Under the pieces are notes generated by a model. The model was not told the origin of the DNA and made no database searches. It was given only the letters and a program-made list of their open reading frames with translations. A DNA stretch of 64,000 bases. It comes from a virus (lineage: Duplodnaviria; Heunggongvirae; Uroviricota; Caudoviricetes). Shown here in pieces: positions 1 through 64,000 of this stretch. The translations under genes were made by a program, and so were the position numbers. Numbering within the stretch: the stretch's first letter is position 1; the number at the start of each line of letters is the position of its first letter. Location of the stretch: the IMG/VR virus record IMGVR_UViG_2974697560_000001; one strand, 5' to 3'.

Positions 1-360
1 AGCCTTGGCTCATCTTTCTTCGAGAAGCTTATTACGATGCATGACCTTCTCGACAGCATCACTGAGCACAACTTCAAGGTGACTCGAACCGGTACCTCAA
101 AGGACACCAAGTGGGACCTCCAGCTTCTTAAGGGAGACACCCCACTGGACGACAGTGAGGCTGTAGTTCACGACATCGACAATGAGGCCAACGGCATCAT
201 CCGTCGATACCCTTACGAGGCAACCTCTGAGAAGGCTTCCCAGGAGCAGTATTTCGCTGGTGAAACCTACAAGCAGAAGGATGACACTGCCGATTCTGGC
301 AATGCATCTGGTGGTGCCTCCAAGGCTACTTCCGGCTACAACATGGACGAGTCCTGGTAA
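1..360 (+). CDS. hypothetical protein; reading frame is open from window edge, so probably 5' partial
   Basis: ORF track 37..360; frame 1 has no stop back to nt 1. Confidence 0.4.
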   Translation, partial: SLGSSFFEKLITMHDLLDSITEHNFKVTRTGTSKDTKWDLQLLKGDTPLDDSEAVVHDIDNEANGIIRRYPYEATSEKASQEQYFAGETYKQKDDTADSGNASGGASKATSGYNMDESW

Positions 361-362
361 CA

Positions 363-388
363 AGATTGCCCCTCTTCGGAGGGGCTTC
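363..388 (+). terminator. hairpin GCCCCTC-TTCG-GAGGGGC followed by a T-rich tail
   Basis: stem-loop read directly after the stop at 360. Confidence 0.5.
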
Positions 389-444
389 TTGCGTATATGA
401 GGCCGGTCTGATAGAGTAGACCTACAACAACAAGGAAGGTAGCA

Positions 445-3400
445 ATGACTCAGACTGTCGAACTACACCTTCATGACCATTACTCCTCCATGGACGGAAC
501 CAATACTGCTGCTGAGTATATGGTTCGTGCCAAGGAATTGGGAATGACGCACCTTGCCCAGACGAATCACGGTACCCTTGGTGGTCACCGCGAGTTTCAG
601 CAAGCTGCGAAGGATGCAGGTATTGTTCCAATTCTCGGTGTAGAGGCTTATATCTCACCGACTGACCGTTTTGACAAGCGCTCCAAGGCGTCTCGTTCAG
701 ACGGCACAAACGCATACAACCACCTTATCATTCTGGCTCAGAATGAGACTGGTCTACAGACTCTCAACCGAATCAACCGTGTCGGATGGACTGAGGGCTT
801 TTACTCAAAGCCTCGTATCGACATGGAGGTTCTGGAAAACGACAATGAGGGTCTGATTGTTCTTTCTGGGTGCCTTAACGGACTCATCTGTAAGGCAATC
901 GAGCGAGGTGAGCTTGATGAGGCTATGGCTATTGCCGACCGATTCAAGAGCATTCTTGGCGACCGATTCTTCATTGAGGTTCAGGGTCACAATCCTGTCG
1001 ATATGAATGCGGCATTGTTCCACATTGCTGACGCTAAGGGAATTAAGCCTGTCGTCACAAGTGACTGCCACTACGCTCGTAAGGAAGACCTGTGGATTCA
1101 GGAAGCCATGCTCATCCTGTCCACGAATCCTAAGAAGAACAAGGACGCTGAGTTCTCCAAGTCTCAGAAGATGGAGATGCTGGAGCGGTTTAATTACCTG
1201 TACCCTGACCGCAAGATGACGTTCGAGAAGATTGAGATTTACCTTCACGACGCTGAGGAGCACCGTCAGGCATTTAAGGCGCAGGGGTTTGACCGTGAGG
1301 ACATCATCACCAATACCCATGTCGTCGCTGACATGATTGGTGACTATCCGTTCCACCAGGGTCTTGACCTTCTGCCTCGTCCAAAGGATGGAAATCCTGA
1401 CGACCTGCTTGAGGAAATGTCTCGAAAGGGCCTGGAGGACAAGGGCCTCTCTGGCGATAAGAAGTACGTAGAGCGACTTGAGGAAGAACTTGAAATCATC
1501 AAGTCAAAGGACTTCTCTACCTACTTCCTCATTGTTGAGGACATGATTTCATGGGCTAAGTCTCAGGGAATTATGGTTGGTCCTGGTCGTGGTTCTGGTG
1601 CTGGTTCACTCGTGAACTATGTACTTGGCATCACTGACATTGACCCAATCGCTGAGAACCTGCTGTTCTTCCGATTCATTAACCCTGAGCGAAATGACTT
1701 CCCTGACATTGACACCGACTTCGAGGATGCTCGTCGTGGTGAGGTCAAGGAATACCTTCGCAAGAAGTACAAGAACGTAGCGTCTATTGCCACCTTCACC
1801 TTCTTTGGTGACAAGGCGGTAGTAAAGGATGCTGCTCGTGTATTCTGTGTTCCTGTTGGTGAGGTAAACCGAGCACTCAAGTTCGTTGATAAGTGGGAGC
1901 AGTTCCTTAGCTCTCCAACGACTGAGGAGTTTCGTAAGAAGTATCCAGAAGTCATCACCCTGGCAGAGCGTCTTCGTGGTCGTATCCGTCAGACTGGTAT
2001 GCACGCGGCTGGTGTAGTAATTGCAAATCAGCCTCTGGCCAACTTCGCGCCCATCGAAACCGCAAAGGACCCGAACGACCCCAACGGTCCTCGTATCCCT
2101 CTTGTGGCGATGGACATGGACCAGGCAGCAGACCTTGGACTGGTGAAGCTTGACGCCCTTGGGCTTAAGGCTCTCAGTATCATCAAGGACACCATCAAGA
2201 TGATTGAGGACCGTCACAACAAGAAGATTGTGCTGAATGACATTCCTCTGACTGACAGCCGTGTATATGGAATGCTTTCTGAGGGATACACCAAGGGTGT
2301 GTTCCAGTGTGAGGCGACCGCATACACCAAGCTGATTATCAAGATGGGTGGCGTTCAGAACTTTGATGAGCTTGCTGCGTCTAACGCTCTTGTTCGTCCT
2401 GGTGCAATGAACACCATTGGTGCTGAGTACATCGCTCGTAAGAACGGAAAGTCTCCTGTAAAGTATCACCACTTTGAGATGAAGCCATTCACCTCTGAGA
2501 CCTATGGTGAGATTCTGTACCAGGAGCAGGTCATGCAGACCATGACAGAATTGGCCGGTATGAAGATGGCCACTGCTGACAAGGTTCGTAAGATTATTGG
2601 TAAGAAGAAGGACGCACGTGAATTTGACCAGTACCGAGAGGAATTCCTTGAGGGAGCTTCTAAGAAGGTTCACCCTGCCGTTGCTGAAAAGCTCTGGCAC
2701 GACTTCGAGGCTCACGCTGGATACTCATTCAACAAGTCTCACGCTGTAGCGTATTCTCGCCTCAGCTATTGGACTGCGTGGCTCAAGAAGCATTACCCAC
2801 TTGAGTTCATGTGTGCTACCCTTCGCAATGAGGGAGACAAGGATGCTCTGACCGAGTACCTGATTGAGACGAAGCGCATGGGCATCAAGATGCTTCTGCC
2901 TCACGTCAATGTATCAGGAGTCAACTTCGAAATTGAGGGTGACGCCATTCGGTTCGGCCTGACGAACATCAAGTTCATTCGTGAGCCTGGTGCTTTGCAG
3001 CTCATTGAGTATCGTCCCTTCACTTCTTACTCTGACCTGTACGCCAAGGTCAACGAAAAGGGCAATGGACTGAGCGCTAGGACCCTCACAGGTCTTAATG
3101 CAATCGGTGCGTCTGCCTTCGAGGACCATCCTCGCACAGGGGAGGAGCGAGAGAACTACTACGAGTACCTTCGCATTCCTGCCTTCGAATTGAAGTTCAT
3201 TCCTCCAAAGGTCAGGGCACAAATGACTGACCTGGAAGACTACAAAGACAAGGGAGCGTTCTGCGTCCTTGCAATGGTTCGAGGAATCAAGCGAGGAGAA
3301 GGATGGGCACGTTTGGACTTGATTGATGAGACTGGCACTGCTGGTGTCTTCACGAATCCAGAGACGCCTATTGAGTCTGGCCAGATGTATGCTATCCTGG

Positions 3401-3729
3401 TATCTGACAACAGGGTTGCGAGGTTTGCGACCATGGACGAGCTGATTCACAGGATTCCTAACGGCTTCGTGGACTATCTGTATGCGAGTGAATACGGTGA
3501 CATTCCGGAAGGCATGTACAAGGTGCTTGCTTTCCAGCGGTACGTTACGAAGGCGAAGAAGACAATGGCGTATACGACAGTATGCGATTCTGACAAGAAT
3601 CTGTATCCTGTGATGGCCTTTCCTACCATGTTCCACAAGGCATATGGTAAGTGCAAGGATGGTGCGGTAATCGACGCTATTCTCAAGCAGACTCAGGAAG
3701 GTAGCTGGTTCTACGACAATATCCTGTGA
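445..3729 (+). CDS. dnaE: DNA polymerase III alpha subunit (DnaE-type, PHP N-terminus)
   Basis: 1094 aa; HLHDHYSSMDGT PHP motif, GPGRGSGAGSLVNYVLGITDIDPI, FFRFINPER, PDIDTDF; RBS aaggaagg upstream. Confidence 0.9.
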   Translation: MTQTVELHLHDHYSSMDGTNTAAEYMVRAKELGMTHLAQTNHGTLGGHREFQQAAKDAGIVPILGVEAYISPTDRFDKRSKASRSDGTNAYNHLIILAQNETGLQTLNRINRVGWTEGFYSKPRIDMEVLENDNEGLIVLSGCLNGLICKAIERGELDEAMAIADRFKSILGDRFFIEVQGHNPVDMNAALFHIADAKGIKPVVTSDCHYARKEDLWIQEAMLILSTNPKKNKDAEFSKSQKMEMLERFNYLYPDRKMTFEKIEIYLHDAEEHRQAFKAQGFDREDIITNTHVVADMIGDYPFHQGLDLLPRPKDGNPDDLLEEMSRKGLEDKGLSGDKKYVERLEEELEIIKSKDFSTYFLIVEDMISWAKSQGIMVGPGRGSGAGSLVNYVLGITDIDPIAENLLFFRFINPERNDFPDIDTDFEDARRGEVKEYLRKKYKNVASIATFTFFGDKAVVKDAARVFCVPVGEVNRALKFVDKWEQFLSSPTTEEFRKKYPEVITLAERLRGRIRQTGMHAAGVVIANQPLANFAPIETAKDPNDPNGPRIPLVAMDMDQAADLGLVKLDALGLKALSIIKDTIKMIEDRHNKKIVLNDIPLTDSRVYGMLSEGYTKGVFQCEATAYTKLIIKMGGVQNFDELAASNALVRPGAMNTIGAEYIARKNGKSPVKYHHFEMKPFTSETYGEILYQEQVMQTMTELAGMKMATADKVRKIIGKKKDAREFDQYREEFLEGASKKVHPAVAEKLWHDFEAHAGYSFNKSHAVAYSRLSYWTAWLKKHYPLEFMCATLRNEGDKDALTEYLIETKRMGIKMLLPHVNVSGVNFEIEGDAIRFGLTNIKFIREPGALQLIEYRPFTSYSDLYAKVNEKGNGLSARTLTGLNAIGASAFEDHPRTGEERENYYEYLRIPAFELKFIPPKVRAQMTDLEDYKDKGAFCVLAMVRGIKRGEGWARLDLIDETGTAGVFTNPETPIESGQMYAILVSDNRVARFATMDELIHRIPNGFVDYLYASEYGDIPEGMYKVLAFQRYVTKAKKTMAYTTVCDSDKNLYPVMAFPTMFHKAYGKCKDGAVIDAILKQTQEGSWFYDNIL

Positions 3730-3737
3730 GGAGGATA

Positions 3738-3917
3738 ATGGACGAGGCAATCAGGCCAGAAGACATTCTGCGCCTGTTGCTTATCGCTAACGGCCCTGTC
3801 ACTATCTCTGCTGAGGAGATGGACAGGGCTCTTGGCGATGCAACACACTATCAAGTAGCGGTAAGCTACGAACCATTCAAAGAAGAATTCACAATACACC
3901 TGGAGAACGATGATTAG
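3738..3917 (+). CDS. hypothetical small protein
   Basis: ORF 3726..3917; first ATG at 3738 after gaggagg RBS. Confidence 0.4.
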   Translation: MDEAIRPEDILRLLLIANGPVTISAEEMDRALGDATHYQVAVSYEPFKEEFTIHLENDD

Positions 3918-4284
3918 CGGATTTGAAAACCTGGGCAACGACCTGAGCATTAACGACTATCAGCTAACTGCCAACGAGACTGCGATTTACCCTGAGAATG
4001 GTGAGGCCAGTACAGCAGCTATCAATTACTGCATTCTTGGCCTGGTTGGTGAGGCTGGCGAAATCGCAAACAGCTTCAAGAAGACCATTCGAGACGACAA
4101 TGGCATTGTCACAGGAGAAAAGGCGAAGGCCCTCGCAGCAGAGCTTGGTGACGTTCTCTGGTATGCCGCTAATCTGGCGAGTGAGCTTGGCTATCCGCTT
4201 GAGCTAATTGCGAAGCAGAATCTACAGAAGCTCAAGTCACGTCAGGCACGAGGAGTGATTCAGGGCAGTGGCGACAACCGCTGA
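3910..4284 (+). CDS. mazG: MazG-like nucleoside triphosphate pyrophosphohydrolase
   Basis: 124 aa; LGLVGEAGEIANSFKK and ELGDVLWY MazG-type motifs. Confidence 0.7.
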   Translation: MISGFENLGNDLSINDYQLTANETAIYPENGEASTAAINYCILGLVGEAGEIANSFKKTIRDDNGIVTGEKAKALAAELGDVLWYAANLASELGYPLELIAKQNLQKLKSRQARGVIQGSGDNR

Positions 4285-4303
4285 CGCCTGATATACTGAG
4301 CCT

Positions 4304-4504
4304 ATGGCAACAGAAGCATATTTCCTCCGGGGAGTCGAAGACGAACATCTATTGGTGTTTCGTGGAAACTCTTCGGAGGAAATTTTGTTTATCATTAAGC
4401 GGTTGGCCGCCTGCCGCGACAAAGAAATAAAGGCAATGGCAAGAAAACTTGAAGAGGAATGGAACCAGAGAGAATATGGAAATAGAAGAGGAGATTCTAG
4501 CTAA
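4304..4504 (+). CDS. hypothetical protein
   Basis: ORF track, 66 aa. Confidence 0.35.
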   Translation: MATEAYFLRGVEDEHLLVFRGNSSEEILFIIKRLAACRDKEIKAMARKLEEEWNQREYGNRRGDSS

Positions 4505-5480
4505 GCTAAGCCCAAAGGTATTGGCAAGAGCTAAGATGGCCTCAGAGGTGCAATTGATGAGGCAGCCCACTCCAAGCACAGGGCTGAATTCTGCATTGCG
4601 TGGAGGCATCGGCTATGGACGCCAGACCCTAATCTGGGGTAGCAAGTCAGCAGGAAAATCAACATTCTGTCTAGGGATGCTGGGAATTGCACAGGCGGCC
4701 GGTAAGAAGACGGCCTTTATTGACTCTGAGCAGTCCTTTGACCCCTCTTGGGCAGAGCGTCTAGGAGTAGATACAAGAAAGCTCATCTACACTGACGTAA
4801 AGACAATCGAAGATATGGTAAGCGCAGGAGTCGAGTTCATGAAGGCTGGCATTGATATTGTCACTGTGGACTCCATCTCAGCACTTCTTTCATCAGCCTA
4901 CTTTGAGAAAGATAAGAAGGGTGATGAACTAAAGGAACTATCTGGCACAAAGCAGATTGGTTCAGAGGCAAGAGAGTTGGCTAATGGCGTAAAGATGCTT
5001 AACTACGCCAACAAGAAGACTGCTCTGGTTCTCATTTCCCAGGTACGTAACAAGATTACTACCTATGGAGCTATGCATCAGGCGACCGGTGGTCACGCAG
5101 TGGACTTCTTTAGTTCTACAGTCGTAAAGCTATGGAGTTCTGCTCGTGAGGCAGACCAGATTATGGGTGAGGTCCACAATGGTGACCTTCTGCTAAAGGA
5201 GCCAATTGGTCGTGAAGTAAACTGGACCATTGACAAGAACAAGCTTGGTCCTCCAAACAAGACTGGCAAGTACAATCTCTTCTACGATGGCGACTTCGTA
5301 GGAATCGACAATATTGGTGAAGCAGCCGTTTTGGGTGTTGCGCTTGGCATTGTCGAGAAGAAGGGCGCTTGGCATTACTACGGAGACCTCAAGGTTCAGG
5401 GTGGAGACAATTTCGCCATTGAGCTACGAGCTAATCCTGAATTGGCTGAAAAGCTGGTGAAGGAGGTAGAGGGCGCGTGA
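4476..5480 (+). CDS. RecA-family recombinase/ATPase (phage Sak4/UvsX-like)
   Basis: GSKSAGKST Walker A, AFIDSEQSFDPSWAERLGVD, VDSISALL RecA-like core. Listed start 4449 is TTG; first ATG is 4476. Start uncertain. Confidence 0.65.
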   Translation: MEIEEEILAKLSPKVLARAKMASEVQLMRQPTPSTGLNSALRGGIGYGRQTLIWGSKSAGKSTFCLGMLGIAQAAGKKTAFIDSEQSFDPSWAERLGVDTRKLIYTDVKTIEDMVSAGVEFMKAGIDIVTVDSISALLSSAYFEKDKKGDELKELSGTKQIGSEARELANGVKMLNYANKKTALVLISQVRNKITTYGAMHQATGGHAVDFFSSTVVKLWSSAREADQIMGEVHNGDLLLKEPIGREVNWTIDKNKLGPPNKTGKYNLFYDGDFVGIDNIGEAAVLGVALGIVEKKGAWHYYGDLKVQGGDNFAIELRANPELAEKLVKEVEGA

Positions 5481-5677
5481 TTAATCCATTCGCTGAGCAG
5501 CCGAAGAAGCCTGTCGATGAACTTCCTATGGGAATCGTCATCGACGGCTCTTTCGTCTGTATGACTTGTGGCCACGTTTGTGACGAAGCAGAGTATTTTC
5601 CAGTGGACAAGATTCTTGTATGGATTTGTGTCGAGGAGCACAAGTCTGCCATTGAGAATTTCAATCTAGGAGTATAA
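5477..5677 (+). CDS. hypothetical Cys-containing small protein
   Basis: ORF track, GTG start, CMTCGHVC motif. Confidence 0.4.
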   Translation: MINPFAEQPKKPVDELPMGIVIDGSFVCMTCGHVCDEAEYFPVDKILVWICVEEHKSAIENFNLGV

Positions 5678-5997
5678 TGACTGAGCTAAACGAAATCAAG
5701 AGAGATGGTGCCAAGGCACAGAAGAATTCTGGGCGTGGTCAATTCCAAAAGGGTGACGCCACGCTGGGGCCCTTCTGCTACGACATCAAAGAGTATGCCA
5801 AGTCTTTCAGTGTTTCCCAGGCTGTGTGGGGCAAGATTTGCACAGACGCCTTTCGGTCTGGTAACATGATTCCTGCGCTCAAGCTCGTCCTAGGCGCAGC
5901 AGACAAGAAGACTCGTGTCTGGGTAATTGGGGACGATATGTTCAAGGAAATGCTAGAAGCATGGGAGGAGAAGTATGGCGAAGCTAACGAGGGTTGA
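5677..5997 (+). CDS. hypothetical protein
   Basis: ORF track 106 aa. Confidence 0.45.
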   Translation: MTELNEIKRDGAKAQKNSGRGQFQKGDATLGPFCYDIKEYAKSFSVSQAVWGKICTDAFRSGNMIPALKLVLGAADKKTRVWVIGDDMFKEMLEAWEEKYGEANEG

Positions 5998-6184
5998 GTA
6001 TATTCGTCGTGACAATGGCGGATGGCTGGCGTACAAGAAGTATGACGACGGCAGCGAATATGGAGGCCCGGTAAGTAAGCAGGAGGTCGAAAACATGATT
6101 CTTGAAATGTTTGATGACCTAGGTGGCGTAATGATGCCAACCGACCTTGTGAAGGATGATGATGAGCGACCTGACGCCTCTTGA
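5975..6184 (+). CDS. hypothetical protein
   Basis: ORF track 69 aa; overlaps its neighbours at both ends. Confidence 0.35.
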   Translation: MAKLTRVEYIRRDNGGWLAYKKYDDGSEYGGPVSKQEVENMILEMFDDLGGVMMPTDLVKDDDERPDAS

Positions 6185-6497
6185 GCACATTTCAAAGATT
6201 GGTGAATTTCAGGAGCTTCATGAGTTCATGGAAGACCCGGAACTGGATGAGGCAATGGCTGTCATGGTACAGCTCATGATGAACCCAAACCTCAAGCCGG
6301 AAACCAATCAGCGACTCATTGTCCAGCTACAGGCGTATGCGGCCAAGTTCAGCATGCTTGCCTCTATCTATAGCACAATCAAAAAGGCACCTGCTGGTAG
6401 TCCAAACAATTTCAAAAAGAATATCTACTACACGACGGCTGAGTCAATCGACAAGCTAGTTCAGGCATTGAAGTACACTTTCAAGTTGCCCTACTGA
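6156..6497 (+). CDS. hypothetical protein
   Basis: ORF track 113 aa. Confidence 0.45.
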   Translation: MMMSDLTPLEHISKIGEFQELHEFMEDPELDEAMAVMVQLMMNPNLKPETNQRLIVQLQAYAAKFSMLASIYSTIKKAPAGSPNNFKKNIYYTTAESIDKLVQALKYTFKLPY

Positions 6498-6541
6498 TGT
6501 GTTACAATAGTAATCACTAAGAGAAACGGAAACTAACAACA

Positions 6542-7315
6542 ATGTCTAACGGACTACTTAAGATTGCTCGTCTGGGAAAGAAGGCGGACTTCGATATCAA
6601 GAAGCTGGTATCAGTTCTCGAAGACGCTTATGTAAATTCCCGGCCGAAGGAAAGATATTCCAAGAAGGTCTCATTTAGTCCGTCCTCTCTTGGCTATGGT
6701 GCCGGTACCTGTCCTAGGTACTGGTATCTGGCTTTTGAGGGCGGAACTTTTGTCGATACCTTTGATGGACTGAGTGTCGCCAACATGGCAAACGGAACAG
6801 CCGCACATACTCGCATCGAAAAACTATTCGGTGATGCTGGTGTGCTTGATGAAGCAGAGCGAGAGATTACCTATGCAGACCCTCCAATTCGAGGGTTCGT
6901 GGACGTAATCGTAGATTTCGAAGGACGAAAGATTGTTGGTGAGTTTAAGACGACTCGTCAGGAATCATATATCCATCGTGAAACAAATGGAACAGCAATT
7001 GACTATCATAAGGTTCAGGTTCTCGTGTACATGCGAGTGCTTGGTCTAGACGATGGCTTCGTTCTCTACGAAAACAAGAACACGCAGGAACTATTCCTTG
7101 TCCCCATTACAATGGATGAGGCGAACAGTGAATATACCGACTATCTGTTCGATTGGATGCGTGACACACGAAAGACATGGGAAGACAAGACTCTGCCTAC
7201 CCGACCATTTACCCAAAAGAGTAAGGCGTGCAAGTCCTGCGCGCTATTCAATGTGTGTTGGAACGAATCTCCAGAAGGCGACATTACTAAGGCACCACTG
7301 GAGGTGAAGAAGTAA
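6542..7315 (+). CDS. Cas4/RecB-like PD-(D/E)XK exonuclease with C-terminal Cys cluster
   Basis: SPSSLGYGAGTCPRYWYLAFEG N-terminus, DVIVDFEGRKIVGEFKT core, CKSCALFNVC Fe-S-type cysteines. Confidence 0.8.
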   Translation: MSNGLLKIARLGKKADFDIKKLVSVLEDAYVNSRPKERYSKKVSFSPSSLGYGAGTCPRYWYLAFEGGTFVDTFDGLSVANMANGTAAHTRIEKLFGDAGVLDEAEREITYADPPIRGFVDVIVDFEGRKIVGEFKTTRQESYIHRETNGTAIDYHKVQVLVYMRVLGLDDGFVLYENKNTQELFLVPITMDEANSEYTDYLFDWMRDTRKTWEDKTLPTRPFTQKSKACKSCALFNVCWNESPEGDITKAPLEVKK

Positions 7316-7597
7316 TTGATTTGCGCCTACGGAGAATGCGGTAACATGTTTGAGCCCAAGACTCATAATCAGAAGTTTTGCAGCTCAGCATGTTGCCGTA
7401 AGGCGACCAACGCAAGAATCATGGAGAAGTATTACGCTCGGCGTGCACGTCAAAAGGGAATCCTAAGAACGTGCTCTGAGTGCCCCACTGTGCTCTCCAG
7501 ATATAACAGCTCAGACAAATGCGAGGGCTGTAAAGCGGAGCAGCGCCGAAAGGAACGAGTGGAACTATTGGAGTTGATTGGTAGTGCCTCTGTCTGA
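7316..7597 (+). CDS. hypothetical zinc-ribbon protein
   Basis: 93 aa with several CxxC pairs. Confidence 0.45.
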   Translation: MICAYGECGNMFEPKTHNQKFCSSACCRKATNARIMEKYYARRARQKGILRTCSECPTVLSRYNSSDKCEGCKAEQRRKERVELLELIGSASV

Positions 7598-8153
7598 TAT
7601 ACACAAGACAAAGGCTCGAAGGGTCATGGGAATTGACTGCTCTACCAAATCCATAGCATTCACTATCTTTGACGGAGAAGACTTCTTGAAGTGTGGAGAG
7701 GTCTTCTTCAATGGAGCGACAGTATTCGAAAGAGTGCATGATGCGAACGTAAAGACCCTCGCACTCTTCGAACACTTCTCTCCTGATTTTGTTGCAATTG
7801 AAGCAGCCATTATGGTTCGAAGTACATCAGTCGCTATTAAGATGGCTTATGTGTTTGGTGCCGTGATTGCTGCTCTCTTGAAAAAGGGAGCAACTGTAAT
7901 TGAAGTCCCACCGATTTCATGGCAATCATTCATTGGCAATAAGAATCTGACGAAGGCAGAGAAGGATGCTATAAAGGCAGAATTTCCTGGTAAGTCTGCA
8001 AGTTGGTATCAGAATAAGGGCAGACTGATGAGGAAGCAGCGCACCATTGACTTTGCTAAACGAGAGTTTGGCGTCGAGCTAGAAAGCGATAACGTAGCTG
8101 ATTCACTAGGCATTGCCTGGTGGGCAGTGAAGAATAAGACACGAAGGAGTTAG
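7578..8153 (+). CDS. RuvC-like Holliday junction resolvase
   Basis: MGIDCSTKSIAFTIF catalytic N-terminus; true start may be the ATG at 7626. Confidence 0.65.
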   Translation: MVVPLSDIHKTKARRVMGIDCSTKSIAFTIFDGEDFLKCGEVFFNGATVFERVHDANVKTLALFEHFSPDFVAIEAAIMVRSTSVAIKMAYVFGAVIAALLKKGATVIEVPPISWQSFIGNKNLTKAEKDAIKAEFPGKSASWYQNKGRLMRKQRTIDFAKREFGVELESDNVADSLGIAWWAVKNKTRRS

Positions 8154-8154
8154 C

Positions 8155-8613
8155 ATGATTGTTGCGGGAACAGGTCATAGAGATTTGAGGGACCGTGACT
8201 GGATTGCTGCCCAAACTGAGAAGGCCCTCATTGATATGGGGGCCTCTTTGGTTTATGTAGGCATGGCATCTGGTTTCGACCTCCTATTGGCAAAAACGGC
8301 ATGGGGGCTCAAGATTCCCTTCATTGCTGCAAAGCCATGGAGAGGCCACAAGCCACGTAGAGCAGACGAGTACGACTATCACAGGGCTCTACAACTGGCT
8401 GATGAGGTCATCAACGTATTACCAAATGACGACTACCCTGGAGCATGGGCTTACCAAAAGCGCAATGAGTACATGGTAGACCACGCAGAAGGCGTCCTTG
8501 GAATGCTTGAGGCTGGTAAGACTGGGGGCACGTATAATTGCATTAAGTACGCCTCTGGCAAGATGCCAATCAAGATTATTGACCCTCTGATGAAGGAGGT
8601 GTGGGATGTCTAA
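8155..8613 (+). CDS. SLOG/DUF2493-like Rossmann-fold protein
   Basis: MIVAGTGHRDL N-terminus typical of YspA/DprA-like SLOG domains. Confidence 0.45.
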   Translation: MIVAGTGHRDLRDRDWIAAQTEKALIDMGASLVYVGMASGFDLLLAKTAWGLKIPFIAAKPWRGHKPRRADEYDYHRALQLADEVINVLPNDDYPGAWAYQKRNEYMVDHAEGVLGMLEAGKTGGTYNCIKYASGKMPIKIIDPLMKEVWDV

Positions 8614-8770
8614 GAAGAAAAAGAAAGAGTATTACAAGAGTGAGAAGTGGCTGAGAGCGCGTTACCGACAAAAGACTGCTCTCCAGATTGCCGAAGAGTG
8701 TGGCGTGTCAGAGATGACAATCACTCGTTATCTTGAGACGTTTAACATCACACGTAGACGTAGCCGTTGA
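8606..8770 (+). CDS. small HTH DNA-binding protein
   Basis: 54 aa not in ORF track (<60 aa); ALQIAEECGVSEMTITRYL helix-turn-helix; start overlaps the upstream stop. Confidence 0.4.
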   Translation: MSKKKKKEYYKSEKWLRARYRQKTALQIAEECGVSEMTITRYLETFNITRRRSR

Positions 8771-9408
8771 CCTGTGCTATGCTGACCTCTATGATGAAGA
8801 TTGGCATGATGGGCGCACATGGGACAGGGAAGACTTCCATGGCAGAAGCCATGGTTGAAGGACCATTCAAATTGTTTTCCCTGGTCCCATCAACGGCCCG
8901 ACAGATAAAAGCATATGGCTATCCCATTAACAGAGAAGCCACAGAGCTAAGTCAGATTCTCGTTCCCCTTCTACGAATGATTGATGAGGCAGAGGCTACA
9001 GTCAATCCACACAACAAAATGTACAAGCAAGGGCTCATCTCAGACAGAACGCTGGTTGACTCTCTTGCTTACACGATGTATCAGTGTGCTAACGTATGGG
9101 AGAGTGGAGAATTCATTGAGCATGTCACATATCGTCTGACTCAGATGTATATGAAGACGTACTCTCTTCTCCTTTACTTCCCAATTTACTGGGGGAATGT
9201 GGACGATGGAGTCCGAGACCCTGACGAGAAGTACCGCAGAGAAATCGACAATAACGTAAAGACAGTCCTGGATATGTTGGATGTTCCCTATTTCACGGTT
9301 CCTGATGTGTCTCCTCAAATGCGTGTGAACTGGCTTGTTGACAAGCTTGACATTCAGCGTGAGGAAGATGCCCGGAAGTGGATGGAAATCTTTCAGGGCA
9401 TGATATAA
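8767..9408 (+). CDS. P-loop NTPase/kinase (AAA_28/NadR-kinase-like)
   Basis: MMGAHGTGKTS Walker A at N-terminus, 213 aa. Confidence 0.55.
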   Translation: MTCAMLTSMMKIGMMGAHGTGKTSMAEAMVEGPFKLFSLVPSTARQIKAYGYPINREATELSQILVPLLRMIDEAEATVNPHNKMYKQGLISDRTLVDSLAYTMYQCANVWESGEFIEHVTYRLTQMYMKTYSLLLYFPIYWGNVDDGVRDPDEKYRREIDNNVKTVLDMLDVPYFTVPDVSPQMRVNWLVDKLDIQREEDARKWMEIFQGMI

Positions 9409-9432
9409 TTATCTTGAAAGTGAGGAGATACT

Positions 9433-9753
9433 ATGGGAACACCGACTAGAAGGCGCTCAAGGGAGAGGAATCCTGATGCCTGGTGGCAGGGAGCGTACAG
9501 CGGAATCCCACACATCATCGCTTCATATGAATTCGAAATTGATGGAGACACGGTTCTGCCAAAGGCTCTCATCAAGTTCAAAAATACGCGAGGCTCATTC
9601 AAGTTCCGATGTGTGGCAACCAATACTCAGACTGGCAAAACCTGGATTGACTGCATCAATGCAGATACAGGTGAATGGAAGTCTTTCTATGTGGAAAAGC
9701 TCAAGGGACTCGTAAAGCCAAGGCGTCCACGTAGAAGGAGAAAGGTTGCCTAA
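9433..9753 (+). CDS. hypothetical protein with basic C-terminal tail
   Basis: ORF track; ends KPRRPRRRRKVA. Confidence 0.45.
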   Translation: MGTPTRRRSRERNPDAWWQGAYSGIPHIIASYEFEIDGDTVLPKALIKFKNTRGSFKFRCVATNTQTGKTWIDCINADTGEWKSFYVEKLKGLVKPRRPRRRRKVA

Positions 9754-10273
9754 AGAACTAGACACGCTTGACCGAATTGAGCAGATGAATACGGTCGTAG
9801 CGGCTCATCTTAAGGGCGACAATGCCACTGCAATTGCTCGTAGTACGGGCATGAAGCGTGCTCAAGTCATTGAGTATATTGACGAGTGGAAGCTCATCGC
9901 TCAGAATAATAAGGCAATCCAGGCGCGAGCCACGGAAGCCTTGACTGGCATGGATGAGCATTACAACATGATTATCAGAGAACTCTGGGAAGTCCTAGAG
10001 GAAGCTGATATGAACAATGACCTCAAGACAAAGACTACTGTCCTGAAAAACCTGGCAGATGTTGAGGGCAAGCGAGTAGACCTTTTGCAGAAGGCTGGTC
10101 TCATTGACAGTCAGCATGCAGGAGATGAAGTAATTGAGATGGAGCGAAAGCACGAAATTCTCATTAGCATTCTCCGAGAAGTGACATCTGATTGTCCGCA
10201 TTGCAAGGTCGAAGTTGCTCGAAGGCTGAGCAGGGTCACTGACAAGACAGAGACCATTGTCGTCCCGAATTGA
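9746..10273 (+). CDS. HTH-containing protein; terminase small subunit is possible
   Basis: ATAIARSTGMKRAQVIEYIDEW HTH; lies directly upstream of the terminase large subunit. Confidence 0.4.
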   Translation: MPKELDTLDRIEQMNTVVAAHLKGDNATAIARSTGMKRAQVIEYIDEWKLIAQNNKAIQARATEALTGMDEHYNMIIRELWEVLEEADMNNDLKTKTTVLKNLADVEGKRVDLLQKAGLIDSQHAGDEVIEMERKHEILISILREVTSDCPHCKVEVARRLSRVTDKTETIVVPN

Positions 10274-10274
10274 T

Positions 10275-10316
10275 TAAATCCCTTCATGATATACTTTATA
10301 TCAATGAAGGGATTTA
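10275..10316 (+). repeat. near-perfect 19-bp inverted repeat (AAATCCCTTCATGATATAC-TTTA-TATCAATGAAGGGATTT, one interior mismatch) before the terminase start
   Basis: read directly; hairpin or symmetric protein-binding site. Confidence 0.7.
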
Positions 10317-10319
10317 GTT

Positions 10320-12140
10320 TTGTCTACTGATTTTGCTGAGTTCTTCAATGCGTTGTCAGACGACGACTTTGAAGAAATTCCAGTTGATATCGAAGTCTTC
10401 GTGCAAAGCGAAGACTACCTAGGCATGCCTCATTTGTCCGAATATCAGTACCAGCTCATTCGTGCTAGCAGTCAGATTTACAAGCAAAGCACGCTGTACA
10501 ACCTCTACGAGGCAGAAAAGGCAGAACGACGCTGGAAAGAAACGTGCAACGAGGTAATCGCCTGTTTGGGCAAGGGTAGTGGTAAGGACTTTACGTCAAC
10601 CATTGCCTGTGCCTACATTGTTTATTTGCTGCTGTGTCTACGTAATCCAGCGAAGTATTTTGGAAAGCCTGCTGGCGACTCCATTGACATCCTGAACATT
10701 GCTATTAACGCAGCGCAGGCTAACAACGTATTCTTCAAGGGATTCAAGAGCCGCATTGAGGGCTCCCCCTGGTTTGAAGGAAAGTACACGACCAAGGCTG
10801 GTCACATCGCTTTCGAGAAAAACATCAACGTCTACTCAGGGCACTCTGAGCGTGAAGCCTGGGAGGGCTACAACCTCATCTATTGCGTCCTTGATGAGAT
10901 TTCCGGTTTTGCTCTCGACTCTACCTCTGGTAATGAGCAGGCAAAGACGGCTGATGCTGTCTACAAGATGTATCGAGCATCTGTTGACTCCCGATTCCCG
11001 GCAGAAGGAAAGGTAGTTCTTCTATCATTCCCTCGCTTCAAGAACGACTTTATCTCTCAGAGATATGAGGCGGTAGTTGCAGAAAAGGAAGTAGTCGAGC
11101 GTAGCCATGTATTCAAGCTTGACCCTGAACTACCAGACGAGATTGAGGAAAACAAGTTCAGCATTAAGTGGGAGGAAGACCATATCATTTCCTACCACGT
11201 TCCTCGCGTCTATGCCTTGAAGCGTCCTACCTGGGAAGTCAATCCAACTCGTCAGATTGAAGACTTTACAACTGCATTCTTCACTGACCCAATTGATGCA
11301 CTGTCTCGATTTGCTTGTATGCCACCTGACGCTATTGACGCATTCTTTAAGGACAAGGAGAAGGTGGAAGCCTCTTTCGTTCGACCCAATGGAGTTGATG
11401 AGGACGGGTCATACAGGGCAGACTTTACACCGAAGGAGGGTGTACGCTACTATGTACACGTAGACCTTGCGCAGAAGCATGACCACTGTGCTGTAGCTCT
11501 TGCTCACGTTGAGAAGTTCGTACAGAAGAAGATTGGTGGTCAGCTTAACGAAGTGCTTCCTTATGTTGTGGTTGATGCTGTCCGATGGTGGACACCAAAG
11601 CCCGGTAAGGATGTTGACTTTGCTGACGTAAGAGACTACATTACAGGATTGAAGCGCAGAGGTTTTGACCTCCGCCTAGTGACCTTTGACCGCTGGAACT
11701 CTAATGACCAGATGAAGTATCTGCGAGGAGTCGGTATTAATTCCGAGGTTCTTTCAGTGGCAAAGAAGCACTATGAAGACTTGAGCTGGGTCATCTACGA
11801 CCAAAGACTTATGGGTCCAGATGTATCATTGCTTAAGAGAGAATTGCTGGCACTGCGTATCATGCCAAATGACAAGATTGACCACCCTAGAACGGGGTCA
11901 AAGGACTTGGCTGACGCAACGTGTGGAGCAGTTCACAATGCAATTACATACACGCCACGAGACGAGTTTGCTACCATTGAGGTACAAACGTACGAGTCAA
12001 TCAGGCGGGCAGAAATTGAGGCCAAGCGTGAGGAGCTTGACATGGCTCGTGAACGTGATAATGTAATTGAAGTGCCTCGTGAGCAAAGGAAGATGCCAGA
12101 TGAACTGGCTGATTATCTCACGAAGCTAGAAATTATCTGA
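10320..12140 (+). CDS. terminase large subunit
   Basis: 606 aa; LGKGSGKDF Walker A-like, YCVLDEISGF Walker B, C-terminal VHVDLAQKHDH nuclease-like; TTG start. Confidence 0.7.
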   Translation: MSTDFAEFFNALSDDDFEEIPVDIEVFVQSEDYLGMPHLSEYQYQLIRASSQIYKQSTLYNLYEAEKAERRWKETCNEVIACLGKGSGKDFTSTIACAYIVYLLLCLRNPAKYFGKPAGDSIDILNIAINAAQANNVFFKGFKSRIEGSPWFEGKYTTKAGHIAFEKNINVYSGHSEREAWEGYNLIYCVLDEISGFALDSTSGNEQAKTADAVYKMYRASVDSRFPAEGKVVLLSFPRFKNDFISQRYEAVVAEKEVVERSHVFKLDPELPDEIEENKFSIKWEEDHIISYHVPRVYALKRPTWEVNPTRQIEDFTTAFFTDPIDALSRFACMPPDAIDAFFKDKEKVEASFVRPNGVDEDGSYRADFTPKEGVRYYVHVDLAQKHDHCAVALAHVEKFVQKKIGGQLNEVLPYVVVDAVRWWTPKPGKDVDFADVRDYITGLKRRGFDLRLVTFDRWNSNDQMKYLRGVGINSEVLSVAKKHYEDLSWVIYDQRLMGPDVSLLKRELLALRIMPNDKIDHPRTGSKDLADATCGAVHNAITYTPRDEFATIEVQTYESIRRAEIEAKREELDMARERDNVIEVPREQRKMPDELADYLTKLEII

Positions 12141-12154
12141 CCGGAAGGTATGCC

Positions 12155-12676
12155 ATGCCGAGTTTAAAGTTCAATCGTAAGGAGATTGTCAAGGCATTGA
12201 CTCTTCGTGATGGACTCATATGTCGATACCCTGGCTGTGAGACTCCATTCACAAAGGATAATGGCCCTACTATTGACCACTGGTTTCCATTGAGTGCTGG
12301 TGGTACGTGGGACCTTGACAACCTCAAGTTGATGCACAAGAAGTGCAACTCTGCCAAGGGTGACAAGATACCTCTTGACGACGGTACCTTGCCTGTGGTA
12401 GAAAAGAAGCAGCGGGTCAGCCGAGCTGTGAAGCGAAGCGAACGCCCAGTAGTTTGTGAGCAGTGTCAGTCTGGTAGACTGCTTGGTCCAGACGAAGAGT
12501 GTGACCAGTGCGGTAGTGGTCCTATGCCACCTTCTTATCCTCAATGGAGTAAGATGCGTGCAAACGAATGTACCCATGAGGGTATCTGGTGGTGTTGGGC
12601 CTGCATCTCTGGCGTAGTTGACAGGGTGCCTGCTTCTAAGATAGTGTTTGATGGAGGAGAGCCGGGGATAGATTAG
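12155..12676 (+). CDS. HNH endonuclease
   Basis: IDHWFPLSAGGTWDLDNLKLMHKKCNSAKGDK HNH motif; extra Cys pairs downstream. Confidence 0.8.
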   Translation: MPSLKFNRKEIVKALTLRDGLICRYPGCETPFTKDNGPTIDHWFPLSAGGTWDLDNLKLMHKKCNSAKGDKIPLDDGTLPVVEKKQRVSRAVKRSERPVVCEQCQSGRLLGPDEECDQCGSGPMPPSYPQWSKMRANECTHEGIWWCWACISGVVDRVPASKIVFDGGEPGID

Positions 12677-12703
12677 TCCCCGGCACCTCTAAAAAGGAGA
12701 GTA

Positions 12704-13309
12704 ATGACTGACGTAGATATTGTTCTTATCGTAGACCGCTCTGGTAGCATGTCTAGGATTAAGGACGAGGCAGAAGGTGCCCTCAACAGGTTCCTTGATG
12801 AACAGCAGAATGTTGAGGGTGATGTTTTTGTCACCTACGTGCAGTTTGATGATGTATACGAAACCAAGTTTGAGAAGGTTGGTCTTGCCAATGCGGTTGG
12901 TACAGTAAGTATTCAGCCTCGTGGCATGACTGCCCTTCTTGACGCAATCGGTAAGACCGTAGTAAACTATGTACCACAGACCAAGAAGACAATCTACGTC
13001 ATCATGACTGATGGCCTGGAGAACGCTTCTCAGGAGTGGACAGTAGAAACGGTCAACCAGCTCGTTACGGAATCAAAGCAGCACGGTGACGAATTCGTAT
13101 ACCTCGGTGCCAATCAGGACGCCATCGCAGTAGGCTCAAAGCTGGGAATCCCTGTGGCTTCCAGCCTAACGTTCGCTGCGGACAAGGCAGGACTTGACGC
13201 GGTATCAAGGAGTATGACAAGCTATGTAACAGCGACTCGCTCTGGACTCGCCTACGAGTTCACTGATGAGGACCGTAAGAACGCTACAGGCTTGACAGAC
13301 AGCGAGTGA
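12704..13309 (+). CDS. von Willebrand factor A domain protein
   Basis: DIVLIVDRSGSM MIDAS motif. Confidence 0.7.
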   Translation: MTDVDIVLIVDRSGSMSRIKDEAEGALNRFLDEQQNVEGDVFVTYVQFDDVYETKFEKVGLANAVGTVSIQPRGMTALLDAIGKTVVNYVPQTKKTIYVIMTDGLENASQEWTVETVNQLVTESKQHGDEFVYLGANQDAIAVGSKLGIPVASSLTFAADKAGLDAVSRSMTSYVTATRSGLAYEFTDEDRKNATGLTDSE

Positions 13310-13416
13310 GCTGTTAAAGTAGTAAATGTGGGTCGAACGAAAGTTGGTTATCTTTCAATAATGGTGAATACGCTCCGATAGGGGCTCTCCGACTTTCAAA
13401 CACTTATCCACACAAT

Positions 13417-13487
13417 GCATCGGTAGTTTAATGGTAGAACGAGTGACTTCCAATCATTCAGCGCGGGTTCGATTCCCGCTCGGTGCT
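13417..13487 (+). tRNA. tRNA-Gly (TCC)
   Basis: hand-folded cloverleaf; acceptor GCATCGG/TCGGTGC, D GTTT-AATGGTA-GAAC, anticodon loop CTTCCAA, T-arm GCGGG-TTCGATT-CCCGC. Confidence 0.75.
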
Positions 13488-13619
13488 CCGAAGACCTGGA
13501 TTCGCCTCTGTTGACTTTCGCCAACATGCTACCAGCAAAATGTAGTCTAGAATACATTTTGGCCTCTGGCCCGGAGGCGTTATGAGAGTGACAGACTCTT
13601 TAACTGTCAGGGCATTCAT

Positions 13620-13693
13620 TCCCCCGTGGTCCGTGTGGCTGGCCACTGAGACTCTGAATCTCAGGTACGTAGGTTCGACTCCTGCCGGGGGAG
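13620..13693 (+). tRNA. tRNA-like element, non-canonical D arm; possible anticodon CTG (Gln)
   Basis: acceptor TCCCCCG/CGGGGGA, loop CTCTGAA, T-arm GTAGG-TTCGACT-CCTGC; D stem does not fold normally. Confidence 0.3.
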
Positions 13694-13821
13694 CTGGTCC
13701 GACTTCGTGATATCGGTGACAATAACTGATTCGGAACGCATAATAACCATGGTAAAAGTGCGGAAAGAGGATGTAACGATAATCGGAAGCGATGGGTAAA
13801 ACCTCCTCGGACCGACAACAT

Positions 13822-13892
13822 ATGCCCTAAGTGTTACGGTAGCACGTTGGTCTCCAAAACCAAAAGCGTAGGTTCGACTCCTACAGGGCGTG
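13822..13892 (+). tRNA. tRNA-Trp (CCA)
   Basis: acceptor ATGCCCT/AGGGCGT, D GTGT-TACGGTA-GCAC, loop CTCCAAA, T-arm GTAGG-TTCGACT-CCTAC. Confidence 0.65.
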
Positions 13893-14098
13893 CTTTGACG
13901 AAACTCGCCTTAGAAGGCATGAACGATGGTGGTCAGCATAAACCATTTAGTAAGCCCGAGAGTAGTATTGAAAGGACATCGGCCATGCTGAGGTCGTCCG
14001 AGTAGAGAAGTAGGGGATAAGGTCCCGAATGGCGTCAAAACCATTTAACAAACGCCCGGTATCGAAAGGTACCGGGCACAATCATATCCGGAGGAAAC

Positions 14099-14551
14099 AT
14101 GGGATATTACACTGACTTCACACTGAGTGCTGAGGGTCGTGGCCCAGTATATGATAAGATGATGAACCAGAAGGACAAGATTATCTTCTCCAGTGGAGAC
14201 TATGATTTCGTCCTCGGAGAGTGGCTTGATAGAAACTACTCCCAGAACCTAAAGTGGTATGACTGGGAGAAGGACATGAAGCAGCTCTCACGTGAGTGGC
14301 CAAACGTCCTGTTCATCCTTGAGGGTGACGGTGAAGAGGCTGGTGACCTCTGGAAGGCATGGTTCCGAAATGGAGAAATGCACAAGCTAGAGGCTAAGAT
14401 TATCTTTGAGACAATCAAGCCAGACCTGGACAAACATCTTCCATACGACCACAGCCTTGACAAGCGTCTTGGTGAGCAGTACAAGAAGGAGCTTGAGGCA
14501 GAGATTGCCAAGCTACAGGGTCAGCTTGACGAACTGAACCAGAAGGAGTAA
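14099..14551 (+). CDS. hypothetical protein
   Basis: ORF track 150 aa; ggagg RBS. Confidence 0.5.
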   Translation: MGYYTDFTLSAEGRGPVYDKMMNQKDKIIFSSGDYDFVLGEWLDRNYSQNLKWYDWEKDMKQLSREWPNVLFILEGDGEEAGDLWKAWFRNGEMHKLEAKIIFETIKPDLDKHLPYDHSLDKRLGEQYKKELEAEIAKLQGQLDELNQKE

Positions 14552-14768
14552 AGTGGCTCTTACAGGCAGCAAGGGGCAGTGTTGGTTCCAACGCTGTTCA
14601 AGAAAAGCCACTACCACGATTAGGTACCACAACAAATCTGTGGTAGTCTGTGAAGGACACAAGAACCTGGACGGCAAGGGCTGTCCACCAAGTAGGCGAA
14701 AGCCGAAGAGTTGACACTCACCAGAGCGTCTGCTAAGATTAAGTACAACGGCAGGGAAACCTGCTTAT

Positions 14769-14840
14769 CAGGTGCGGGGAAGATGGTAATCCGTTGGTTT
14801 TGGAAACCTAAGACACCCGGTTCGATTCCGGGGCACCTGA
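14769..14840 (+). tRNA. tRNA-like; degenerate Pro(TGG)-like copy
   Basis: acceptor CAGGTGC/GCACCTG, loop TTTGGAA, T-arm CCCGG-TTCGATT-CCGGG; anticodon and D stems carry mismatches. Confidence 0.35.
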
Positions 14841-14844
14841 CTTC

Positions 14845-14919
14845 CGGGATATAGCTCAGCTTGGTCAGAGCGCTGCATTTGGGATGCAGAAGTCGCTGGT
14901 TCGAATCCAGTTATCCCGA
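14845..14919 (+). tRNA. tRNA-Pro (TGG)
   Basis: CGGGATA-TA-GCTC-AGCTTGGTCA-GAGC, loop TTTGGGA, T-arm GCTGG-TTCGAAT-CCAGT. Confidence 0.85.
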
Positions 14920-14920
14920 C

Positions 14921-15000
14921 TGGTTCCATAGGATAATGACTAATCCGCCTGTACGTGGAGTACAGGTAATACCGGTTAAATTCCGGACTAGGAACCACCA
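14921..15000 (+). tRNA. tRNA-like with unusual arms (anticodon-loop CGTGGAG, T-loop TTAAATT)
   Basis: acceptor TGGTTCC/GGAACCA, D GGAT/ATCC; an extra nucleotide and G33 depart from the canonical form. Confidence 0.25.
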
Positions 15001-15167
15001 ACTTTTGGGTCGATTGAGACACGGTTATCTTACACAATGGATACTAGGTTCGATTCCTAGGGGTGCTATAAAAGGCGCTCTGTAAAGTCATCTCAGATGT
15101 GTGTGGTAGGATGACATAAGGTACTACACTCTCTCCGTTCTCGCCACTTACCTAAAGGACTTACATT

Positions 15168-15689
15168 ATGACGGTACTCCTAAGAACAATTCATGGTTCG
15201 CATCTGTACGGTCTCGCTCACGCAGGTTCGGATAAAGACATCTACGAAGTAGTTGCTACGAAGCGGACCAAGCGGAAGCGCAATATTAAGCAAACCATCG
15301 TGAATGGAATTGACAAGACGGTCGTTGACCTCTCGACATTCATGCACATGGTTGACGAATGCGTACCTCAAGCACTTGAAGCGCTATGGACGCCGGTACC
15401 AGATGTGGATGAAATCCACCAGTTCCGGACACAATATCGAGTGAATCGCGCCAAGATGAAGGAAGTATACATTCGTACTGCTCTGAACTTCGCCAAGCAT
15501 GAAGACGTAAAACGAAAGCGACATGCTATTCGTCTCCTTCTAAACCTTGGTGAGGCCCTGGAATACGGTAAGTTTAATCCAAGGCTGTCCACTATGGACA
15601 AGTTCATTCTCCGCTCATCACTCGGAGAATCTGGAGCATATGAGGATGTCTTTCTGGGCGTTCTCGATGAAGTGCAAAAGTGGGTCTGA
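15168..15689 (+). CDS. minimal nucleotidyltransferase (Pol-beta/MNT-like fold)
   Basis: HGSHLYGLAHAGSDKDIY matches the GS...SDxD NTase signature. Confidence 0.55.
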   Translation: MTVLLRTIHGSHLYGLAHAGSDKDIYEVVATKRTKRKRNIKQTIVNGIDKTVVDLSTFMHMVDECVPQALEALWTPVPDVDEIHQFRTQYRVNRAKMKEVYIRTALNFAKHEDVKRKRHAIRLLLNLGEALEYGKFNPRLSTMDKFILRSSLGESGAYEDVFLGVLDEVQKWV

Positions 15690-15702
15690 CGGCTCACGCC
15701 AA

Positions 15703-15779
15703 TGGGGCGTATACCCTCACTCTGATAAAGTGTAGAAAGGTTAATCGGTTACATGTGGGTTCAATTCCCACCGTCCCAA
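15703..15779 (+). tRNA. tRNA-like element; T-arm and acceptor are clear, D/anticodon fold unresolved (possible GAT loop)
   Basis: acceptor TGGGGCG/CGTCCCA, T-arm GTGGG-TTCAATT-CCCAC, CACT-CTGATAA-AGTG hairpin. Confidence 0.3.
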
Positions 15780-15821
15780 CTGGTCTTCATTGGAGGACCC
15801 GAATAGAAACCCCTTAAAACA

Positions 15822-17636
15822 ATGGTAGATTTCGACAAGAGACATTCCAAAGAGCTTGTGAAACACCCTGACACAGACCTGGTTGATACCAGGTCTTTTC
15901 GGTCTTCCGGTCAGGGTGCATTTTCGCATGTCCGAAAGGGAATGAAAGTAACTACGAAGGCCGTTCTGGATTGGGTCTACCTGAACGACTATAAGGAAGA
16001 GATTGCCAAGGCTAAGATGGATGGCAATCTGGAAAAGGCCCGGAAGTTGAAGATAGAGCAAGAGAAGCGTAGTGAGCCAAGACGTAAGAGATTCTACTCA
16101 GTCCTTGCTGTACTGATTGCGCTTCTTGGTTGGGCCTATGTCACATGGGCGATTGTTCCAATCGTTGTGGTGTTCGCTGTGAGCCTTCTTGCCATGTGGT
16201 TCGTAGGTAGTGGCGTCAAGCCTAAGCAGCTTGTGTCAGCAATAACAGGAAAGGAAGAGGAGCTTGACCCTATGGAACCTTTCCCAATTGCAGATGCTCG
16301 TACCAGAGACGAGGCACAGGAATGCTTGAGACGTGCGCTACTTGCTGAGGGAATCACTCCCAGGGTTATCTTGGAACCAACTCGTTACAATTGGGGTTGG
16401 GAAATCCCGGTAGTCCTGAGAAAGGGAACTCCTGATGATGTAATGTCTAAGGCTAAGAAGATGGAGACACTACTAAGACTTCCTACTGATGGAATGCTAG
16501 TAGCTGCTACTCGATTCCGGGCCGAAGTTGTCATCAGACTTATGCAGACAGACCCGTTTGCAGATATGACCCCAGAGCACAGAGCAGAGCCTCTTTCTCG
16601 TTCAATCAAGAAGAAGTACAAAATTGCTCAGCGAATGGATGGTCAGTTCCTTGAACTCAGCTTGCTTCGAAACCACGCAGTAATCATTGCTGCACCTGGT
16701 GGTGGTAAGTCAATGTTCATGCGTAAGCTGGCAGACATCACCACTAGCTGTAGAGACTGTGTAACTTGGGACATTGACCCTGGTGGTAATGGACTCGAAG
16801 TCTTCGGAAGGGCTATCGCAAGACGCGGTAGAACGGAAGACGAAATTGAAGAAATGCTAACCGAGGCTCTGGAGTACACCAAGATTCGTGCAAAGAAGCT
16901 GACGAAGCTAGGGATGGGTGACAACTGGCAGCCAACCAAGGAGCACCCTGCTCTCATCATCTTCATTGACGAGTTTATTCAGCTTAACAAGAAGTGCAAG
17001 GATTTGGCTGTACAGATTATCCGCAATGGACGTAAGTCAGCTATTACTGTCGTTATGGCAGCACAGCAGGCTACGAAGGACACTCTTGGTGCCGCCATTG
17101 CAGATGCAGTCAGCATCAAGGTAATGTTTGCTTCTCGTCATGCTGACGTACCTCTCGTGTTCGGAGAGGGCATGTTGTCACAGGGTTGGAGACCTGATAA
17201 GCTACATCCAGCATCAGGTGAGGACGTGGAAGACGCTGGTAAGTGCTACATCTTGGGCGGTGGCTCAAGAGAGCCATACCTGTACAAGGTCTTCCCAATC
17301 GAACCAGATGAGGCAATTGAAATGGGTGACGAGCGTGAAGCAGAGGGCATGCCCGAGCTTGACAAGGACACCTACCTAGATGTTACAGTTACAGACACAA
17401 CCGACAAGCGCATGCTTGAGGACGTGCTTGACATCTTTGAGAACTTCGACGAGAATGATTGGCTACCAGCCAGCATCTTGGTCAAGGAACTCAAGGGCTA
17501 CGGTCACACCTTGACAGCTCGTCAGTTGCATGAGATTCTAGGGGATACCGGCCGAGAGAGCCGTATTTGGGAAGGGTCCAAGTACAAGGTGGCTGGTTAT
17601 TTCAGGAAGAACATCGAGAAGCAATTGGAGAAGTGA
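15822..17636 (+). CDS. FtsK/SpoIIIE-family ATPase with N-terminal transmembrane segments
   Basis: 604 aa; two hydrophobic helices near residues 95-135; IIAAPGGGKSMFMRKL Walker A; IIFIDEF Walker B. Confidence 0.7.
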   Translation: MVDFDKRHSKELVKHPDTDLVDTRSFRSSGQGAFSHVRKGMKVTTKAVLDWVYLNDYKEEIAKAKMDGNLEKARKLKIEQEKRSEPRRKRFYSVLAVLIALLGWAYVTWAIVPIVVVFAVSLLAMWFVGSGVKPKQLVSAITGKEEELDPMEPFPIADARTRDEAQECLRRALLAEGITPRVILEPTRYNWGWEIPVVLRKGTPDDVMSKAKKMETLLRLPTDGMLVAATRFRAEVVIRLMQTDPFADMTPEHRAEPLSRSIKKKYKIAQRMDGQFLELSLLRNHAVIIAAPGGGKSMFMRKLADITTSCRDCVTWDIDPGGNGLEVFGRAIARRGRTEDEIEEMLTEALEYTKIRAKKLTKLGMGDNWQPTKEHPALIIFIDEFIQLNKKCKDLAVQIIRNGRKSAITVVMAAQQATKDTLGAAIADAVSIKVMFASRHADVPLVFGEGMLSQGWRPDKLHPASGEDVEDAGKCYILGGGSREPYLYKVFPIEPDEAIEMGDEREAEGMPELDKDTYLDVTVTDTTDKRMLEDVLDIFENFDENDWLPASILVKELKGYGHTLTARQLHEILGDTGRESRIWEGSKYKVAGYFRKNIEKQLEK

Positions 17637-17860
17637 TGGAAGCCGTACTCGTCGGCCCTGTCATCCTCTGGGTTCTAATCTCACTCTACCTTGTCAAGAA
17701 GAAGGGTAAGCAGTGGCCGGAACTCATGTGGGGCATCGTCGGAGGTCTCATCCTTGCCACCATCTTTACCGGTCTTCCTAAGACCGTGTATAACATGGCT
17801 GACACTGGATGGAACGGTATCGTCAGCGTGGCACAAAACATCACCAACTCTCAGGGTTGA
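17636..17860 (+). CDS. small membrane protein
   Basis: ATG overlaps the upstream TGA; two hydrophobic helices; holin-like size. Confidence 0.45.
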   Translation: MEAVLVGPVILWVLISLYLVKKKGKQWPELMWGIVGGLILATIFTGLPKTVYNMADTGWNGIVSVAQNITNSQG

Positions 17861-17885
17861 CAGGTGCTCGTGCTCGCTGTAAGAT
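17857..17885 (+). promoter_or_regulatory. sigma70-like promoter TTGACA-N17-TAAGAT ahead of a tRNA group
   Basis: sequence motif read directly. Confidence 0.5.
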
Positions 17886-17917
17886 ATAACTAAACCTAGT
17901 CCTTCCGGGCTAGCGGA

Positions 17918-17991
17918 GCGCCAGTAGCATAACGGTTCAATGCAGTAGGCTTATATCCTACCGAGAGAAGGTTCAATTCCTTCCTGGCGTA
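17918..17991 (+). tRNA. tRNA-Ile (TAT), AUA decoder
   Basis: GCGCCAG-TA-GCAT-AACGGTTCA-ATGC, anticodon arm GTAGG-CTTATAT-CCTAC, T-arm GAAGG-TTCAATT-CCTTC. Confidence 0.7.
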
Positions 17992-18168
17992 CTTGTGGGT
18001 CGAAGATGATTGTTTATCTTCAAATCAGCGTGTTGGGGGTTCGAATCCTCCCTGGGGACTTCATTGTCCTCGGTAACTCAATGGCAGAGTAGCTGACATT
18101 GCCCGAATGGGCTAGACGATTGTCACACCTTATCCACATTACAAACAACTACTAACTAAGGAATAACC

Positions 18169-18336
18169 GTGGCTGCTCTTTCACATGCAGTGGGTACCAG
18201 AGTTAAAGTTACAAATGGGTCTTACAAAAACACGACTGGAACTGTTCAGGTAAGGGATGGCCACAAGGTCATCGTTTCTGACAAGGACAACGCTGTTCTG
18301 TTTGGTGCCCATGACCGTATGGTCGAAGTTCTCTAA
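18169..18336 (+). CDS. small hypothetical protein (GTG start, KOW-like)
   Basis: 55 aa, below the ORF-track cutoff; aggaa RBS. Confidence 0.35.
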   Translation: MAALSHAVGTRVKVTNGSYKNTTGTVQVRDGHKVIVSDKDNAVLFGAHDRMVEVL

Positions 18337-18345
18337 GGAGGCACA

Positions 18346-18504
18346 ATGGCTTATTTCGAGGGCCAGAAGATTTGGGTCGGAAACGAACCTGGTATTTACT
18401 GGGGAGATTCTGAGAACCCAACCTTGGCAAAGGTAGAGGTTCCCGAGGGTTCTGGGAACGTCGTGCTCTGCGTAAAGAAGCAAATCAACGTTCGGAATGA
18501 CTGA
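18346..18504 (+). CDS. small hypothetical protein
   Basis: 52 aa; ggagg RBS. Confidence 0.35.
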   Translation: MAYFEGQKIWVGNEPGIYWGDSENPTLAKVEVPEGSGNVVLCVKKQINVRND

Positions 18505-18511
18505 ACGTTTT

Positions 18512-18596
18512 GGAAGGTAAGCGATTGGTTAGCAGGAGTCTTGGAAAGGCTCTAAGGGTGTTACAGCCCGGCAGGGTTCAATTCCCTGGCCTTCCG
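18512..18596 (+). tRNA. tRNA-Ser (GGA), long variable arm
   Basis: acceptor GGAAGGT/GCCTTCC, anticodon arm GAGTC-TTGGAAA-GGCTC, variable GGGT-GTTACA-GCCC, T-arm CAGGG-TTCAATT-CCCTG. Confidence 0.7.
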
Positions 18597-18609
18597 CAGG
18601 AGGTGCAAT

Positions 18610-18828
18610 ATGATAATCTGTGGTGACACAGTTGAAGTAAAGCACGACCGTCCTAATGTTGACCCTGATTACTACGGTAAGCGTGGCAGGATTCACAAAA
18701 GGACTCGCATTCTCGGTGCTCTTGGTGCTGGGCAATACGAAATCATGTTCTTCGAGAGAGGACTCAATCATCCCATCATGGGTGTAATGGGTGGCTTTAA
18801 CGAAGATGACCTGGAAGTCATTCGCTGA
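18610..18828 (+). CDS. hypothetical protein
   Basis: ORF track 72 aa; gcaggagg RBS. Confidence 0.45.
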   Translation: MIICGDTVEVKHDRPNVDPDYYGKRGRIHKRTRILGALGAGQYEIMFFERGLNHPIMGVMGGFNEDDLEVIR

Positions 18829-18837
18829 CTTCCCTAT

Positions 18838-18923
18838 GGAGGCACGCATTGGAGTGCTTATAGGTCTTGAAAACCTTGAAGGTGTAGTGATATGCCGTGG
18901 GGGTTCGACTCCCTCTGTCTCCG
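18838..18923 (+). tRNA. tRNA-Ser (TGA), long variable arm
   Basis: acceptor GGAGGCA/TGTCTCC, loop CTTGAAA, T-arm GGGGG-TTCGACT-CCCTC. Confidence 0.65.
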
Positions 18924-18969
18924 CTCCCGCCCGGTACTAATTGTGCCGGGCATTTTCTATAGGAGAGAT

Positions 18970-19182
18970 ATGAATCCCGAAGAAGAACTTCGCTTCTATG
19001 AGAATCTTAAGCGTGACCTTCCTGGCAAGGAGAGGGAGCTTAAGTCAATGGAGCAAACTATGCGTGGCAAGAAGGGTGCCGAGCTTGATGCAATTAAGCG
19101 CAAGGCTGGTACCCTGGCAATGGAAATTGGTGGAATGAAGAATACCATCAAGGCCATTAAGCATAAGCGTGGTCTTAAGTGA
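18970..19182 (+). CDS. hypothetical coiled-coil protein
   Basis: ORF 18892.. overlaps the tRNA; ATG at 18970 after aggagag. Confidence 0.45.
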   Translation: MNPEEELRFYENLKRDLPGKERELKSMEQTMRGKKGAELDAIKRKAGTLAMEIGGMKNTIKAIKHKRGLK

Positions 19183-19571
19183 CAGCAGCTCTTATCGGAG
19201 TTTTGCTCCACTTCGTAGGTGATTACATCATTCAGACAGATTGGATGGCACAGCTCAAAACAAAGCGATGGGCACCAGCAATTGTCCACGGTGTCACATA
19301 CGGTGTCCCATTCCTGTTTGTCACTATGTCACCGATAGCTTTGGCTGTCATCATTGTCACTCACATTGTCATCGACCATTATCGCCTGGCGAGACATGTG
19401 GTCTGGGCGAAGAACCAACTTGCTCCAAAGGAATGGCGATATTCCTGGAGCGAAGGTAATCTAACCGGTTATCGAAATGACGGGCCTCCTTGGCTCAATA
19501 CCTGGCTGATGATTATCGCAGATAACACTATCCACGTAATCATCAACACTCTAGCCATCCTCTATCTATGA
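19179..19571 (+). CDS. integral membrane protein (DUF3307-like)
   Basis: 130 aa with several hydrophobic helices. Confidence 0.5.
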   Translation: MTAALIGVLLHFVGDYIIQTDWMAQLKTKRWAPAIVHGVTYGVPFLFVTMSPIALAVIIVTHIVIDHYRLARHVVWAKNQLAPKEWRYSWSEGNLTGYRNDGPPWLNTWLMIIADNTIHVIINTLAILYL

Positions 19572-19608
19572 GGATGGCTTTTAGTGTTTTTGGTGATAAA
19601 ATGAATGC

Positions 19609-21564
19609 ATGGCTAATTCAACACCCTTGCTTGGAGCAGGAAACGTCACCACAGCAAGCAATGCAAATGCGACATCAGTAACCGTTGCCAAGCCAGCTAA
19701 TCTGGCAAATGGGCATTACATGTTCGCAGCTATCCTACAAAGGAATGCAGCCGGTACGTGGACTGTTCCTTCCGGCTGGACCGAAGTTGGCGTAACTCAG
19801 CAAGATTACGTTGACTGCAAGGTGTATTACAAATATGTTGCTACAGCCTCAGCAGAGAGTGCGTCTAACTATACATGGACGACCAACAAGACTGCCGAGC
19901 GAATTGTAGCTATTCTTTGGCTTCAAACCAATACCGACACCACAACTGCAATTGATGCACTAGGCTCTGGTACGGCTACAGCACCCAACAGAACAAGCAT
20001 GAACTTCGCGTCTGTCAATGCAGTAAGCGACCATGCGACTCTGTTCACCATTGGCTATTCCACAATTGCAGGAGGAAGCTCAGCACCAGTTGGAAGCACT
20101 CCAAGCGGTATGACTGAGATTGCTAACGTCAACATCGCTAACAGCGTACCTAACGCTCTTGACCTCAAGGTATCTTATCAGGTTCTATCTGTCTCTGGAG
20201 CTACAGGAACAAGGACGACTACTTATTCACCGGCCGCATCTGGTTCTGGTGGATTCACATTCACAGTAAAGCCTCTTGGAACAGCACCACCAACTGTCAT
20301 CGCATTGAGACAAGGTCTTGCGGACAAGGACAAAATCCGTGTCCTCAGCAGGACAAACAGTGCGACATCTGTCCGCCTAGCAGTGTCACTGTCAAGTGAC
20401 ATGTCCTCACCTGTATATTCCTCAGCAGTGACACCGGACAGCGATGGATACTCTAAACTGACTGTCACTGGTTTGTCCCAGGACACACAGTATTACTTCG
20501 CTCTGGAAATGAACGGTGTCCTGGATGTCACAATCGTGGGACAGACGAGGACATTCCCTGTCACCGGCTCTTTTAGCTTTCTTGCTGCGTCATGCTCCTT
20601 CACTGCATCAAATCATGCAGTCTTCGATGCTATGCGCACACGAGTAGGACCAGATGGATTGCCTGCAAGGTTCTTCGCCCATCTTGGAGACGTGCACTAT
20701 GAGCATGCGAGCTACACGTCTAACCCGATAGCTCCGAATGACCCTGTGGAGCACCGTACGAATTATGAGAATTCTCTGATGACCGCCAGACAGTCTGCTC
20801 TTTGGCGCAATATTCCAGTGAGCCATACGTACTCAGACAACGACTTCTGTGGAAGCAACTCTGATAGCACGTATGCCGGTCGTCCAGCAATCATCAGTGT
20901 TCGTCATCAGATTATGATTGACCCGCCTCTTCCTGATACTCAAGGAAACGGACTCTGGAGAACCTGGGTAATCGGAAGGGTGAGATTCATTCAGACTGAC
21001 AGCCGTACTTATATGAGTGCAAGGGGGTCTACAGATAATTCATCAAAGACCATGCTGGGAGCAGAACAGAAAGCTTGGCTTAAGAGTCAACTTCTACAGC
21101 CAGAGCTTCTGAAAGTCTGGCTACATGACCAAGCATGGGGAGGAATAGCAACAAACCCCGGTACAAATGATACTTGGCAAGCCTTCAATACTGAGAGAGT
21201 AGAGATAGGAAACTTCATCTCTTCCAATCAAATCAAGGTAGTCTATGTACATGGCGATAGCCATCGCCTTTCTGCTGATGATGGAACTCTTAACACAAGA
21301 GGGGGATTCCCAACAATCTCCTGTGCCCCTATGGACCAATCAGCTCAAGGAGGAGATTCATCAGGAGAAGCAAATTCAGCAGGAGTCTATCCTGCTTATG
21401 GAGTTACACAACAAGGAAATCACTACGGATGGTTTGATGTTGATGACGATGGCTATGAACTCTCCTTGATATTCAAGGGGTACGACTCAGGAGGAACACA
21501 GAGAGTAACAATGACAGTCACAGTCAGTCCTGATGTAGCCATTGGATGGGGATATCCTCTCTGA
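19609..21564 (+). CDS. large protein with a Ser/Thr/Asn-rich N-terminus and a calcineurin/PhoD-like metallophosphatase domain
   Basis: 651 aa; FFAHLGDVHYEH, HTYSDNDF, VVYVHGDSH motifs. Confidence 0.5.
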   Translation: MANSTPLLGAGNVTTASNANATSVTVAKPANLANGHYMFAAILQRNAAGTWTVPSGWTEVGVTQQDYVDCKVYYKYVATASAESASNYTWTTNKTAERIVAILWLQTNTDTTTAIDALGSGTATAPNRTSMNFASVNAVSDHATLFTIGYSTIAGGSSAPVGSTPSGMTEIANVNIANSVPNALDLKVSYQVLSVSGATGTRTTTYSPAASGSGGFTFTVKPLGTAPPTVIALRQGLADKDKIRVLSRTNSATSVRLAVSLSSDMSSPVYSSAVTPDSDGYSKLTVTGLSQDTQYYFALEMNGVLDVTIVGQTRTFPVTGSFSFLAASCSFTASNHAVFDAMRTRVGPDGLPARFFAHLGDVHYEHASYTSNPIAPNDPVEHRTNYENSLMTARQSALWRNIPVSHTYSDNDFCGSNSDSTYAGRPAIISVRHQIMIDPPLPDTQGNGLWRTWVIGRVRFIQTDSRTYMSARGSTDNSSKTMLGAEQKAWLKSQLLQPELLKVWLHDQAWGGIATNPGTNDTWQAFNTERVEIGNFISSNQIKVVYVHGDSHRLSADDGTLNTRGGFPTISCAPMDQSAQGGDSSGEANSAGVYPAYGVTQQGNHYGWFDVDDDGYELSLIFKGYDSGGTQRVTMTVTVSPDVAIGWGYPL

Positions 21565-21666
21565 GTTGACACCACCTTGAGGCCATGCTAGGGTAGTATT
21601 ACACTAGAGAAAATAAAGAAAAAGATGTTTAGATATTCTCTAGAATCTAGATAGAATATAGGGAAA

Positions 21667-21951
21667 ATGAGACTGTTTGAACTTCATAGAGACGTAGATT
21701 CATCTGGCGTCTCTGGAACAGGAGTGGTTGCACAGGGAGTCCAGTTTGACAATGGGCAGTGTTGTATGACATGGTTGACCTCTTGGAACTCAGTTGCTGT
21801 GTATCCAAACATTGAGACTCTTGAGAACATCCATGGGCACAACGGTAACACTCGTGTAGTCTTTGTTGAAGGCCCGGTAGAGAAGACTGTCAGAGTTGCT
21901 GGCAAGGACGTTCCAGTCCAGTCAGTTGACAGGTTCTCCGAGAACCGGTAG
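21667..21951 (+). CDS. hypothetical protein
   Basis: ORF track 94 aa. Confidence 0.45.
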   Translation: MRLFELHRDVDSSGVSGTGVVAQGVQFDNGQCCMTWLTSWNSVAVYPNIETLENIHGHNGNTRVVFVEGPVEKTVRVAGKDVPVQSVDRFSENR

Positions 21952-22028
21952 AGTAGAACGTAGATGGTCGGCAAGCAGGTAAGAGAGGAACACAGGAGCT
22001 TGAGCCACAACCCCTCCGCCATCACCTT

Positions 22029-22104
22029 GCGTCTGTAGTATAGTCTGGTCTAATGCACCTGATTGTCAATCAGGAAATCGCGGGTTCGAATCCCGTCAGG
22101 CGCG
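22029..22104 (+). tRNA. tRNA-Asp (GTC)
   Basis: acceptor GCGTCTG/CAGGCGC, anticodon arm CCTGA-TTGTCAA-TCAGG, T-arm GCGGG-TTCGAAT-CCCGT. Confidence 0.75.
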
Positions 22105-22105
22105 C

Positions 22106-22270
22106 ATGGCTATCAGATTCTGTCCATCCTGTATGCAAAATGTCGTAACCATCGTGCAAAAGTCAAACTGCAAGCACTGTGGTACAGTTACTAAGCCGGT
22201 AGATGAGAAGCTTCCTCTACCAGACGAAGGCGAAGTTAACGACTTGACAGGTAAGCATCGTAAGGAGTAA
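22106..22270 (+). CDS. small zinc-ribbon protein
   Basis: 54 aa; CPSC...CKHC. Confidence 0.4.
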   Translation: MAIRFCPSCMQNVVTIVQKSNCKHCGTVTKPVDEKLPLPDEGEVNDLTGKHRKE

Positions 22271-22271
22271 T

Positions 22272-22460
22272 ATGCCTAAGTACGAAATCAAGGGAACAAT
22301 TCCCTTCGGCAAGGATACTGAAATTGTCGATGATGTGTACGAAGCAAAGAACGAACTGGAAGCAAATCGGAAGTTCAATGCACGAGTGCAGGAGATTTCC
22401 AGGCAGACTGGTCGTAAGACGACAGGTAAGCCAAACGTAACAATCACCCTTAAGCGGTAG
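22272..22460 (+). CDS. hypothetical protein
   Basis: ORF track 62 aa; aaggag RBS. Confidence 0.45.
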   Translation: MPKYEIKGTIPFGKDTEIVDDVYEAKNELEANRKFNARVQEISRQTGRKTTGKPNVTITLKR

Positions 22461-22468
22461 GGTGTTAT

Positions 22469-22539
22469 CCCGGCGTGGTGTAATGGAAACACACTTCGTT
22501 GTCAGCGAAATGTCGAGGGTTCGATTCCCTTCGTCGGGA
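22469..22539 (+). tRNA. tRNA-Asp (GTC), second copy with a slightly irregular anticodon stem
   Basis: acceptor CCCGGCG/CGTCGGG, D GTGT-AATGGAAAC-ACAC, loop TTGTCAG, T-arm GAGGG-TTCGATT-CCCTT. Confidence 0.55.
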
Positions 22540-22557
22540 CTTAAGGAGGCAAGACCA

Positions 22558-22728
22558 TGATGTTCCACTTGAACCTCAAGGTGCTCAAGCCATCAAAGAA
22601 TAAGATGCAGCTACAATCAACTGTGGATGCACGTAATATGGCTGAGGCACTAAGGGAACTAGCAAAGAGTCTAGAAAATCTTGACCTTGAGCATGTGGAA
22701 AATATTGAGGTCAAGCTGTACCGTTAAT
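22558..22728 (+). CDS. small hypothetical protein
   Basis: 56 aa; aaggagg RBS. Confidence 0.4.
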
Positions 22729-22734
22729 AAGCTT

Positions 22735-22806
22735 GCGGGTCGAAAGAGTAAGTCGGTTATCTTCCTTTGAATAAGAAACAGGTAGGTTCGAATCCTACGT
22801 AGCCCA
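22735..22806 (+). tRNA. tRNA-like; T-arm GTAGG-TTCGAAT-CCTAC plus a 9-nt-loop hairpin; acceptor unresolved
   Basis: canonical T-arm, other arms degenerate. Confidence 0.25.
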
Positions 22807-22849
22807 AGGCACGGGTGACTCCGACTCTCACCTATATATCCGCACTAGT

Positions 22850-23179
22850 ATGAACACTGAGCAAAGAATTGAAAAGCTGAAAGAACTCTGGAATGATGGC
22901 TGGTACCTTGAGGATGCCATCGATGAAATTGGTGACCTAGTAGAAGACGGTGAATTCAAGCCGGTACTAGTGGATACCATTGAGGAGCATGAGTCTCGTT
23001 GGATGATTCATACTCTTGACATTGCTGAGCTTGACAAGGGCGTATACGTAGGTGTACGTTGGGAGCGAGGCAAGACGGAGATGCAAGAGAATATCTTCGA
23101 TGACAAGAACGTTTACCTTCTCGAAAGAGTCGAGAAGATTGTTACTACAGTCGATTGGAATGACAAGAAGAAGCTATGA
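22850..23179 (+). CDS. hypothetical protein
   Basis: ORF track 109 aa. Confidence 0.45.
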   Translation: MNTEQRIEKLKELWNDGWYLEDAIDEIGDLVEDGEFKPVLVDTIEEHESRWMIHTLDIAELDKGVYVGVRWERGKTEMQENIFDDKNVYLLERVEKIVTTVDWNDKKKL

Positions 23180-23592
23180 AGAACTGGCTCGGTCATGAAA
23201 TCGAGGTTGGCGCAGTAGTCTTTCGCGGCGGAAAGCAGGGCACATCGTCCTCTTTCCGCGTCGGCGTTGTAGATGACATTAACGAAGAAAAGCGAACGGC
23301 ACGTGTAGAATGGCATTGGGTTCCTAGTAACAGAACTATCTGGGACAAGGACACCTATCAGTATTCTCACATGGATGACAATCGCTACTACGTTTCTGGT
23401 CCTGCAAAAGCCAGCACTCAGAGAACTCGCTACCACATCAACGACCTTGCGCGACTTGATGACGGTATGCTAGAGTACCTAGAACGACGATACAGGCTCA
23501 TTGAAGCCGCAATCCATTACAAGATTCGTGAAGACGACTTTGCTCAGTTTGAGCATGACTTCGAGATGGGTCTTGTTCCTGAATACAACTAA
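23176..23592 (+). CDS. hypothetical protein
   Basis: ORF track 138 aa. Confidence 0.45.
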   Translation: MKNWLGHEIEVGAVVFRGGKQGTSSSFRVGVVDDINEEKRTARVEWHWVPSNRTIWDKDTYQYSHMDDNRYYVSGPAKASTQRTRYHINDLARLDDGMLEYLERRYRLIEAAIHYKIREDDFAQFEHDFEMGLVPEYN

Positions 23593-23617
23593 TTATCCTT
23601 AGAAAGGGTCGAAAGAA

Positions 23618-25270
23618 ATGTCAAACGCACTTAACACTGCTGCCAAGGGTCTGAACAAGACTCCTCAGTCTCAGAAGGCTAAGGCAGGTCAGGTAAAGAA
23701 CAACGCTGGTGGATTCGTCTTCCAGGTTTCTGACCAGGCTCGCCTAGAGCGATTCCTGATTCTGGGTGTTGATGGTGGCACATATTACGTCAAGGAGAGC
23801 ACTCACGCTCGTTCCAACGTACAATTCCTCAACGAGATGATTGAGCGAGACGAAGCCTCTGTACTGAACACCATTGTGGACGTGTCCGTCAATGGTCGTG
23901 CATACAAGCAGTCTCCTGCCCTGTTCGCTCTAGCCTCTGTCATTGCCAATGGTAAGGACAAGCAGGCGGTCAAGGCGGTATTCAATCGTGTCGTTCGTAC
24001 AGGCACTCACCTGTATGAGCTTCTGAACTACCTTACTTCAATGAACGTTGGATGGGGTCGTTCAAAGCGAGAGATTGTTGCTTCTTGGTTCGACCGAGAT
24101 GCTGACAAGCTGGCTTACCAGGCGGTCAAGTACCGTTCTCGTAAGTTTGGTGAGCAGACTTGGACGCTCCGAGACGTAATGCGTCTTTCCCACCCACGAG
24201 ATGTGAACACATCTGTTGCAGATTTCGTTCTCGGCAAGCCTCACGATGCTACCGATGACCTTCGGGTTATCGAGGGCTTCAAGAAGATGCAGAGGGCTCA
24301 GTCTGTCGAGGACGTTCACAGCGTTCTCCGTGAGTACGAGATACTTTCATGGGAGACAATCCCAACTCAGTTCCTCAAGGACGTGAGTGTATGGAAGCGA
24401 ATCTTCGCTAACGGACAGCTCCGTGGCCAGGCTCTTGTTCGAAACATCACTCGCCTTGCGCGAATTGGTGCTTTCCAGGACATGCGCTTTGCTGCTGCGT
24501 ATGCAGGACAGCTCACAAATCAGGAGATGATTGTACAGACTCGTCTGCACCCAATCAACTTCCTGAATGCGTCTGTCGTGTACAACGAAGGCCAGATGAA
24601 GACCGTAAGGGACCGCTGGGGCTTCGAGCGCGAGGAGCGTGTAAAGGACTGGACAACTGAGAGTGTTATTGCGGATGCCCTCAATGAGGGATTCCACAAG
24701 GCATTCAAGGCTGTCGAGCCTGCCGGTAAGCGAACGATGCTGGCTCTGGATGTATCAGGCTCCATGAGTGCAAAGGCTAACGGTCTCGACCTTAGCTGTG
24801 CTCAGGTTTCTGCTGCAATGTCTATGGCCATTGCTCGTACCGAGCCTGCTCACATCATCCGTGGATTCACGTCCAATGGATATGGCTGGTCTGGTCGCAA
24901 CAGTGACCTCACCGACCTTGGTATCAGCGCTAAGACAGACCTTGCTACGGCAATGCGTAATGTCCAGCGTCATAACTGGGGCGGTACGGACTGTAGCCTT
25001 CCAATGCGTTGGGCTCTGGACCGTGGAATTGAAGTAGACACGTTCATCATTATCACCGATAATGACACGTGGGCTGGTGAAATCCACCCATTCCAGGCGC
25101 TCAAGGAGTACCGTAAGAAGACTGGCATTCCAGCTCGTCTGGCAGTTCTGGGAGTTCAGGCAACTGAATTCACCATCGCTGACCCAAGCGATGCAGGAAT
25201 GATGGACTTCGTAGGGTTTGACAGCAATGCACCTCGCGTGCTGGCTGACTTCTCCGCAGGTCGCATCTGA
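23618..25270 (+). CDS. rsr: Ro60-related protein (TROVE domain) with C-terminal vWA/MIDAS domain
   Basis: GGFVFQVSDQARLERFLILGVDGGTYYVKE TROVE N-terminus; LALDVSGSM MIDAS; 550 aa. Confidence 0.85.
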   Translation: MSNALNTAAKGLNKTPQSQKAKAGQVKNNAGGFVFQVSDQARLERFLILGVDGGTYYVKESTHARSNVQFLNEMIERDEASVLNTIVDVSVNGRAYKQSPALFALASVIANGKDKQAVKAVFNRVVRTGTHLYELLNYLTSMNVGWGRSKREIVASWFDRDADKLAYQAVKYRSRKFGEQTWTLRDVMRLSHPRDVNTSVADFVLGKPHDATDDLRVIEGFKKMQRAQSVEDVHSVLREYEILSWETIPTQFLKDVSVWKRIFANGQLRGQALVRNITRLARIGAFQDMRFAAAYAGQLTNQEMIVQTRLHPINFLNASVVYNEGQMKTVRDRWGFEREERVKDWTTESVIADALNEGFHKAFKAVEPAGKRTMLALDVSGSMSAKANGLDLSCAQVSAAMSMAIARTEPAHIIRGFTSNGYGWSGRNSDLTDLGISAKTDLATAMRNVQRHNWGGTDCSLPMRWALDRGIEVDTFIIITDNDTWAGEIHPFQALKEYRKKTGIPARLAVLGVQATEFTIADPSDAGMMDFVGFDSNAPRVLADFSAGRI

Positions 25271-25272
25271 GC

Positions 25273-25300
25273 AAATCCCCTCTTCGGAGGGGATTTTTGC
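25273..25300 (+). terminator. intrinsic terminator AAATCCCCTC-TTCG-GAGGGGATTT+TTTT
   Basis: read directly after the rsr stop. Confidence 0.75.
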
Positions 25301-25312
25301 TATACTGAATAG

Positions 25313-25453
25313 ATGATTAGCAAAGAAGAACGCAAACAACTCAAACTCGCAAGGTCTAAAGCAGAACTAGTAAGAACTGTGGCATCACTCTGTCAGATGG
25401 CTATGGCAGCAGCTACACTATGCATCCTAGTCTATGTGAACTTCATGCGTTGA
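25313..25453 (+). CDS. possible small membrane peptide (uncertain)
   Basis: 46-codon ORF with no clear RBS; the region could instead be non-coding RNA. Confidence 0.2.
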   Translation: MISKEERKQLKLARSKAELVRTVASLCQMAMAAATLCILVYVNFMR

Positions 25454-25469
25454 CACAGCTCCTACGAAG

Positions 25470-25667
25470 GTGTACTCTCGATACATGAAGGAAGACGAGC
25501 CTGGCGTTTCAATCCTCAGTCTATTGAGGATGTTCAGGCGTGCAAAGAAGGTTCGGCCGGTAGTCGAAATGTCTACCTGTGGCCATTGTAAGACCAAGTA
25601 CGATATCCATAAGGGCCATATGTGTCCTTATATCAGAGACCTCTATGCAAAGATGGAGAAACCATGA
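25470..25667 (+). CDS. hypothetical Cys/His-rich small protein
   Basis: ORF track 65 aa; CGHCKTKYDIHKGHMCPY. Confidence 0.4.
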   Translation: MYSRYMKEDEPGVSILSLLRMFRRAKKVRPVVEMSTCGHCKTKYDIHKGHMCPYIRDLYAKMEKP

Positions 25668-25876
25668 GTTACGATACTCGTCGCTACACTTTCAATGGCT
25701 CAAATGCTCTGGCCGATGAGGTAGCATATCTTGCAGTGAAGAATCACTGCCGTGTTTCAAACCGTGTGACGACTGGCATTTTCAAGAAAGAGCATATCTT
25801 TGTGGTTTTCGGACCTAACTCAAATCTTGACCGCTTTGAGTCCGAGATGAAGACTGCCAAGAGGAACATCAAGTGA
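25664..25876 (+). CDS. hypothetical protein
   Basis: ATGA start/stop overlap with the upstream gene. Confidence 0.4.
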   Translation: MSYDTRRYTFNGSNALADEVAYLAVKNHCRVSNRVTTGIFKKEHIFVVFGPNSNLDRFESEMKTAKRNIK

Positions 25877-26253
25877 GCAATAGCTTTTACCATGCCCGTA
25901 GCTCGGCCCGGAAGTGGGGAGGTGAGCCAGAAGATTACATTGCCATTCACGAGTGGCTTGATGCATCCAAGGCTCACTTCGGAGACGCCCGGCACAGAGC
26001 ATTGCGTCATCACACAGAAGGATGCTGGGAAGCCGAACGAGTCTTTGGCCTCACCATCACAGTAAAGAAGAAAAGAACAGGTGTAGAAGTACGTGTGCCT
26101 GTTCGTGAAATTGCTGAGCAGCATGTCTTTGAGGATTTGGGGTACATTCCTAGCCTTGCTGACTGGTTGAAGAACATGGAACTCAAGGCATGGATGGGCG
26201 GTAAGGTTAAGAAGACCGTTTCTCGTGCTGATATTCTAGGAGAAAATAAGTGA
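25873..26253 (+). CDS. hypothetical protein
   Basis: ORF track 126 aa. Confidence 0.45.
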   Translation: MSNSFYHARSSARKWGGEPEDYIAIHEWLDASKAHFGDARHRALRHHTEGCWEAERVFGLTITVKKKRTGVEVRVPVREIAEQHVFEDLGYIPSLADWLKNMELKAWMGGKVKKTVSRADILGENK

Positions 26254-26777
26254 CAGACAATCTATTTGGACGTACTCTTAAGGGAGAAGTTCAGGCAGAG
26301 GACTCATGGCCTCATCAGGATGACACAAAGATTCTGATTGACAAGCTTGACGAACTGCTTGCCATGGAGCATGTCTCTGCTGTACGATGGGACCAGTACA
26401 CACCGAGCTTCAATGATGGCGAGCCCTGCCGATTTGGTACTCACGCTGCTTATGTCCGTCTTGATGGACTAACGGCCGGTGAGGAAGGGTTTGAGACCAA
26501 TGAAGAAGAGTGGTACGATGAGGACGAAGAAATCTTCCTCAGCTCTTACGACCTGTATACCTATCCCACAAGGGAAGATGGTACCGTAGATTACGGAGAG
26601 CACGTCTACGAGATTCAGGGTATTCCTACCAAGGAAATCAAGACAAAGCTCGAAGAGTTTGAGTCTCTTTTGGACAACAAGGCTCATTATGTATGGCTGA
26701 TGAAGACCTTTGGAGACCCTGCCCGAGTCACCGCAACTGACGGTGAGTTTGAGGTTGAGTTCTGCGAGCACGAATAA
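26250..26777 (+). CDS. hypothetical acidic protein
   Basis: ORF track 175 aa. Confidence 0.5.
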   Translation: MTDNLFGRTLKGEVQAEDSWPHQDDTKILIDKLDELLAMEHVSAVRWDQYTPSFNDGEPCRFGTHAAYVRLDGLTAGEEGFETNEEEWYDEDEEIFLSSYDLYTYPTREDGTVDYGEHVYEIQGIPTKEIKTKLEEFESLLDNKAHYVWLMKTFGDPARVTATDGEFEVEFCEHE

Positions 26778-26785
26778 GGAGCTAC

Positions 26786-26971
26786 ATGTCTTTGGAACAC
26801 ATTGACGCTGAACGTATCCTTGACCTCATTTCCGGAACCATTGATGGTGGATGGAATGATGGCATTGAGGCATTCGTTGGTGCGTCTAACGATGGAGAGT
26901 TTCTAAAGGTCGAAGTTGAAGATGACGACGGCACGAAGAAGCGCTTCACTCTGACTATAGAAGAACTATAG
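26786..26971 (+). CDS. hypothetical protein
   Basis: ORF track 61 aa; ggag RBS. Confidence 0.4.
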   Translation: MSLEHIDAERILDLISGTIDGGWNDGIEAFVGASNDGEFLKVEVEDDDGTKKRFTLTIEEL

Positions 26972-27026
26972 CCAAAGCTTCTCATAATCATTCGTCAGAT
27001 ATAATGATTGTGAGAGGAGGGTAAAG

Positions 27027-27308
27027 ATGGCTTATTACCCAATTAACCAGTTCTTCTACGACTCAGAGACTAACAACATCATCGTTCAGTTCGCTGTATA
27101 TACTGAAAAGACTTACGAAACGGCGCAGATGGACGACCCATATGATGTAGTTGAGGCAGAACTCTTCCTGGATGCAGGTAAGTTCAAGATTGGTGAGTAC
27201 CGTCCAGCAGCACTTGATGGTAGTGTAACTCAGGAGTTCATCGGTCGTGACCTAGGTCAGGCACCTAATATAACTCCACCCAATCCAGTTCCAGAAGAAC
27301 CAGCTTGA
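27027..27308 (+). CDS. hypothetical protein
   Basis: ORF track 93 aa; gaggagg RBS. Confidence 0.5.
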   Translation: MAYYPINQFFYDSETNNIIVQFAVYTEKTYETAQMDDPYDVVEAELFLDAGKFKIGEYRPAALDGSVTQEFIGRDLGQAPNITPPNPVPEEPA

Positions 27309-27333
27309 CAGACTAGTCTAGTCACGCTAGACT
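27305..27333 (+). promoter_or_regulatory. promoter-like TTGACA-N17-TAGACT overlapping an 8-bp inverted repeat (TAGTCTAG-TCACG-CTAGACTA)
   Basis: motif read directly. Confidence 0.4.
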
Positions 27334-27375
27334 AACTTATACAGCGCAGGACGGGGCGCTCACAAATCCGTTCAC

Positions 27376-27446
27376 GCCCCTATAGTCTAAGGGTAGGATA
27401 CAAGATTCTCAATCTTGTGGTCGGAGTTCAATTCTCCGTAGGGGTA
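27376..27446 (+). tRNA. tRNA-Glu (CTC)
   Basis: acceptor GCCCCTA/TAGGGGT, D GTCT-AAGGGTA-GGAT, anticodon arm CAAGA-TTCTCAA-TCTTG, T-arm CGGAG-TTCAATT-CTCCG. Confidence 0.75.
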
Positions 27447-27447
27447 C

Positions 27448-27699
27448 GTGCCAGCTAAGATACCAACTCAAATAGAAGCAAGAATAGTAGTAGCCATCCT
27501 TACCGGAATCATTGGCTGCATCTTTGCCAGCTTCTTGATGGTTGGATGTATAACTGAAAGCAATGAAACAAGCAAGATGAAGGCTTGTGTAGCTAAAAGT
27601 ATGGAGTGGGTAAACGCGCCCGGTGGTCCTGAGTGCAGGAAGCCGCTTGACAGACTCCCACAGCCAAGCTACAGTAGTAGTAACGAAGACAAGCAGTGA
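27448..27699 (+). CDS. putative lipoprotein/membrane protein
   Basis: hydrophobic N-terminus with LMVGC lipobox-like motif. Confidence 0.45.
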   Translation: MPAKIPTQIEARIVVAILTGIIGCIFASFLMVGCITESNETSKMKACVAKSMEWVNAPGGPECRKPLDRLPQPSYSSSNEDKQ

Positions 27700-27703
27700 A
27701 CAT

Positions 27704-27777
27704 GCCCCGTTGGTCTAGCGGTTAGGATACCGGACTTTCAATCCGTGTGAACGTCGGTTCGAATCCGACACGGGGTA
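27704..27777 (+). tRNA. tRNA-Glu (TTC)
   Basis: acceptor GCCCCGT/ACGGGGT, D GTCT-AGCGGTTA-GGAT, loop CTTTCAA, T-arm GTCGG-TTCGAAT-CCGAC. Confidence 0.7.
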
Positions 27778-27789
27778 CGTAAGATTTAG

Positions 27790-27860
27790 GCCCGGTTAGC
27801 TCAATGGGAGAGCGGCGCGTTTACACCGCGTATACGGGGGTTCGATTCCCTCACTGGGTA
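27790..27860 (+). tRNA. tRNA-Val (TAC)
   Basis: acceptor GCCCGGT/ACTGGGT, D GCTC-AATGGGA-GAGC, anticodon arm GCGCG-TTTACAC-CGCGT, T-arm GGGGG-TTCGATT-CCCTC. Confidence 0.75.
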
Positions 27861-27865
27861 CGTAT

Positions 27866-27942
27866 GGGTTTGATTGGTATGACGTTACGGAAAGCCGACA
27901 ATGGACCCGTAGCCGCAGAGGGTTCGAATCCCTCCAAATCCA
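27866..27942 (+). tRNA. tRNA-like, 77 nt; no canonical anticodon arm; a TACGG...CCGTA stem encloses 16 nt
   Basis: acceptor GGGTTTG/CAAATCC, T-arm GAGGG-TTCGAAT-CCCTC. Confidence 0.3.
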
Positions 27943-28014
27943 CTTGGTGATAAAGCTCCCCAAGCTGATAGTCCATATCAGCCGGACACTTGGCGGTGAC
28001 GCCCTTCACCTTAT

Positions 28015-28089
28015 GCGCCGTTGACGGGAACTGGCATACCTAGTTGACTTAGAATCAACTGCTTGGGAGTTCGACTCTCCCACGGCGTA
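28015..28089 (+). tRNA. tRNA with anticodon TAG (Leu by anticodon) but a class-I short variable arm
   Basis: acceptor GCGCCGT/ACGGCGT, anticodon arm GTTGA-CTTAGAA-TCAAC, variable TGCTT, T-arm GGGAG-TTCGACT-CTCCC. Confidence 0.55.
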
Positions 28090-28228
28090 CTCCATAACTA
28101 CAAAGACAAGGATGCACATGGCAGCCTGCCCAAAGGGTGGTAAGCACGAATGGAAGATGTGGTCTGGAAAGTATCGTTGTCGCAAGTGTGGTGAAACAAG
28201 TAAGATACAGCCTACATAGGTTGTTTAT

Positions 28229-28302
28229 GCGTCGGTAGCCCAATGGCAGGAGGCACCAGTCTTAGGAACTGGACAGTGTGAGTTCGAGTCTCACCCGGCG
28301 TA
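28229..28302 (+). tRNA. tRNA with anticodon TAG (Leu by anticodon), class-I architecture, second copy
   Basis: acceptor GCGTCGG/CCGGCGT, D GCC-CAATGGCAGGA-GGC, anticodon arm CCAGT-CTTAGGA-ACTGG, T-arm GTGAG-TTCGAGT-CTCAC. Confidence 0.6.
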
Positions 28303-28356
28303 CTTTGATGGTAAACGCGATGCCATCGAATGCACACAGGGTCGCTCCCAGTGTGA

Positions 28357-28477
28357 GGAACGTAGTTTAATGGTAAAACCGTGAAATGCGCTGTCGAACG
28401 AGAAGTGCTGCCGAGCTAAAGGCGGGTCTTCTGCTAGTAGATAACAGAGTAGCAGTTGTCGGTTCGATTCCGACCGT
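28357..28477 (+). tRNA. interrupted tRNA-like gene: 5' half (acceptor + Gly-like D arm) and 3' half (T-arm + acceptor) separated by an insert of about 80 nt
   Basis: AGGAACG-TA-GTTT-AATGGTA-AAAC ... GTCGG-TTCGATT-CCGAC-CGTTCCG; acceptor complementarity 6 of 7. Confidence 0.3.
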
Positions 28478-28624
28478 TCCGCTAGCCTGCGCTAGATGCA
28501 GGAATGTAAGTCGGCAAGGGAGTGTACAATCCCAAACCGCATTTCTCAACGGCCTTGCAAGGGGCATCAAAGCAACAGGGTGAGAGTGTCTTGGCTGTTC
28601 CGACTCATAACTGGAACCTCCACA

Positions 28625-28695
28625 ATCCGTAGTGGTGAAATGGTATCACATGGCCTTGCCAAGGCTAAAGCGCGAGTTCGATTCTCGTCTACGGG
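28625..28695 (+). tRNA. tRNA-Gly (GCC)
   Basis: acceptor TCCGTAG/CTACGGG, D GTGA-AATGGTA-TCAC, anticodon arm TGGCC-TTGCCAA-GGCTA, T-arm GCGAG-TTCGATT-CTCGT. Confidence 0.75.
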
Positions 28696-28710
28696 ACTTG
28701 GGAACTGACA

Positions 28711-28797
28711 TGGAACTGGCTGAGTCATGACCAGCACGCAATGGTGCGATAGCGGCCGATAAACCGTCAATTCTGGGTTCGAATCCCGGCAGTTCCC
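28711..28797 (+). tRNA. tRNA-like, 87 nt, class-II length; anticodon unresolved
   Basis: acceptor GGAACTG/CAGTTCC (exact), D-like GCTG-AGTCATGAC-CAGC, T-arm CTGGG-TTCGAAT-CCCGG. Confidence 0.3.
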
Positions 28798-28803
28798 CCT
28801 AAT

Positions 28804-28876
28804 GCCCTGGTAGCGTAGTGGATAACGCGGCTGTCTTCTAAACAGTTACAGGCAGGTTCGATTCCTGTCCAGGGTA
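28804..28876 (+). tRNA. tRNA-Arg (TCT)
   Basis: acceptor GCCCTGG/CCAGGGT, D GCGT-AGTGGATA-ACGC, anticodon arm GCTGT-CTTCTAA-ACAGT, T-arm GCAGG-TTCGATT-CCTGT. Confidence 0.75.
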
Positions 28877-28959
28877 CGTTATGAAAATGCTCGGTAGGAA
28901 AGTCTGGAGAGGCCAGACGTTCGAAGACTCTCCAGTCAAAAATAAAATTTGGAGGCGTC

Positions 28960-29151
28960 GTGAACGAAGAGAATGGCACCGAGAATGGAATAATGACAGA
29001 GCTGATTCTACGAGGGATTCTTCAAGTTGAAGAAGTTGAAGAGAATGGCGACATTCTTCTCTCACTAGATTGGGATGCTCTGTACGAGTACAATCCAGAT
29101 ATCTACCTGTATCTCAGGACTGCGGAACTTAACGGTCAGATGATACAATGA
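28960..29151 (+). CDS. hypothetical acidic protein
   Basis: ORF track 63 aa; ggagg RBS. Confidence 0.45.
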   Translation: MNEENGTENGIMTELILRGILQVEEVEENGDILLSLDWDALYEYNPDIYLYLRTAELNGQMIQ

Positions 29152-29155
29152 GTTC

Positions 29156-29308
29156 ATGAAGACATACACCATTGCAGTTAGCCTTCTGTTGGCGGTGGAA
29201 GCTCCCGACCAATCAGACGCCCTTGAAGCAGTTAAGGATACGTTTGGTGAAGGCGAAATCTGCGGAATAGATATCAAAGACGTTGAGGTTGAAGTAATTG
29301 ACGAACTT
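29156..29308 (+). CDS. small hypothetical protein
   Basis: 50 aa, below the ORF-track cutoff. Confidence 0.35.
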
Positions 29309-29489
29309 TGATATGCTGGCTAACATACCTGATGTTGAGTTCTTCCTTAAGTGCACATTTTGCCCGGAAGAAGCTGACGGTGACTTGACAGTAGAGCTTG
29401 AACCTGGTATGTTTGTACCAATGCCAATCTGTGAAGATTGTCTGGTAGAACAAGCCAAGAACTTCAATATGATTGACAGTCCTCAATGA
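29298..29489 (+). CDS. hypothetical Cys-containing protein
   Basis: ORF track 63 aa. Confidence 0.4.
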   Translation: MTNFDMLANIPDVEFFLKCTFCPEEADGDLTVELEPGMFVPMPICEDCLVEQAKNFNMIDSPQ

Positions 29490-29496
29490 GGACTAT

Positions 29497-29568
29497 GGGC
29501 GATTAGTGTTAATGGTAGCACGTCTGTTTTGCAAGCAGATAGAGGGGGTTCGAGTCCCCCATTGTCCA
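29497..29568 (+). tRNA. tRNA-Ala (TGC) with G3:U70
   Basis: acceptor GGGCGAT/ATTGTCC with G3-T70 wobble, D GTGT-TAATGGTA-GCAC, anticodon arm TCTGT-TTTGCAA-GCAGA, T-arm GGGGG-TTCGAGT-CCCCC. Confidence 0.75.
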
Positions 29569-29595
29569 CAACTCCTGCGCAGGGAGGTGTTAAAT

Positions 29596-29670
29596 ATGAG
29601 AGGCGATAGTGTAATTTGGACTATCGTAGGAATCCTGCTCATCGTAGCGCTTGTGCTTTGGATTCTTTGA
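29596..29670 (+). CDS. 24-aa hydrophobic peptide
   Basis: ggagg RBS; listed ORF 29473.. runs through the tRNA, so the upstream part is spurious. Confidence 0.3.
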   Translation: MRGDSVIWTIVGILLIVALVLWIL

Positions 29671-29734
29671 TAACAAACTGGCTGGCCGATACGAACCCCA
29701 TCGTATCCTCGCCCGAGGGTTAGGGACCAGCACT

Positions 29735-29808
29735 AGATTCAGTCGCAGAATTGGTACTGCAAAAGACTCTTAATCTTTGAGGATGTGGGTTCGAGTCCCA
29801 CCTGAATC
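29735..29808 (+). tRNA. tRNA-Lys (CTT)
   Basis: acceptor GATTCAG/CTGAATC exact, D GCAG-AATTGGTA-CTGC, anticodon arm AAAGA-CTCTTAA-TCTTT, T-arm GTGGG-TTCGAGT-CCCAC. Confidence 0.8.
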
Positions 29809-29862
29809 ACGTTGGGTTAGGGAACGCACACCTGGCGAGGTGCCCGCCCAGCTCCACTTAAA

Positions 29863-29896
29863 ACCCACCCTATCCCTCGTGGATAGGGTTTTTTCA
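29863..29896 (+). terminator. rho-independent terminator CCTATCC-CTCGT-GGATAGG-TTTTTT
   Basis: read directly; closes the tRNA transcription unit. Confidence 0.8.
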
Positions 29897-29912
29897 TGCT
29901 ACAATAGTTTGT

Positions 29913-30464
29913 ATGACTACACCAAAGAAATACACACCAAGGCCAGGCGACATCGGACTCACCAGAATTGGTGGTCTGACAGGCGTTCTAGTGGGTCTAG
30001 GGCAATTCATCATGCGAGATGCGAGTAGATACACTCACGTCTTTGTTGTTTTGGATAACCAGGAAGTCATAGAGGCTATGCCAGGTGGAGCAATCATCAG
30101 CCCACTGGACAAGTATGCTGGAACCACTAAGTACGGCAGTCCACTGGCAGTTTATCTAGACATCAAGTTGACGCAGGAGCAGCGAGACGCTATCGTAGAA
30201 GTAGCCCGGCAGCTAGAGGGAACGCCATACAGCTTCCTTGACTATGTGGCCTTGGCTATAGAAAGATTCGGTATCCATTGGAAGTGGGTAGAGAACAGAG
30301 TAACCTCTTCCAAGCATCTAATCTGTTCCCAGTTGGCTGACGAAGCCTATAAGCGTGCAGGTGTTCACCTGTTCGAAGATGGTAGACTGTCCCAGAAGGT
30401 AACCCCAGGAGATTTGACTTATGTCGGGTTCGACCAGCGGTACGATGAAGTGTCTGGGCTGTAA
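29913..30464 (+). CDS. hypothetical protein (possible Cys/His hydrolase fold)
   Basis: 183 aa; TACAAT -10-like element 7 nt upstream and no Shine-Dalgarno. Confidence 0.5.
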   Translation: MTTPKKYTPRPGDIGLTRIGGLTGVLVGLGQFIMRDASRYTHVFVVLDNQEVIEAMPGGAIISPLDKYAGTTKYGSPLAVYLDIKLTQEQRDAIVEVARQLEGTPYSFLDYVALAIERFGIHWKWVENRVTSSKHLICSQLADEAYKRAGVHLFEDGRLSQKVTPGDLTYVGFDQRYDEVSGL

Positions 30465-30645
30465 GAAAGACAAGCCCAAGACTGACTTTGGAACGACAGG
30501 CAACGCAAGGGCCTTGTGCTCACGCTGTAGGTCTGGTAGAGTAATAAGCACAAGCCGAGGGAGTGCCCGGAAGTCAAGTAATGGCAACTGGGTTGGAGAC
30601 CTCTTCGAGGATATTGCTGACGCAATCAGCAGTATGTTCGACTAA
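30445..30645 (+). CDS. hypothetical zinc-ribbon protein
   Basis: MKCLGCKKDKPK...CSRCRSG; listed ORF begins at 30421. Confidence 0.4.
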   Translation: MKCLGCKKDKPKTDFGTTGNARALCSRCRSGRVISTSRGSARKSSNGNWVGDLFEDIADAISSMFD

Positions 30646-30666
30646 GCAAGACGCCCGAAAGGGCTA

Positions 30667-30742
30667 TTCCGGTGGGGCTACTATTGGCAGTAGCGACGAG
30701 CTGTTAACTCGTTTCCCTGTAGGTTCGATTCCTGCCTCCGGA
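30667..30742 (+). tRNA. tRNA-Asn (GTT)
   Basis: acceptor TCCGGTG/CTCCGGA (one mismatch), D GCTA-CTATTGGCAG-TAGC, anticodon arm ACGAG-CTGTTAA-CTCGT, T-arm GTAGG-TTCGATT-CCTGC. Confidence 0.7.
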
Positions 30743-30899
30743 GCTGGAACGCCAAAGCTCGTATACAGGGCACGGATAAAGTCAAAGGGTAGCGTACGTA
30801 TTCTAGATACTATGTGCGTGAGAGTATGATACTAATCCCGGATTAACCGGCAACGTTCCACCAACTTGACACTCCAACTACATCTGCTAGGATGAACAC

Positions 30900-31070
30900 A
30901 TGACAGAGAACGAAGGCTACCTGGTTACCGCAGATGGGCTCTTGAAGGGTCTGTACAAGGATGAAGTGGTAATTCGACAGGGTCGTCTGTGGGTTTGGTT
31001 CAAGTACGAGAAGGCCAAGGAATGGTCTCTCCAATGTCCTAACCAGATTGTAGTTGACGAGGAGCAGTAA
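30900..31070 (+). CDS. small hypothetical protein
   Basis: 56 aa + ORF; stop/start coupling TAAATG with the next gene. Confidence 0.35.
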   Translation: MTENEGYLVTADGLLKGLYKDEVVIRQGRLWVWFKYEKAKEWSLQCPNQIVVDEEQ

Positions 31071-31289
31071 ATGCCCTACGATGAAGACCTCGGATGCGTT
31101 CGAGAGACAAAGAAATTTCAGGTGACACTCAAGGAAGCTGCTTGGGACAATGAGGAACACATTGGTCCTCAGCCCGGTATTAAGGGTGAGTGTTTCGAGC
31201 AAAGGTTCATTGATGGAGACTGGTTTTACTACATCAAGTTCCCAGGATGGCCTGGCTTCCATATTGCATACAAGCACCAAGTAGAGTAA
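31071..31289 (+). CDS. hypothetical protein
   Basis: ORF track 72 aa. Confidence 0.45.
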   Translation: MPYDEDLGCVRETKKFQVTLKEAAWDNEEHIGPQPGIKGECFEQRFIDGDWFYYIKFPGWPGFHIAYKHQVE

Positions 31290-31495
31290 GCTTTACTCAC
31301 AGCATGTAGATTCACTCGCTTGATGGGGTTTTACGTCTTTCCCAGCCCCGGCGGCGGTGATGAAGAAGGGTTTAGCGGCCCTACTTGTACAAGAGGAAGA
31401 CGTTGAGTACAATCATGCTAGAGTAAATAAGCGGATGTTGGGACCGCTTCAAGCAAGAGACACCGCTCAAAGGTGGAATGCTGCATCCCTTCCTA

Positions 31496-31567
31496 TGGCC
31501 TATAGCTTAACGGCAGAGCGATTGACTGTTAATCAATTAGGTGCTGGTTCGAATCCAGCTAGGTCAG
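31496..31567 (+). tRNA. tRNA-Asn (GTT), second copy
   Basis: acceptor TGGCCTA/TAGGTCA, D GCTT-AACGGCA-GAGC, anticodon arm ATTGA-CTGTTAA-TCAAT, T-arm GCTGG-TTCGAAT-CCAGC. Confidence 0.75.
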
Positions 31568-31594
31568 CTCCAACACAACAACGCAAGGATAAAA

Positions 31595-32464
31595 ATGGTA
31601 TACATTGGTTTCGCTGTTCTGCTTCTTCTCGTCACTGTGATTGCGGTCGCAGTTGGGGTGGTGACGAAGAATTCAGTCAGCTACCTTGTTGCTGTTGGTG
31701 CCTTTGTCGTACTGCTCATCGTAACTGGCTTCAACTCAGTAACTTCTGTTGGCGCTCGTAATGTGGGTATTCAGACGGCATTTGGTCGTTACCAGGGAAA
31801 TCTTGACAACGGTTTGCAAATCATTGCTCCGTGGTCTGAGCACGAAGACTTTTCTACTCAGGTTCAGTTCCTTGACCTTGATGGAGATAAGTGGGAGGAT
31901 GGTGCTCCTGTCACCTTTGAGGGTGGCGGCCGTGGTGCAATCTTTGCAACTCCTCGTTGGAGGATTAACGAGGACTCTGCTGGTGACCTTTGGAAGAAGT
32001 ACAAGAACTTCGACAATGTTCGAGACCAGCTTGTTCTTTCTTCTGCAAAGGACTCCTTCCGTGCCGTAGTCAAGGACTACACCCCCAATGAGGCTCTTAC
32101 TATGACTCGTGAAATTGCGAGCAAGGTAAAGGCTGACCTGGCTACTAACCTTGCAGATGATGGAATTCTCATCGATTCTGTAAGCATCCGTGACGTAAAG
32201 CTGGATGACCGTAGTCAGGCTTCTCTCGACAAGATTGTTCAGGCCAACAACGACATTGAGCGTGCGAAGGCTGAGCAGCAGCGAGCGAAGATTGATTCTG
32301 AGACTGCCAAGCTTCGTGAGAAGACTGGCTCCCTCAAGCCCGAGGCTCTACAGCGTTACTGCCTCGATGTGGTCAACAACTGGGACGTAAAGAAGAACGG
32401 AAGCCTGCCTGCTGGCTTCAACTGCAATGGCGGTAATGTTCCGTTCACTGTCACCAACAAGTAA
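31595..32464 (+). CDS. SPFH/band-7 (prohibitin/HflK-like) membrane protein
   Basis: N-terminal TM helix then NVGIQTAFGRYQGNLDNGLQIIAPW SPFH core; coiled-coil C-terminus. Listed ORF starts inside the tRNA, so start trimmed to the ATG at 31595. Confidence 0.6.
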   Translation: MVYIGFAVLLLLVTVIAVAVGVVTKNSVSYLVAVGAFVVLLIVTGFNSVTSVGARNVGIQTAFGRYQGNLDNGLQIIAPWSEHEDFSTQVQFLDLDGDKWEDGAPVTFEGGGRGAIFATPRWRINEDSAGDLWKKYKNFDNVRDQLVLSSAKDSFRAVVKDYTPNEALTMTREIASKVKADLATNLADDGILIDSVSIRDVKLDDRSQASLDKIVQANNDIERAKAEQQRAKIDSETAKLREKTGSLKPEALQRYCLDVVNNWDVKKNGSLPAGFNCNGGNVPFTVTNK

Positions 32465-32506
32465 AAGCACAATCGCAGTGAGATGATTTCAATCTGCTCT
32501 CGCCTG

Positions 32507-32530
32507 CCCCTGACTTCGGTCGGGGGTTTT
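32507..32530 (+). terminator. rho-independent terminator CCCCTGAC-TTCG-GTCGGGGG-TTTT
   Basis: read directly. Confidence 0.8.
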
Positions 32531-32558
32531 CGGCGTTGTAAGGCCCGGTAGCGAGGGG

Positions 32559-32587
32559 TTGACACCCCTCCTTGCTTCCAGTAGAGT
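32559..32587 (+). promoter_or_regulatory. promoter TTGACA-N17-TAGAGT(AGT)
   Basis: one of the recurring motif copies. Confidence 0.6.
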
Positions 32588-32646
32588 AGTAACAAGCGAA
32601 CAGCACAAAAGTATGCTATCCTATTGAAACAAATAGGAGGCAAACA

Positions 32647-32811
32647 GTGAGGTTCGCTTTTGGACTTAGGCCAGGGCATGTTACCAAGCATGGTACAGTA
32701 GTCGCAGCACAGAAGACCTTTGATGGTAAGCACGTGCAGTTGACACTGTCTGGCAGGTCAGATAATGTAGTCATAAGCAAGTACACACTTCTACGAACAC
32801 GGAGAAAATAA
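32647..32811 (+). CDS. small hypothetical protein (GTG start)
   Basis: 54 aa; aataggagg RBS. Confidence 0.4.
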   Translation: MRFAFGLRPGHVTKHGTVVAAQKTFDGKHVQLTLSGRSDNVVISKYTLLRTRRK

Positions 32812-33207
32812 GTGTCTGTAAACATTGGCGATGGCGAAGAGACTGCGGCTGAGACTGAGGTAACTCAGGATGACCGTCCGATTAAGGAAATCATCAAGGA
32901 CTCTGCCAAGGCTTACGCTCGTGCCAAGGGTCGTCAGGCTTTCTTCTGGGCAGTCAAGAACATGAAGGCTCAGGCGAAGGAGAAGGGTAAGGACCCCAAG
33001 TCTGTCAAGGTTCCTACGAAGAAGGCTTCTGCCCTTCGTGTTGGTGACCTTACTGCAAAGGGTGAGTTGAGGAACAGTCAGGTATCTCCCATCGACAAGA
33101 AGAAGATGGAACTGACATTCATCGGTGACTCTGGGGTCGTCTACGAGACGGTTGACAAGAACACCTCCTACAAGGTAGTATCTCGTAGGGAAGTCAAGGA
33201 ACGCTAA
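32812..33207 (+). CDS. hypothetical Lys-rich protein
   Basis: ORF track 131 aa, GTG start. Confidence 0.5.
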   Translation: MSVNIGDGEETAAETEVTQDDRPIKEIIKDSAKAYARAKGRQAFFWAVKNMKAQAKEKGKDPKSVKVPTKKASALRVGDLTAKGELRNSQVSPIDKKKMELTFIGDSGVVYETVDKNTSYKVVSRREVKER

Positions 33208-33226
33208 GCAAGGGCCTTCGGGCCAA

Positions 33227-33298
33227 GTCCCTATAGTTCAAGGGAAAGAACAAGACTCTCCTAAAGTCTAGATGCAGGTTCGAATCCTGCTGGGGATA
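33227..33298 (+). tRNA. tRNA-Arg (CCT)
   Basis: acceptor GTCCCTA/TGGGGAT, D GTTC-AAGGGAAA-GAAC, anticodon arm AGACT-CTCCTAA-AGTCT, T-arm GCAGG-TTCGAAT-CCTGC. Confidence 0.8.
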
Positions 33299-33301
33299 CG
33301 G

Positions 33302-33330
33302 TTGACGCCCGGCACCGAAGGGTGTAGAGT
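33302..33330 (+). promoter_or_regulatory. promoter TTGACG-N17-TAGAGT(AGT)
   Basis: recurring motif copy. Confidence 0.6.
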
Positions 33331-33384
33331 AGTCAACAGATGGACACCTCCTAAGTGTCTTGGGTACACAAACTAGGAGGAAAA

Positions 33385-33531
33385 ATGATTTACATAGTAA
33401 CTGACGGAGTCTGCTGCTGCGGCATCGAGATTCTGGGAGTCTTTACCACCAAGGAAAAGGCTCAGAAGTTTGTTGACAGCGACGAGAAGTACAAGTACGC
33501 TGAGATTGAAGAACACGAAGCAGAATGAGCC
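33385..33531 (+). CDS. small hypothetical protein
   Basis: 48 aa; ctaggagg RBS. Confidence 0.4.
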
Positions 33532-33550
33532 CGAAAGGGTTTTGGGAGCG
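33531..33550 (+). terminator. small terminator CCC-GAAA-GGG-TTTT
   Basis: read directly. Confidence 0.5.
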
Positions 33551-33618
33551 TAGCTCAGTCTGGTCGGAGCAATGCACTGATAATGCATCGGTCGCTGGTT
33601 CAAATCCAGCCGTTCCTA
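33544..33618 (+). tRNA. tRNA-Ile (GAT)
   Basis: acceptor GGGAGCG/CGTTCCT, D GCTC-AGTCTGGTCG-GAGC, anticodon arm ATGCA-CTGATAA-TGCAT, T-arm GCTGG-TTCAAAT-CCAGC. Confidence 0.8.
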
Positions 33619-33622
33619 CTTC

Positions 33623-33694
33623 GGGGTTGTAGCATAACGGTAATGCACTTGCATGGCATGCAAGCGATTGTGGGTTCAAATCCCATCGACTCCA
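33623..33694 (+). tRNA. tRNA-Ala (GGC) with G3:U70
   Basis: acceptor GGGGTTG/CGACTCC, D GCAT-AACGGTA-ATGC, anticodon arm CTTGC-ATGGCAT-GCAAG, T-arm GTGGG-TTCAAAT-CCCAT. Confidence 0.7.
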
Positions 33695-33913
33695 CGGCAG
33701 TTTTATCAGTTTCTCGCCCCGGCATGAAACTGAACGAGGCAGGTTCTAGCAGACCTTATTGGGTGCAAGGTATAGCCCGTATACCCCTTGCAGCGTACAG
33801 ACCACATGTGCTAGCATGGTACGTAATTGAGGGAGTGAGAGGTTGGTCGCCTCAATCTCCCACCTATAATATAAATAATAAAATAAAGCCCTATGATATC
33901 GTAGGGCAACCAA

Positions 33914-33986
33914 GCTCCGGTAGCTCAGTTGGTAGAGCAGGTGACTCTTAATCATCAGGTCCACAGTTCAAGTCTGTGTCGGAGTA
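33914..33986 (+). tRNA. tRNA-Lys (CTT), second copy
   Basis: acceptor GCTCCGG/TCGGAGT, D GCTC-AGTTGGTA-GAGC, anticodon arm GGTGA-CTCTTAA-TCATC, T-arm CACAG-TTCAAGT-CTGTG. Confidence 0.7.
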
Positions 33987-34050
33987 CAAAGCATCATTGC
34001 AAGGGTGCTTAATCACATTGGGGTTCGATTCCCTCTGGTGAAATAATGTG
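33987..34050 (+). tRNA. tRNA-like remnant: T-arm GGGG-TTCGATT-CCCT without a pairing 5' acceptor
   Basis: orphan T-arm between two tRNAs. Confidence 0.2.
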
Positions 34051-34105
34051 GTGTAATCGAGAAGCACAACGATGGGATTCCCATGCGGTTTAACTTCTCC
34101 CTTAT

Positions 34106-34180
34106 GGTCCAGTCGCACAGTCTGGTAGTGCAATTGACTTTTAATCTTTGTGGACGTGGGTTCGAATCCCACCTGGACCA
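34106..34180 (+). tRNA. tRNA-Lys (TTT)
   Basis: acceptor GGTCCAG/CTGGACC exact, D GCAC-AGTCTGGTA-GTGC, loop CTTTTAA (stem has two U-U), T-arm GTGGG-TTCGAAT-CCCAC. Confidence 0.6.
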
Positions 34181-34184
34181 CTTT

Positions 34185-34257
34185 GCCCTTTTAGCTCATT
34201 GGATAGAGCGTTGGTCTTCGAAGCCAAGCGTAGGGAGTTCGATTCTCTCAAGGGGCG
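34185..34257 (+). tRNA. tRNA-Arg (TCG)
   Basis: acceptor GCCCTTT/AAGGGGC, D GCTC-ATTGGATA-GAGC, anticodon arm TTGGT-CTTCGAA-GCCAA, T-arm GGGAG-TTCGATT-CTCTC. Confidence 0.8.
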
Positions 34258-34483
34258 CTTGACATAGCCAAGATGGCATGTCACACTGTTAACAGGACAC
34301 AGCGGACAAGGCTTAGGCGGATGAGTCGGCCCCAGGGTAGACAACAAGCCGGTGGGATGCGAGTGGCTGACCAGTCCTGTTGACACAAGCGGGGAACGTT
34401 GAGTATGCTAACCTCTAAGAGGAACGACGACTAACAAGTTCCCCGCTTTCTAATAAACAACTATAGTAACTAGGAGTTACACA

Positions 34484-35272
34484 ATGGGTTTTCTGCGTAA
34501 GATGAAGAACTTCACGCCTGCTGCTAACCTGTCTGCGAAGAAGACGGTTACGCTGACTCGAATCAATTCTGGTCAGCCTGCTGCAAACGTGAGCCTCATC
34601 AAGCAGAACGGCGTTTCCTTCGAGAAGAAGGTTCAGAGCGCTGTTAAGCTCCAGAAGAACCTGGGTGTCGATAACCGATTCGACGTTATTGCTCTAATTG
34701 ACGAGTCTTACTCCATGGATGGCCTCTTCGCTGATGGCACCGTTCAGGCAATTGCTGAGCGAGCCCTTGCGTGGACTGCTGGTGTGGATGCGGACGGCAT
34801 GGCCCCTGTCGGTGGCTTTGCGAACGGATTCAAGTGGCATGGTGAGATTGACCTCACCAACGTCATGGGATGCGCGTCAAGTTGGGGAACCTGGGGTGGA
34901 ACTGACCTGGCTGCTGGTCTTAAGGCTGCATTTGAGGTTGCGAAGGGTGCTGACAATCCTGTCTATCTCTTCGTTGTCACCGATGGTGCTCCTAACGACC
35001 GACAGGCAGTAGTGAAGCTGGTCAAGGAGATGTCTCAGTATCCTATCTTCATCAAGTTCCTGCTCGTTGGCAATGACCGCAGCGGTAAGCAGTTCCTTGA
35101 GTACCTGGATGACCTTGAGACTCATGAGGGTGCCTCTCGTCTCTTCGACAACGTGGACACGCAGCACATCCAGAACGTCTCTCGTGTGAGCGATGACGAT
35201 TTCAACAAGGCCATGACTGAGGAAGTTCCTTCCGCCATTCAGGCAATGCGTGGAGTCGGCCTGGTTCGCTGA
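34484..35272 (+). CDS. von Willebrand factor A domain protein
   Basis: VIALIDESYSMDG MIDAS; VVTDGAPND; aactaggag RBS. Confidence 0.65.
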   Translation: MGFLRKMKNFTPAANLSAKKTVTLTRINSGQPAANVSLIKQNGVSFEKKVQSAVKLQKNLGVDNRFDVIALIDESYSMDGLFADGTVQAIAERALAWTAGVDADGMAPVGGFANGFKWHGEIDLTNVMGCASSWGTWGGTDLAAGLKAAFEVAKGADNPVYLFVVTDGAPNDRQAVVKLVKEMSQYPIFIKFLLVGNDRSGKQFLEYLDDLETHEGASRLFDNVDTQHIQNVSRVSDDDFNKAMTEEVPSAIQAMRGVGLVR

Positions 35273-35273
35273 G

Positions 35274-35302
35274 TTGACACACTGGCTCAGATGATGTAGA
35301 GT
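35274..35302 (+). promoter_or_regulatory. promoter TTGACA-N17-TAGAGT(AGT)
   Basis: recurring motif copy. Confidence 0.6.
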
Positions 35303-35515
35303 AGTTCTTATCAGGGATGCAAAACCCTCTCAAGCTTCCAGGTAACAGCGGCGGCGGCGTTCAGGGAAGAGGGGATGTGTGGTAGAGTGAACGTACCCAC
35401 ACAACAGCAAAGACAAAAATCTCCGTCTGAGGCTGATAATGTGGAGTAGTGCTAAAGGTAAAGAGGTGGAGGCGAAAGCCAGAGAAGCTTAAGACTTACC
35501 CCAAAGCACTATAAT

Positions 35516-35587
35516 GGCAGTGTGGTGAAACGGCTATCACGTTCCCCTCATAAGGGAAAATCGAAGGTTCGATTCCTTCCATTGCTA
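35516..35587 (+). tRNA. tRNA-Met (CAT)
   Basis: acceptor GGCAGTG/CATTGCT, D GTGA-AACGGCTA-TCAC, anticodon arm TTCCC-CTCATAA-GGGAA, T-arm GAAGG-TTCGATT-CCTTC; TATAAT 4 nt upstream. Confidence 0.75.
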
Positions 35588-35589
35588 CT

Positions 35590-35658
35590 TGCAGATTAGT
35601 GAAACGGTATCACGCTGGGCTCATAATCCAGAATTCCTGTTCGAATCAGGGTCTGCCC
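35590..35658 (+). tRNA. tRNA with CAT anticodon (Met or Ile2-type), unpaired position 1-72 and 4-bp T stem
   Basis: acceptor TGCAGAT/GTCTGCC (T1.C72 mismatch), D GTGA-AACGGTA-TCAC, anticodon arm CTGGG-CTCATAA-TCCAG, T CCTG-TTCGAAT-CAGG. Confidence 0.5.
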
Positions 35659-35703
35659 CCACGTAACAACAAAACAATCAATGTAAGACAACAAGGAGAT
35701 AAA

Positions 35704-35835
35704 ATGCCTGGTCCTCTTTCTACCCCTGGTGCCATCAAGCGTCCGACTGTCGCTGAGCAGATGAAGCGTGTTGCGGACCTGATGAAGGGTAAGGCTCCGC
35801 GTACTGGCAAGACCGCAAAGAAGCACGGTCGCTGA
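35704..35835 (+). CDS. small basic protein
   Basis: 43 aa; aaggag RBS. Confidence 0.4.
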   Translation: MPGPLSTPGAIKRPTVAEQMKRVADLMKGKAPRTGKTAKKHGR

Positions 35836-35850
35836 CCTCTCGGAGGTTAA

Positions 35851-36024
35851 ATGGCAAAGCGAGAGCAGGTTGGAACGGCCTTCTCTGTAGCTGAGAAAGA
35901 CAGGGTAAAGAAGAGTCTAGAAGACCTTCTAAAAGCCCGGAAGGCGAAGGGAAGGCTAGAAGTAAAGCACTTCACCAAAGGAAAGAATCAGCACCGCTGG
36001 GAATTCTGGTACGTGGAGGATTAA
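35851..36024 (+). CDS. small hypothetical protein
   Basis: 57 aa; ggagg RBS. Confidence 0.4.
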   Translation: MAKREQVGTAFSVAEKDRVKKSLEDLLKARKAKGRLEVKHFTKGKNQHRWEFWYVED

Positions 36025-36266
36025 TGGATTACACAATGGAAGATGTCCTGGCTGCTGTTGAAACTCTCGATGGCGTTCAGCCAAGCTACTACCGAGACAT
36101 CCTGGAACTTGGTCCCGATGGGACTGAGGCATACACAATCTACGGTGACGACCTTGGAAGCATGATTCATGCGATTCATGTTCTCAAGACTCACTTCGGA
36201 ATCGTGGGCAATGCTCCACGGTCAACAGGTCCGGTTGCTTCTCCCAATCGAACTGTGGTAGAGTAG
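36024..36266 (+). CDS. hypothetical protein
   Basis: ORF track 80 aa; TAATG coupling. Confidence 0.45.
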   Translation: MDYTMEDVLAAVETLDGVQPSYYRDILELGPDGTEAYTIYGDDLGSMIHAIHVLKTHFGIVGNAPRSTGPVASPNRTVVE

Positions 36267-36287
36267 GAGAAAGCCCTTCGGGGCAAT

Positions 36288-36369
36288 GCATGAGCGGCGA
36301 AGTTGGAGAGACGCGGTGGTCTGTAAAACCATTCCTTCGGGTGAGTCAGTTCGAATCTGACCTCATGCA
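36288..36369 (+). tRNA. tRNA-Tyr (GTA), class II
   Basis: acceptor GCATGAG/CTCATGC exact, D GCG-AAGTTGGAGAGA-CGC, anticodon arm GTGGT-CTGTAAA-ACCAT, long variable arm, T-arm GTCAG-TTCGAAT-CTGAC. Confidence 0.75.
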
Positions 36370-36425
36370 CGTACAGTATAATAGAAAGAAGAGGTTGTAG
36401 CAGCTCCTCTGGAAAAGCTGCCTAT

Positions 36426-36497
36426 GCATGTAAGCCAGGGATAAGCTAGGCGGGCCTGTAAAGCCCTACCTCGATGGTTCGAATCCGTCTACATGCA
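36426..36497 (+). tRNA. second GTA-anticodon tRNA with a class-I 5-nt variable arm
   Basis: acceptor GCATGTA/TACATGC exact, loop CTGTAAA, T-arm GATGG-TTCGAAT-CCGTC; D and anticodon stems each have a mismatch. Confidence 0.5.
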
Positions 36498-36499
36498 CG

Positions 36500-36571
36500 G
36501 TGACGTTGTTGTAATGGTGGCATAGAAGATTGTGACTCTTCCAGAGGCGGGTTCGATTCCCCCACGTCACA
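36500..36571 (+). tRNA. tRNA-His (GTG)
   Basis: acceptor GTGACGT/ACGTCAC exact with G at -1, anticodon arm GAAGA-TTGTGAC-TCTTC. Confidence 0.7.
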
Positions 36572-36639
36572 CTGGGTGGCTGTACGGCAAAAGGTCCGTA
36601 CGGTGTTATCTCTCCAAACTCCCATAAGGTTTGGCGCAA

Positions 36640-36711
36640 GGGCATGTAGCTCAGTTGGTAGAGCGTCGGTGTGAAGTACCGAGTGCGAGGGTTCGATTCC
36701 CTACTTGCCCA
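36640..36711 (+). tRNA. tRNA-Phe (GAA)
   Basis: acceptor GGGCATG/CTTGCCC (one mismatch), D GCTC-AGTTGGTA-GAGC, anticodon arm TCGGT-GTGAAGT-ACCGA. Confidence 0.7.
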
Positions 36712-36712
36712 C

Positions 36713-37042
36713 ATGAAAAGAATGAGAGTAGCAGCCAGTCTAGCTACTCTTCTCATTCTTGTTGGATGTGGTTCTAATCAAGACGAAGACAAGCTGACAA
36801 CAAAGGATAAGGCTTATGTGAAAGTCGTAAGAGAAGAGATTACTGGCGTCAAAGACATGAGTGACGAGAAGCTAGTAGCTTTGGCAATCACTGCTTGCGA
36901 AGTTTCCAGCAGTGGAGAGAATTTCTTCGAGACTGTCAGGAAGATTAGCAACTACAATCTAACCGAAAGTGATGCTTCTTATCTGACAGGAGCAGCGTTC
37001 GCAGCATATTGTCCAGAGAATGTTCAGAAAATAGGCCAGTGA
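36713..37042 (+). CDS. lipoprotein
   Basis: MKRMRVAASLATLLILVGCGSNQ signal peptide with lipobox. Confidence 0.55.
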   Translation: MKRMRVAASLATLLILVGCGSNQDEDKLTTKDKAYVKVVREEITGVKDMSDEKLVALAITACEVSSSGENFFETVRKISNYNLTESDASYLTGAAFAAYCPENVQKIGQ

Positions 37043-37043
37043 A

Positions 37044-37283
37044 ATGATGCAGATTGAGATACATTACTCCTTTGGAGAAGGTCCCTACGTAGTAGGTGGA
37101 GAGATTGATGAAATCCCCTTCGAGTTGAAGTATTACGAAGGAGAAGCGTATCTCGTAGTTCTGACAAAGGACTTTGTTCTGCGTACAGGTTGCGCTTACA
37201 GTCCATTTCTTGGTAAGCTTGACCATCTAATGACAGGCCAACTGATATTCAATCTGGCCAGGCAGATGAACGACAATCTGTGA
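37044..37283 (+). CDS. hypothetical protein
   Basis: ORF track 79 aa. Confidence 0.45.
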   Translation: MMQIEIHYSFGEGPYVVGGEIDEIPFELKYYEGEAYLVVLTKDFVLRTGCAYSPFLGKLDHLMTGQLIFNLARQMNDNL

Positions 37284-37419
37284 TATAATGTACTTGAGGT
37301 AGAAGCAGCGGGTGCTGCCGACAGTCTGCAAAACTGTTTGTATTTGGAGTTCAACTCTCCTCTATCTCTCTCCGAAAGGTAGGAGCCCTTTACCGAGGCC
37401 AATGACAATATCGGTTCTT

Positions 37420-37494
37420 GCCACCTTAGCTCATTTGGTGTAGAGCGACGCTCTTGTAAAGCGTAGGCGGTCGGTTCGAAACCGACAGGTGGCT
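37420..37494 (+). tRNA. tRNA-Thr (TGT)
   Basis: acceptor GCCACCT/AGGTGGC exact, D GCTC-ATTTGGTGTA-GAGC, anticodon arm ACGCT-CTTGTAA-AGCGT, T-arm GTCGG-TTCGAAA-CCGAC. Confidence 0.85.
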
Positions 37495-37586
37495 CAATGG
37501 GAAGATGTGCTGGGGAGAATGCAACCGAACCAGCCTCCATCAACTCAGGACGGTCTAGTACCTAGTTGCAGGGGAACGGCCTTTAT

Positions 37587-37659
37587 GCCTCGTTAGTGCT
37601 AATGGTTAACACATATCCTTGGTACGGATATAAAGAGAGTTCGATTCTCTCACGAGGCT
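37587..37659 (+). tRNA. tRNA-Thr (GGT)
   Basis: acceptor GCCTCGT/ACGAGGC exact, anticodon arm TATCC-TTGGTAC-GGATA, T-arm GAGAG-TTCGATT-CTCTC. Confidence 0.8.
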
Positions 37660-37818
37660 CGCTATGAATACACTAACTCTAAGGCTCAAGACCCTGTTCC
37701 TTAAGGCTAAGCCATACATTCCACTAGCTCTTGCTTGGTGGAAGTCACGCAAGAACAAGAAGTAAGGGGATTTCGACGGAGGCGACGAAATCTTAAACGA
37801 CCGTCCACCTCGGTGCCC

Positions 37819-37891
37819 AAACTTCTATCTCTCCATAGGCTAACTGGATAAACCAGAGTGCTACGAACGCTCAATTGTGGGTTCGAATCCC
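37819..37891 (+). tRNA. tRNA-Arg (ACG)
   Basis: acceptor CTCTCCA/TGGAGAG exact, anticodon arm GAGTG-CTACGAA-CGCTC, T-arm GTGGG-TTCGAAT-CCCGC. Confidence 0.75.
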
Positions 37892-37892
37892 G

Positions 37893-37918
37893 CTGGAGAG
37901 ACTGGCCCAAGTCAATAA
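37893..37918 (+). terminator. 10-bp stem hairpin GGCCCAAGTC-AATAA-GACTTGGGCC
   Basis: read directly after tRNA-Arg. Confidence 0.65.
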
Positions 37919-37954
37919 GACTTGGGCCTTAATTCATGTTGAAGGTGATTTAAC

Positions 37955-38188
37955 ATGCACGAAATTGACCGGTGGGAAGGAGAGGGTGGTCACTTGCATT
38001 ACGACCTAACTCATAGAGAACGATTGATGAAGATTCTCAAAGAGGCCGGTATTCGTTTCGAAGAAGATACATTTGGAGAGGAAGGAACAGACCAAGATAT
38101 AACTGTCTATCCGAACAACGATGAGAGAGTCTATTTCTCCTTTCATCCAGACGGATTCCTCAGCGATATCAACGTCTTTTATTCATGA
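37955..38188 (+). CDS. hypothetical protein
   Basis: ORF track 77 aa. Confidence 0.45.
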   Translation: MHEIDRWEGEGGHLHYDLTHRERLMKILKEAGIRFEEDTFGEEGTDQDITVYPNNDERVYFSFHPDGFLSDINVFYS

Positions 38189-38742
38189 AAACATTCTATG
38201 ACACAGAATTTTTGGAGACTGGGCCAGAGGAGCCTACTAGGTTCATCAGTCTAGGGGCTGTGCGTGAGGATGGTGAGGAGCTGTATCTCATCACTAACAA
38301 CCTCTACGTGCTCAACAGAGCAAATGAGAATGAGTGGATGAGGGAGAACGTCATCTCTCAGTTGCCAGTAAAGCAGGCGGCCTCTGGTGGCCTTGCTTGG
38401 GACACTCAGCATCCTGACTACGCAAGGGTACTTCCCAACGAAGCGATTGCTGGACTATGGAGAGATTTTGTTCTCGACTATGAGCCTCGCTACGAGTTTG
38501 ACACGCCAGAGCTATGGGCCTACTATGGAGCCTATGACCACTACGTGGCCAGCCAGCTCTTTGGTTGCATGAGGTTCTTGCCAGATGGCATGCCGATGTA
38601 TACTATGGACATCAAGCAGCGCTGGCACAATGAAGGTAAGCCTAGTCTGCCTCCACAAGAGGGCACGGAGCACAACGCTCTTGACGACGCCCGGTGGAAT
38701 AAGGTAGCATATGAGTACCTTGATGAGTACGCCAATCGGTGA
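38185..38742 (+). CDS. DnaQ-like (DEDDh) 3'-5' exonuclease
   Basis: FYDTEF Exo I-like motif; HNALDDARWNKVAYEYL Exo III-like motif. Confidence 0.6.
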   Translation: MKTFYDTEFLETGPEEPTRFISLGAVREDGEELYLITNNLYVLNRANENEWMRENVISQLPVKQAASGGLAWDTQHPDYARVLPNEAIAGLWRDFVLDYEPRYEFDTPELWAYYGAYDHYVASQLFGCMRFLPDGMPMYTMDIKQRWHNEGKPSLPPQEGTEHNALDDARWNKVAYEYLDEYANR

Positions 38743-38944
38743 CTCATCACCTGGGGATGCCTTGGTTTCGACTGGGGTGGATGACTTTAGTTTGCAGCCT
38801 GACATTGAGGAGATGTCATTAAAAAGCCTCAACCCTATAAATGCCAACTCTAAGTTCGCATTCGCTCTTGCTGCCTGACGGTAGCTGAGCGGGGCTAGTG
38901 GGCGGCCTGGCAACAGAATAGCCCACCACAAACTTTCTTGTAAC

Positions 38945-39018
38945 ACCCCTTGACACATGGCTGTGTATAGACTACTGTTTGAAGCATCAGGACGCGGGTT
39001 CGACTCCCGCCATCTCCA
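38945..39018 (+). tRNA. tRNA-like: T-arm GCGGG-TTCGACT-CCCGC plus a 3' tail, 5' acceptor unresolved
   Basis: orphan T-arm upstream of the next CDS. Confidence 0.2.
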
Positions 39019-39039
39019 CTTCCTATTAAGGAGTAAAAA

Positions 39040-39261
39040 ATGCCCAACTGGGCACGTCTCCCGAGTACACGTAAAGACGTTTCACTCGGATATCGCATGG
39101 GCTCAGCATTTGAGAATGGCTATGGAGACGAAGGCCCTCTGGCCAAGTTCCTTGCCATCGGTGGATGCTTTGGTGTAATCATCTTTGCCTTCCTGCTCGT
39201 GCTTGCAATTTTGGGCGGAGCAGGGTGGGGACTCTGGTACCTTGGAACCTTGGTGTTCTAA
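39040..39261 (+). CDS. small membrane protein
   Basis: C-terminal hydrophobic helix; taaggag RBS. Confidence 0.45.
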   Translation: MPNWARLPSTRKDVSLGYRMGSAFENGYGDEGPLAKFLAIGGCFGVIIFAFLLVLAILGGAGWGLWYLGTLVF

Positions 39262-39331
39262 TGGACTATGACACCCTTATGCAAAAATGGATGAAGGCAA
39301 TTCGAGACAAGAAAGGTTCTGTTACAGAATC

Positions 39332-39360
39332 TTGACACTTAACCTTCCATGCAGTACAGT
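39332..39360 (+). promoter_or_regulatory. promoter TTGACA-N17-TACAGT
   Basis: motif in a 240-nt intergenic region ahead of the NlpC/P60 gene. Confidence 0.45.
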
Positions 39361-39499
39361 TGAATGCACGTGAGCCTACCGACCTATTAAGGGGATTTAT
39401 CTCCCCAACAGAAAGAAAGCTCAAGCACAACTCAATAGGACAAAATTAGGATTCCCGATGAATACCTAGTTGCGTAGGCTCCACTAACATTGGAGTTAT

Positions 39500-39958
39500 A
39501 TGTATAAGTCAGCGATAGCTGCGATATTGGTCGCCTCAGCAATGGTTGTGGCAACACCATCACATGCCGAGGCAGCAACATTGAAGTCTAAGGCCCTGAG
39601 TGTCGCAAAGGCACAGAAGGGAGATAGGTACCAATATGGTGCAACAGGACCAAACGCTTTCGATTGCTCTGGTCTGACGTATTACTCATACAAAAAGTCC
39701 GGTAAGACAATCAAGCGCGTAGCTAATGACCAGTACAACGCTTCTAAGCACATCAGTGCAAGCGCTGCACAGCCAGGAGACCTTGTATTTTTCAAGTACA
39801 AGTCTGGTGGTAAGGTCTTTCACATGGGCATCGTGTCCAAGAAGGGGTACATGGTCCATGCAAACGCTGGTGGATACTATGGCAAAAAGGTAATTGAGGA
39901 GAAGATTGCTCCGTATTGGGGTAAGAACTATAGAGTCTACTACGGCTCTGTCAAGTAG
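39500..39958 (+). CDS. secreted NlpC/P60 peptidoglycan endopeptidase (candidate lysin)
   Basis: signal peptide MYKSAIAAILVASAMVVATPSHAEAA; YGATGPNAFDCSGLTYYSY catalytic motif. Confidence 0.75.
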   Translation: MYKSAIAAILVASAMVVATPSHAEAATLKSKALSVAKAQKGDRYQYGATGPNAFDCSGLTYYSYKKSGKTIKRVANDQYNASKHISASAAQPGDLVFFKYKSGGKVFHMGIVSKKGYMVHANAGGYYGKKVIEEKIAPYWGKNYRVYYGSVK

Positions 39959-39960
39959 GA

Positions 39961-40290
39961 GTGAAAATGGCTCGTGAGTACAAGATTTGGGTTGACGATG
40001 AGCGACCCGCACCAGACGAAACATGGACGAGGATGAAGAACAGCGTTGTTACTGTTCTCCTACTCAAGGCATTGAAGCGTCGTGGTCTTGTGCCACGGGC
40101 CATTTCTCTTGACCATGACCTTGGTTTGTCCAGGTCAACAGGGCTTGAGGACACGACTCGTCCTGTGGTACTGTGGATGTGTGAGCAGGAATTCTGGCCT
40201 GAGAAGGTCTACGTGCATACAGCAAACCCGGTAGGCCGTGAGTGGCTTGAGGGTATGGTAAATCACTACGGACCAGGAGTGTCCCGATGA
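39961..40290 (+). CDS. hypothetical protein
   Basis: ORF track 109 aa. Confidence 0.45.
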   Translation: MKMAREYKIWVDDERPAPDETWTRMKNSVVTVLLLKALKRRGLVPRAISLDHDLGLSRSTGLEDTTRPVVLWMCEQEFWPEKVYVHTANPVGREWLEGMVNHYGPGVSR

Positions 40291-40461
40291 GAACCTACGA
40301 AGCAGACGAGTGGACCCTTGAGATGGCTCTGTCACGAGCCATGGAGCACGATGGCTTGACGTACGGTGAGGTTGTTGCTATCCTGTTCCTTACACAGGGA
40401 TGGCCGGTAGACAACAACAATCCGGGCGTCTTCAAAAGTCTGATGCCAATCAAGGAGTAAG
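40288..40461 (+). CDS. small hypothetical protein
   Basis: 57 aa; ATGA overlap coupling. Confidence 0.35.
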
Positions 40462-40869
40462 ATGCGTACCAAAACAGCTATTAAGCTGGTGCGTAATCTC
40501 ACCCCGGAAGAATATCGCAAATGCCGTAGCCTGAACCTACGCTGGGGAGGCTACATGCAGGAGGAGCTGATGTTCGCCCGGCGTGGTGAGAGAGGTGATG
40601 CAAAGGCCGTGTTGATTACGGAGTCTGGAACTGATAGACTCATCGCATGGTCACTGCTTCTCCCCAAGGATGAGCAGATGATTGCTCATTACTACACTCG
40701 AAGGTCTTGCAGACGGCAGGGCTTCGGTGATAGACTGATGAAGTCAGTACAGAAAGTTGCGCCAAAGCCCATCGTGGTTCCTGGCGAAGACATCATGAGT
40801 CAGCGTTTCTTTGGTAAGCACAAGGAAAACCTGACCATCACAAACGTTTACTCACTCTACGAAAGTTGA
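40462..40869 (+). CDS. GNAT-family N-acetyltransferase
   Basis: RRSCRRQGFGDRLM matches the R/Q-x-x-G-x-G/A CoA-binding motif. Confidence 0.55.
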   Translation: MRTKTAIKLVRNLTPEEYRKCRSLNLRWGGYMQEELMFARRGERGDAKAVLITESGTDRLIAWSLLLPKDEQMIAHYYTRRSCRRQGFGDRLMKSVQKVAPKPIVVPGEDIMSQRFFGKHKENLTITNVYSLYES

Positions 40870-41093
40870 TAATCATGGCTGCTAAGACCAAGGCGTTCGA
40901 GCTTCGCAAGACCGACAAGGACAACACCTTCAACCTGTTCGTTCAGGGTCGATGGGTTGGTCTGGTCGAGACCAGCAAGGCTGCGAACCGAAAGACCAAC
41001 TTCCGCCTGCACGGTGGTCGTGGTAACTGGGAGGACGTTGTTGGTACTAAGAAGGACTTCGAGACCTTCGCCAAGGACAAGTTCACCAAGTGA
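40866..41093 (+). CDS. hypothetical protein
   Basis: ORF track 75 aa. Confidence 0.45.
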   Translation: MIIMAAKTKAFELRKTDKDNTFNLFVQGRWVGLVETSKAANRKTNFRLHGGRGNWEDVVGTKKDFETFAKDKFTK

Positions 41094-41114
41094 GGCCCGG
41101 CCCGAAAGGGTCAT

Positions 41115-41189
41115 TGTCACGTAATTCAATCAGGCAGAATCAATGCTCTTGGCCAGGGTAGGTTAGAGGTTCAAATCCTCTCGTGACAG
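41115..41189 (+). tRNA. tRNA-like, 75 nt, with a 3-nt spacer before the anticodon stem; possible anticodon GGC
   Basis: acceptor TGTCACG/CGTGACA exact, D ATTC-AATCAGGCA-GAAT, TGCTC-TTGGCCA-GGGTA, T-arm AGAGG-TTCAAAT-CCTCT. Confidence 0.35.
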
Positions 41190-41267
41190 CAAGTTAATTA
41201 GACTTCATAATCTCCTTCCTGCTATACTGATAGCGCCTAATCCATCAGAGGCAGGAGGATTGATTAA

Positions 41268-41699
41268 ATGGATTTTGTAGAACATCTGGGCTACCAATAC
41301 CTTACTGACCTTCTGACGGAAATCCGCGTAGGCCAGCAGGGATTGGAGGAACAAATGGCAGACCTAACAACTGAGGTTGCAAACCTCCGTGAGGCAGTAA
41401 GCGGTGTCAGCGCACGTGTTGATGCACTTGTTGGACCACTTACGGATGCCGTTAGAGAGGCACAGGATGCCCTTGCAGCAGAGCGTGAAGCAGCAGCAAA
41501 TCTAGCAGCAGCAGAAGATGCTGAGGACGTTGAGCAGAACCGTCAGCTAGACGAAGCAAAGGCAGCTACAGACGCAGCTCTAGCAAACGCTCAGAGCGCA
41601 GCAGATGAAATCAGCAATGAGACTGCACGTCTAAACTCTATTGCAAAGCCAGCCGAGGAGCCAACTCCAGAGCCAACAGAGCCACCAGTCGAAGGCTAA
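41268..41699 (+). CDS. Ala-rich coiled-coil protein
   Basis: ORF track 143 aa; ggagg RBS. Confidence 0.45.
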   Translation: MDFVEHLGYQYLTDLLTEIRVGQQGLEEQMADLTTEVANLREAVSGVSARVDALVGPLTDAVREAQDALAAEREAAANLAAAEDAEDVEQNRQLDEAKAATDAALANAQSAADEISNETARLNSIAKPAEEPTPEPTEPPVEG

Positions 41700-41750
41700 T
41701 ATTCGACTATTGACAACCAGCTTAGCTCCACGTTAGGCTGGTTGTCGCAT

Positions 41751-41884
41751 GCCGGGGAAGTTCTTTGGTAAGAACAGTCTCTCTATAGTGTTCATTTGAC
41801 TGTGCACGGTCTCTTGACACCTCCTAGTAGCGCTGCTAGGATGACAGAGTAGAAAGGTTGGAGGTTCGATTCCTCCCTCTGGCA
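41751..41884 (+). tRNA. interrupted tRNA-like gene: canonical 5' acceptor + D arm, an insert of about 80 nt containing a promoter-like motif, then T-arm + 3' acceptor
   Basis: GCCGGGG-AA-GTTC-TTTGGTAA-GAAC ... GGAGG-TTCGATT-CCTCC-CTCTGGC; acceptor pairs 7 of 7 with two G-U. Confidence 0.3.
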
Positions 41885-41941
41885 CTTAAGACTTGGCCCC
41901 AAGAGGCAACCGATGGTCACCGGGATGCATACCGCCCATTG

Positions 41942-42023
41942 GACCTTATCTAGGTACCACGTCTATGCAATCGACGGATTGAGCACATAGACAATGGGGT
42001 AGGTTCAAATCCTACTGGGGTCC
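41942..42023 (+). tRNA. tRNA-like, 82 nt: paired acceptor and T-arm, with an internal 7-bp hairpin instead of canonical D/anticodon arms
   Basis: acceptor GACCTTA/TGGGGTC, T-arm GTAGG-TTCAAAT-CCTAC. Confidence 0.25.
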
Positions 42024-42120
42024 ACTATGTTGGAAACTATTCATTCGAAGAGTGGAAGGAGCGTAATGATTTACGACCCTGGTTAGTGTAACTACACTAA
42101 CTTTGAAGGAGTGAATTATT

Positions 42121-42408
42121 ATGGCAACTGGCAAGGAGCGCGGCTACAAGGACTGGAAGCTTTCCAAGAACTTCAAGCGCAGCGCTCGCAACTACACTGA
42201 GTCCGACACCATCAACCGTGGTCGCAAGAAGAAGAACACGCGCAAGTGGTGCAAGGGCGTTGAGGGGCGTAAGCACACTCTCGCGCTTTACAACAAGTAT
42301 TCCTGGAGTCACAGCCACAAGTGTGTTAAGTGTGGCAAGGAAATCTGGGGACCTGTAAACCGCGATGAGTTCGACTTCGTTCCCATGCGTTGGGAAGACT
42401 TTCACTGA
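42121..42408 (+). CDS. hypothetical Cys/His-containing protein
   Basis: ORF track 95 aa; ggag RBS. Confidence 0.45.
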   Translation: MATGKERGYKDWKLSKNFKRSARNYTESDTINRGRKKKNTRKWCKGVEGRKHTLALYNKYSWSHSHKCVKCGKEIWGPVNRDEFDFVPMRWEDFH

Positions 42409-42593
42409 TGCAACTCAAGATGTACGCGATTGCCTGTGACCAAGCAGAAGCTATTAAAAACTGCTACACAGGCAAATACACAAATCAACCATTCTGGCCA
42501 GAGCATAAGACTCTGGTACCATATCTAGAAAAGGCCAAGGAAGAGAATCCTGGCCTTCCACTAAAAATCTTTGTGATTAAGGTGAGTGGATAA
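42390..42593 (+). CDS. hypothetical protein
   Basis: ORF track 67 aa. Confidence 0.4.
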   Translation: MGRLSLMQLKMYAIACDQAEAIKNCYTGKYTNQPFWPEHKTLVPYLEKAKEENPGLPLKIFVIKVSG

Positions 42594-42855
42594 ATTGGCC
42601 GGAAACAAGAACAGCCGTAAGAAGTGGCTTTGCCTTGACTGTGGTGTTGACACTGGCAGGATTGGCGAACACTTCTTTCTCGACATGAGCGTCTGGTCCT
42701 TGACAGGACTTGGACACGAAGGTATGCTCTGTGTAGAGCACGTTGAGAAGAGAATCGGCAGGCGTCTTGTTCCGGCCGATTTTACGTCCGCCTACATCAA
42801 CCGCTTGAACTTCGGGTTCAAGTCTGATAGGCTCATCGAGAGGATGAAGGGATGA
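42586..42855 (+). CDS. hypothetical Cys/His-rich protein
   Basis: ORF track 89 aa. Confidence 0.4.
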   Translation: MDKLAGNKNSRKKWLCLDCGVDTGRIGEHFFLDMSVWSLTGLGHEGMLCVEHVEKRIGRRLVPADFTSAYINRLNFGFKSDRLIERMKG

Positions 42856-43025
42856 GACACAGTCCACACTGCACCTTCCCAGGTTGCAAGGGTGACTGTC
42901 TAATCACCATCACGATTGACCCACGCTGTCTGAAAGCTCTGCTAGACTTGAACAGAAGCAGAATCAAGACCGGTACAGTGGGAGAAGCATACGCACTTCG
43001 TACTCTGCGAGATGCGGTAAAGTAA
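42852..43025 (+). CDS. small hypothetical protein
   Basis: 57 aa; ATGA overlap coupling. Confidence 0.35.
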   Translation: MRHSPHCTFPGCKGDCLITITIDPRCLKALLDLNRSRIKTGTVGEAYALRTLRDAVK

Positions 43026-43041
43026 CTAACAAGGAGGACCG

Positions 43042-44142
43042 ATGAAGTTCACCAAGATTTTCTCTCAGGACTTGCTTGACCAGATGGTCAACGAGGGCTT
43101 TGTTCGGGTGCAGACTCATCCGGTTCTCCCTCTGCGAATCCTGAACTACTCCGAGAAGGCGCAGTTCGCTGGCAAGTGGAACGCATGTACGCTTGCTTGT
43201 CGTGGCCTTATCATTGACGAGTTTGACAACGTCATTGCTCGTCCGTTTGAGAAGTTCTTCAACATGGGGGACTCTCATGCTGCTGACATTGACTGGAACG
43301 CTCCGGTTGAGGTTACGGACAAGAAGGACGGCTCTATGGGCATCCTTTACTCCGTAATGCCTTACAGTGACGCGATTCCGCCTTACGGATTCCAGTACGG
43401 AATTGCTACGCGAGGCTCTTTCCAGTCTGACCAGGCAATCCACGCCACGAAGCTGTGGCTGGAGCGCTACAAGAACACTGCCGTCCCTCACGACTGGACG
43501 TTCATTTTCGAGATTGTCTACCCTGACAACCGAATCGTCCTGGACTACGGGGACATGGATGACCTTATCCTTCTGGGTGCGGTAAACAAGGAGCACGGCT
43601 ACGTGTATGGTCCTCGTGAGGCTTCGGTTTTGCTGGATTGGCAGGGGCCGGTGACCGAGGTGTTTGATTACAAGAACATTCACGAGGCTGTTGGTGCGGA
43701 CTACCGTCCCAACGCTGAGGGTCTTGTAATCCGCTCTGGCTCTAAGATGGTCAAGCTAAAGCAGGCTGACTATGTTGAGCTGCACCGACTGATTTCAATG
43801 CTTTCAGAGCGCTCTGTATGGAGTCAGCTCACTGAGGGCAAGACGATTCTGGAGATTTGTGAGGCTCTGCCTGACGAGTTCCACCAGTTCGTCAAGGATG
43901 TCGGTGGCAAGCTGCTCAGCGACTACGAGGAGATTGAAATTAAGGTGCGTGGAATCTTCCACAACCTTCTTTCCTCAATGGATGAGGGCTTCACACGACG
44001 TGACTTCGCAATGAAGGCCAACGGTGTGGACCTCTACCGTAGCCACATGTTCAACCTGCTTGACGGCAAGAGCATCGATGAGCTAATCTGGAAGCAGCTC
44101 AAGCCCGCTGCAAAGACGGAGGATGGCTACCCTGTTGGGTAG
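43042..44142 (+). CDS. RNA ligase, T4 Rnl1 (RnlA)-like
   Basis: CRGLIIDEFDNVIARPFEKFFNMGD aligns to the Rnl1 N-terminal signature; TDKKDGSMG is a KxDG adenylation motif; 366 aa. Confidence 0.8.
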   Translation: MKFTKIFSQDLLDQMVNEGFVRVQTHPVLPLRILNYSEKAQFAGKWNACTLACRGLIIDEFDNVIARPFEKFFNMGDSHAADIDWNAPVEVTDKKDGSMGILYSVMPYSDAIPPYGFQYGIATRGSFQSDQAIHATKLWLERYKNTAVPHDWTFIFEIVYPDNRIVLDYGDMDDLILLGAVNKEHGYVYGPREASVLLDWQGPVTEVFDYKNIHEAVGADYRPNAEGLVIRSGSKMVKLKQADYVELHRLISMLSERSVWSQLTEGKTILEICEALPDEFHQFVKDVGGKLLSDYEEIEIKVRGIFHNLLSSMDEGFTRRDFAMKANGVDLYRSHMFNLLDGKSIDELIWKQLKPAAKTEDGYPVG

Positions 44143-44305
44143 CCTCCCATAACAAGGAGAATAAATTGTCTGACGCCACTCGCACTGCCGATGAGGCTGT
44201 TTCAAATGCTAAGCTCATTGGCATGGCTGTTTGGTCTTGGCTGAGTTCCCATCCTGCGGTTCTCGCCATTCTGTTCTTCGTACTTGGCTTCATGATTGGC
44301 TAAGC

Positions 44306-44485
44306 ATGAGGAATGTATTTAGGGCGGCAGCCCAAAAGGCTGTACGCGAAGGTATATGTACCCCAGTCATAGGCTGTGGTCAGCCTATTCGAGATGAGGA
44401 TTTCAATGACGAAGAGTCTTTGCGAGAGTCCCGTATCTCAGGTCTCTGTCAGTCCTGTCAAGATAGGATTTACGGAGACCTCTGA
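44306..44485 (+). CDS. small Cys-containing hypothetical protein
   Basis: ATG-initiated C-terminal part of listed ORF 44231..44485. Confidence 0.35.
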   Translation: MRNVFRAAAQKAVREGICTPVIGCGQPIRDEDFNDEESLRESRISGLCQSCQDRIYGDL

Positions 44486-44589
44486 GGTCAGGATGGGCGA
44501 AGAGGCATTTCGATGCTCATCCTGTCAATATCAGTTTCCGTACCATTCGGATGACTGTCCGTACAACATGAACAACCAGAAGTAGCAAA

Positions 44590-44612
44590 AGGGCCCTTCG
44601 GGGCCCTTTTTG
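44590..44612 (+). terminator. rho-independent terminator AAGGGCCC-TTCG-GGGCCCTT-TTT
   Basis: read directly. Confidence 0.8.
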
Positions 44613-44620
44613 CGTAGGGG

Positions 44621-44649
44621 TTGACGCGGCCTGTCTGTTCGACTAGAGT
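44621..44649 (+). promoter_or_regulatory. promoter TTGACG-N17-TAGAGT(AGAG)
   Basis: recurring motif copy, directly upstream of the kinase/phosphatase gene. Confidence 0.6.
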
Positions 44650-44676
44650 AGAGCTAACAACAACGAAGGGAAAGAC

Positions 44677-45582
44677 ATGGCAACGCTTCTCATTCTCCGG
44701 GGTGTCCCTGGATGTGGTAAGAGCACTTTCGCCCATCAGTGGCTCATGGAGGGCGAGCGACGTGCCCGTGTAAACCGTGATGACATCCGTATGCAGTTCT
44801 TCGGCAAGGAGACTGGTGTGGATGAGAACATGGTTACACAAATTGAGCATATGCAGGTTGACAGTCTGCTTAAGGCTGGATACTCTGTGGTGGTCGATGA
44901 CACGAACATCCGCCACGCTTACATCAAGGCTTTCGTCAAGATTGCCAGTAAGCATGGTGTGCCTGTTGCGGTAAAGCAGTTCGATGTGGACCTCAAGGTT
45001 GCCATTGAGCGCAATGCTGGCCGGGCGGCACAGGGTGGTCGTGACGTTCCTACTCCTGTCATTGAGAAGATGCACAAGTCTCTCAAGTCAAGTGGACAGT
45101 TCACGCGCAAGCTGATTGAGGAAAGCTACTGTAGCTCTCCTGTTGGCAAGCCTTACGTTCGGCCGGTAGGCAAGCGGAAGATTTACCTCTTTGACATTGA
45201 TGGTACTCTTGCCAGCATGTCTGACAGGTCTCCGTTTGACTGGTCTCGCGTAGGAGAGGATGACCCTCGTAGGCAGGTCGTACTAACTGCTCAGGCACTC
45301 GCAGAGGCAGGTTACGACATTGTAGTTATGAGTGGTCGTGACTCTAGCTGCCGTGAAGAAACAATCGCTTGGCTGGAGTTCTACGATGTTCCTTTCTGTG
45401 ACCTCTTCATGAGGGCAGAGGGTGACATGCGTAAGGACAACATCGTCAAGCAGGAATTGTTTGACCAGCACATCCGTGACTTCTACGATGTTGTGGCCGT
45501 CTTTGACGACCGCCAGCAAGTAGTTGACATGTGGCGTGACATGGGCGTAGACTGCTTCCAGGTTGCGCCTGGAGATTTCTGA
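44677..45582 (+). CDS. polynucleotide 5'-kinase/3'-phosphatase (T4 Pnk-like)
   Basis: N-terminal GVPGCGKST P-loop kinase; C-terminal IYLFDIDGTL HAD DxDGT phosphatase. Confidence 0.8.
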   Translation: MATLLILRGVPGCGKSTFAHQWLMEGERRARVNRDDIRMQFFGKETGVDENMVTQIEHMQVDSLLKAGYSVVVDDTNIRHAYIKAFVKIASKHGVPVAVKQFDVDLKVAIERNAGRAAQGGRDVPTPVIEKMHKSLKSSGQFTRKLIEESYCSSPVGKPYVRPVGKRKIYLFDIDGTLASMSDRSPFDWSRVGEDDPRRQVVLTAQALAEAGYDIVVMSGRDSSCREETIAWLEFYDVPFCDLFMRAEGDMRKDNIVKQELFDQHIRDFYDVVAVFDDRQQVVDMWRDMGVDCFQVAPGDF

Positions 45583-45584
45583 CA

Positions 45585-45606
45585 GAAGGGGCCTTCGGGC
45601 CCCTCT
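45585..45606 (+). terminator. hairpin GGGGCC-TTCG-GGCCCC
   Basis: read directly. Confidence 0.6.
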
Positions 45607-45640
45607 TGTCGTTTGGCCCGGTGTGGTGTAGGCTGTAGGC

Positions 45641-45946
45641 ATGACTTACAAAAACCCCGAGAACTATTTCAAAATCCTGGTTCGTCCCTATGGTCCCCTT
45701 CCTCAAACTGGGGAAGAGGATGTCAGGACATGGGCTGTTGCTGGTGTAACCCACTATGAAACTGGTGGAATGTACAACAAGCCTATCGGTGTGGTGGAGT
45801 ATATCCAGTTTGGCTTCAAGAACGAACAGGTTGCCAAAGCCTGGATGGACGAGTATCTTAGGATGTACGTCAAGGACGCACACTTCGACCAGTATATTGA
45901 AGGCTGGTTGTTCGAGCCACTTGACGAGAGCAAGACCACACGCTAA
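45641..45946 (+). CDS. hypothetical protein
   Basis: ORF track 101 aa. Confidence 0.45.
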   Translation: MTYKNPENYFKILVRPYGPLPQTGEEDVRTWAVAGVTHYETGGMYNKPIGVVEYIQFGFKNEQVAKAWMDEYLRMYVKDAHFDQYIEGWLFEPLDESKTTR

Positions 45947-45979
45947 GCTAGTACCAACAACAACGACGAAGGGTCGAAA

Positions 45980-46456
45980 ATGAACAAGCGAGTTGCTACC
46001 ACTGCCGTATCCGCTGCCGTTGCTGCTGGGATGGTCTTCGGACTCTCCGCATGTGGCTCCGAAGCCAGTGATGGGTTCAAGAAGAACTGCAAGGCGGCTG
46101 GTGGCCACATCGAACGAGAGAATGATTTCGAGTCTCTGGGAATGGCTCCCATGGCATTCACTGCTCCGAAGCCTCCTGCCCCTAAGCCTGCCGCGCCTGC
46201 GGTAAAGGCTCCTTCTGTTCCGAAGGCTCCCAAGCCTGCGGCTCCGAAGGTGGAGATTCCCAAGACACCGAAGCTTCCGAAGAACGACGCTCCGAAGTCA
46301 AACAAGACTCGGACTCCTTCTGTCACGGCTACGCCTAACAGCAATGGTCTGGCCTTCGGAACTTCCAAGAGCAAGAAGCGCAAGTCGAAGAAGGCTGATG
46401 ACAATGACTTCCTCTGCGTGAAGGACGGCAACGTCCTCTTCGAAGAGGATGAGTGA
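45980..46456 (+). CDS. lipoprotein with Ala/Pro/Lys-rich repeats
   Basis: VFGLSACGS lipobox; repeated APKPAAPK. Confidence 0.5.
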   Translation: MNKRVATTAVSAAVAAGMVFGLSACGSEASDGFKKNCKAAGGHIERENDFESLGMAPMAFTAPKPPAPKPAAPAVKAPSVPKAPKPAAPKVEIPKTPKLPKNDAPKSNKTRTPSVTATPNSNGLAFGTSKSKKRKSKKADDNDFLCVKDGNVLFEEDE

Positions 46457-46486
46457 TTGACACAAAGAGTGCCTTGGTGATACACT
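46457..46486 (+). promoter_or_regulatory. promoter TTGACA-N18-TACACT ahead of tRNA-Leu
   Basis: motif read directly. Confidence 0.4.
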
Positions 46487-46496
46487 AAGTGCACGA

Positions 46497-46578
46497 GCGC
46501 CCATGGTGGAATGGTAGACACACTAGACTGAGACTCTAGGCTCGAATGAGCGTCCGGGTTCGACTCCCGGTGGGCGTA
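46497..46578 (+). tRNA. tRNA-Leu (GAG), class II
   Basis: acceptor GCGCCCA/TGGGCGT, anticodon arm CTAGA-CTGAGAC-TCTAG, variable GCTC-GAAT-GAGC, T-arm CCGGG-TTCGACT-CCCGG. Confidence 0.75.
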
Positions 46579-46579
46579 C

Positions 46580-46777
46580 ATGAGAATGGGAAGCAGAGTT
46601 GAGGTCAAGTATTTCGTTGACACGAAGACGATGACTGACTATTCTGGTAAAAAGGGCCAAGCTCTCACAAGGGAGCGCGGTGGTAAGTGGGGTGTAAGGA
46701 TTGATGGTCGTGAAGGCCCCAATCTCATCATCCCAGAAAAGCAGCTAAAGGAAATTCCCTGGACCGAAGGAGAATAA
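46580..46777 (+). CDS. hypothetical protein
   Basis: ORF track 65 aa. Confidence 0.45.
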   Translation: MRMGSRVEVKYFVDTKTMTDYSGKKGQALTRERGGKWGVRIDGREGPNLIIPEKQLKEIPWTEGE

Positions 46778-47008
46778 ATGCCTGACATGCCTTACATGGA
46801 ACGAGTCGGACGACAGTTCGTTTCTGACATGAATGAGGTTCTGACTGGTATCGACCGAATCAATGCACTTCGGGCGGTGGCACGACCAGCAAACCGTGAC
46901 AAGGCTGACAAGTATCTCAAGCTGTACACTGAGCAGAACCTTCCGCCAAAGACCATGGCAGAATGGCGAGTGCTCCGAGATGGAATGATTAAAAGGCTTC
47001 GAGGCTGA
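46778..47008 (+). CDS. hypothetical protein
   Basis: ORF track 76 aa; ggag RBS. Confidence 0.45.
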   Translation: MPDMPYMERVGRQFVSDMNEVLTGIDRINALRAVARPANRDKADKYLKLYTEQNLPPKTMAEWRVLRDGMIKRLRG

Positions 47009-47015
47009 GGCCCCA

Positions 47016-47086
47016 ACCCGCTTAGCTCAATGGTAGAGCGCCTGCTCGACACGCAGGAGACATGAGTTCAATTCTCTTAGTGGGTA
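47016..47086 (+). tRNA. tRNA-Val (GAC) with C at position 33
   Basis: acceptor ACCCGCT/AGTGGGT, D GCTC-AATGGTA-GAGC, anticodon arm CCTGC-TCGACAC-GCAGG, T-arm ATGAG-TTCAATT-CTCTT. Confidence 0.65.
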
Positions 47087-47103
47087 CTCCCGAACAAAGG
47101 AAC

Positions 47104-47301
47104 ATGATGGAAAGCGCAGTGAATTTGGTAATGGCGAGCTACCAGCTTGTCTATCCTGATGCTCCATATGAGTGGCTTGAGAAGGCTGCTAACGAGACTC
47201 TTCATTGGAGTGCTCGTGTCACTGACCCTACGCTAGAGCAGATGAATGCTCACCAGGCTCGAATTGACACAATGTGTCGGACAGGACAGTGGAATGTTTG
47301 A
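47104..47301 (+). CDS. hypothetical protein
   Basis: listed ORF 47062.. overlaps the tRNA; internal ATG chosen. Confidence 0.4.
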   Translation: MMESAVNLVMASYQLVYPDAPYEWLEKAANETLHWSARVTDPTLEQMNAHQARIDTMCRTGQWNV

Positions 47302-47497
47302 TAGCAATAGCGTCAAGGTTGGGATTCTGGTTCTGCTGGGATTCCTTGGTTTCGTCTTCGCCATCTCTGGTGGAATCGTTGCCAACACTTACCTTGAGAA
47401 TCAGAAGGTAAGTAAGTGCATCTCTGCAAATAAGATTTGGGCAGAGGGTGCATGTGTGAACAACATCAACGAACTTCGGTACGTTGACAACGACTGA
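47246..47497 (+). CDS. small membrane protein
   Basis: ORF track 83 aa with a hydrophobic helix. Confidence 0.4.
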   Translation: MLTRLELTQCVGQDSGMFDSNSVKVGILVLLGFLGFVFAISGGIVANTYLENQKVSKCISANKIWAEGACVNNINELRYVDND

Positions 47498-47511
47498 TTC
47501 GTCAGTCTCAT

Positions 47512-47587
47512 GGCTCTGTAGCAGAATCAGGTATATGCGCCGGTCTCAAACACCGGGTCAATGTGGGTTCGAGTCCCATCAGGGCTA
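47512..47587 (+). tRNA. tRNA with anticodon CAA (Leu by anticodon) but class-I architecture
   Basis: acceptor GGCTCTG/CAGGGCT, anticodon arm CCGGT-CTCAAAC-ACCGG perfect, variable GTCAAT, T-arm GTGGG-TTCGAGT-CCCAT. Confidence 0.55.
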
Positions 47588-47588
47588 C

Positions 47589-47813
47589 ATGGAATATACA
47601 CTATCAGAAGCTCCAGAGGGTTATACCTGGGAGCTGGGAGTCGAAGAAGGCTCCTTCATGGGGACAGAAGGAACGACGTATGAGATACGTCTAATGAAGG
47701 ATGGCAAGACCGTAGACACCAGGGGCGTGTTTGTTTCAAAGGCACGTGAGGCTGATACTGCTTCTTACATTTCTGCAATGGAGCAGAGCATCAGAATGAG
47801 CCTCGGTAACTGA
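47589..47813 (+). CDS. hypothetical protein
   Basis: ATG just after the tRNA; listed ORF 47484.. is an upstream read-through. Confidence 0.45.
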   Translation: MEYTLSEAPEGYTWELGVEEGSFMGTEGTTYEIRLMKDGKTVDTRGVFVSKAREADTASYISAMEQSIRMSLGN

Positions 47814-47821
47814 GGCTTTAT

Positions 47822-47904
47822 GGAAGGTGAGCGAGAGGTCTCGCAGGTAGTTTGCTAAACTGCTGGGTTGTAAAAGGCTCGGGGTTCGAATCCTCCTCCT
47901 TCCG
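47822..47904 (+). tRNA. tRNA-Ser (GCT), class II
   Basis: acceptor GGAAGGT/TCCTTCC (6 of 7), D GCG-AGAGGTCT-CGC, anticodon arm GTAGT-TTGCTAA-ACTGC, long variable arm, T-loop TTCGAAT. Confidence 0.6.
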
Positions 47905-47921
47905 CATAGTATAATAGGTCT

Positions 47922-48230
47922 ATGGAAATTAATAGACACCGCAAGAAGGGGAGCTTCGTTAGGCGTCACAGTCTATCGCTTGCTCTCCTTTTTGTGTTTT
48001 TGATTCAGTGTGTCATTGTGTGGTTCACAGGCTATTCAGACTGGAGAGGTGACCAGCTTCTACAGCATGCATCTGTTGCCATCTGGCCTGACTACCTGAT
48101 ACACTGGGTCTACGAGATGGCAGTCAGTCTGGTAGCAGACACCTACGGTGCTCTGCTTCTGGTGCTGTTTGCAAAATGGTTTTATGAAAAGGGTAGCCCA
48201 GAGAGTGGAGATGAAAATGACTCTAATTAA
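47922..48230 (+). CDS. membrane protein
   Basis: ORF track 102 aa with two hydrophobic helices; TATAAT upstream. Confidence 0.45.
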   Translation: MEINRHRKKGSFVRRHSLSLALLFVFLIQCVIVWFTGYSDWRGDQLLQHASVAIWPDYLIHWVYEMAVSLVADTYGALLLVLFAKWFYEKGSPESGDENDSN

Positions 48231-48420
48231 TTGCTCTCAGTGTGGCTTTCGGTTGGCAGAGGACGACTACATGGAAAATGGTGTATGCGGCCTCTGCCTT
48301 CTTGTTGCCCTGACTGAGGAACTGGGACTTTATGATACGAATATGGGAGGTGTAAATGAAGAAGAAGTGGATTTCGCCCGGCACGAGAGTGATGGACCGA
48401 GCGTACATGAGGGACCGTAG
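48211..48420 (+). CDS. small zinc-ribbon protein
   Basis: internal ATG of listed ORF 48148..48420; CSQCG...CGLC. Confidence 0.35.
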   Translation: MKMTLINCSQCGFRLAEDDYMENGVCGLCLLVALTEELGLYDTNMGGVNEEEVDFARHESDGPSVHEGP

Positions 48421-48557
48421 TGGTAATGTACATACGGGAGAAGCCCTCCTGCTAGCTCTGCTATTGCATGCAAAGGGCAAGACCAAGCGAGGTCAGGAAG
48501 AAATGACTGAGGTTGGTAAGATTATGAAGGACCGCAATCTACCAAAGGAAAAGAAGA

Positions 48558-48917
48558 GTGGCGACAGGCGAAGGGCCCAAAGAGGTAACAAGGCTTGAGT
48601 GGCATTATCTTGACATCCAAGAGTTCGTGAAGAACAATTGGGGTGTTGAATGGGAAGGCGGAGCTGCAATGGGCTTCCCTGCTCAAGACACCTATCATGA
48701 TGTTGAGGTAAACTATGGCGTCGAAGAGGGTGATGAACTCAATCTTTGGATTGATGACTACACCTTTGAAGAGGCCAAGACTGCCATTGAGAAGTTCAAG
48801 GCTGAGGGCATGCCTCGTGAAGAGTATGCTGAGCCTGGTGAGGGATTGCTTCTTAACTGGCTGGCATACGAGGGCCTGATTCCAAAGGGCGATTATCGTA
48901 TTTTGGTGTGGTGGTAA
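48558..48917 (+). CDS. hypothetical acidic protein
   Basis: ORF track 119 aa. Confidence 0.45.
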   Translation: MATGEGPKEVTRLEWHYLDIQEFVKNNWGVEWEGGAAMGFPAQDTYHDVEVNYGVEEGDELNLWIDDYTFEEAKTAIEKFKAEGMPREEYAEPGEGLLLNWLAYEGLIPKGDYRILVWW

Positions 48918-49177
48918 TGGGCTGGGGTTCAGGTACCAGGTACTTTGACTTCCCTCTAGACCTCATGCTAGAGTATGTCCCAGAAGACAAGCGCAAGGAA
49001 GTCATCGAGGCCCTGTATAGAGAGATTCGAGATGGCGACTGGGATACAGTCGATGAGTCTGCTTACTTCAACCTACTTGTCAAGTATGATATTGATGGGT
49101 ATGGTGAGTTGAAGAACGACCCTGACTATCTTGAGGAGCTTGATGAGGACGAGGCAGCGGAACTTCAAGAGATGTAA
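48908..49177 (+). CDS. hypothetical acidic protein
   Basis: ORF track 89 aa. Confidence 0.45.
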   Translation: MVVMGWGSGTRYFDFPLDLMLEYVPEDKRKEVIEALYREIRDGDWDTVDESAYFNLLVKYDIDGYGELKNDPDYLEELDEDEAAELQEM

Positions 49178-49337
49178 GTGTGGTCGGCCAATCTTGACCG
49201 GCCACCTTCGTCAATACAATGGTGATGACACCAAAGTTTGCCCAGCATGCAATGCTGAGCGTCAGATTGAGGAGATTAGGAATCGTGTCCGGCCCGAAGG
49301 TCTTGACAGCACTGATTCTGACGGGTACGATACTTAA
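49131..49337 (+). CDS. small zinc-ribbon protein
   Basis: CKCGRP...CPAC; overlaps neighbours. Confidence 0.35.
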   Translation: MRSLMRTRQRNFKRCKCGRPILTGHLRQYNGDDTKVCPACNAERQIEEIRNRVRPEGLDSTDSDGYDT

Positions 49338-49563
49338 CATAGTGTTCCTCACCATCGCTGCAAGCGAAATCAACAGAGCGATAGAGGAAATCAGCATTGA
49401 CATACAGCGAAATGCGTGTAGACATGCGAATCCGGAACTTGAAGACTGGTCTCAAAGCAACTATTGCGACTAAGGAGAGCGGTCGGTTTCGGATTATGGA
49501 TGAGAACGGTCATGTAGAAGATTTCGACCGGCATGATGCCGGAGAATGGGAACCGATTAAGTA

Positions 49564-49920
49564 ATGGGATTCTTTAAGGATTTTCGGAACATCGTAGCTT
49601 TTGAGAATTCACCTCACAAGGTGGATATTCAGGAGTGGGATTGTTTCGATGACCTGGTTCAGGAGTGGAAGAGCTACTTCGAAAAGAAGGCTCGTGCGGC
49701 AAAGATTAAGCCGTCTGACCTCCAGTTCGGAGGAAGCGTCTTCGATTCAGCAATGAATCTGGATGGCTCTACTCCTCCTGCCAAGCGCAGTGGTGGTAAC
49801 TGTACTGCTCGCGCTGTCCACCTTTTCAATAAGTATGGTCGAGGCAGTGGCCCTACATATGGTGCTGCAATGGCTGAGGGTCTTCACCTCGCCAAGGGTG
49901 GCCGCTCAAACTACAGGTGA
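49564..49920 (+). CDS. hypothetical protein
   Basis: ORF track 118 aa. Confidence 0.45.
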   Translation: MGFFKDFRNIVAFENSPHKVDIQEWDCFDDLVQEWKSYFEKKARAAKIKPSDLQFGGSVFDSAMNLDGSTPPAKRSGGNCTARAVHLFNKYGRGSGPTYGAAMAEGLHLAKGGRSNYR

Positions 49921-49926
49921 GTTGAC

Positions 49927-50166
49927 GTGGCCGAGCAGAAGCAGTACGATGTAATGGTCCAAGTGCAGTTCACCTGGGAGAACGAGTATGGTGATGAGCG
50001 TAAAACTTGGGCCACTAACATCGGCACCTACGGCTCAAATGACCCTGATTCGCTTCCTGAATGGATAGCTGCGAATCACGTCACCTGTGAGCCACCAGGA
50101 CCAGAAAAGGTCAAGAGGGTTCTGTTTTCAGAAATCTCTTGCTACACTATCACTGAGGTGAAGTAA
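49927..50166 (+). CDS. hypothetical protein
   Basis: ORF track 79 aa. Confidence 0.45.
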   Translation: MAEQKQYDVMVQVQFTWENEYGDERKTWATNIGTYGSNDPDSLPEWIAANHVTCEPPGPEKVKRVLFSEISCYTITEVK

Positions 50167-50226
50167 TGTTCAAAGGAGAAGGTAACCGGTCTTTCTAATA
50201 GAGACCGGTCTTTTCTGTCTCTGGCA

Positions 50227-50541
50227 ATGGAACTCAGTTTGAAGAGTAACATGAAGCAGAGGCATGGCGCAGTCATTGTCAAGGGTGGTAGAGTTCTCTC
50301 ACGAGGCTGGAACCTATTGAAGAATGACCCCAACAACGTAAGCGACGAGCACATTGAGCGCTTTTGCTCTGTGCATGCTGAGGCAATGGCAATCGCCCGA
50401 TGCAAGAAGGCCATAGGTGCAACTATTTATATTGCACGAAACAAGTCAGGCAACGCACGACACTCTAAGCCTTGTGATGCATGTCATGCTGCCATCGATG
50501 CGGCTGGCATCGCAAGGGTTGTGTACACGACTGACCTCTGA
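50227..50541 (+). CDS. cytidine/dCMP deaminase-family zinc enzyme
   Basis: VHAEAMAI (H-A-E) and PCDACHAAI (PCxxC) zinc-binding motifs. Confidence 0.7.
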   Translation: MELSLKSNMKQRHGAVIVKGGRVLSRGWNLLKNDPNNVSDEHIERFCSVHAEAMAIARCKKAIGATIYIARNKSGNARHSKPCDACHAAIDAAGIARVVYTTDL

Positions 50542-50586
50542 TAGACTCAACTACGTAACCGGCTCACAACTACCAAGGAGAGAATC

Positions 50587-52497
50587 ATGGAGCCTACTGC
50601 TATTTATGCCGAGCGCAAGGGAAACCTTGCCGGTGAGACTGTTGCAATGAGCGTGGATGCTGCGAGCATGGCGCACGTCATGTCCATCCTGACCGACCTC
50701 TACTCAGACCCCGTTCTGGCTGTCATTCGGGAATACAGCACCAACGCCTTTGACTCTCACATCGAGGCCGGTGTCAGTAAGCCCATTGAGGTCTCCCTTC
50801 CCAATGCTATGTCTCCCTTCTTCAAGGTTCGAGACTATGGTGTTGGCCTGTCTGTGGAAGACATTCGCAATGTCTACTCCAAGTATGGTGCGTCAACCAA
50901 GCGTTCTACCAATGAGCAGGTCGGTATGCTTGGACTTGGCTGCAAGTCTGCACTGACTTACACTCAACAGTTCACTGTTCGTTCTGTCAAGGACGGCCAG
51001 ATGGCTCACGTTGCTATCTCTCGTACCGAGGATGGCTCTGGTGTGATGCAGGTTGTTCACACTCAGGAAGTCGATGAGCCGAATGGCGTGGAGATTGCTG
51101 TTCCTGTCCACCGTCAGAATGATTTTGAATGGAAGGCTCGTGAGTTCTTCAAGTTCTGGGAGCCTGGCACTGTTCTGATTGACGGACAGGAGCCTGCTCG
51201 ATTTGACGGACTCAAGCTGAGCGACGACATTACCCTTGTTGAGGGTAGCAACACAGACTATGTTGTCATGGGTAACGTTGGTTACCGTGTCAGCAATGAG
51301 AACACTCTGTACCGTCCTCAGAATGGCTATTACCACAGCCGCAACTTCGGCATCATTGCCAAGGTTGCCATTGGTTCTGTCAACTTCACGCCTTCTCGTG
51401 AAGACCTGCATTACACTGAGCACACTCTGAGCACGCTTGAGAAGTTGCGTGAGGAAATCAGGAATGCGTTCGTCAACACGATTCAGGCTGCCGTTGATGC
51501 AAAGCCTGACCACCCTTCTGCTCGTGCTGAGTGGGAGAAGTGGCGTCAGCTTTCTGGTCTTGGCACGAATGCAATCACCTACAAGGGTGAGCAGATTCCT
51601 ACTGAGATTTCTCAGCCGCACCTGCGATACCGTCAGGACTATGGTCGAAACTCTGTGAATTTCCATCACAGCATTCGATTCAACGAGATTAACCGTTTTG
51701 TGCTCATCAGTGGCTACGAGAATGGTGAGATTTCTACGTCTCACCGTGCTAAGATGCGTCTGTGGGCAGAACAGAATGGCGTTCCTGCTCGTAGCTTCAT
51801 CGTTACCAAGGGTGTCATTGAGCAGAAGTGGTTCACGGCTGACAAGGCTGTGACGTGGGAAGAGGTCTTTGCTACAAAGAAGCCTCGTGTTCCTCGTACC
51901 GATTCTGTTGAGACATTCTCTGTCATGTCTCCTGGCCAGCGCTATGCACAGATGCAGCGAATTGCTGACCTTGACAAGACCAAGACTCTCATCGTATGGT
52001 CTACTGGTGACGAGAAGTACGAAGACCTGATTGGCCAGATTGTCAGGCTTCATGGCAATGCCTATTCAGTTCGTCTTCCTAAGAACCGTTGGGACAAGTT
52101 CCTGCGTGAGAACGCAAATGCGGTAAAGGTTCAGGACGTTCTGTCTGCTATGGTTAAGAAGGCTTTCGACGCGCTCTCTGACGACGAGAAGCTGAGCATG
52201 AGCATCGACTACTACGACCGTGGTACGCTGATGCGACTCGATGCGAAGCGTATTGACGACCCTGAGTTGGCGCGGTACACTAAGGTGGTACAGAGCATCC
52301 GCAAGAGTGACGCTATCGACCACTACAATGAGGTTGCGAACGTCTGCTCTCGACTCTTCATCGACCGACCTACGGTTGACAAGGTGGAGAGTCCCAAGGT
52401 AAAGTATCCACTACTGGCTGCGGTTGACAGCGCGTTCGGTCTCGCGGTCGAACACTTCTACATCTACGCAAACACTGTTTACTCCGAGGAGAAGTAA
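50587..52497 (+). CDS. GHKL-superfamily ATPase-domain protein (Hsp90/MORC/GyrB-like Bergerat fold)
   Basis: REYSTNAFDS (N box E-x-x-x-N-A-x-D), VRDYGVGLS (G1), GMLGLGCKSAL (G2); 636 aa; aaggag RBS. Confidence 0.55.
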   Translation: MEPTAIYAERKGNLAGETVAMSVDAASMAHVMSILTDLYSDPVLAVIREYSTNAFDSHIEAGVSKPIEVSLPNAMSPFFKVRDYGVGLSVEDIRNVYSKYGASTKRSTNEQVGMLGLGCKSALTYTQQFTVRSVKDGQMAHVAISRTEDGSGVMQVVHTQEVDEPNGVEIAVPVHRQNDFEWKAREFFKFWEPGTVLIDGQEPARFDGLKLSDDITLVEGSNTDYVVMGNVGYRVSNENTLYRPQNGYYHSRNFGIIAKVAIGSVNFTPSREDLHYTEHTLSTLEKLREEIRNAFVNTIQAAVDAKPDHPSARAEWEKWRQLSGLGTNAITYKGEQIPTEISQPHLRYRQDYGRNSVNFHHSIRFNEINRFVLISGYENGEISTSHRAKMRLWAEQNGVPARSFIVTKGVIEQKWFTADKAVTWEEVFATKKPRVPRTDSVETFSVMSPGQRYAQMQRIADLDKTKTLIVWSTGDEKYEDLIGQIVRLHGNAYSVRLPKNRWDKFLRENANAVKVQDVLSAMVKKAFDALSDDEKLSMSIDYYDRGTLMRLDAKRIDDPELARYTKVVQSIRKSDAIDHYNEVANVCSRLFIDRPTVDKVESPKVKYPLLAAVDSAFGLAVEHFYIYANTVYSEEK

Positions 52498-53463
52498 ATG
52501 ACCAACATTCAGTACAGCCTGATTCGGAACTCTGGTGGAGAGGTCATTACCGTTTTCGCAAACGGTGAGATGTTCTCTGCACTGGACACCCACCCGAACT
52601 GGGCCGGTATTAAGGCTGGTGCTGAGGCTGATGACCCGAATGTCATTGACCTCTTTGACATCGGTCGTACTGCTCAGATTCGCTTCGAGCGTCTTTCTGA
52701 GCGTGTCACTGTTCGCAACGGCAAGGTGCACTGGGACAATGTTCCTGTCCACTCTGCTCTGACCGAGCAGGTTGTTCGCTTCATCGAGAATGGTCAGGAA
52801 GACTTCGGTCCTCTTGTTGAGTTCTTCGAGAAGGTTCAGACCAACGAGAACGAGCACAGTCGAGAGCAGCTTTTCGATTGGCTCAAGGTTCACGACTTCA
52901 CGATTCTGCCCAACGGTAACTTCATTGGTTACAAGGGTGTCCGTGTAAATGGTGACTCTTACGAGAGCATCAGTCACGGAAATGCCATCTCCAATGGCAT
53001 TGAGTACACTGGTGCCATTCCTAACCCGATTGGCGCTGTGGTCGAGATGCCTCGTGACCAGGTTCAGCATGACCCTTCTGTGGGTTGCCACACGGGTCTG
53101 CACGTTGGCACTTGGGAATACGCTTCTGGGTTCGCTCAGGGTGCTGTTCTCAAGGTTGAGGTAAACCCTCGTGACGTTGTTTCTGTTCCTACCGATTGCG
53201 GTTGGCAGAAGCTCCGTACTTGTCGCTACACCGTTCTTGAGGTCATTGACGCCCCTGTTGATGGTCCTCTGGACATGGACCCTGCTGTTGCTGATGATGG
53301 CGGACAGGCTCTCTGGGCTGAGGCTGAGGAGCACTACGCCGACATGGCTGCGCAGAGCACCAATCCTATCGTAAAGACGATGGCTGGTGTGGTGGACACT
53401 CGTTTCAATCACCTTCGTCAGAAGCGTGATGCGAACGGACGATTCATTCCCAAGAGCAAGTGA
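52498..53463 (+). CDS. hypothetical protein, start abuts the GHKL gene stop
   Basis: ORF track 321 aa; TAAATG junction. Confidence 0.5.
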   Translation: MTNIQYSLIRNSGGEVITVFANGEMFSALDTHPNWAGIKAGAEADDPNVIDLFDIGRTAQIRFERLSERVTVRNGKVHWDNVPVHSALTEQVVRFIENGQEDFGPLVEFFEKVQTNENEHSREQLFDWLKVHDFTILPNGNFIGYKGVRVNGDSYESISHGNAISNGIEYTGAIPNPIGAVVEMPRDQVQHDPSVGCHTGLHVGTWEYASGFAQGAVLKVEVNPRDVVSVPTDCGWQKLRTCRYTVLEVIDAPVDGPLDMDPAVADDGGQALWAEAEEHYADMAAQSTNPIVKTMAGVVDTRFNHLRQKRDANGRFIPKSK

Positions 53464-53467
53464 TGTC

Positions 53468-53486
53468 AGGCCCCTTCGGGGGCCTT
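53468..53486 (+). terminator. hairpin AGGCCCC-TTCG-GGGGCCT
   Basis: read directly. Confidence 0.6.
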
Positions 53487-53496
53487 TCGTCATCTC

Positions 53497-53526
53497 TTGA
53501 CACAGACATCTACAAGATGTTAGAGT
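53497..53526 (+). promoter_or_regulatory. promoter TTGACA-N18-TAGAGT(TAGT)
   Basis: recurring motif copy. Confidence 0.5.
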
Positions 53527-53557
53527 TAGTACAACGACGAACGAAAGGAAGGGCGTC

Positions 53558-54325
53558 ATGAAGATTGTCATCGCAGGCGACTGGCATGGTGACACGAATC
53601 ACGCTCGAAAGGTTGTCCGTCTCGCTGCCGAGAATGGCGTAAAGGTCATCATGCAGGTTGGTGACTTTGGCTATTGGGAGCACGAGGTTGACGGATTCAA
53701 CTACCTTGACGCTCTGAATGATGAGTGTCGCAAGCATGGTGTCAAGGTCTACTTTGTGGCCGGTAACCATGAGAACTGGGACAGGCTTGACTGGATGGAG
53801 AAGAATAACCCAAAGACCTACGCAGGTCTGACGGTAATCCGTTCTCACATTCGCTACACTGGCCGTGTGAAGCGCTGGAGCGTGGATGGCAAGTGGTTCC
53901 AGGCTGTTGGTGGCGCAGTCTCTATCGACAAGGCTCACCGTACACCTGGTAAGTCTTGGTGGTCTCAGGAGAAGGTTCCTGAGAATGTGGTAAAGGGTCT
54001 GGAGAATGCTAGTCGTCAGTCTGACTACCTTCTTACTCATGACGCTCCCACGTGCGCACCATTCAGGTTCCGGCTCAAGAATGACCCTGACTCTCAGATG
54101 CATCGAGAGCTGATGAATCGGATTGGTCGAGTCGTGAAGCCAAAGATTTGGTTCCACGGACACTACCACACATGGATGGAGAACTACAGTTTCATGCACC
54201 AGAGCGGCTACAGCAGCGTGTACGGTCTTGAAATGAATGGTGACTTCTACCACTGTGTTGTCCTTGACACTGAGAACGATTCAGTGCAGACTAGGACTGG
54301 TAAGGTCATCGAGCTTGAGCAGTAA
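53558..54325 (+). CDS. calcineurin-like metallophosphoesterase (Mre11/SbcD-like fold)
   Basis: IAGDWHGD, GDFGYWEH, VAGNHENW, HGHYHTW metal-ligand motifs. Confidence 0.7.
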   Translation: MKIVIAGDWHGDTNHARKVVRLAAENGVKVIMQVGDFGYWEHEVDGFNYLDALNDECRKHGVKVYFVAGNHENWDRLDWMEKNNPKTYAGLTVIRSHIRYTGRVKRWSVDGKWFQAVGGAVSIDKAHRTPGKSWWSQEKVPENVVKGLENASRQSDYLLTHDAPTCAPFRFRLKNDPDSQMHRELMNRIGRVVKPKIWFHGHYHTWMENYSFMHQSGYSSVYGLEMNGDFYHCVVLDTENDSVQTRTGKVIELEQ

Positions 54326-54376
54326 CCTCCGCTTCATAATCAAGTCTGTGTTACTCTTTTAGAGAATTCTTCAAGA

Positions 54377-54772
54377 ATGCGCAGACTTGAGGAGAAGGAG
54401 GTGAAATCAAAAATGGCAGAATACAAGTACGAGCCAAAGACTTCTCAGGACGTTGTTGCTCCACACCTTGACCCACTAGCGGACGAGGATGCAAAGCGTG
54501 CTGAGGATGCAGGCGTAAAGGACTCAGCTTTCGTTGACTACGAGGCCGCTCTAGAGAATTACCAGAGCCGTCCAGACGTAGAGACTCTAGCTGCCCGTCG
54601 TGCCCGTGAGGGTGGATGGAAGTTCGAAGACGCTGCATTCCGTCGTTCTGCAAAGGACGATGAGCTAACCGGTGGTGGTGTTGTCACCTCTGACCAGGCA
54701 ACTGAAAAGCAGCCTGAGCAGCAGAAGGAAGTAAAGGACACTACGCCAGTAGCTCGCAAGGCAACTAAGTAA
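54377..54772 (+). CDS. hypothetical acidic protein
   Basis: ORF track 131 aa; ggagg RBS. Confidence 0.45.
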   Translation: MRRLEEKEVKSKMAEYKYEPKTSQDVVAPHLDPLADEDAKRAEDAGVKDSAFVDYEAALENYQSRPDVETLAARRAREGGWKFEDAAFRRSAKDDELTGGGVVTSDQATEKQPEQQKEVKDTTPVARKATK

Positions 54773-54852
54773 GCGAAGACTTAATAATTGAACAGGGAGG
54801 TTAATAGCCTCCCTGTTCTGTCATCAGTAAAACAAGAAAAGAGAAAGCGATT

Positions 54853-55092
54853 ATGTCTGTTGTTCTAGACCACAACTCCGTTGAGAAGTTCGTTACCGCC
54901 CAGAAGGAAAAGGGCAATGACGTTCGCTGGGAGGGTTGGGACCTGGTTTTCTTCCGCAAGAGCAAGAATCATTCTGGTTGGTCAAAGCGTGACGGTGCCT
55001 ACCGTGACGGCAACTGGGGATTCCAGACTCGCATTGCGGTTGGTGCCGATGGAATGTGGAGGGTTCCTAACCGTAATGTCAAGCATTCTTGA
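54853..55092 (+). CDS. hypothetical protein
   Basis: ORF track 79 aa. Confidence 0.4.
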   Translation: MSVVLDHNSVEKFVTAQKEKGNDVRWEGWDLVFFRKSKNHSGWSKRDGAYRDGNWGFQTRIAVGADGMWRVPNRNVKHS

Positions 55093-55384
55093 GCAAAGGG
55101 GCATAAGTCCAGAGGAAGTAGAGTGGGAAGACCTGGCCCTGTGTCGTGGTCTTCCCACTTCTTTCTTCTTTGAAACTTATGAGCAGGACAAGGTTTCTGC
55201 CCGGTATGTAGATGAGATGTGCCTTCGCTGTCCAGTCATGAAGCAATGTGCTATGGCAGCCAAGGATAACAATGGCTTTGGAGTTTGGGGAGGCGTCTAT
55301 TGGAATGGCGCTAAGGTTGATACCTATCGCAATGCCCACAAGACTCCAGAGGTGTGGAAGAGAATCAAGGAGAGGTTGTCGTGA
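55078..55384 (+). CDS. WhiB-like (Wbl) Fe-S transcription regulator
   Basis: ALCRG...CLRCPVMKQC...GFGVWGGVYW, four Cys plus the G[VI]WGG motif; internal ATG of listed ORF 54881..55384. Confidence 0.65.
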
Positions 55385-55689
55385 GTGCAGAGAACGCATA
55401 CGCTCTGCTACAGATAGAGAACGTCAGGAAGGTGTTCAGGGAATTCACTTTTGAACCAGGTACAGGATTCATCTGCGACCTTGTGCAATACCCTGCAACA
55501 CAGCATGACGTTCCTAACTTCGCATTGTGGGCGTACAAGAACACCTTCGACAATCTTACTGAGCACCAAAAGCTGCTCATCACTGAACAGATAAGTCGTC
55601 TGATTCAGTTGATTCGTTCCCTTGGTGTAAACTGTATATTGGAGGTCCACGATGCACCGGGAAAGTCAGGTAGTAAGGGTAGAAACTGA
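55354..55689 (+). CDS. hypothetical protein
   Basis: ORF track 111 aa. Confidence 0.4.
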   Translation: MEENQGEVVVSAENAYALLQIENVRKVFREFTFEPGTGFICDLVQYPATQHDVPNFALWAYKNTFDNLTEHQKLLITEQISRLIQLIRSLGVNCILEVHDAPGKSGSKGRN

Positions 55690-55837
55690 CGAAGGCGATG
55701 CCTTCGGAATAATCATGAAGGTCTTGGCGTTTCATTGTTTGGTGAAGTATTGGGACAGTGATGGCGAATGGCAGCTTGATTATTTCGAGCATGATGAAGT
55801 CGAAGTCATTGGCGAAATAGGATACGAGGAAGAGTGA
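55652..55837 (+). CDS. hypothetical protein
   Basis: ORF track 61 aa. Confidence 0.4.
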   Translation: MHRESQVVRVETDEGDAFGIIMKVLAFHCLVKYWDSDGEWQLDYFEHDEVEVIGEIGYEEE

Positions 55838-56064
55838 GAGAACTAGTTTGCGATAGCTGTGGGGGTCAGAGATTCAGCCTTGTCTCTGCGCAGTCAAAAC
55901 TACTCAAGAGCATGACTTTCAATCTGTGCAACGATTGTAAGGAAAGTGGCAAAGAGCCACGATGGCTCATTGTATTGGCGGCACGGGACGGTCAGGATGT
56001 TTCTCACTGGCTCTCAAACCAGCTCTACGATGGAGAGGCAATAAAGCAGGAGGATTTGAATTAA
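55834..56064 (+). CDS. hypothetical Cys-containing protein
   Basis: ORF track 76 aa. Confidence 0.4.
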   Translation: MRELVCDSCGGQRFSLVSAQSKLLKSMTFNLCNDCKESGKEPRWLIVLAARDGQDVSHWLSNQLYDGEAIKQEDLN

Positions 56065-56070
56065 GCCTCC

Positions 56071-56128
56071 AGGCCGGGTATACTAGGCACATCTAGGGAA
56101 CTATGGGGTTCGAATCCCTACCGGCCGC
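56071..56128 (+). tRNA. mini tRNA-like element (58 nt): T-arm TGGGG-TTCGAAT-CCCTA with a 6 of 7 paired acceptor but too short for D + anticodon arms
   Basis: AGGCCGG...CCGGCCG. Confidence 0.2.
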
Positions 56129-56154
56129 AATACAATCCCCTTGAGGGGAGGAAC

Positions 56155-56403
56155 GTGTACGTTGAAAGCGATGAAGATGTATCTCAGTGTATAGAGGATT
56201 TGACGAAGGAGATATGGAGCACCATTAAGATGGTGCTAAAGTCTCAAGCAACATCAGAGGAAATTTCTGATGCAGCTTCCAGGGCTAAATTTCTTCGTCT
56301 GTACATTGAACGGTATCGCTTCAAGAGGTTTGACTCACTTACTGAGACCGAGCTTTGGTTGGCTCAGGAAGTCGCAGATGCAGTAGAAGACTTGATTGAT
56401 TGA
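56155..56403 (+). CDS. hypothetical protein (GTG start)
   Basis: ORF track 82 aa; gaggggagg RBS. Confidence 0.4.
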   Translation: MYVESDEDVSQCIEDLTKEIWSTIKMVLKSQATSEEISDAASRAKFLRLYIERYRFKRFDSLTETELWLAQEVADAVEDLID

Positions 56404-56434
56404 CTTTTAACTCATCTGTGATTACAATTCAGGT

Positions 56435-56836
56435 ATGTCCAGGATATCAACAGCACTAGTGAAGATTTTCAAGCATCCTCTAGTTTTCATAGAGGTAATC
56501 ATGGCTGTAGGTTTGCTGGTCTCAGGATTGTACGCAGTGGGTCCTTGGTATGTTGCCAGTGCAACAACACCAATTGGTCAGGCAATTGATTCCGTATTCG
56601 TAAGAATGGGAATCGGTGCCTTCTATACCATAAGTGCGAGTGTATCTCTATGGGGAGCATTCAAAAACGACGGTGTGGACAGGACAGCAGGTTTGTTTCT
56701 GATGTTCCTCTCCTATTCTTTCATGACCATCCTAAGATGGTTGGCAATCGGCTTTACACCGCTAACTTGGGTATTCAGTCTTACCTTGGCGCTCATCGTG
56801 GCATTCCTATACTTTAGGATAAGGTTGCTGAAATAA
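56435..56836 (+). CDS. multi-pass membrane protein (holin-like size)
   Basis: 133 aa with about four hydrophobic helices. Confidence 0.5.
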   Translation: MSRISTALVKIFKHPLVFIEVIMAVGLLVSGLYAVGPWYVASATTPIGQAIDSVFVRMGIGAFYTISASVSLWGAFKNDGVDRTAGLFLMFLSYSFMTILRWLAIGFTPLTWVFSLTLALIVAFLYFRIRLLK

Positions 56837-57145
56837 ATGCCCGAGATTACTACGGCTTGGATAGCCTTGATTGGTACAGTGCTGGGGGGTGTTGGACTCA
56901 AGTTTGTCGAACACTGGCTCAGTCGTAGCAAGGTTCGGGACGACACAGCCTCTCAGCTCAGAAATGAATTGAGAACTGAAATTCAGGGACTCAAAACTGA
57001 GCTGAACAATGTCGAATCCGACCTAGACAAGTGGCGTGGAAAGTATTACGAATTGATGGACAACTTTATCAAAGTCAAGAGTGAACTTGAGACGGCCATG
57101 CGGCAGCTACAAGCACAGAACAACAACACGCAACCCCCTGGCTGA
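56837..57145 (+). CDS. membrane-anchored coiled-coil protein
   Basis: N-terminal TM helix then coiled coil; gene adjacent to the holin-like protein. Confidence 0.5.
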   Translation: MPEITTAWIALIGTVLGGVGLKFVEHWLSRSKVRDDTASQLRNELRTEIQGLKTELNNVESDLDKWRGKYYELMDNFIKVKSELETAMRQLQAQNNNTQPPG

Positions 57146-57175
57146 TGCCAGGGGCGTTGTGCTATCGTAAGGAGC

Positions 57176-57373
57176 ATGATGATGGAAGCAGTGATGGAAC
57201 GTCCTCTTCGCAGGACCGAGGACAGATGTGATAAGTGCAACGCTCAGGCGTTCATGATTGCAGAGAAGGGCGCGCTGGCGTTGCTGTTCTGTGGTCATCA
57301 TGGCAAGCAGTACAGTCAGTCACTTGAGCAGCAAGGATGGCAACTGCTTGACTTCACCGACGAGATTGGCTAG
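57176..57373 (+). CDS. small zinc-finger protein
   Basis: CDKC...CGHH. Confidence 0.4.
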   Translation: MMMEAVMERPLRRTEDRCDKCNAQAFMIAEKGALALLFCGHHGKQYSQSLEQQGWQLLDFTDEIG

Positions 57374-57382
57374 AGTGGAGAC

Positions 57383-57613
57383 ATGGACACAGAGAAGCGG
57401 TTCCTCGTAGGAGATGTCGTTCGTATCTCGGGCTCGCAGAACGGCAACGACAATTGGATTGGTTTTCTGGCTATGGTTGAGCCGTGGCCAATTGATGAGG
57501 AGCAGTTCGTGGATGGACTTCTTCACAACTGGCTCCTTCCCATCTGTGAGCGTCCTGACGGATTCGAGTACAGTCCGTTCATGTGGCCCACACGAAACCT
57601 CGAAAAGATGTAA
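57383..57613 (+). CDS. hypothetical protein
   Basis: ORF track 76 aa. Confidence 0.45.
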   Translation: MDTEKRFLVGDVVRISGSQNGNDNWIGFLAMVEPWPIDEEQFVDGLLHNWLLPICERPDGFEYSPFMWPTRNLEKM

Positions 57614-57625
57614 TGCTCTAGGGCC

Positions 57626-57705
57626 TTCGGGCCATTCCCCAGTTGCTCTGTTTGGTAGGGGCCGCCTGACTTTGAATCAGGACTAGCGACGTAGGTTCGA
57701 ATCCT
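57626..57705 (+). tRNA. tRNA-Gln (TTG) with a 9-nt variable region
   Basis: acceptor TCCCCAG/CTGGGGA exact, D GCTC-TGTTTGGTAG-GGGC, anticodon arm CCTGA-CTTTGAA-TCAGG, T-arm GTAGG-TTCGAAT-CCTGC. Confidence 0.6.
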
Positions 57706-57716
57706 GCCTGGGGAGC

Positions 57717-57953
57717 ATGGCAAATGAATATAGTTTCACTGACCATAAAGGAAGGCGAGTCAATAAGGGAGACCGAGTAAAGGTCTTTCGTGCCCCAAAG
57801 GGACAGGAAGCATGGATTGGTTGCACGGCAACAGTAACAAGCATTGCTTTGCCGTATGAGCAGTTGGTTCAGCTTATGGACCTGAGAGGGCAGCCGTCAG
57901 ATTACACTGACAGGTTCGTCTATCATCCTCACGAATATTTGGAGAAGGCATAG
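57717..57953 (+). CDS. hypothetical protein
   Basis: ORF track 78 aa. Confidence 0.45.
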   Translation: MANEYSFTDHKGRRVNKGDRVKVFRAPKGQEAWIGCTATVTSIALPYEQLVQLMDLRGQPSDYTDRFVYHPHEYLEKA

Positions 57954-57993
57954 CCAGGATTAAGTTCCTGGCTTTTGCCATGTTAGGAGAGCA

Positions 57994-58599
57994 ATGAAGT
58001 TTGAAGAACTGAATAATCGTATTCCATACGTGACTGGAGGAATGAAACATATTCTTTCTACCAGTCCTTATGACGGAGTAACGCTTCGAATGCCTGGCAG
58101 GCACGAGAATGATACTGAGACTCCAGGTGGTGACTTTGTAGTCGAGATTACAGATGACACTACAAGTTGGGAGTCTAAGCAGTTCACACATCAGCACATC
58201 TTCGATGACTTCCAAGACAAAACTGACTTGGATGAGGATGCCGCCAAGAAGCTCATGAGCCTTTACGCAAAGGTTGTGATGGGCGAAGACCCGGACGATA
58301 TGTTCAAATACGGGTACCCCAAGTCAGAGGCTTGGGAAGGCACTGTGAAGGTGGACACCCTACTAGCTGCGTTGCAGTGTCTTGCAGTCGCGGAGCACAG
58401 GCGCTATGCTAGGTACGAAGCCAAGATGGGTGGCAGGTTCCTTCCAGCACGCTTCACGGCTGGCATCGTCTATGGACTTTGGACAGCAGATGATGCTAAG
58501 ATGGTTGTACGTAAGGGAAGGCCCGGTGTTGAGATGCTTGAACGTCTCAATGGTAAGCCACCTACCCTGCAAGAGCTAGCAGAACTAAACAACGACTGA
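57994..58599 (+). CDS. hypothetical protein
   Basis: ORF track 201 aa; taggagag RBS. Confidence 0.5.
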   Translation: MKFEELNNRIPYVTGGMKHILSTSPYDGVTLRMPGRHENDTETPGGDFVVEITDDTTSWESKQFTHQHIFDDFQDKTDLDEDAAKKLMSLYAKVVMGEDPDDMFKYGYPKSEAWEGTVKVDTLLAALQCLAVAEHRRYARYEAKMGGRFLPARFTAGIVYGLWTADDAKMVVRKGRPGVEMLERLNGKPPTLQELAELNND

Positions 58600-58612
58600 A
58601 TAGGAGGAGACG

Positions 58613-58801
58613 GTGGCCGAGCCTAAGAGGCCCAGAATCGACTTCACTGCACAAGAGAGGCGTACTGAGATTAACCTTCTCAAAGACCTCAAGAATGCAA
58701 AGAAGTTCGCGGCTGTAAACCCCGAAGCGGTAGCTGTAGCAGAAGCGCATCTCGCGGAACTGTACGCTATCGTTGAGGACCGGTACCGCAACGAAAAGTA
58801 A
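58613..58801 (+). CDS. hypothetical protein
   Basis: ORF track 62 aa; aggagga RBS. Confidence 0.45.
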   Translation: MAEPKRPRIDFTAQERRTEINLLKDLKNAKKFAAVNPEAVAVAEAHLAELYAIVEDRYRNEK

Positions 58802-59043
58802 TGGATGAAAGAGAATCATTTGTATTGACGACTGACTCTGCAATCATAGATTCTGTAGAGGAAGCAGTGAGGAATCTGAACATCTCAGTCTCACTTCTAT
58901 CAGCGATTCTTCAAGAGGCTTTGGCTAAGGCAAAGGTTCCTGTTGACGATGACACGATAGATGCTTTTGGAATCGTTGAACAGAGCACTGCGTCAATCAA
59001 CATGTTCCTTGAGAGGCTGGGTCTGTGGAATTCCAAGGACTAG
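58801..59043 (+). CDS. hypothetical protein
   Basis: ORF track 80 aa; TAATG coupling. Confidence 0.45.
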   Translation: MDERESFVLTTDSAIIDSVEEAVRNLNISVSLLSAILQEALAKAKVPVDDDTIDAFGIVEQSTASINMFLERLGLWNSKD

Positions 59044-59300
59044 CCAAAAGATTCAAGGAAGTCTTTGATGAAAAGCAGTATCACTGGATGATTGATGGTG
59101 CCTTGACAGTGCCGTCAGAACAGGATATCCTTGATACGTTGAATCAGATGGCCGACCGTCTTGATGAGTATCCTGACGGAACTCAAATGGAGCTGGGTCA
59201 TCTGATTTTCATTAAGACTGGGCGTCTCATTGATGTGTACCTGCATCATGGGACAATAGAGAGGCAAGATGAACAACCCCCTACGGAGCCTGTACTTTAG
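59025..59300 (+). CDS. hypothetical protein
   Basis: ORF track 91 aa. Confidence 0.4.
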   Translation: MEFQGLAKRFKEVFDEKQYHWMIDGALTVPSEQDILDTLNQMADRLDEYPDGTQMELGHLIFIKTGRLIDVYLHHGTIERQDEQPPTEPVL

Positions 59301-59327
59301 GCTCCGTAAAGCAATTTACAACTATCT

Positions 59328-59756
59328 GTGAGGAAAATCGTGGACTTCATTTACACCAATGCAATTGGCACCAACAGCAGCGCTCTCCAGGGTGTCTACT
59401 GGAACAAGAACTCTGAGGAGCTGGTTGTTCAGTTCTGGGGTGGCAGTGTCATTAAGTACACTGGCTTCAATGAGGACGACTACCGTGCCTTTGCCAGTGC
59501 TCTGAGCAAGGGTCGCTTCTACTCTCAGTACGTGAAGGGCAACTTCCGTGGTGAGAAGATGGACAATGAGACCAACTTCGTTCACGAGCAGGACGTAGTT
59601 ACTCCTTTCTCTGAGGTCAAGGAGCTTGAGGCTGAGGTCGGTCCTTCAATTCAGGTAACCGTCAACATCTACGTCAACGGAGACCCTGACTCAATTGCTA
59701 AGGCGGTTGAGCGTCTTGCCCCCAGCATTCGTGCAGTACAGAATTGGAGGGGATGA
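59328..59756 (+). CDS. hypothetical protein
   Basis: ORF track 142 aa; gtgagga RBS. Confidence 0.5.
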   Translation: MRKIVDFIYTNAIGTNSSALQGVYWNKNSEELVVQFWGGSVIKYTGFNEDDYRAFASALSKGRFYSQYVKGNFRGEKMDNETNFVHEQDVVTPFSEVKELEAEVGPSIQVTVNIYVNGDPDSIAKAVERLAPSIRAVQNWRG

Positions 59757-60061
59757 GAATCCTAGTAAAGGTAGATGACCTCAAAGATTTTGAGTCATAC
59801 ACCAGCCGCAAGGCAATCGTTGTTTTCTCTGCACCTGATTGGTGTGTACCTTGTCAGAGACTACAGCCACACATCGAGAAGCTAGCTGAGAAGCTAGACT
59901 ATCCTGTCGTGTATGTAGATATCGACAAGGCAGAGGAAATCAAGAATACGCAGCAGGTCATGTCAGTACCACAGGTTTACGAATTTGTGGACGGCAAGCC
60001 TGGGCGTGCTCTTAAGGGACGCACTGTCCTTGCAATGGAACGGGAACTAGCCGCTGAGTAA
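59744..60061 (+). CDS. trx: thioredoxin
   Basis: VVFSAPDWCVPCQRL; WCxPC active site in the usual position of a 105-aa thioredoxin fold. Confidence 0.7.
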   Translation: MEGMRILVKVDDLKDFESYTSRKAIVVFSAPDWCVPCQRLQPHIEKLAEKLDYPVVYVDIDKAEEIKNTQQVMSVPQVYEFVDGKPGRALKGRTVLAMERELAAE

Positions 60062-60170
60062 TCAGCGGCTTTTGCCGTATCACTTGACTTTGACAAGTGA
60101 TGAGCGTAACATAGCCCTATGGAAACGGTGCTGATGTACGCTATAGGCTTGCTGCTAGGTCTAATAGGTA

Positions 60171-60377
60171 TTGGACTGGCAGAGTTGTCTTATGTTTTCA
60201 TCAAGCGCTACGACATTCCGGGCTTTTATTGGCCAGACGTGGAAGAAGATGAGGATAGTGTCGTGTGAACAATGTGGTTCCACGTGCGATGACAGCGTAA
60301 GCTTCGATACTCTGAGACGACGAGTATTCTTTTGCTGCCTATCACACAGGGCAGCCTGGTTCTTTGGATGGCTGTGA
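60171..60377 (+). CDS. hypothetical Cys-containing protein
   Basis: ORF track 68 aa. Confidence 0.3.
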   Translation: MDWQSCLMFSSSATTFRAFIGQTWKKMRIVSCEQCGSTCDDSVSFDTLRRRVFFCCLSHRAAWFFGWL

Positions 60378-60391
60378 AATGTGGTTTTTGA

Positions 60392-60946
60392 TTGGAGGGC
60401 TCCTATGGGTCCTCCTCATTCTTTTTATTTGTCGATGGTTCTACGTCATCAGCGAAAGGCGAGAAGGTGACTCCAGTACAACCAATCGTGAGGTTTGATG
60501 GTCAGTATGATTGGCTATCTAACTTCTATGTCAGACCAGTCAAAGTAGGTAATCTGACATTCAGCAACAACGAGGCGGCCTTTCAGGGAGCTAAGTACAA
60601 AGCAGCTCTCTGTGACCAGGCTGAGCAATACCGTTATCTTGAGAAGATGGTTCAGGCCGACCCACAAACTGCAAAGAACATGGGCAGGCGTATCCCTCTA
60701 GACCTTGACAAGTGGGAGTCCATCAAGGTAACGTGTATGAGAGAGGTAGTCAAGGCGAAGTTCGACCAGCATGCCGACCTACACACAAAGCTTATTGAAA
60801 CTGGTGCTGCTCTGCTAGTAGAGGGCAATCATTGGGGAGATAAGTTTTGGGGCCGGTGCGATGGCAAGGGTTTGAATGTCCTTGGCTCTATTCTCATGGA
60901 ACTAAGAGGCTACTACTTCTGGAAGGAATACCAGAGTATATGGTGA
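60392..60946 (+). CDS. NADAR (YbiA/DUF1768) domain protein
   Basis: DWLSNFY, NNEAAFQGAKY, KFDQHADLHTKLIETG, GNHWGDKFWG, LNVLGSILMELR match the NADAR fold signature. Start is non-ATG (TTG at 60392 or GTG at 60479), so the 5' end is uncertain. Confidence 0.65.
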   Translation: MEGSYGSSSFFLFVDGSTSSAKGEKVTPVQPIVRFDGQYDWLSNFYVRPVKVGNLTFSNNEAAFQGAKYKAALCDQAEQYRYLEKMVQADPQTAKNMGRRIPLDLDKWESIKVTCMREVVKAKFDQHADLHTKLIETGAALLVEGNHWGDKFWGRCDGKGLNVLGSILMELRGYYFWKEYQSIW

Positions 60947-61440
60947 ACGTACTCAATGACATCAGGAAAATGCGTGACCTGCCTGATGCAGAGGTGTCAT
61001 CCAAGTTCAAGGGACTTGTCGATGGCTACGTAAGAGACTTGACCAAGAGCAAGTCAAAGGGCAATCCAGGCTCAGGCTCTATCCCTTCTGTGCGTGTCGG
61101 TAAGATTCGCAGAAAGAAGGGGCAGCTCATTCCCTCAGAGATTCTTTTCGCAATGCGTAAGAGCCTTTGGGAGATGGGTTGGACACAGGGTGTGCTAAAG
61201 AACGCAGAAGGACACATGTGTCTGCGTGGTGCCATGGTGTATATCAATCTTAAGGGTCATGCTCACAACGATGACTTGCAGATTGCAGCCCAATACCTAC
61301 ACGATGAGGTAAGGCGAAAGAATGGCGACGCTCGCCAGTACAATTTCATTTACTGGAACAATGATGAGCGTCGAACCCTTGCTGAAATCCTCAAGATTCT
61401 AGAGGATTGTGGTAATCGTGCCAGACTCGCAGGGGAATGA
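60940..61440 (+). CDS. hypothetical protein
   Basis: in-frame ATG of listed ORF 60847..61440; ATGGTGA overlap with the NADAR stop. Confidence 0.45.
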   Translation: MVNVLNDIRKMRDLPDAEVSSKFKGLVDGYVRDLTKSKSKGNPGSGSIPSVRVGKIRRKKGQLIPSEILFAMRKSLWEMGWTQGVLKNAEGHMCLRGAMVYINLKGHAHNDDLQIAAQYLHDEVRRKNGDARQYNFIYWNNDERRTLAEILKILEDCGNRARLAGE

Positions 61441-61882
61441 GTGGCAGCATCTTGGATTCACTTCTGAGCCTGAGTTTATCAGGAGTAATGAAGAGTGGGA
61501 CGAGATTGTTGAGCACTTTCAAAGGGCAGTGGATTCGTATAGACGAATCGGGCCGGTAGTCGTTGAGGCGAGTGAATCTCTAAGTAGATTCTCTCACTAC
61601 AACGAAGAGGCTGATGCTGCCCAAGAAGAAAGAATTAGGGAGACACAAGCAATGGCAGTAGACATCAGGCATGGTGAATATCCAGGCCGAGACAGTTATG
61701 GGACGTACTGGTATGACCCTTCTGGATTTCATTCTGATGACCCTCACGTATGCTTCATCTGTGGCAGACCAACTGGCCGCATCGATATCGATTATCATGG
61801 AGCGTTCTGCAATTCGGAAGAGTGCAACGAGGTCATCCGGCAGGACCTTGAAAGGCTGAATGGCGGTCCAGAGAATGAATAA
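61409..61882 (+). CDS. hypothetical Cys-containing protein
   Basis: ORF track 157 aa. Confidence 0.45.
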   Translation: MVIVPDSQGNEWQHLGFTSEPEFIRSNEEWDEIVEHFQRAVDSYRRIGPVVVEASESLSRFSHYNEEADAAQEERIRETQAMAVDIRHGEYPGRDSYGTYWYDPSGFHSDDPHVCFICGRPTGRIDIDYHGAFCNSEECNEVIRQDLERLNGGPENE

Positions 61883-62096
61883 GTATCGAATTCATCTAGG
61901 ACTCAGGTCAGGGAAGCTGGTCTATTCTGACCCCATGGATGTGGGTGAGATGAGTCATGAAGAGGTCACAGACACCCTTGAGAAAATGGTAGAAATCGTA
62001 GGCGATGGTGGACACATCAGTCTTTTGGTCAATGGTCAGAAGAAGACGTATCTCCATCACGCTATCGAATCTATCTGGTGGACTGACGGCAGTTGA
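61860..62096 (+). CDS. hypothetical protein
   Basis: ORF track 78 aa. Confidence 0.4.
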   Translation: MAVQRMNKYRIHLGLRSGKLVYSDPMDVGEMSHEEVTDTLEKMVEIVGDGGHISLLVNGQKKTYLHHAIESIWWTDGS

Positions 62097-62131
62097 CAAT
62101 TTCGTAATCAATGCTCTAGCATGAGAGCATT

Positions 62132-62368
62132 ATGAGATATACAATTGTGAAAGAGCCTCTTAAACGAGGCCGGACTGTGGAGGGCTACAACTGGGCAATT
62201 ACTGATACCAAGGTAGGCAAGGTTGTAGTCCGCTATGGAAATGAATTCAAGGCTGAGTTCGTCAAGGACTCCTTCAATGAAGCAAACGTAAGCAGCAGAT
62301 TCGAATTCGAAATCCCTGGCGACGAGACCATTGAAGACCTCGATGAGTCAGCATTCAAAGGGGAATGA
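62132..62368 (+). CDS. hypothetical protein
   Basis: ORF track 78 aa. Confidence 0.45.
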   Translation: MRYTIVKEPLKRGRTVEGYNWAITDTKVGKVVVRYGNEFKAEFVKDSFNEANVSSRFEFEIPGDETIEDLDESAFKGE

Positions 62369-62647
62369 GTGCTAGAGAAATGGGCATGGTGGATTCTGGC
62401 CCGGCAGATGAGAAGGTACCGTGATACCAGACAACACCACCAAGCAGACCACATAAGGGCAGCACTAGCCACAAGAGAACAGAAGATTTGTAGTCTCTGC
62501 TGTATCCTTGAGAATACAGACTGGCTAGCATGGGCAACACGCTTTGACCCGACTGCTAATGAGTGCAAGGACAACGAGCTATATGCAAGTATTGTTGAAG
62601 ATGAATCCCGGTTTGGAGATGTGGTTCGGAGAACAGGTCTGGATTGA
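62369..62647 (+). CDS. hypothetical protein
   Basis: ORF track 92 aa. Confidence 0.4.
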   Translation: MLEKWAWWILARQMRRYRDTRQHHQADHIRAALATREQKICSLCCILENTDWLAWATRFDPTANECKDNELYASIVEDESRFGDVVRRTGLD

Positions 62648-63055
62648 CGAAGACTGGGAAGATTGGGACGACGACGAGGACTGGCCAGATGATGGCTGGT
62701 CCTTTTCGTTTTTATAGGGGTGGCATCGGATGTCGGATTTCTTAGTCGCAATTCGAATCCATGATTTTTTTAGTCATAGATTTTTAGTCGCGTAGCGACT
62801 GCGCCTGCGGCTCAAAGAGGGCCCGGTAGTGAAGGGTCCCAGTACCCCTATATACATTACTCCTTATCCCCTATAAGAGAACACCCAACCACTATATACC
62901 CAAAGGCATATGAGGCATACAGAGCATGTCGATGAGCATGCAGTGAGGCATGACAACGTGTGCTTGAATCAATCAGTCCGTATGCATGATGAGTCTGTCT
63001 TGCATACCGTCCTTGAATACATGAAGTACACCCATCTTGTCAACCAATGTTGCAA

Positions 63056-63122
63056 GTTATCCACAGGTTTAGGCTAGGTTGTGGATAACTATTGTGGATA
63101 AAGAAATATAGGTTGTGCACAA
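63056..63122 (+). promoter_or_regulatory. cluster of DnaA-box-like 9-mers (TTATCCACA, then two inverted TTGTGGATAA) plus the palindrome TTGTGCACAA
   Basis: exact matches to the bacterial DnaA box consensus TTATCCACA, read directly inside a non-coding region of more than 1.3 kb. Confidence 0.5.
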
Positions 63123-63699
63123 TATAGTAGTGTGAAGGGTATGTGTAATAGTCCGGGATATCTCGCAGGCTTAACAAGCATTTGGAGGCACATTCTAAGC
63201 CCTAGCAAACATTCTGCCCACGAATCCAAGGCAAATAAGGCTGTCAAGCACCGAAATATATGCTCCAAAAGTGTCCCAAAATGAGCAAAAACATGCTAAT
63301 TTCAAGGGGAATGCTGCCATTTTGCCCGAAATCGTGCCAGAATCCAGCAATTTTAACAGTCATTCGTAAAGCAGCCCCAATCTAGCCCACATGCAGCCCC
63401 AAATCAGCCCATCTTCCTGGAAAATTAGGCAGTCATCGTAAATGGACCCACCATTCGAAGGCCAATGAGCCTGATAGACCTTAGATTCATAGATGAGGTG
63501 TCGATTCTCCCTATATACATGCCAGACTTGAGTCTGATGTGAGAAAAGCCCGGCAGTTTGAAGAGGCTTTCGTAAATGGACTAGATAGATACACACGCAT
63601 TATAGGGAAGGGTAGATAGTATATGTATATAGGGGACAAGGACACCTATCACTACCGGCCTTGAATCTCAGCATGTCTTGTCTCTCATGTATATAGCAG

Positions 63700-63727
63700 A
63701 AAAGCCACCCCGAAGGGTGGCTATTTT
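63700..63727 (+). terminator. rho-independent terminator AGCCACCC-CGAA-GGGTGGCT-ATTTTTGT
   Basis: read directly; there is no annotated ORF upstream, so it may end a non-coding transcript. Confidence 0.75.
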
Positions 63728-64000
63728 TGTACTCAAAAAAGTTTCTGAAAATGTGCTGACTCCGGGGATTTTGAGCCCTGACTTAAAGGGCCAAATCCTG
63801 GGAAAAATAAGGAGCCTTCGTAAAGGGGATTCAATTCGGACATCGGGGACAAATCGATGTGAATCTTGACAGACATGAAGTTAGTTAGGCTAGCTAAGAT
63901 GTCCGCCCCGGACATTGAAAGGTCCCTGGGGAGAGGCCGACCTTCCTCTAATTAAGCCCTCGCCAGATTGACTGATAGGGCCCCCAGGGACACACTTTGT

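What the first reader, a model, noticed from the sequence alone, without database searches (positions are those of the whole stretch)
13417..57705. Dispersed array of about 39 canonical tRNA genes in a phage
Hand-folding gives tRNAs for Gly(TCC,GCC), Trp, Pro, Ile(TAT,GAT), Ser(GGA,TGA,GCT), Asp(x2), Glu(CTC,TTC), Val(TAC,GAC), Ala(TGC,GGC, both with G3:U70), Lys(CTT x2, TTT), Asn(x2), Arg(TCT,CCT,TCG,ACG), Met/CAT(x2), Tyr, His, Phe, Thr(TGT,GGT), Leu(GAG), Gln(TTG) and several atypical ones. They lie in sub-clusters between small + strand genes, with promoters and terminators of their own. That is a near-complete decoding set carried by what otherwise looks like a phage (terminase, HNH, lysin, holin-like genes). 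Cys was not found, and Gln(CTG) only as a doubtful copy.
Basis: seen in the sequence. Interest (0 to 1): 0.7.

Follow-up and report, generated by a model that had tools for sequence, protein, structure and literature searches.

The report
Known phage tRNA gene array
The window is part of the published Streptomyces phage Samisti12, whose 43 tRNA genes plus one tmRNA gene are real and already described, so the finding is correct but not new; a few unannotated Y-RNA-like and tRNA-like RNAs among them are the only fresh item.

Summary
ARAGORN finds 42 tRNAs and a tmRNA, all on the + strand between 13417 and 57716. Rfam supports 38 tRNAs and the tmRNA.

The window is 100% identical to Streptomyces phage Samisti12 (MF347639.1, cluster BE1). 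GenBank annotates 43 tRNAs and the tmRNA here. Hughes et al. 2018 reported 43-48 tRNAs per BE1 phage. deCarvalho et al. 2023 showed that BE codon usage fits the phage tRNAs better than the host's. The finding is therefore already known.

- tRNA-Cys(GCA) is present, with an unusual 8/4 fold.
- Leu(TAG) x2, Leu(CAA), a second Tyr and the tmRNA were missed.

My additions:
- The set has 35 anticodons covering 20 amino acids.
- It lacks only a reader for TTA and a G34 tRNA-Pro.
- In-frame TTA is almost absent: 3 seen, about 130 expected.
- G-ending codons are favoured only where the phage has a C34 tRNA.
- Consensus promoters number 57 on the + strand and 3 on the - strand.

Noticed in passing: four unannotated paralogous Y-RNA-like elements lie near a Ro60 gene. 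Several conserved tRNA-like RNAs show compensatory changes. RlaP, Rnl1-type ligase and Pnkp genes lie in the same region.

The parts
13417..13489 (+). tRNA-Gly(TCC)
   Evidence: ARAGORN; Rfam 65.5 bits; GenBank gp99
13620..13694 (+). tRNA-Gln(CTG), atypical D arm
   Evidence: ARAGORN; GenBank gp100; no Rfam hit even at E<=1; Mildred21 homolog 54 bits
13822..13893 (+). tRNA-Trp(CCA)
   Evidence: (56.9 bits)
14769..14841 (+). tRNA-Pro(TGG)
   Evidence: (47.8 bits)
14845..14920 (+). tRNA-Pro(TGG)
   Evidence: (69.4 bits)
17918..17992 (+). tRNA-Ile(TAT)
   Evidence: (65.3 bits)
18512..18597 (+). tRNA-Ser(GGA), long variable arm
   Evidence: ARAGORN; clean class II cloverleaf; GenBank gp112; no Rfam hit
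18838..18924 (+). tRNA-Ser(TGA), long variable arm
   Evidence: ARAGORN; GenBank gp114; best Rfam match is tRNA-Sec at 38.5 bits, below threshold
22029..22105 (+). tRNA-Asp(GTC)
   Evidence: (64.9 bits)
22469..22540 (+). tRNA-Asp(GTC)
   Evidence: (56.9 bits)
27376..27447 (+). tRNA-Glu(CTC)
   Evidence: (64.4 bits)
27704..27778 (+). tRNA-Glu(TTC)
   Evidence: (60.1 bits)
27790..27861 (+). tRNA-Val(TAC)
   Evidence: (64.4 bits)
28015..28090 (+). tRNA-Leu(TAG)
   Evidence: (41.2 bits)
28229..28303 (+). tRNA-Leu(TAG)
   Evidence: (55.2 bits)
28626..28697 (+). tRNA-Gly(GCC)
   Evidence: (60.1 bits)
28804..28877 (+). tRNA-Arg(TCT)
   Evidence: (61.2 bits)
29497..29569 (+). tRNA-Ala(TGC), G3:U70
   Evidence: (58.3 bits)
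29736..29810 (+). tRNA-Lys(CTT)
   Evidence: (62 bits)
30668..30744 (+). tRNA-Asn(GTT)
   Evidence: (36.2 bits)
31496..31568 (+). tRNA-Asn(GTT)
   Evidence: (69.4 bits)
33227..33299 (+). tRNA-Arg(CCT)
   Evidence: (64.4 bits)
33544..33619 (+). tRNA-Ile(GAT)
   Evidence: (67.1 bits)
33623..33695 (+). tRNA-Ala(GGC), G3:U70
   Evidence: (65 bits)
33914..33987 (+). tRNA-Lys(CTT)
   Evidence: (63.7 bits)
34106..34181 (+). tRNA-Lys(TTT)
   Evidence: (56.9 bits)
34185..34258 (+). tRNA-Arg(TCG)
   Evidence: (59.1 bits)
35516..35588 (+). tRNA with CAT anticodon (Met; elongator-like)
   Evidence: (62.8 bits)
35589..35660 (+). tRNA with CAT anticodon; 1:72 mismatch and G-rich anticodon stem (initiator-like, inferred)
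   Evidence: (41.7 bits)
36288..36370 (+). tRNA-Tyr(GTA), long variable arm
   Evidence: (45.8 bits)
36426..36497 (+). tRNA-Tyr(GTA), short form
   Evidence: GenBank gp171; Rfam 32.0 bits; not called by ARAGORN
36500..36572 (+). tRNA-His(GTG)
   Evidence: (44.3 bits)
36640..36712 (+). tRNA-Phe(GAA)
   Evidence: (56.8 bits)
37296..37370 (+). tRNA-Cys(GCA) with 8-bp acceptor, 5-bp D stem with 4-nt loop, 6-bp anticodon stem and 4-bp T stem
   Evidence: ARAGORN; fold; best Rfam match is tRNA-Sec at 40.4 bits, below threshold; GenBank gp176
37420..37495 (+). tRNA-Thr(TGT)
   Evidence: (62.7 bits)
37587..37660 (+). tRNA-Thr(GGT)
   Evidence: (53.4 bits)
37829..37902 (+). tRNA-Arg(ACG)
   Evidence: (48.8 bits)
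38753..39019 (+). tmRNA, tag peptide ANSKFAFALAA
   Evidence: ARAGORN; Rfam RF00023 95.1 bits; GenBank gp184
41115..41190 (+). tRNA-Pro(TGG), degenerate (mismatch in the anticodon stem)
   Evidence: ARAGORN; GenBank gp191; no Rfam hit; fold; Mildred21 annotates 'tRNA-OTHER' at the syntenic position (homology not tested: no BLAST hit)
46497..46579 (+). tRNA-Leu(GAG)
   Evidence: (56.1 bits)
47016..47087 (+). tRNA-Val(GAC)
   Evidence: (64.2 bits)
47512..47588 (+). tRNA-Leu(CAA)
   Evidence: (53.8 bits)
47822..47905 (+). tRNA-Ser(GCT)
   Evidence: ARAGORN; GenBank gp211; best Rfam match is tRNA-Sec at 36.4 bits, below threshold
57636..57716 (+). tRNA-Gln(TTG)
   Evidence: (39.9 bits)
13327..13412 (+). 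Y1: unannotated Y-RNA-like element. 5' UGUGGGUCGAA, 9-bp terminal stem GAAAGUUGG/CCGACUUUC and an inner hairpin. It starts at the predicted start site of promoter 13292-13320
   Evidence: (stem 85.6% paired; covariation 0.316 vs 0.187 +/- 0.033; 0 of 500 shuffles)
15004..15147 (+). Y2: unannotated Y-RNA-like element. 5' UUUGGGUCGA, long-range stem GAGAcACGG/CCGUUCUC, T-arm-like hairpin at 15044
   Evidence: (A-U to G-C compensatory change in relatives)
17994..18138 (+). Y3: unannotated YrlA-like RNA. 5' GUCGAAG motif, 12-bp terminal stem, then T-like, middle and D-like hairpins
   Evidence: Rfam RF02553 33.1 bits (gathering 69), E=1e-5 in the local scan; fold; compensatory changes including phage Faust; homologs score 36-41 bits; no annotation in 40 matching phage records (38 of them covering >=80% of the query)
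22734..22846 (+). Y4: unannotated Y-RNA-like element. 5' UUGCGGGUCGAAAG, stem GAG..GUCGG/CCGAC..CUC, T-arm-like hairpin at 22782. It ends about 770 nt upstream of the Ro60 gene
   Evidence: (G-C, A-U and U-A at one stem pair); homolog annotated as a 72-nt 'tRNA-Ser(tga)' in Mildred21
15703..15779 (+). Unannotated tRNA-like RNA directly after the RlaP gene: 7-bp acceptor-like stem, T arm, hairpin with loop CUGAUAA
   Evidence: Rfam tRNA 30.8 bits; Mildred21 homolog 30.3 bits; two compensatory pairs
27865..27942 (+). Unannotated tRNA-like RNA: 8-bp terminal stem, one central hairpin, T arm
   Evidence: 6 pairs with changes on both sides, 10 sequences
28356..28482 (+). Unannotated 127-nt tRNA-like RNA: acceptor, D and T arms canonical, with a 74-nt conserved domain in place of the anticodon arm
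   Evidence: Rfam tRNA 35.7 bits; alignment A2 and RNAalifold give 7 pairs with changes on both sides; ARAGORN intron mode gives inconsistent anticodons; the Mildred21 homolog is annotated as a 107-nt 'tRNA-Tyr'
28712..28796 (+). Unannotated element with a 7-bp terminal stem and a T arm
   Evidence: (mascRNA-like, 26 bits); found only in the closest relatives
41751..41884 (+). Unannotated long tRNA-like element. It begins 12 nt after the -10 of promoter 41710-41739 and contains an internal promoter-like site at 41814-41842
41940..42024 (+). Unannotated tRNA-like RNA: 8-bp terminal stem, central hairpin, T arm
   Evidence: fold z = -3.5; 5 pairs with changes on both sides; overlaps a 129-nt 'tRNA-OTHER' in Mildred21
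56072..56126 (+). T-arm-like hairpin in an intergenic gap (weak candidate)
   Evidence: fold not better than shuffles
15168..15689 (+). gp106 nucleotidyltransferase, RlaP family (RNA-repair-associated Pol-beta-type)
   Evidence: Pfam PF10127 26.1 bits, cut-off 23; noted as 'tRNA nucleotidyltransferase' in Mildred21
23618..25270 (+). gp126 Ro60 ortholog (TROVE + vWA domains)
   Evidence: Pfam PF05731 E=6.5e-31 and PF25045 E=4.6e-59
43042..44142 (+). gp197 RNA ligase, T4 Rnl1 type
   Evidence: Pfam PF09511 54.9 bits
44677..45582 (+). gp200 polynucleotide kinase-phosphatase (Pnkp)
   Evidence: Pfam PF25109 181.8 bits and PF13671 89.9 bits

Best explanation
The feature is the tRNA/tmRNA gene array of Streptomyces phage Samisti12, a cluster BE1 phage of the genus Samistivirus. 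It comprises 43 tRNA genes with 35 different anticodons for all 20 amino acids, plus one tmRNA. The genes lie in small groups among short + strand genes in a region packed with host-type (sigma-70-like) promoters.

The most likely working is as follows. Host RNA polymerase transcribes the genes from these promoters. Host RNase P and 3'-end enzymes cut the tRNAs out, and CCA is added afterwards because none of the genes encodes CCA. The tRNAs then supply the ribosome with readers for the codons the phage uses.

The phage is 49% G+C with GC3 of 0.53, whereas its host is about 71-72% G+C. Its own tRNA set therefore makes its translation largely independent of a host pool tuned to G/C-ending codons, and of any loss of host tRNAs during infection.

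Shown here: gene identity, anticodons, promoter-like sites, and the fit between phage codon usage and the phage tRNA set. Inferred: expression, processing, charging by host synthetases, and the benefit to the phage.
For: Identity. The window is 100% identical to MF347639.1, where 43 tRNAs and a tmRNA are annotated. ARAGORN and Rfam agree.

Published. BE1 phages carry 43-48 tRNAs and 1 tmRNA, at least one per amino acid, with G+C about 50% against a host about 20% higher (PMC5764925). The capsid-gene tRNA adaptation index (tAI) of BE phages fits the phage tRNA set better than the host's, p = 2.6e-8 (PMC10690885).

My analysis of 127 CDS and 16,849 codons:
- By standard wobble rules the set leaves only TTA unread. 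CCC and CCT depend on U34 of tRNA-Pro(UGG), which is present three times.
- In-frame TTA occurs 3 times against about 130 expected from position-specific base composition. Out of frame it occurs 131 and 182 times.
- G-ending codons dominate where the phage has a C34 tRNA: Lys 0.91, Gln 0.79, Glu 0.60, AGR 0.53, TTR 0.98. They are a minority in seven of the eight boxes without one, range 0.09-0.41; the exception is Leu CTR at 0.63 (Mann-Whitney p = 0.003).

Promoters: 57 consensus sites on the + strand and 3 on the - strand, many 30-100 nt upstream of RNA genes.

Conservation: the same tRNAs sit in the same order in Mildred21, the most divergent of the eight BE1 phages in Hughes et al. 2018.
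Against: No expression, processing or charging data exist here. Five or six of the 43 are atypical: there is no Rfam hit for 13620, 18512 and 41115, and 37296 has an 8/4 fold, so some may be inactive or have another role. The set also includes tRNAs for codons the host reads well (GNN for C-ending codons, CNN for AAG, GAG and CAG). Simple filling of host gaps therefore cannot be the whole story. The fit between codon usage and tRNA set does not say which came first. Host codon usage and host tRNA genes were not computed here; I rely on the two papers for them.
Confidence: 0.85

Rival explanations
1. The array is mainly a counter-measure against loss of host tRNAs. Phage or host nucleases, or host anticodon nucleases acting as defence, deplete the host pool. 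The phage replaces it with its own near-complete set and keeps that set in working order with Pnkp, an Rnl1-type ligase, an RlaP nucleotidyltransferase, Ro60 and a tmRNA.
For: The set is nearly complete rather than limited to rare codons. T4-type healing and sealing enzymes (Pnkp, Rnl1 family), RlaP and Ro60 lie inside the same region. Hughes et al. name this possibility. By established knowledge, T4 Pnkp and Rnl1 repair tRNA-Lys cut by the PrrC anticodon nuclease.
Against: No tRNA-targeting nuclease was identified in the window or in the host. No test was made of whether phage anticodon loops differ from host ones at known cleavage sites. The strong match between phage codon usage and phage tRNAs is explained more simply by codon supply. 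The two ideas do not exclude each other.
Confidence: 0.35
2. The tRNAs and tRNA-like elements also act as punctuation. RNase P and 3' processing at each of them would cut the long early transcripts into short mRNAs, some of them leaderless, as in mitochondria.
For: tRNAs sit 4-22 nt after stop codons in 18 of 26 cases. The next annotated start is 0 nt away in 4 cases and at most 20 nt away in 14 of 26. The zero gaps after Leu(CAA) and Gln(TTG) recur in Mildred21. Conserved tRNA-like elements without an anticodon arm keep their acceptor-like and T stems by compensatory changes. By established knowledge, leaderless mRNAs are common and well translated in actinobacteria.
Against: Start codons were chosen by annotators who avoid overlaps with tRNAs, so exact abutment may be an artefact of annotation. 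The many promoters argue that long polycistronic transcripts are not needed. There are no transcript-end data. Many of the small ORFs are unverified.
Confidence: 0.15
3. Many of the tRNA genes are non-functional passengers: decaying duplicates, captured host genes or former integration sites.
For: Several copies are degenerate (13620, 41115). There are about ten further tRNA-like remnants with only parts of a cloverleaf. Copy numbers differ between BE1 phages, 43-48.
Against: 38 of the 43 pass the Rfam tRNA threshold. Order and anticodons are conserved in Mildred21. Even the tRNA-like remnants keep their stems through compensatory changes. The phage's codon usage follows the set. The phage is lytic, with no integrase in the window.
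Confidence: 0.05

Closest known systems
tRNA/tmRNA arrays of cluster BE1 Streptomyces phages (Hughes et al. 2018, PMC5764925; GenBank MF347639.1)
   Same: It is the same object. The sequence is 100% identical, with the same 43 tRNAs and tmRNA annotated.
   Different: Nothing differs for the array itself. The GenBank record does not annotate the Y-RNA-like and tRNA-like elements listed here.
Cluster C1 mycobacteriophages such as Bxz1 and ET08, which carry some 30 or more tRNAs, a tmRNA, a Ro60 ortholog and YrlA RNAs. The tRNA and tmRNA numbers are from my own knowledge; Ro60 and YrlA are from PMC4201824
   Same: A large lytic actinobacteriophage with a big tRNA set, a tmRNA, a Ro60 gene and YrlA-type RNAs on the same strand.
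   Different: Different virus family and host. Here the phage is about 20% lower in G+C than its host. There are four paralogous Y-like elements, and they score below the Rfam YrlA threshold (33-41 bits against 69).
Phage T4 tRNA cluster with Pnkp and Rnl1 (my own knowledge of T4 biology)
   Same: Phage-encoded tRNAs occur together with a polynucleotide kinase-phosphatase and an Rnl1-family ligase.
   Different: T4 has 8 tRNAs in one cluster, whereas here 43 are dispersed in about 20 groups. No anticodon nuclease partner is known here.
YrlA / Y RNAs bound by Ro60 (Rfam RF02553; Chen et al. 2014, PMC4201824)
   Same: GNCGAAN0-1G motif at the 5' end, a long stem made by the two ends, T-like and D-like hairpins in YrlA order (element Y3), and the same strand and neighbourhood as a Ro60 gene.
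   Different: Scores are below the gathering threshold. Three of the four elements have only a T-like hairpin or none. Their distance to the Ro60 gene is 0.8-10 kb, against the usual 4 kb or less. Binding to Ro60 is untested.

Membership tests
tRNA (Rfam RF00005) / canonical bacterial-type tRNA genes | Cloverleaf scoring at or above the family gathering score (29 bits) | tested here: met
   38 of the 43 annotated tRNAs pass: 34 and 4 more with permissive filters. The five that do not are 13620, 18512 and 41115 (no hit) and 18838, 37296 and 47822 (best hit is tRNA-Sec, below threshold). That makes six loci listed against five failing; 18838's Mildred21 homolog passes the tRNA model at 33.7 bits.
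tRNA (Rfam RF00005) / canonical bacterial-type tRNA genes | An independent detector gives a 7-nt anticodon loop and an assignable anticodon | tested here: met
   ARAGORN of the 43. The 43rd (Tyr, 36426) is in GenBank and scores 32 bits in Rfam.
tRNA (Rfam RF00005) / canonical bacterial-type tRNA genes | Isotype identity elements (for example G3:U70 in tRNA-Ala) | tested here: met
   Both tRNA-Ala have G3:U70 (sequences). The other isotypes were not checked one by one. Isotype-specific tRNAscan-SE models were not available.
tRNA (Rfam RF00005) / canonical bacterial-type tRNA genes | Expression, CCA addition and aminoacylation | not testable with these tools
   None of the genes encodes CCA (3' flanks). 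Experiments are needed.
tmRNA (Rfam RF00023) | tRNA-like ends plus an internal tag reading frame, scoring above the gathering score (47 bits) | tested here: met
   95.1 bits over the full model. ARAGORN gives the tag ANSKFAFALAA*.
Cluster BE1 phage genome (Samistivirus samisti12) | Nucleotide identity to the type record | tested here: met
   100% over the 12.5 kb queried. The feature coordinates of the record coincide with ARAGORN's over the whole window.
YrlA / bacterial Y RNA (RF02553), for elements Y1-Y4 | Score at or above the gathering score (69 bits) | tested here: not met
   Y3 scores 33.1 bits. Its homologs score 41.0, 39.6 and 36.5 bits. Y1, Y2 and Y4 have no hit.
YrlA / bacterial Y RNA (RF02553), for elements Y1-Y4 | GNCGAAN0-1G motif near the 5' end (PMC4201824) | tested here: met
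   GUCGAACG (Y1), GUCGAAG (Y3) and GUCGAAAG (Y4). Y2 has GUCGAUUG here but GUCGAAAG or GUCGAAUG in relatives. GGGTCGAWNG occurs 6 times against 0.66 expected.
YrlA / bacterial Y RNA (RF02553), for elements Y1-Y4 | Long stem formed by the 5' and 3' ends | tested here: met
   Y1: 85.6% of cells paired, covariation above all 500 shuffles and all slid controls. Y2, Y3 and Y4: compensatory changes read from the alignments.
YrlA / bacterial Y RNA (RF02553), for elements Y1-Y4 | tRNA-like module with T and D hairpins flanking a third hairpin | tested here: inconclusive
   Present and covarying in Y3. Only a T-like hairpin in Y2 and Y4, and none in Y1 (which would be YrlB-like).
YrlA / bacterial Y RNA (RF02553), for elements Y1-Y4 | Encoded near, and on the same strand as, a Ro60 ortholog | tested here: met
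   The Ro60 gene is at 23618-25270. Y4 ends about 770 nt upstream of it. Y3, Y2 and Y1 lie 5.5, 8.5 and 10.2 kb upstream, all on the + strand.
YrlA / bacterial Y RNA (RF02553), for elements Y1-Y4 | Binding to Ro60 | not testable with these tools
   Needs immunoprecipitation or an in vitro binding assay.

The most novel reading that the evidence does not exclude
Besides the annotated tRNAs, BE1 phages may encode a family of four paralogous Y RNAs and at least four conserved tRNA-like non-coding RNAs that nobody has annotated. One of the latter is a 127-nt RNA with tRNA acceptor, D and T arms and a conserved 74-nt domain in place of the anticodon arm. Together with Ro60, an RlaP nucleotidyltransferase, an Rnl1-type ligase, Pnkp and the tmRNA, these would form a phage-borne system that supplies, checks and repairs tRNAs. 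The tRNA-like elements might also act as processing signals that release short-leader or leaderless mRNAs.
Probability: 0.4. Interest if true: 0.5.

Novelty: already known. Interest (0 to 1): 0.2.

Why it matters
The array itself adds nothing new. It is annotated in GenBank, was described in 2018, and its link to codon usage was analysed in 2023.

It remains a clean example of a virus that carries almost its whole decoding set while differing by about 20% G+C from its host. That makes it a good system for testing why phages carry tRNAs.

Two results here sharpen that test:
- The only sense codon with no possible phage reader, TTA, is the one read in Streptomyces solely by the bldA tRNA (PMC2000904; its developmental regulation is from my own knowledge). 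It is almost absent from phage genes.
- G-ending codons follow the presence of phage C34 tRNAs.

The unannotated Y-RNA-like and tRNA-like elements, if expressed, would extend phage Ro60/Y RNA biology to Streptomyces phages. They would also give candidates for Ro60 partners that can be tested directly.

Tried and rejected
1. Intron-containing tRNA reading of 28356-28482. Its Mildred21 homolog is annotated as a 107-nt tRNA-Tyr. ARAGORN in intron mode gives a different anticodon in almost every homolog (Thr, Arg, Arg, Ser, Cys, Phe and others), so this reading is rejected.

2. Promoter reading of the bipartite GGGTCGA...GGTTATC motif. The variable 'spacer' covaries with a segment 50-140 nt downstream, which a promoter would not require. 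The RNA-stem reading is preferred.

3. A circularly permuted YrlA as the reading of 28356-28482. The GUCGAACG motif lies on the wrong strand of the central arm for a simple permutation.

4. Terminators at each sub-cluster. Terminator-like sites are not enriched: 21 against 15.0 +/- 3.8.

5. Selenocysteine tRNAs. The three tRNA-Sec hits are below threshold and have Ser or Cys anticodons.

6. Rfam hits to Plastid-ycf2 (- strand), mascRNA, permuted tmRNA, snoRNA and others. These are antisense or partial matches to tRNAs, or weak chance hits.

7. Autoregulation of Ro60 through a GGGUCGAAAG motif just upstream of its start codon. A related motif is conserved in relatives, but it overlaps the ribosome-binding region and a small hairpin. 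Left unresolved.

8. Not done:
- Host codon usage and the host tRNA set were not computed; the published analyses were used.
- No large protein searches or structure predictions were run, because Pfam was sufficient.
- One further RNA gene is implied by the paper's count of 45 RNAs against the 44 in the window. It lies outside the window and was not looked up.

Full report

Yes. [quoted passage not shown] Rfam at gathering thresholds finds 34 tRNAs and the tmRNA at 95 bits.

With permissive filters, four more annotated tRNAs exceed the tRNA threshold. Three Ser/Cys tRNAs best match the tRNA-Sec model below its threshold. Three have no Rfam hit: Gln-CTG 13620, Ser-GGA 18512 and Pro-TGG 41115.

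A plain T-arm motif (5-bp stem plus TTCRANN loop) occurs 50 times on the + strand and once on the - strand.

- tRNA-Cys(GCA) at 37296-37370.
- Two tRNA-Leu(TAG) and tRNA-Leu(CAA).
- The second tRNA-Tyr.
- The tmRNA (tag ANSKFAFALAA).

**2. What is it?**

A 12.5-kb piece of the window is 100% identical to Streptomyces phage Samisti12, MF347639.1. The window corresponds to bases 59895-123894 of that 133,710-bp genome. The phage belongs to cluster BE1 (Stanwilliamsviridae, Samistivirus) and its host is S. griseus ATCC 10137.

The GenBank record annotates 43 tRNAs and the tmRNA in this stretch, with coordinates that coincide with ARAGORN's. Hughes et al. 2018 (PMC5764925) described the eight founding BE1 phages, Samisti12 included. 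They reported:
- 43-48 tRNAs and one tmRNA per phage.
- At least one tRNA per amino acid.
- G+C about 50%, roughly 20% below the hosts.

They proposed codon supply or defence against tRNA degradation as the reason. deCarvalho et al. 2023 (PMC10690885) showed that capsid-gene codon usage across the BE cluster fits the phage tRNA set better than the host's (p = 2.6e-8). The finding is therefore correct and already known.

**3. How does it most likely work?**

I counted codons in the 127 annotated CDS of the window: 16,849 codons, GC3 0.53, window G+C 0.49. The set has 35 distinct anticodons.

*Coverage.* In every four-codon box except Pro there is a U34 and a G34 tRNA. Pro has only UGG, in three copies. 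Arg has ACG, UCG, UCU and CCU. Lys, Glu and Gln have both U34 and C34 tRNAs. Ile has GAU and, unusually for bacteria, UAU.

By standard wobble rules the only sense codon with no possible phage reader is TTA. CCC and CCT depend on U34 four-way reading.

*TTA avoidance.* In-frame TTA occurs 3 times where about 130 are expected from position-specific base composition. The same trinucleotide occurs 131 and 182 times in the other two frames. One of the three TTA codons lies in an HNH endonuclease gene.

In Streptomyces, TTA is read only by the bldA tRNA (PMC2000904); that it is developmentally regulated is from my own knowledge. The phage therefore neither brings a reader for TTA nor uses it.

*G-ending codons.* These make up 0.53-0.98 of purine-ending codons where the phage has a C34 tRNA. 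In seven of the eight boxes where it has none they make up 0.09-0.41. The exception is Leu CTR at 0.63 (Mann-Whitney p = 0.003). Those G-ending codons are the ones a 72% G+C host favours.

The phage's codon usage thus follows its own tRNA set.

*Transcription.* Strict consensus promoters (TTGAC[AGT], 16-18 nt, TANNNT) number 57 on the + strand and 3 on the - strand. All lie between 11.6 and 62 kb, and many are 30-100 nt upstream of tRNAs or the tmRNA. The tool's own scan found 41 sites against 20.9 +/- 5.4 expected.

Terminator-like sites are not enriched: 21 against 15.0 +/- 3.8.

*Processing.* None of the genes encodes CCA, so CCA must be added after transcription.

*Shown and inferred.* Shown: genes, anticodons, promoter-like sites and the codon fit. 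Inferred: expression, processing, charging and benefit to the phage.

**4. Rival readings**

- *Replacement of a damaged or depleted host tRNA pool.* This is compatible with the above. The set is nearly complete. It also shares the region with T4-type Pnkp (181.8 bits), an Rnl1-family ligase (54.9 bits), an RlaP nucleotidyltransferase (26.1 bits) and a Ro60 ortholog (TROVE and vWA domains). No nuclease or cleavage evidence is available.
- *Punctuation.* tRNAs sit 4-22 nt after stop codons. The next annotated start is 0 nt away in four cases and at most 20 nt away in 14 of 26. These starts were chosen by annotators who avoid overlaps, so this reading is weak.
- *Non-functional passengers.* This does not fit the Rfam scores, the conservation in Mildred21 or the codon fit.

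**5. Things found on the way**

*(a) Four unannotated paralogous elements.* They lie at 13327-13412 (Y1), 15004-15147 (Y2), 17994-18138 (Y3) and 22734-22846 (Y4).

They share a common plan:
- A 5' signature UGNGGGUCGAA.
- A long stem made by the 5' and 3' parts.
- The sequence UUAUCUU after the 5' strand of the stem.
- In Y1, Y3 and Y4, a 3' tail CAC..UAUCCRCA.

A profile of the 5' part finds exactly these four sites, all on the + strand. That search is circular for these four, but it shows there are no further copies.

Y3 matches Rfam YrlA at 33 bits against a gathering score of 69. Its homologs in Braelyn, Targaryen and Faust score 41.0, 39.6 and 36.5 bits. It folds into a terminal stem plus T-like, middle and D-like hairpins. 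Each of these keeps pairing through compensatory changes, including in Faust, which belongs to another subfamily.

Chen et al. 2014 (PMC4201824) define YrlA by three features: a GNCGAAN0-1G motif near the 5' end, the tRNA-like module, and a location near Ro60 on the same strand. The motif is present in all four elements. GGGTCGAWNG occurs 6 times in the window against 0.66 expected.

The Y1 stem is 85.6% paired across ten relatives. Its covariation exceeds all 500 shuffles and all slid controls. Y1 begins at the predicted start site of a consensus promoter at 13292-13320.

None of the 40 phage records that match Y3 annotates anything there. These are best called Y-RNA-like: they fail the Rfam threshold, and binding to Ro60 is untested.

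*(b) Conserved tRNA-like RNAs with compensatory changes.*
- 15703-15779, directly after the RlaP gene.
- 27865-27942.
- 41940-42024.
- 28356-28482, a 127-nt RNA with canonical acceptor, D and T arms and a 74-nt conserved central domain.

In the 127-nt RNA, two internal loops of the central domain read GAA opposite AGUA, like loop E motifs. This is my reading of alignment A2 and was not tested.

Its Mildred21 homolog is annotated as a 107-nt tRNA-Tyr. The intron reading fails, however, because predicted anticodons differ between homologs.

*(c) tRNA-Cys.* It has an 8/4 acceptor/T-stem arrangement with a 5-bp D stem. It scores best against the tRNA-Sec model, as does its Mildred21 homolog.

**6. 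Verdict**

The most novel reading that the evidence leaves open is this: these phages carry an unrecognised set of Y RNAs and tRNA-like RNAs that works with Ro60 and RNA-repair enzymes around the tRNA array. This can be tested by small-RNA sequencing and Ro60 immunoprecipitation.

Noticed in passing
window 13327-13412, 15004-15147, 17994-18138, 22734-22846 (+): Four unannotated paralogous Y-RNA-like elements. Each has 5' GGGUCGAA, a long terminal stem with covariation and UUAUCUU after the 5' strand of the stem; a CAC..UAUCCRCA tail follows in Y1, Y3 and Y4. One (Y3) matches Rfam YrlA below threshold. A Ro60 gene lies at 23618-25270.
   Followed up: yes
window 28356-28482 (+); homologs L006:15973-16079, L029:6240-6372 and others: A 127-nt tRNA-like RNA with canonical acceptor, D and T arms and a conserved 74-nt domain in place of the anticodon arm. 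That domain has two GAA/AGUA internal loops and a variable tip hairpin. It is unannotated here, is called tRNA-Tyr (107 nt) in Mildred21, and is not an intron-bearing tRNA.
   Followed up: yes
window 15703-15779, 27865-27942, 28712-28796, 41751-41884, 41940-42024, 56072-56126 (+): Further unannotated elements, each with a terminal stem and a T arm but no normal cloverleaf. Three families (15703, 27865, 41940) keep their stems by compensatory changes in related phages. 41751-41884 starts at a predicted transcription start and holds an internal promoter-like site.
   Followed up: partly
all 127 CDS of the window; TTA codons in CDS 8155-8613, 12155-12676 and 62583-62717: In-frame TTA is almost absent: 3 against about 130 expected, and 131 and 182 in the other two frames. 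The phage has no tRNA-Leu(UAA). TTA is the codon read only by the bldA tRNA of Streptomyces.
   Followed up: yes
window 37296-37370 (+): tRNA-Cys(GCA) has an 8-bp acceptor stem, a 4-bp T stem, a 5-bp D stem with a 4-nt loop and a 6-bp anticodon stem. It scores best against the tRNA-Sec model. The same holds in Mildred21 (L006:24406-24480).
   Followed up: partly
window 11614-62122: Consensus sigma-70-type promoters (TTGAC[AGT]-N16-18-TANNNT) number 57 on the + strand and 3 on the - strand, about one per 0.9 kb. There are none in the first 11.6 kb, which hold the replication genes.
   Followed up: partly
window 22105/22106, 27447/27448, 47588/47589, 57716/57717: Four annotated genes start on the base right after a tRNA as delimited by ARAGORN. 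In 14 of 26 cases the gap is at most 20 nt, leaving no room for a normal ribosome-binding site outside the tRNA.
   Followed up: partly
window 23606-23615 (+), and the same place in 27 related loci: GGGTCGAAAG lies 3 nt upstream of the Ro60 start codon. Relatives have GGGCCGGUAA, GGGCCGGAAAGG or GGGCCGAAAGG there. It resembles the Y RNA 5' motif but overlaps the ribosome-binding region and a small hairpin.
   Followed up: partly
window 15168-15689, 43042-44142, 44677-45582 (+): An RlaP-family nucleotidyltransferase, an Rnl1-type RNA ligase and a kinase-phosphatase (Pnkp) lie inside the tRNA region. Together these are a T4-like tRNA healing and sealing kit plus a possible 3'-end-adding enzyme.
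   Followed up: partly
window 17918-17992 and 35516-35660 (+): AUA is read by a tRNA-Ile with a UAU anticodon rather than the usual bacterial CAU/lysidine tRNA. Of the two adjacent CAT tRNAs, the second has a 1:72 mismatch and a G-rich anticodon stem, so it looks like an initiator.
   Followed up: no
L004:708-1151 (Wofford), L006:15401-15826 and 20931-21365 (Mildred21): HNH endonuclease genes are inserted between tRNA genes at different places in different BE1 phages. This suggests homing endonucleases help reshuffle the array.
   Followed up: no

Follow-up and report, generated by a model that had tools for sequence, protein, structure and literature searches.

Canonical bacterial tRNA-Leu belongs to class II, in which the variable region exceeds ~10 nt and forms a stem-loop; an example is the chromosomal tRNA-Leu(UAG) of Actinacidiphila (Streptomycetaceae; L161:7676-7761, 83 nt). 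For E. coli tRNA-Leu, A73 has been described as crucial, the A15-U48 Levitt pair, G18G19, and A20a as essential, and the anticodon and long arm as dispensable to LeuRS (PMC9976931). Armless E. coli tRNA-Leu variants summarised in that review are reported to be still leucylated and edited (Asahara 1993, 1998; Tocchini-Valentini 2000; Larkin 2002). For Aquifex tRNA-Leu, the orientation of the arm is reported to matter.

Class-I-shaped leucine tRNAs also occur in nature. Animal mitochondrial tRNA-Leu and tRNA-Tyr have this shape and are charged by bacterial-type synthetases, with A73 and A14 as the human mt-tRNA-Leu(UUR) determinants. These mitochondrial tRNAs differ from the phage genes described here in their unrelated lineage, their often degenerate cores, and their dedicated mitochondrial synthetases. 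In Mycobacterium genomes, cluster-encoded tRNA-Leu(TAG) was remarked to have a short variable loop (PMC6582537), and a 2026 paper reported variable-arm differences in M. avium tRNA arrays. Beyond such passing remarks, our literature search found no dedicated or systematic description of armless phage tRNA-Leu. The short-arm leucine type is common among phages and seldom described.

Here we compare three short tRNA-Leu genes and one short tRNA-Tyr gene of a Streptomyces phage with these systems. The best explanation of the sequence evidence is that the leucine genes probably encode working leucine isoacceptors in class-I shape, and that the short tRNA-Tyr is likely a second tyrosine acceptor or functional RNA.

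Short-armed tRNA genes in Streptomyces phage Samisti12

The window, the whole stretch of 64,000 nt that was analysed (49.3% G+C), matches Streptomyces phage Samisti12 (NC_042012) at 100% identity; subtracting 59,894 from a position in that record gives the window position. ARAGORN called 42 tRNAs (13417-57716) and a tmRNA in the window. The short genes and two class II controls are as follows.

28015..28089, + strand: tRNA-Leu(UAG), class-I shape (ARAGORN; Rfam, 41.2 bits; GenBank tRNA-Leu)
28229..28302, + strand: tRNA-Leu(UAG), class-I shape (ARAGORN; Rfam, 55.2 bits; leucine signature present)
47512..47587, + strand: tRNA-Leu(CAA), class-I shape (ARAGORN; Rfam, 53.8 bits; leucine signature present)
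36426..36497, + strand: tRNA-Tyr(GUA)-like gene, 72 nt (Rfam, 32.0 bits; GenBank tRNA-Tyr)
46497..46578, + strand: tRNA-Leu(GAG), class II control, 82 nt, 14-nt variable arm (ARAGORN; Rfam)
36288..36369, + strand: tRNA-Tyr(GUA), class II control, 82 nt, 11-nt variable arm with UUCG loop

All four short genes are already present in GenBank NC_042012, as two tRNA-Leu(tag), one tRNA-Leu(caa), and one tRNA-Tyr(gta). ARAGORN placed the two Leu(tag) genes at 28015-28090 and 28229-28303 and the Leu(caa) gene at 47512-47588, counting 4, 5, and 6 nt, respectively, in their variable regions, and made no call at 36426-36497. Genes were assigned to Rfam family RF00005 if their full-model score reached 29 bits, the gathering score. 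All four genes exceed this score over model positions 1-71, with E values of 1.6e-7 (28015), 2.3e-11 (28229), 2.1e-10 (47512), and 4.9e-5 (36426), the last of them only with its D arm skipped. Along the three leucine genes the Rfam model aligns end to end, giving the same anticodons and no long arm, with 5-6 nt separating the anticodon stem from the T stem.

The leucine genes are 74-76 nt long, and their variable loops of 4-6 nt read UGCUU (28015), ACAGU (28229, 5 nt), and GUCAAU (47512, 6 nt); ARAGORN gives 4 nt for 28015 because it adds a sixth pair to the anticodon stem. A total length of only 74-76 nt makes a class II arm impossible, and none of the four short genes (72-76 nt) has a variable region of more than ~10 nt forming a stem-loop. 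The long-armed tRNAs of the window (Leu(gag), Tyr(gta), and all three Ser) have variable arms of 11-21 nt. An earlier sequence-only reading of this DNA had assigned short arms to Leu(TAG) at 28015 and 28229, Leu(CAA) at 47512, and Tyr(GTA) at 36426, and long arms to Leu(GAG) at 46497 and Tyr(GTA) at 36288. The two long-armed assignments are borne out by lengths of 82 nt and variable regions of 14 and 11 nt, and the three short leucine assignments by both ARAGORN and Rfam; support for 36426 is weaker, coming from Rfam with ARAGORN silent. The covariance model, which could have contradicted that reading, revealed neither a long arm nor a different anticodon in the short genes.

With canonical class II tRNA-Leu the short leucine genes share A73, a 3-bp D stem, a D loop of AAYUGGYAxA type, U48, the T loop, and anticodons of the Leu box, and they are 71-74% identical in pairwise comparisons to the class II tRNA-Leu(UAG) of Actinacidiphila. 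They depart from it in that 4-6 unpaired bases replace its 4-bp variable stem-loop. The anticodon loops of 28015, 28229, and 47512 (CUUAGAA, CUUAGGA, and CUCAAAC) comprise 7 nt with U33 and a Leu-box anticodon. Gene 28015 has the first pair G1.U72, discriminator A73, and, unlike canonical bacterial tRNA-Leu (almost always G37), A37. Its D arm, of the 'GACGG..GGCAUAC' family, is poor, with one inserted G and a C11.C24 mismatch. Position 37 of 28229 is G, and its D arm is of the 'AGCCCAAUGGCAGGAGGC' family.

The two UAG genes had been taken as a tandem pair that suggests selection. They are 73% identical and differ in D-arm family, and each is about as close to chromosomal Streptomycetaceae tRNA-Leu(UAG) as to the other (73%). 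Tandem duplication was rejected on these grounds; the suggestion of selection is upheld by the conservation of both genes well above their flanks, described below. Between them, at 28118-28219, lies a 33-codon ORF (MAACPKGGKHEWKMWSGKYRCRKCGETSKIQPT) whose Cys/His spacing is like that of a small zinc ribbon and which is annotated at the same place in phage Bmoc.

Leucine identity elements are retained without the long arm

All three short leucine genes have the discriminator A73, as do 71 of the 73 distinct class-I Leu sequences from viruses. The tertiary core (A14, A15:U48, G18G19, A20a, a large D loop, and a 3-bp D stem) is likewise present, shifted by an insertion in 28015. To quantify this, we defined a leucine signature (A73, a D stem not exceeding 3 bp that bears a loop of 10 nt or more, A14A15, GG, and U48) and applied it to every ARAGORN call from two matched scans, one viral and one bacterial, with these results.

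Bacterial class II Leu: 101/109 (93%)
Viral class II Leu: 92/112
Viral class-I Leu: 63/73 (86%)
Class-I Leu on bacterial contigs: 7/7
Viral non-Leu tRNAs: 14/840
Bacterial non-Leu tRNAs: 0/120
Ser tRNAs: 0/86

Overall, fewer than 2% of non-Leu tRNAs carry the signature. Within the window it is found only in 28229, 47512, and the class II Leu(gag) at 46497; in 28015 every element is there, displaced by one inserted base and with the 11:24 pair broken, and the strict definition fails. Among 1,020 distinct class-I-length tRNAs, the D-arm motifs of 28015 and 28229 occur exclusively with Leu anticodons (19/19 and 13/13), namely UAG, UAA, CAA, AAG, and GAG.

Isotype models gave a less clear picture. 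Our home-made HMMs, anticodon-masked and trained on 1,400 ARAGORN calls, classified 26 of 43 window tRNAs correctly; at this accuracy they ranked Leu first for 28015 (by 15 bits) and 47512, and returned a tie for 28229 (Lys 28.7, Leu 27.7, His 27.5). Since these models were too inaccurate for identity assignment, they were replaced by the explicit signature and the D-arm motif counts. With tRNAscan-SE, Leu ranked first for Leu_TAG, Leu_CAA, and Leu_TAA of phage Sf14 (PMC12482277). This phage was described as Moogle-like, and the tRNA-Leu of Moogle is a short-arm relative of 28229, from which we infer that the Sf14 leucine tRNAs belong to the same family. When all complete E. coli genomes were searched by blastn with 28229-28302, nothing matched.

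The tie for 28229, together with the missing class II arm, is what might be expected if a different synthetase charged the short-arm tRNAs and CUA, UUG, and UAY were partly recoded. Such a change of identity is most improbable given the full leucine identity set, the exclusive pairing of these tRNA bodies with Leu-box anticodons across viromes, the need of SerRS for a long arm, and the top rank of Leu for the putatively related tRNAs of Sf14. The alanine determinant G3.U70, which would be a further sign of altered charging, is absent from the short-arm tRNA sequences of the window. Of the acceptor identity elements that the earlier reading had proposed to check, A73 is present in all four genes.

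That reading had also regarded the amino-acid identity of these genes as uncertain and had offered charging with another amino acid, decoys for anticodon nucleases, or unusual isoacceptors as explanations. For the leucine genes the doubt is largely removed by the retained LeuRS identity set; with the Leu-only D-arm motifs and the codon match described below, this set favours unusual isoacceptors over the other two options. For the short tRNA-Tyr, with its odd D arm and a TyrRS that contacts the long arm, the doubt stands.

By the identity rules of E. coli and Aquifex LeuRS, here carried over to a Streptomyces host, the host LeuRS would leucylate the three short tRNAs, since what a bacterial LeuRS reads is A73 together with the tertiary core. 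The parts of this core that would be read are A14, the A15:U48 Levitt pair, the way G18G19 is placed, A20a, and the contacts between D and T loops. The two UAG tRNAs would then decode CUA and CUG, and the CAA tRNA UUG. In lacking the long arm while keeping A73 and the tertiary core, the phage tRNAs resemble the engineered or selected armless variants of E. coli tRNA-Leu. Those variants are laboratory constructs assayed with E. coli LeuRS, whereas the phage genes are natural, conserved, and known from sequence. Short phage tRNA-Leu may be regarded as a natural experiment on the dispensable parts of a class II tRNA.

Leucine codon use matches the phage tRNA set

Codons were counted in 45 annotated genes, mostly from window positions 7300-48900 (8,249 codons). 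Leucine is encoded by CTT (29%), CTG (23%), CTC (21%), CTA (13%), TTG (13%), and TTA (0.3%). The leucine anticodons of the phage (UAG twice, GAG, and CAA, with no UAA) fit the codons that are used and skip the one that is avoided. CTA, CTT, and TTG are rare in high-G+C Streptomyces, and a host of 72% G+C is expected to serve the CUA, CUG, and UUG codons of the phage poorly. The phage, at 49% G+C, makes heavy use of the very codons that its short leucine tRNAs are predicted to read, and we infer that these tRNAs are charged and used in translation. Since CTA and TTG jointly account for 26% of leucine codons, recoding would alter hundreds of positions, a further argument against a changed identity. 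Decoys outside translation are likewise disfavoured for the leucine genes by the retained LeuRS core elements and by the codon match.

A separate observation concerns TTA, which is nearly missing (2 of 627 leucine codons) despite the 49% G+C content and the free use of CTA and TTG; no tRNA-Leu(UAA) is encoded. In Streptomyces, TTA is read by the developmentally regulated bldA tRNA.

Conservation and replacement of leucine tRNA genes among related phages

The tRNA region of Samisti12 was compared with those of phages Tomas, Yaboi, Bmoc, LukeCage, and Evy. Gene 28015 is 100% identical to its counterpart in Evy, with flanks at 50-76%, and 28229 is 98.6% identical; the flanking DNA of both UAG genes ranges overall from 50% to 89%. 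With identity this far above that of the flanks, both UAG genes are under purifying selection as judged by comparison of the two genomes. Leu(caa) is of class I in all compared phages, and in the orthologues of 47512 in Evy, LukeCage, and Bmoc both strands of the anticodon stem have changed in ways that keep it paired, one instance being C27:G43 turned into G27:C43.

These patterns bear on the idea that the short forms are decaying pseudogenes, that is, broken class II copies that lost their arm and their function. The disrupted D stem of 28015, the silence of ARAGORN at 36426, and the missing annotation of the short tRNA-Tyr in half of the GenBank records could be read in this way. We consider decay very unlikely, since conservation lies far above that of the flanks, stems of both Leu(CAA) and the short tRNA-Tyr show compensatory changes, and the leucine families reach phages of Actinobacteria and Enterobacteria as well as many virome contigs.

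The class of the leucine gene in a given slot is not fixed. The Leu(gag) slot (46497 in Samisti12) holds a class II gene in five phages and a class I gene in Tomas, and the second Leu(tag) slot holds a class I gene in Samisti12 and Evy and a class II gene (78-80 nt) in Bmoc, Yaboi, and LukeCage. The leucine genes of the other class in these slots are located as follows.

L246 18597-18672: GAG, class-I (Tomas)
L247 1209-1290 and L248 1468-1547: UAG, class II (Yaboi, LukeCage, Bmoc)

Slots that differ in class also differ in D arm, so that genes were replaced and not trimmed in place, and the presence of a leucine tRNA of the other class in the same slot of relatives indicates that genes of the array are swapped between families. 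In-place deletion of the arm between orthologues was accordingly rejected, as the class-switched slots of Tomas and of Bmoc, Yaboi, and LukeCage hold a gene of another family. Ser tRNAs are long-armed in all compared phages, which usually also keep at least one long-armed Leu and a long Tyr.

Short-armed tRNA-Leu is widespread in viruses

To estimate the distribution of short-armed tRNA-Leu, IMG/VR and bacterial/archaeal contigs were scanned with one pattern that runs from the anticodon loop to the T loop with a gap that fits either class, yielding at least 120 loci in each collection. Among the matches listed, Leu(UAG) was of class I in 39 and class II in 60 viral cases, and of class I in 5 and class II in 102 cases on bacterial and archaeal contigs. 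Short-armed Leu(UAG) is thus enriched ~8-fold in viruses among the matches listed (39/99 vs 5/107; Fisher p = 4e-10). Leucine genes with other anticodons in the same viral loci, which the pattern did not select, comprised 39 of class I and 52 of class II among the matches listed, so that short forms account for 78 of 190 (~40%) in 120 IMG/VR loci among the matches listed. In the same loci and again among the matches listed, 72 of 74 Ser and 38 of 38 Tyr tRNAs have a long arm. A scan for Tyr(GTA) gave 5 class-I-spaced genes out of 121, two of which are eukaryote-type genes of giant viruses.

The resulting order of arm loss, Leu >> Tyr > Ser, is as predicted by synthetase recognition rules. The long-arm rule for tRNA-Leu therefore fails in phages, where ~40% of viral Leu among the matches listed are armless with the LeuRS identity core kept, and holds almost without exception for Ser and Tyr, in line with those rules. 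For phage annotation this calls for caution: short leucine tRNAs should not be read as mis-assigned or recoding. Phage T5 was considered as an experimentally studied example of the short-arm type and rejected, since every one of its Leu, Tyr, and Ser tRNAs is long-armed.

Distant relatives of 28229-28302 found by BLAST (80-87% identity) are all annotated as tRNA-Leu and all 74-77 nt long; they include genes of Mycobacterium cluster-C phages (CAG), Gordonia phage Sixama, Rhodococcus phage Dorin, and enterobacterial phage Moogle. Across distant phages the short leucine body is kept and the anticodon varies (UAG in Samisti12, CAG in ET08, and GAG and CAA in Tomas). The short leucine genes of Samisti12 probably belong to a large armless pool that moves among phages and mobile tRNA arrays, within which the anticodon switches freely inside the Leu box. 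Four of the five bacterial class-I Leu(UAG) genes lie in tRNA arrays (5-31 tRNAs per 8 kb) among the matches listed, as do the Mycobacterium cluster genes. The short-loop tRNA-Leu(TAG) of the mobile Mycobacterium clusters represents the same phenomenon and the same sequence pool; it differs in residing on bacterial chromosomes and plasmids instead of a Streptomyces phage, and its description is a one-sentence remark without an analysis of identity or distribution.

The anticodon loop of 28015 also differs from that of bacterial CUN-reading leucine tRNAs, having A37 in place of G37, the m1G37 site. Among the matches listed, A37 is present in 60 of 96 viral and 9 of 105 bacterial-contig Leu(UAG) genes.

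A structurally aberrant tRNA-Tyr-like gene

The short tRNA-Tyr (36426..36497) lies 56 nt downstream of the long tRNA-Tyr (36288..36369). Its minimum-energy fold is a cloverleaf with a short variable loop of 5-6 nt, G1:C72, A73, and a conserved C27.U43 mismatch. Its D region (AGCCAGGGAUAAGCUAGG) is non-canonical and nearly invariant, and no standard numbering fits it. A BLAST search returned 88 records, all from Streptomyces phages, about half of which leave the gene unannotated; its position is always between the long Tyr and His genes.

In a gapless alignment of nine sequences (seven distinct), 94% of the cells of the cloverleaf are paired, and in eight pairs both partners change. Covariation scores 0.546, compared with 0.20 in shuffled alignments, and none of 500 shuffles reached this value; when the partners are slid along the alignment, pairing falls to 27-41%. 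The acceptor pairs 2:71, 3:70, 6:67, and 7:66 turn over. G1:C72, A73, the loop CUGUAAA, and C27.U43 are invariant, as is the 18-nt D region save for one U/C change. A motif scan of IMG/VR yielded one further acceptor variant, again with G1:C72, A73, and GUA.

Bacterial tyrosine identity rests on A73, U35, and G1-C72, and the tyrosine determinants are thus kept in the short gene: every variant has A73, G1:C72, and the anticodon G34 U35 A36. The long variable arm and canonical D arm of tRNA-Tyr are both missing. Bacterial TyrRS contacts the long arm, and deletion of the variable loop from the tRNA-Tyr of a T5-like phage abolished its rescue of infection in E. coli (PMC12673091).

Uncharged decoys or sponges for anticodon nucleases or for tRNA-binding defence proteins, acting outside translation, have also to be weighed, mainly for this gene. 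The non-canonical, invariant D region and the conserved C27.U43, combined nonetheless with a perfectly conserved CUGUAAA anticodon loop, would suit such a role, as would the constant position beside a canonical Tyr; a decoy role has been suggested in the literature for the tRNA-Tyr of phage T6. However, G1:C72 and A73, which are charging determinants, stay invariant while other acceptor pairs turn over, and we regard the decoy role as improbable. The short tRNA-Tyr, in which the three known bacterial tyrosine determinants are kept, is instead most likely an additional tyrosine acceptor of aberrant structure, or at the least a tRNA-like RNA that functions and is under selection. It is a rare and strongly constrained exception, the unusual item among the four genes.

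Possible causes of arm loss

Neutral loss, in which the arm disappears where the synthetase has no need of it, fits the data. It is also possible, although we put this forward tentatively, that arm loss was selected: it would strip from the tRNA the handle or cut site of toxins directed at class II arms, the phage copies would outlive the Leu and Tyr tRNAs of the host, and normal charging would be compatible with this. Rather doubtful, in our estimate, is the specific proposal that arm loss in the tRNA-Leu of phages and in the short Tyr of Streptomyces phages is an adaptive counter-defence, with LeuRS and TyrRS still charging, that evades PtuAB of Septu and retrons, MenT/AbiE nucleotidyltransferases, and VapC52-like RNases. 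An escape from host toxins by way of arm loss would be plausible. PtuAB (retron-Eco7, Septu) cuts tRNA-Tyr within the variable loop, and T5-like phages escape it by means of a tRNA-Tyr with a different variable loop. That tRNA resembles the short tRNA-Tyr in being a phage tRNA-Tyr whose variable region, at a known defence cut site, is unlike that of the host; it differs in that its arm is longer, not missing, and in that deletion of the arm abolished rescue. The MenT3/AbiEii-type nucleotidyltransferase depends on the long arm in tRNA-Ser and shows weak modification of one tRNA-Leu, and VapC52, which acts on tRNA-Ser, also counts among the toxins that bind or cleave class II arms. A bacterial Schlafen was considered as an arm-directed nuclease and rejected, as the one studied cuts the anticodon arms of class I tRNAs.

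The phage itself encodes a T4-type Rnl1 and Pnkp pair for tRNA repair.

43042-44142, + strand: T4-type RNA ligase 1 (Pfam PF09511, 54.9 bits)
44677-45582, + strand: polynucleotide kinase-phosphatase (Pfam PF25109 and PF13671)

These genes, together with the frequent A37 in place of G37 in viral Leu(UAG), show that conflict directed at tRNAs matters for these phages. The viral enrichment of short Leu(UAG) among the matches listed is in keeping with selection for arm loss, as is the location of four of five bacterial cases in tRNA arrays, which have been proposed in the literature as anti-defence elements. On the other hand, no known toxin has the variable arm of tRNA-Leu as its main target, phages usually retain at least one long-armed Leu and a long Tyr, and neutral loss under relaxed constraint accounts equally well for the order Leu > Tyr > Ser. 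The comparison offers a link, open to testing, with the increasing number of defence systems found to target the variable arms of tRNAs. If the counter-defence reading were true, deletion of the variable arm would be a general and previously unrecognised means of phage escape beside mutation of the anticodon loop.

Other features of the tRNA region

Several further observations concern the tRNA array as a whole. A G1.U72 wobble is the first acceptor pair in 15 of 42 window tRNAs (13417-57716), a frequency at which we rejected it as a mark specific to leucine. CCA is encoded by none of the 42 tRNAs, each of which has a single C after the discriminator, so that all window tRNAs depend on a CCA-adding enzyme. 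The tRNA-His (36500-36571) has A73 and a T at -1, without an encoded G-1:C73, the pair that normally defines bacterial histidine identity. A second tRNA-Met(CAT) at 35589-35660 directly abuts the first Met gene and has an unpaired T1.C72 and C73, the former being reminiscent of the mismatched 1:72 in bacterial initiator tRNA.

Interspersed with the tRNAs is a set of RNA-repair and quality-control genes (15168-15689, 23618-25270, 43042-44142, 44677-45582, and 38753-39021), consisting of an RlaP-family nucleotidyltransferase, a Ro60 orthologue (TROVE and vWA), the T4-type RNA ligase 1, the polynucleotide kinase-phosphatase, and the tmRNA, whose tag reads ANSKFAFALAA. A weak additional Rfam tRNA-like match (30.8 bits), absent from ARAGORN and GenBank, lies at 15703-15779 between the RlaP-like nucleotidyltransferase gene and an FtsK-like gene.
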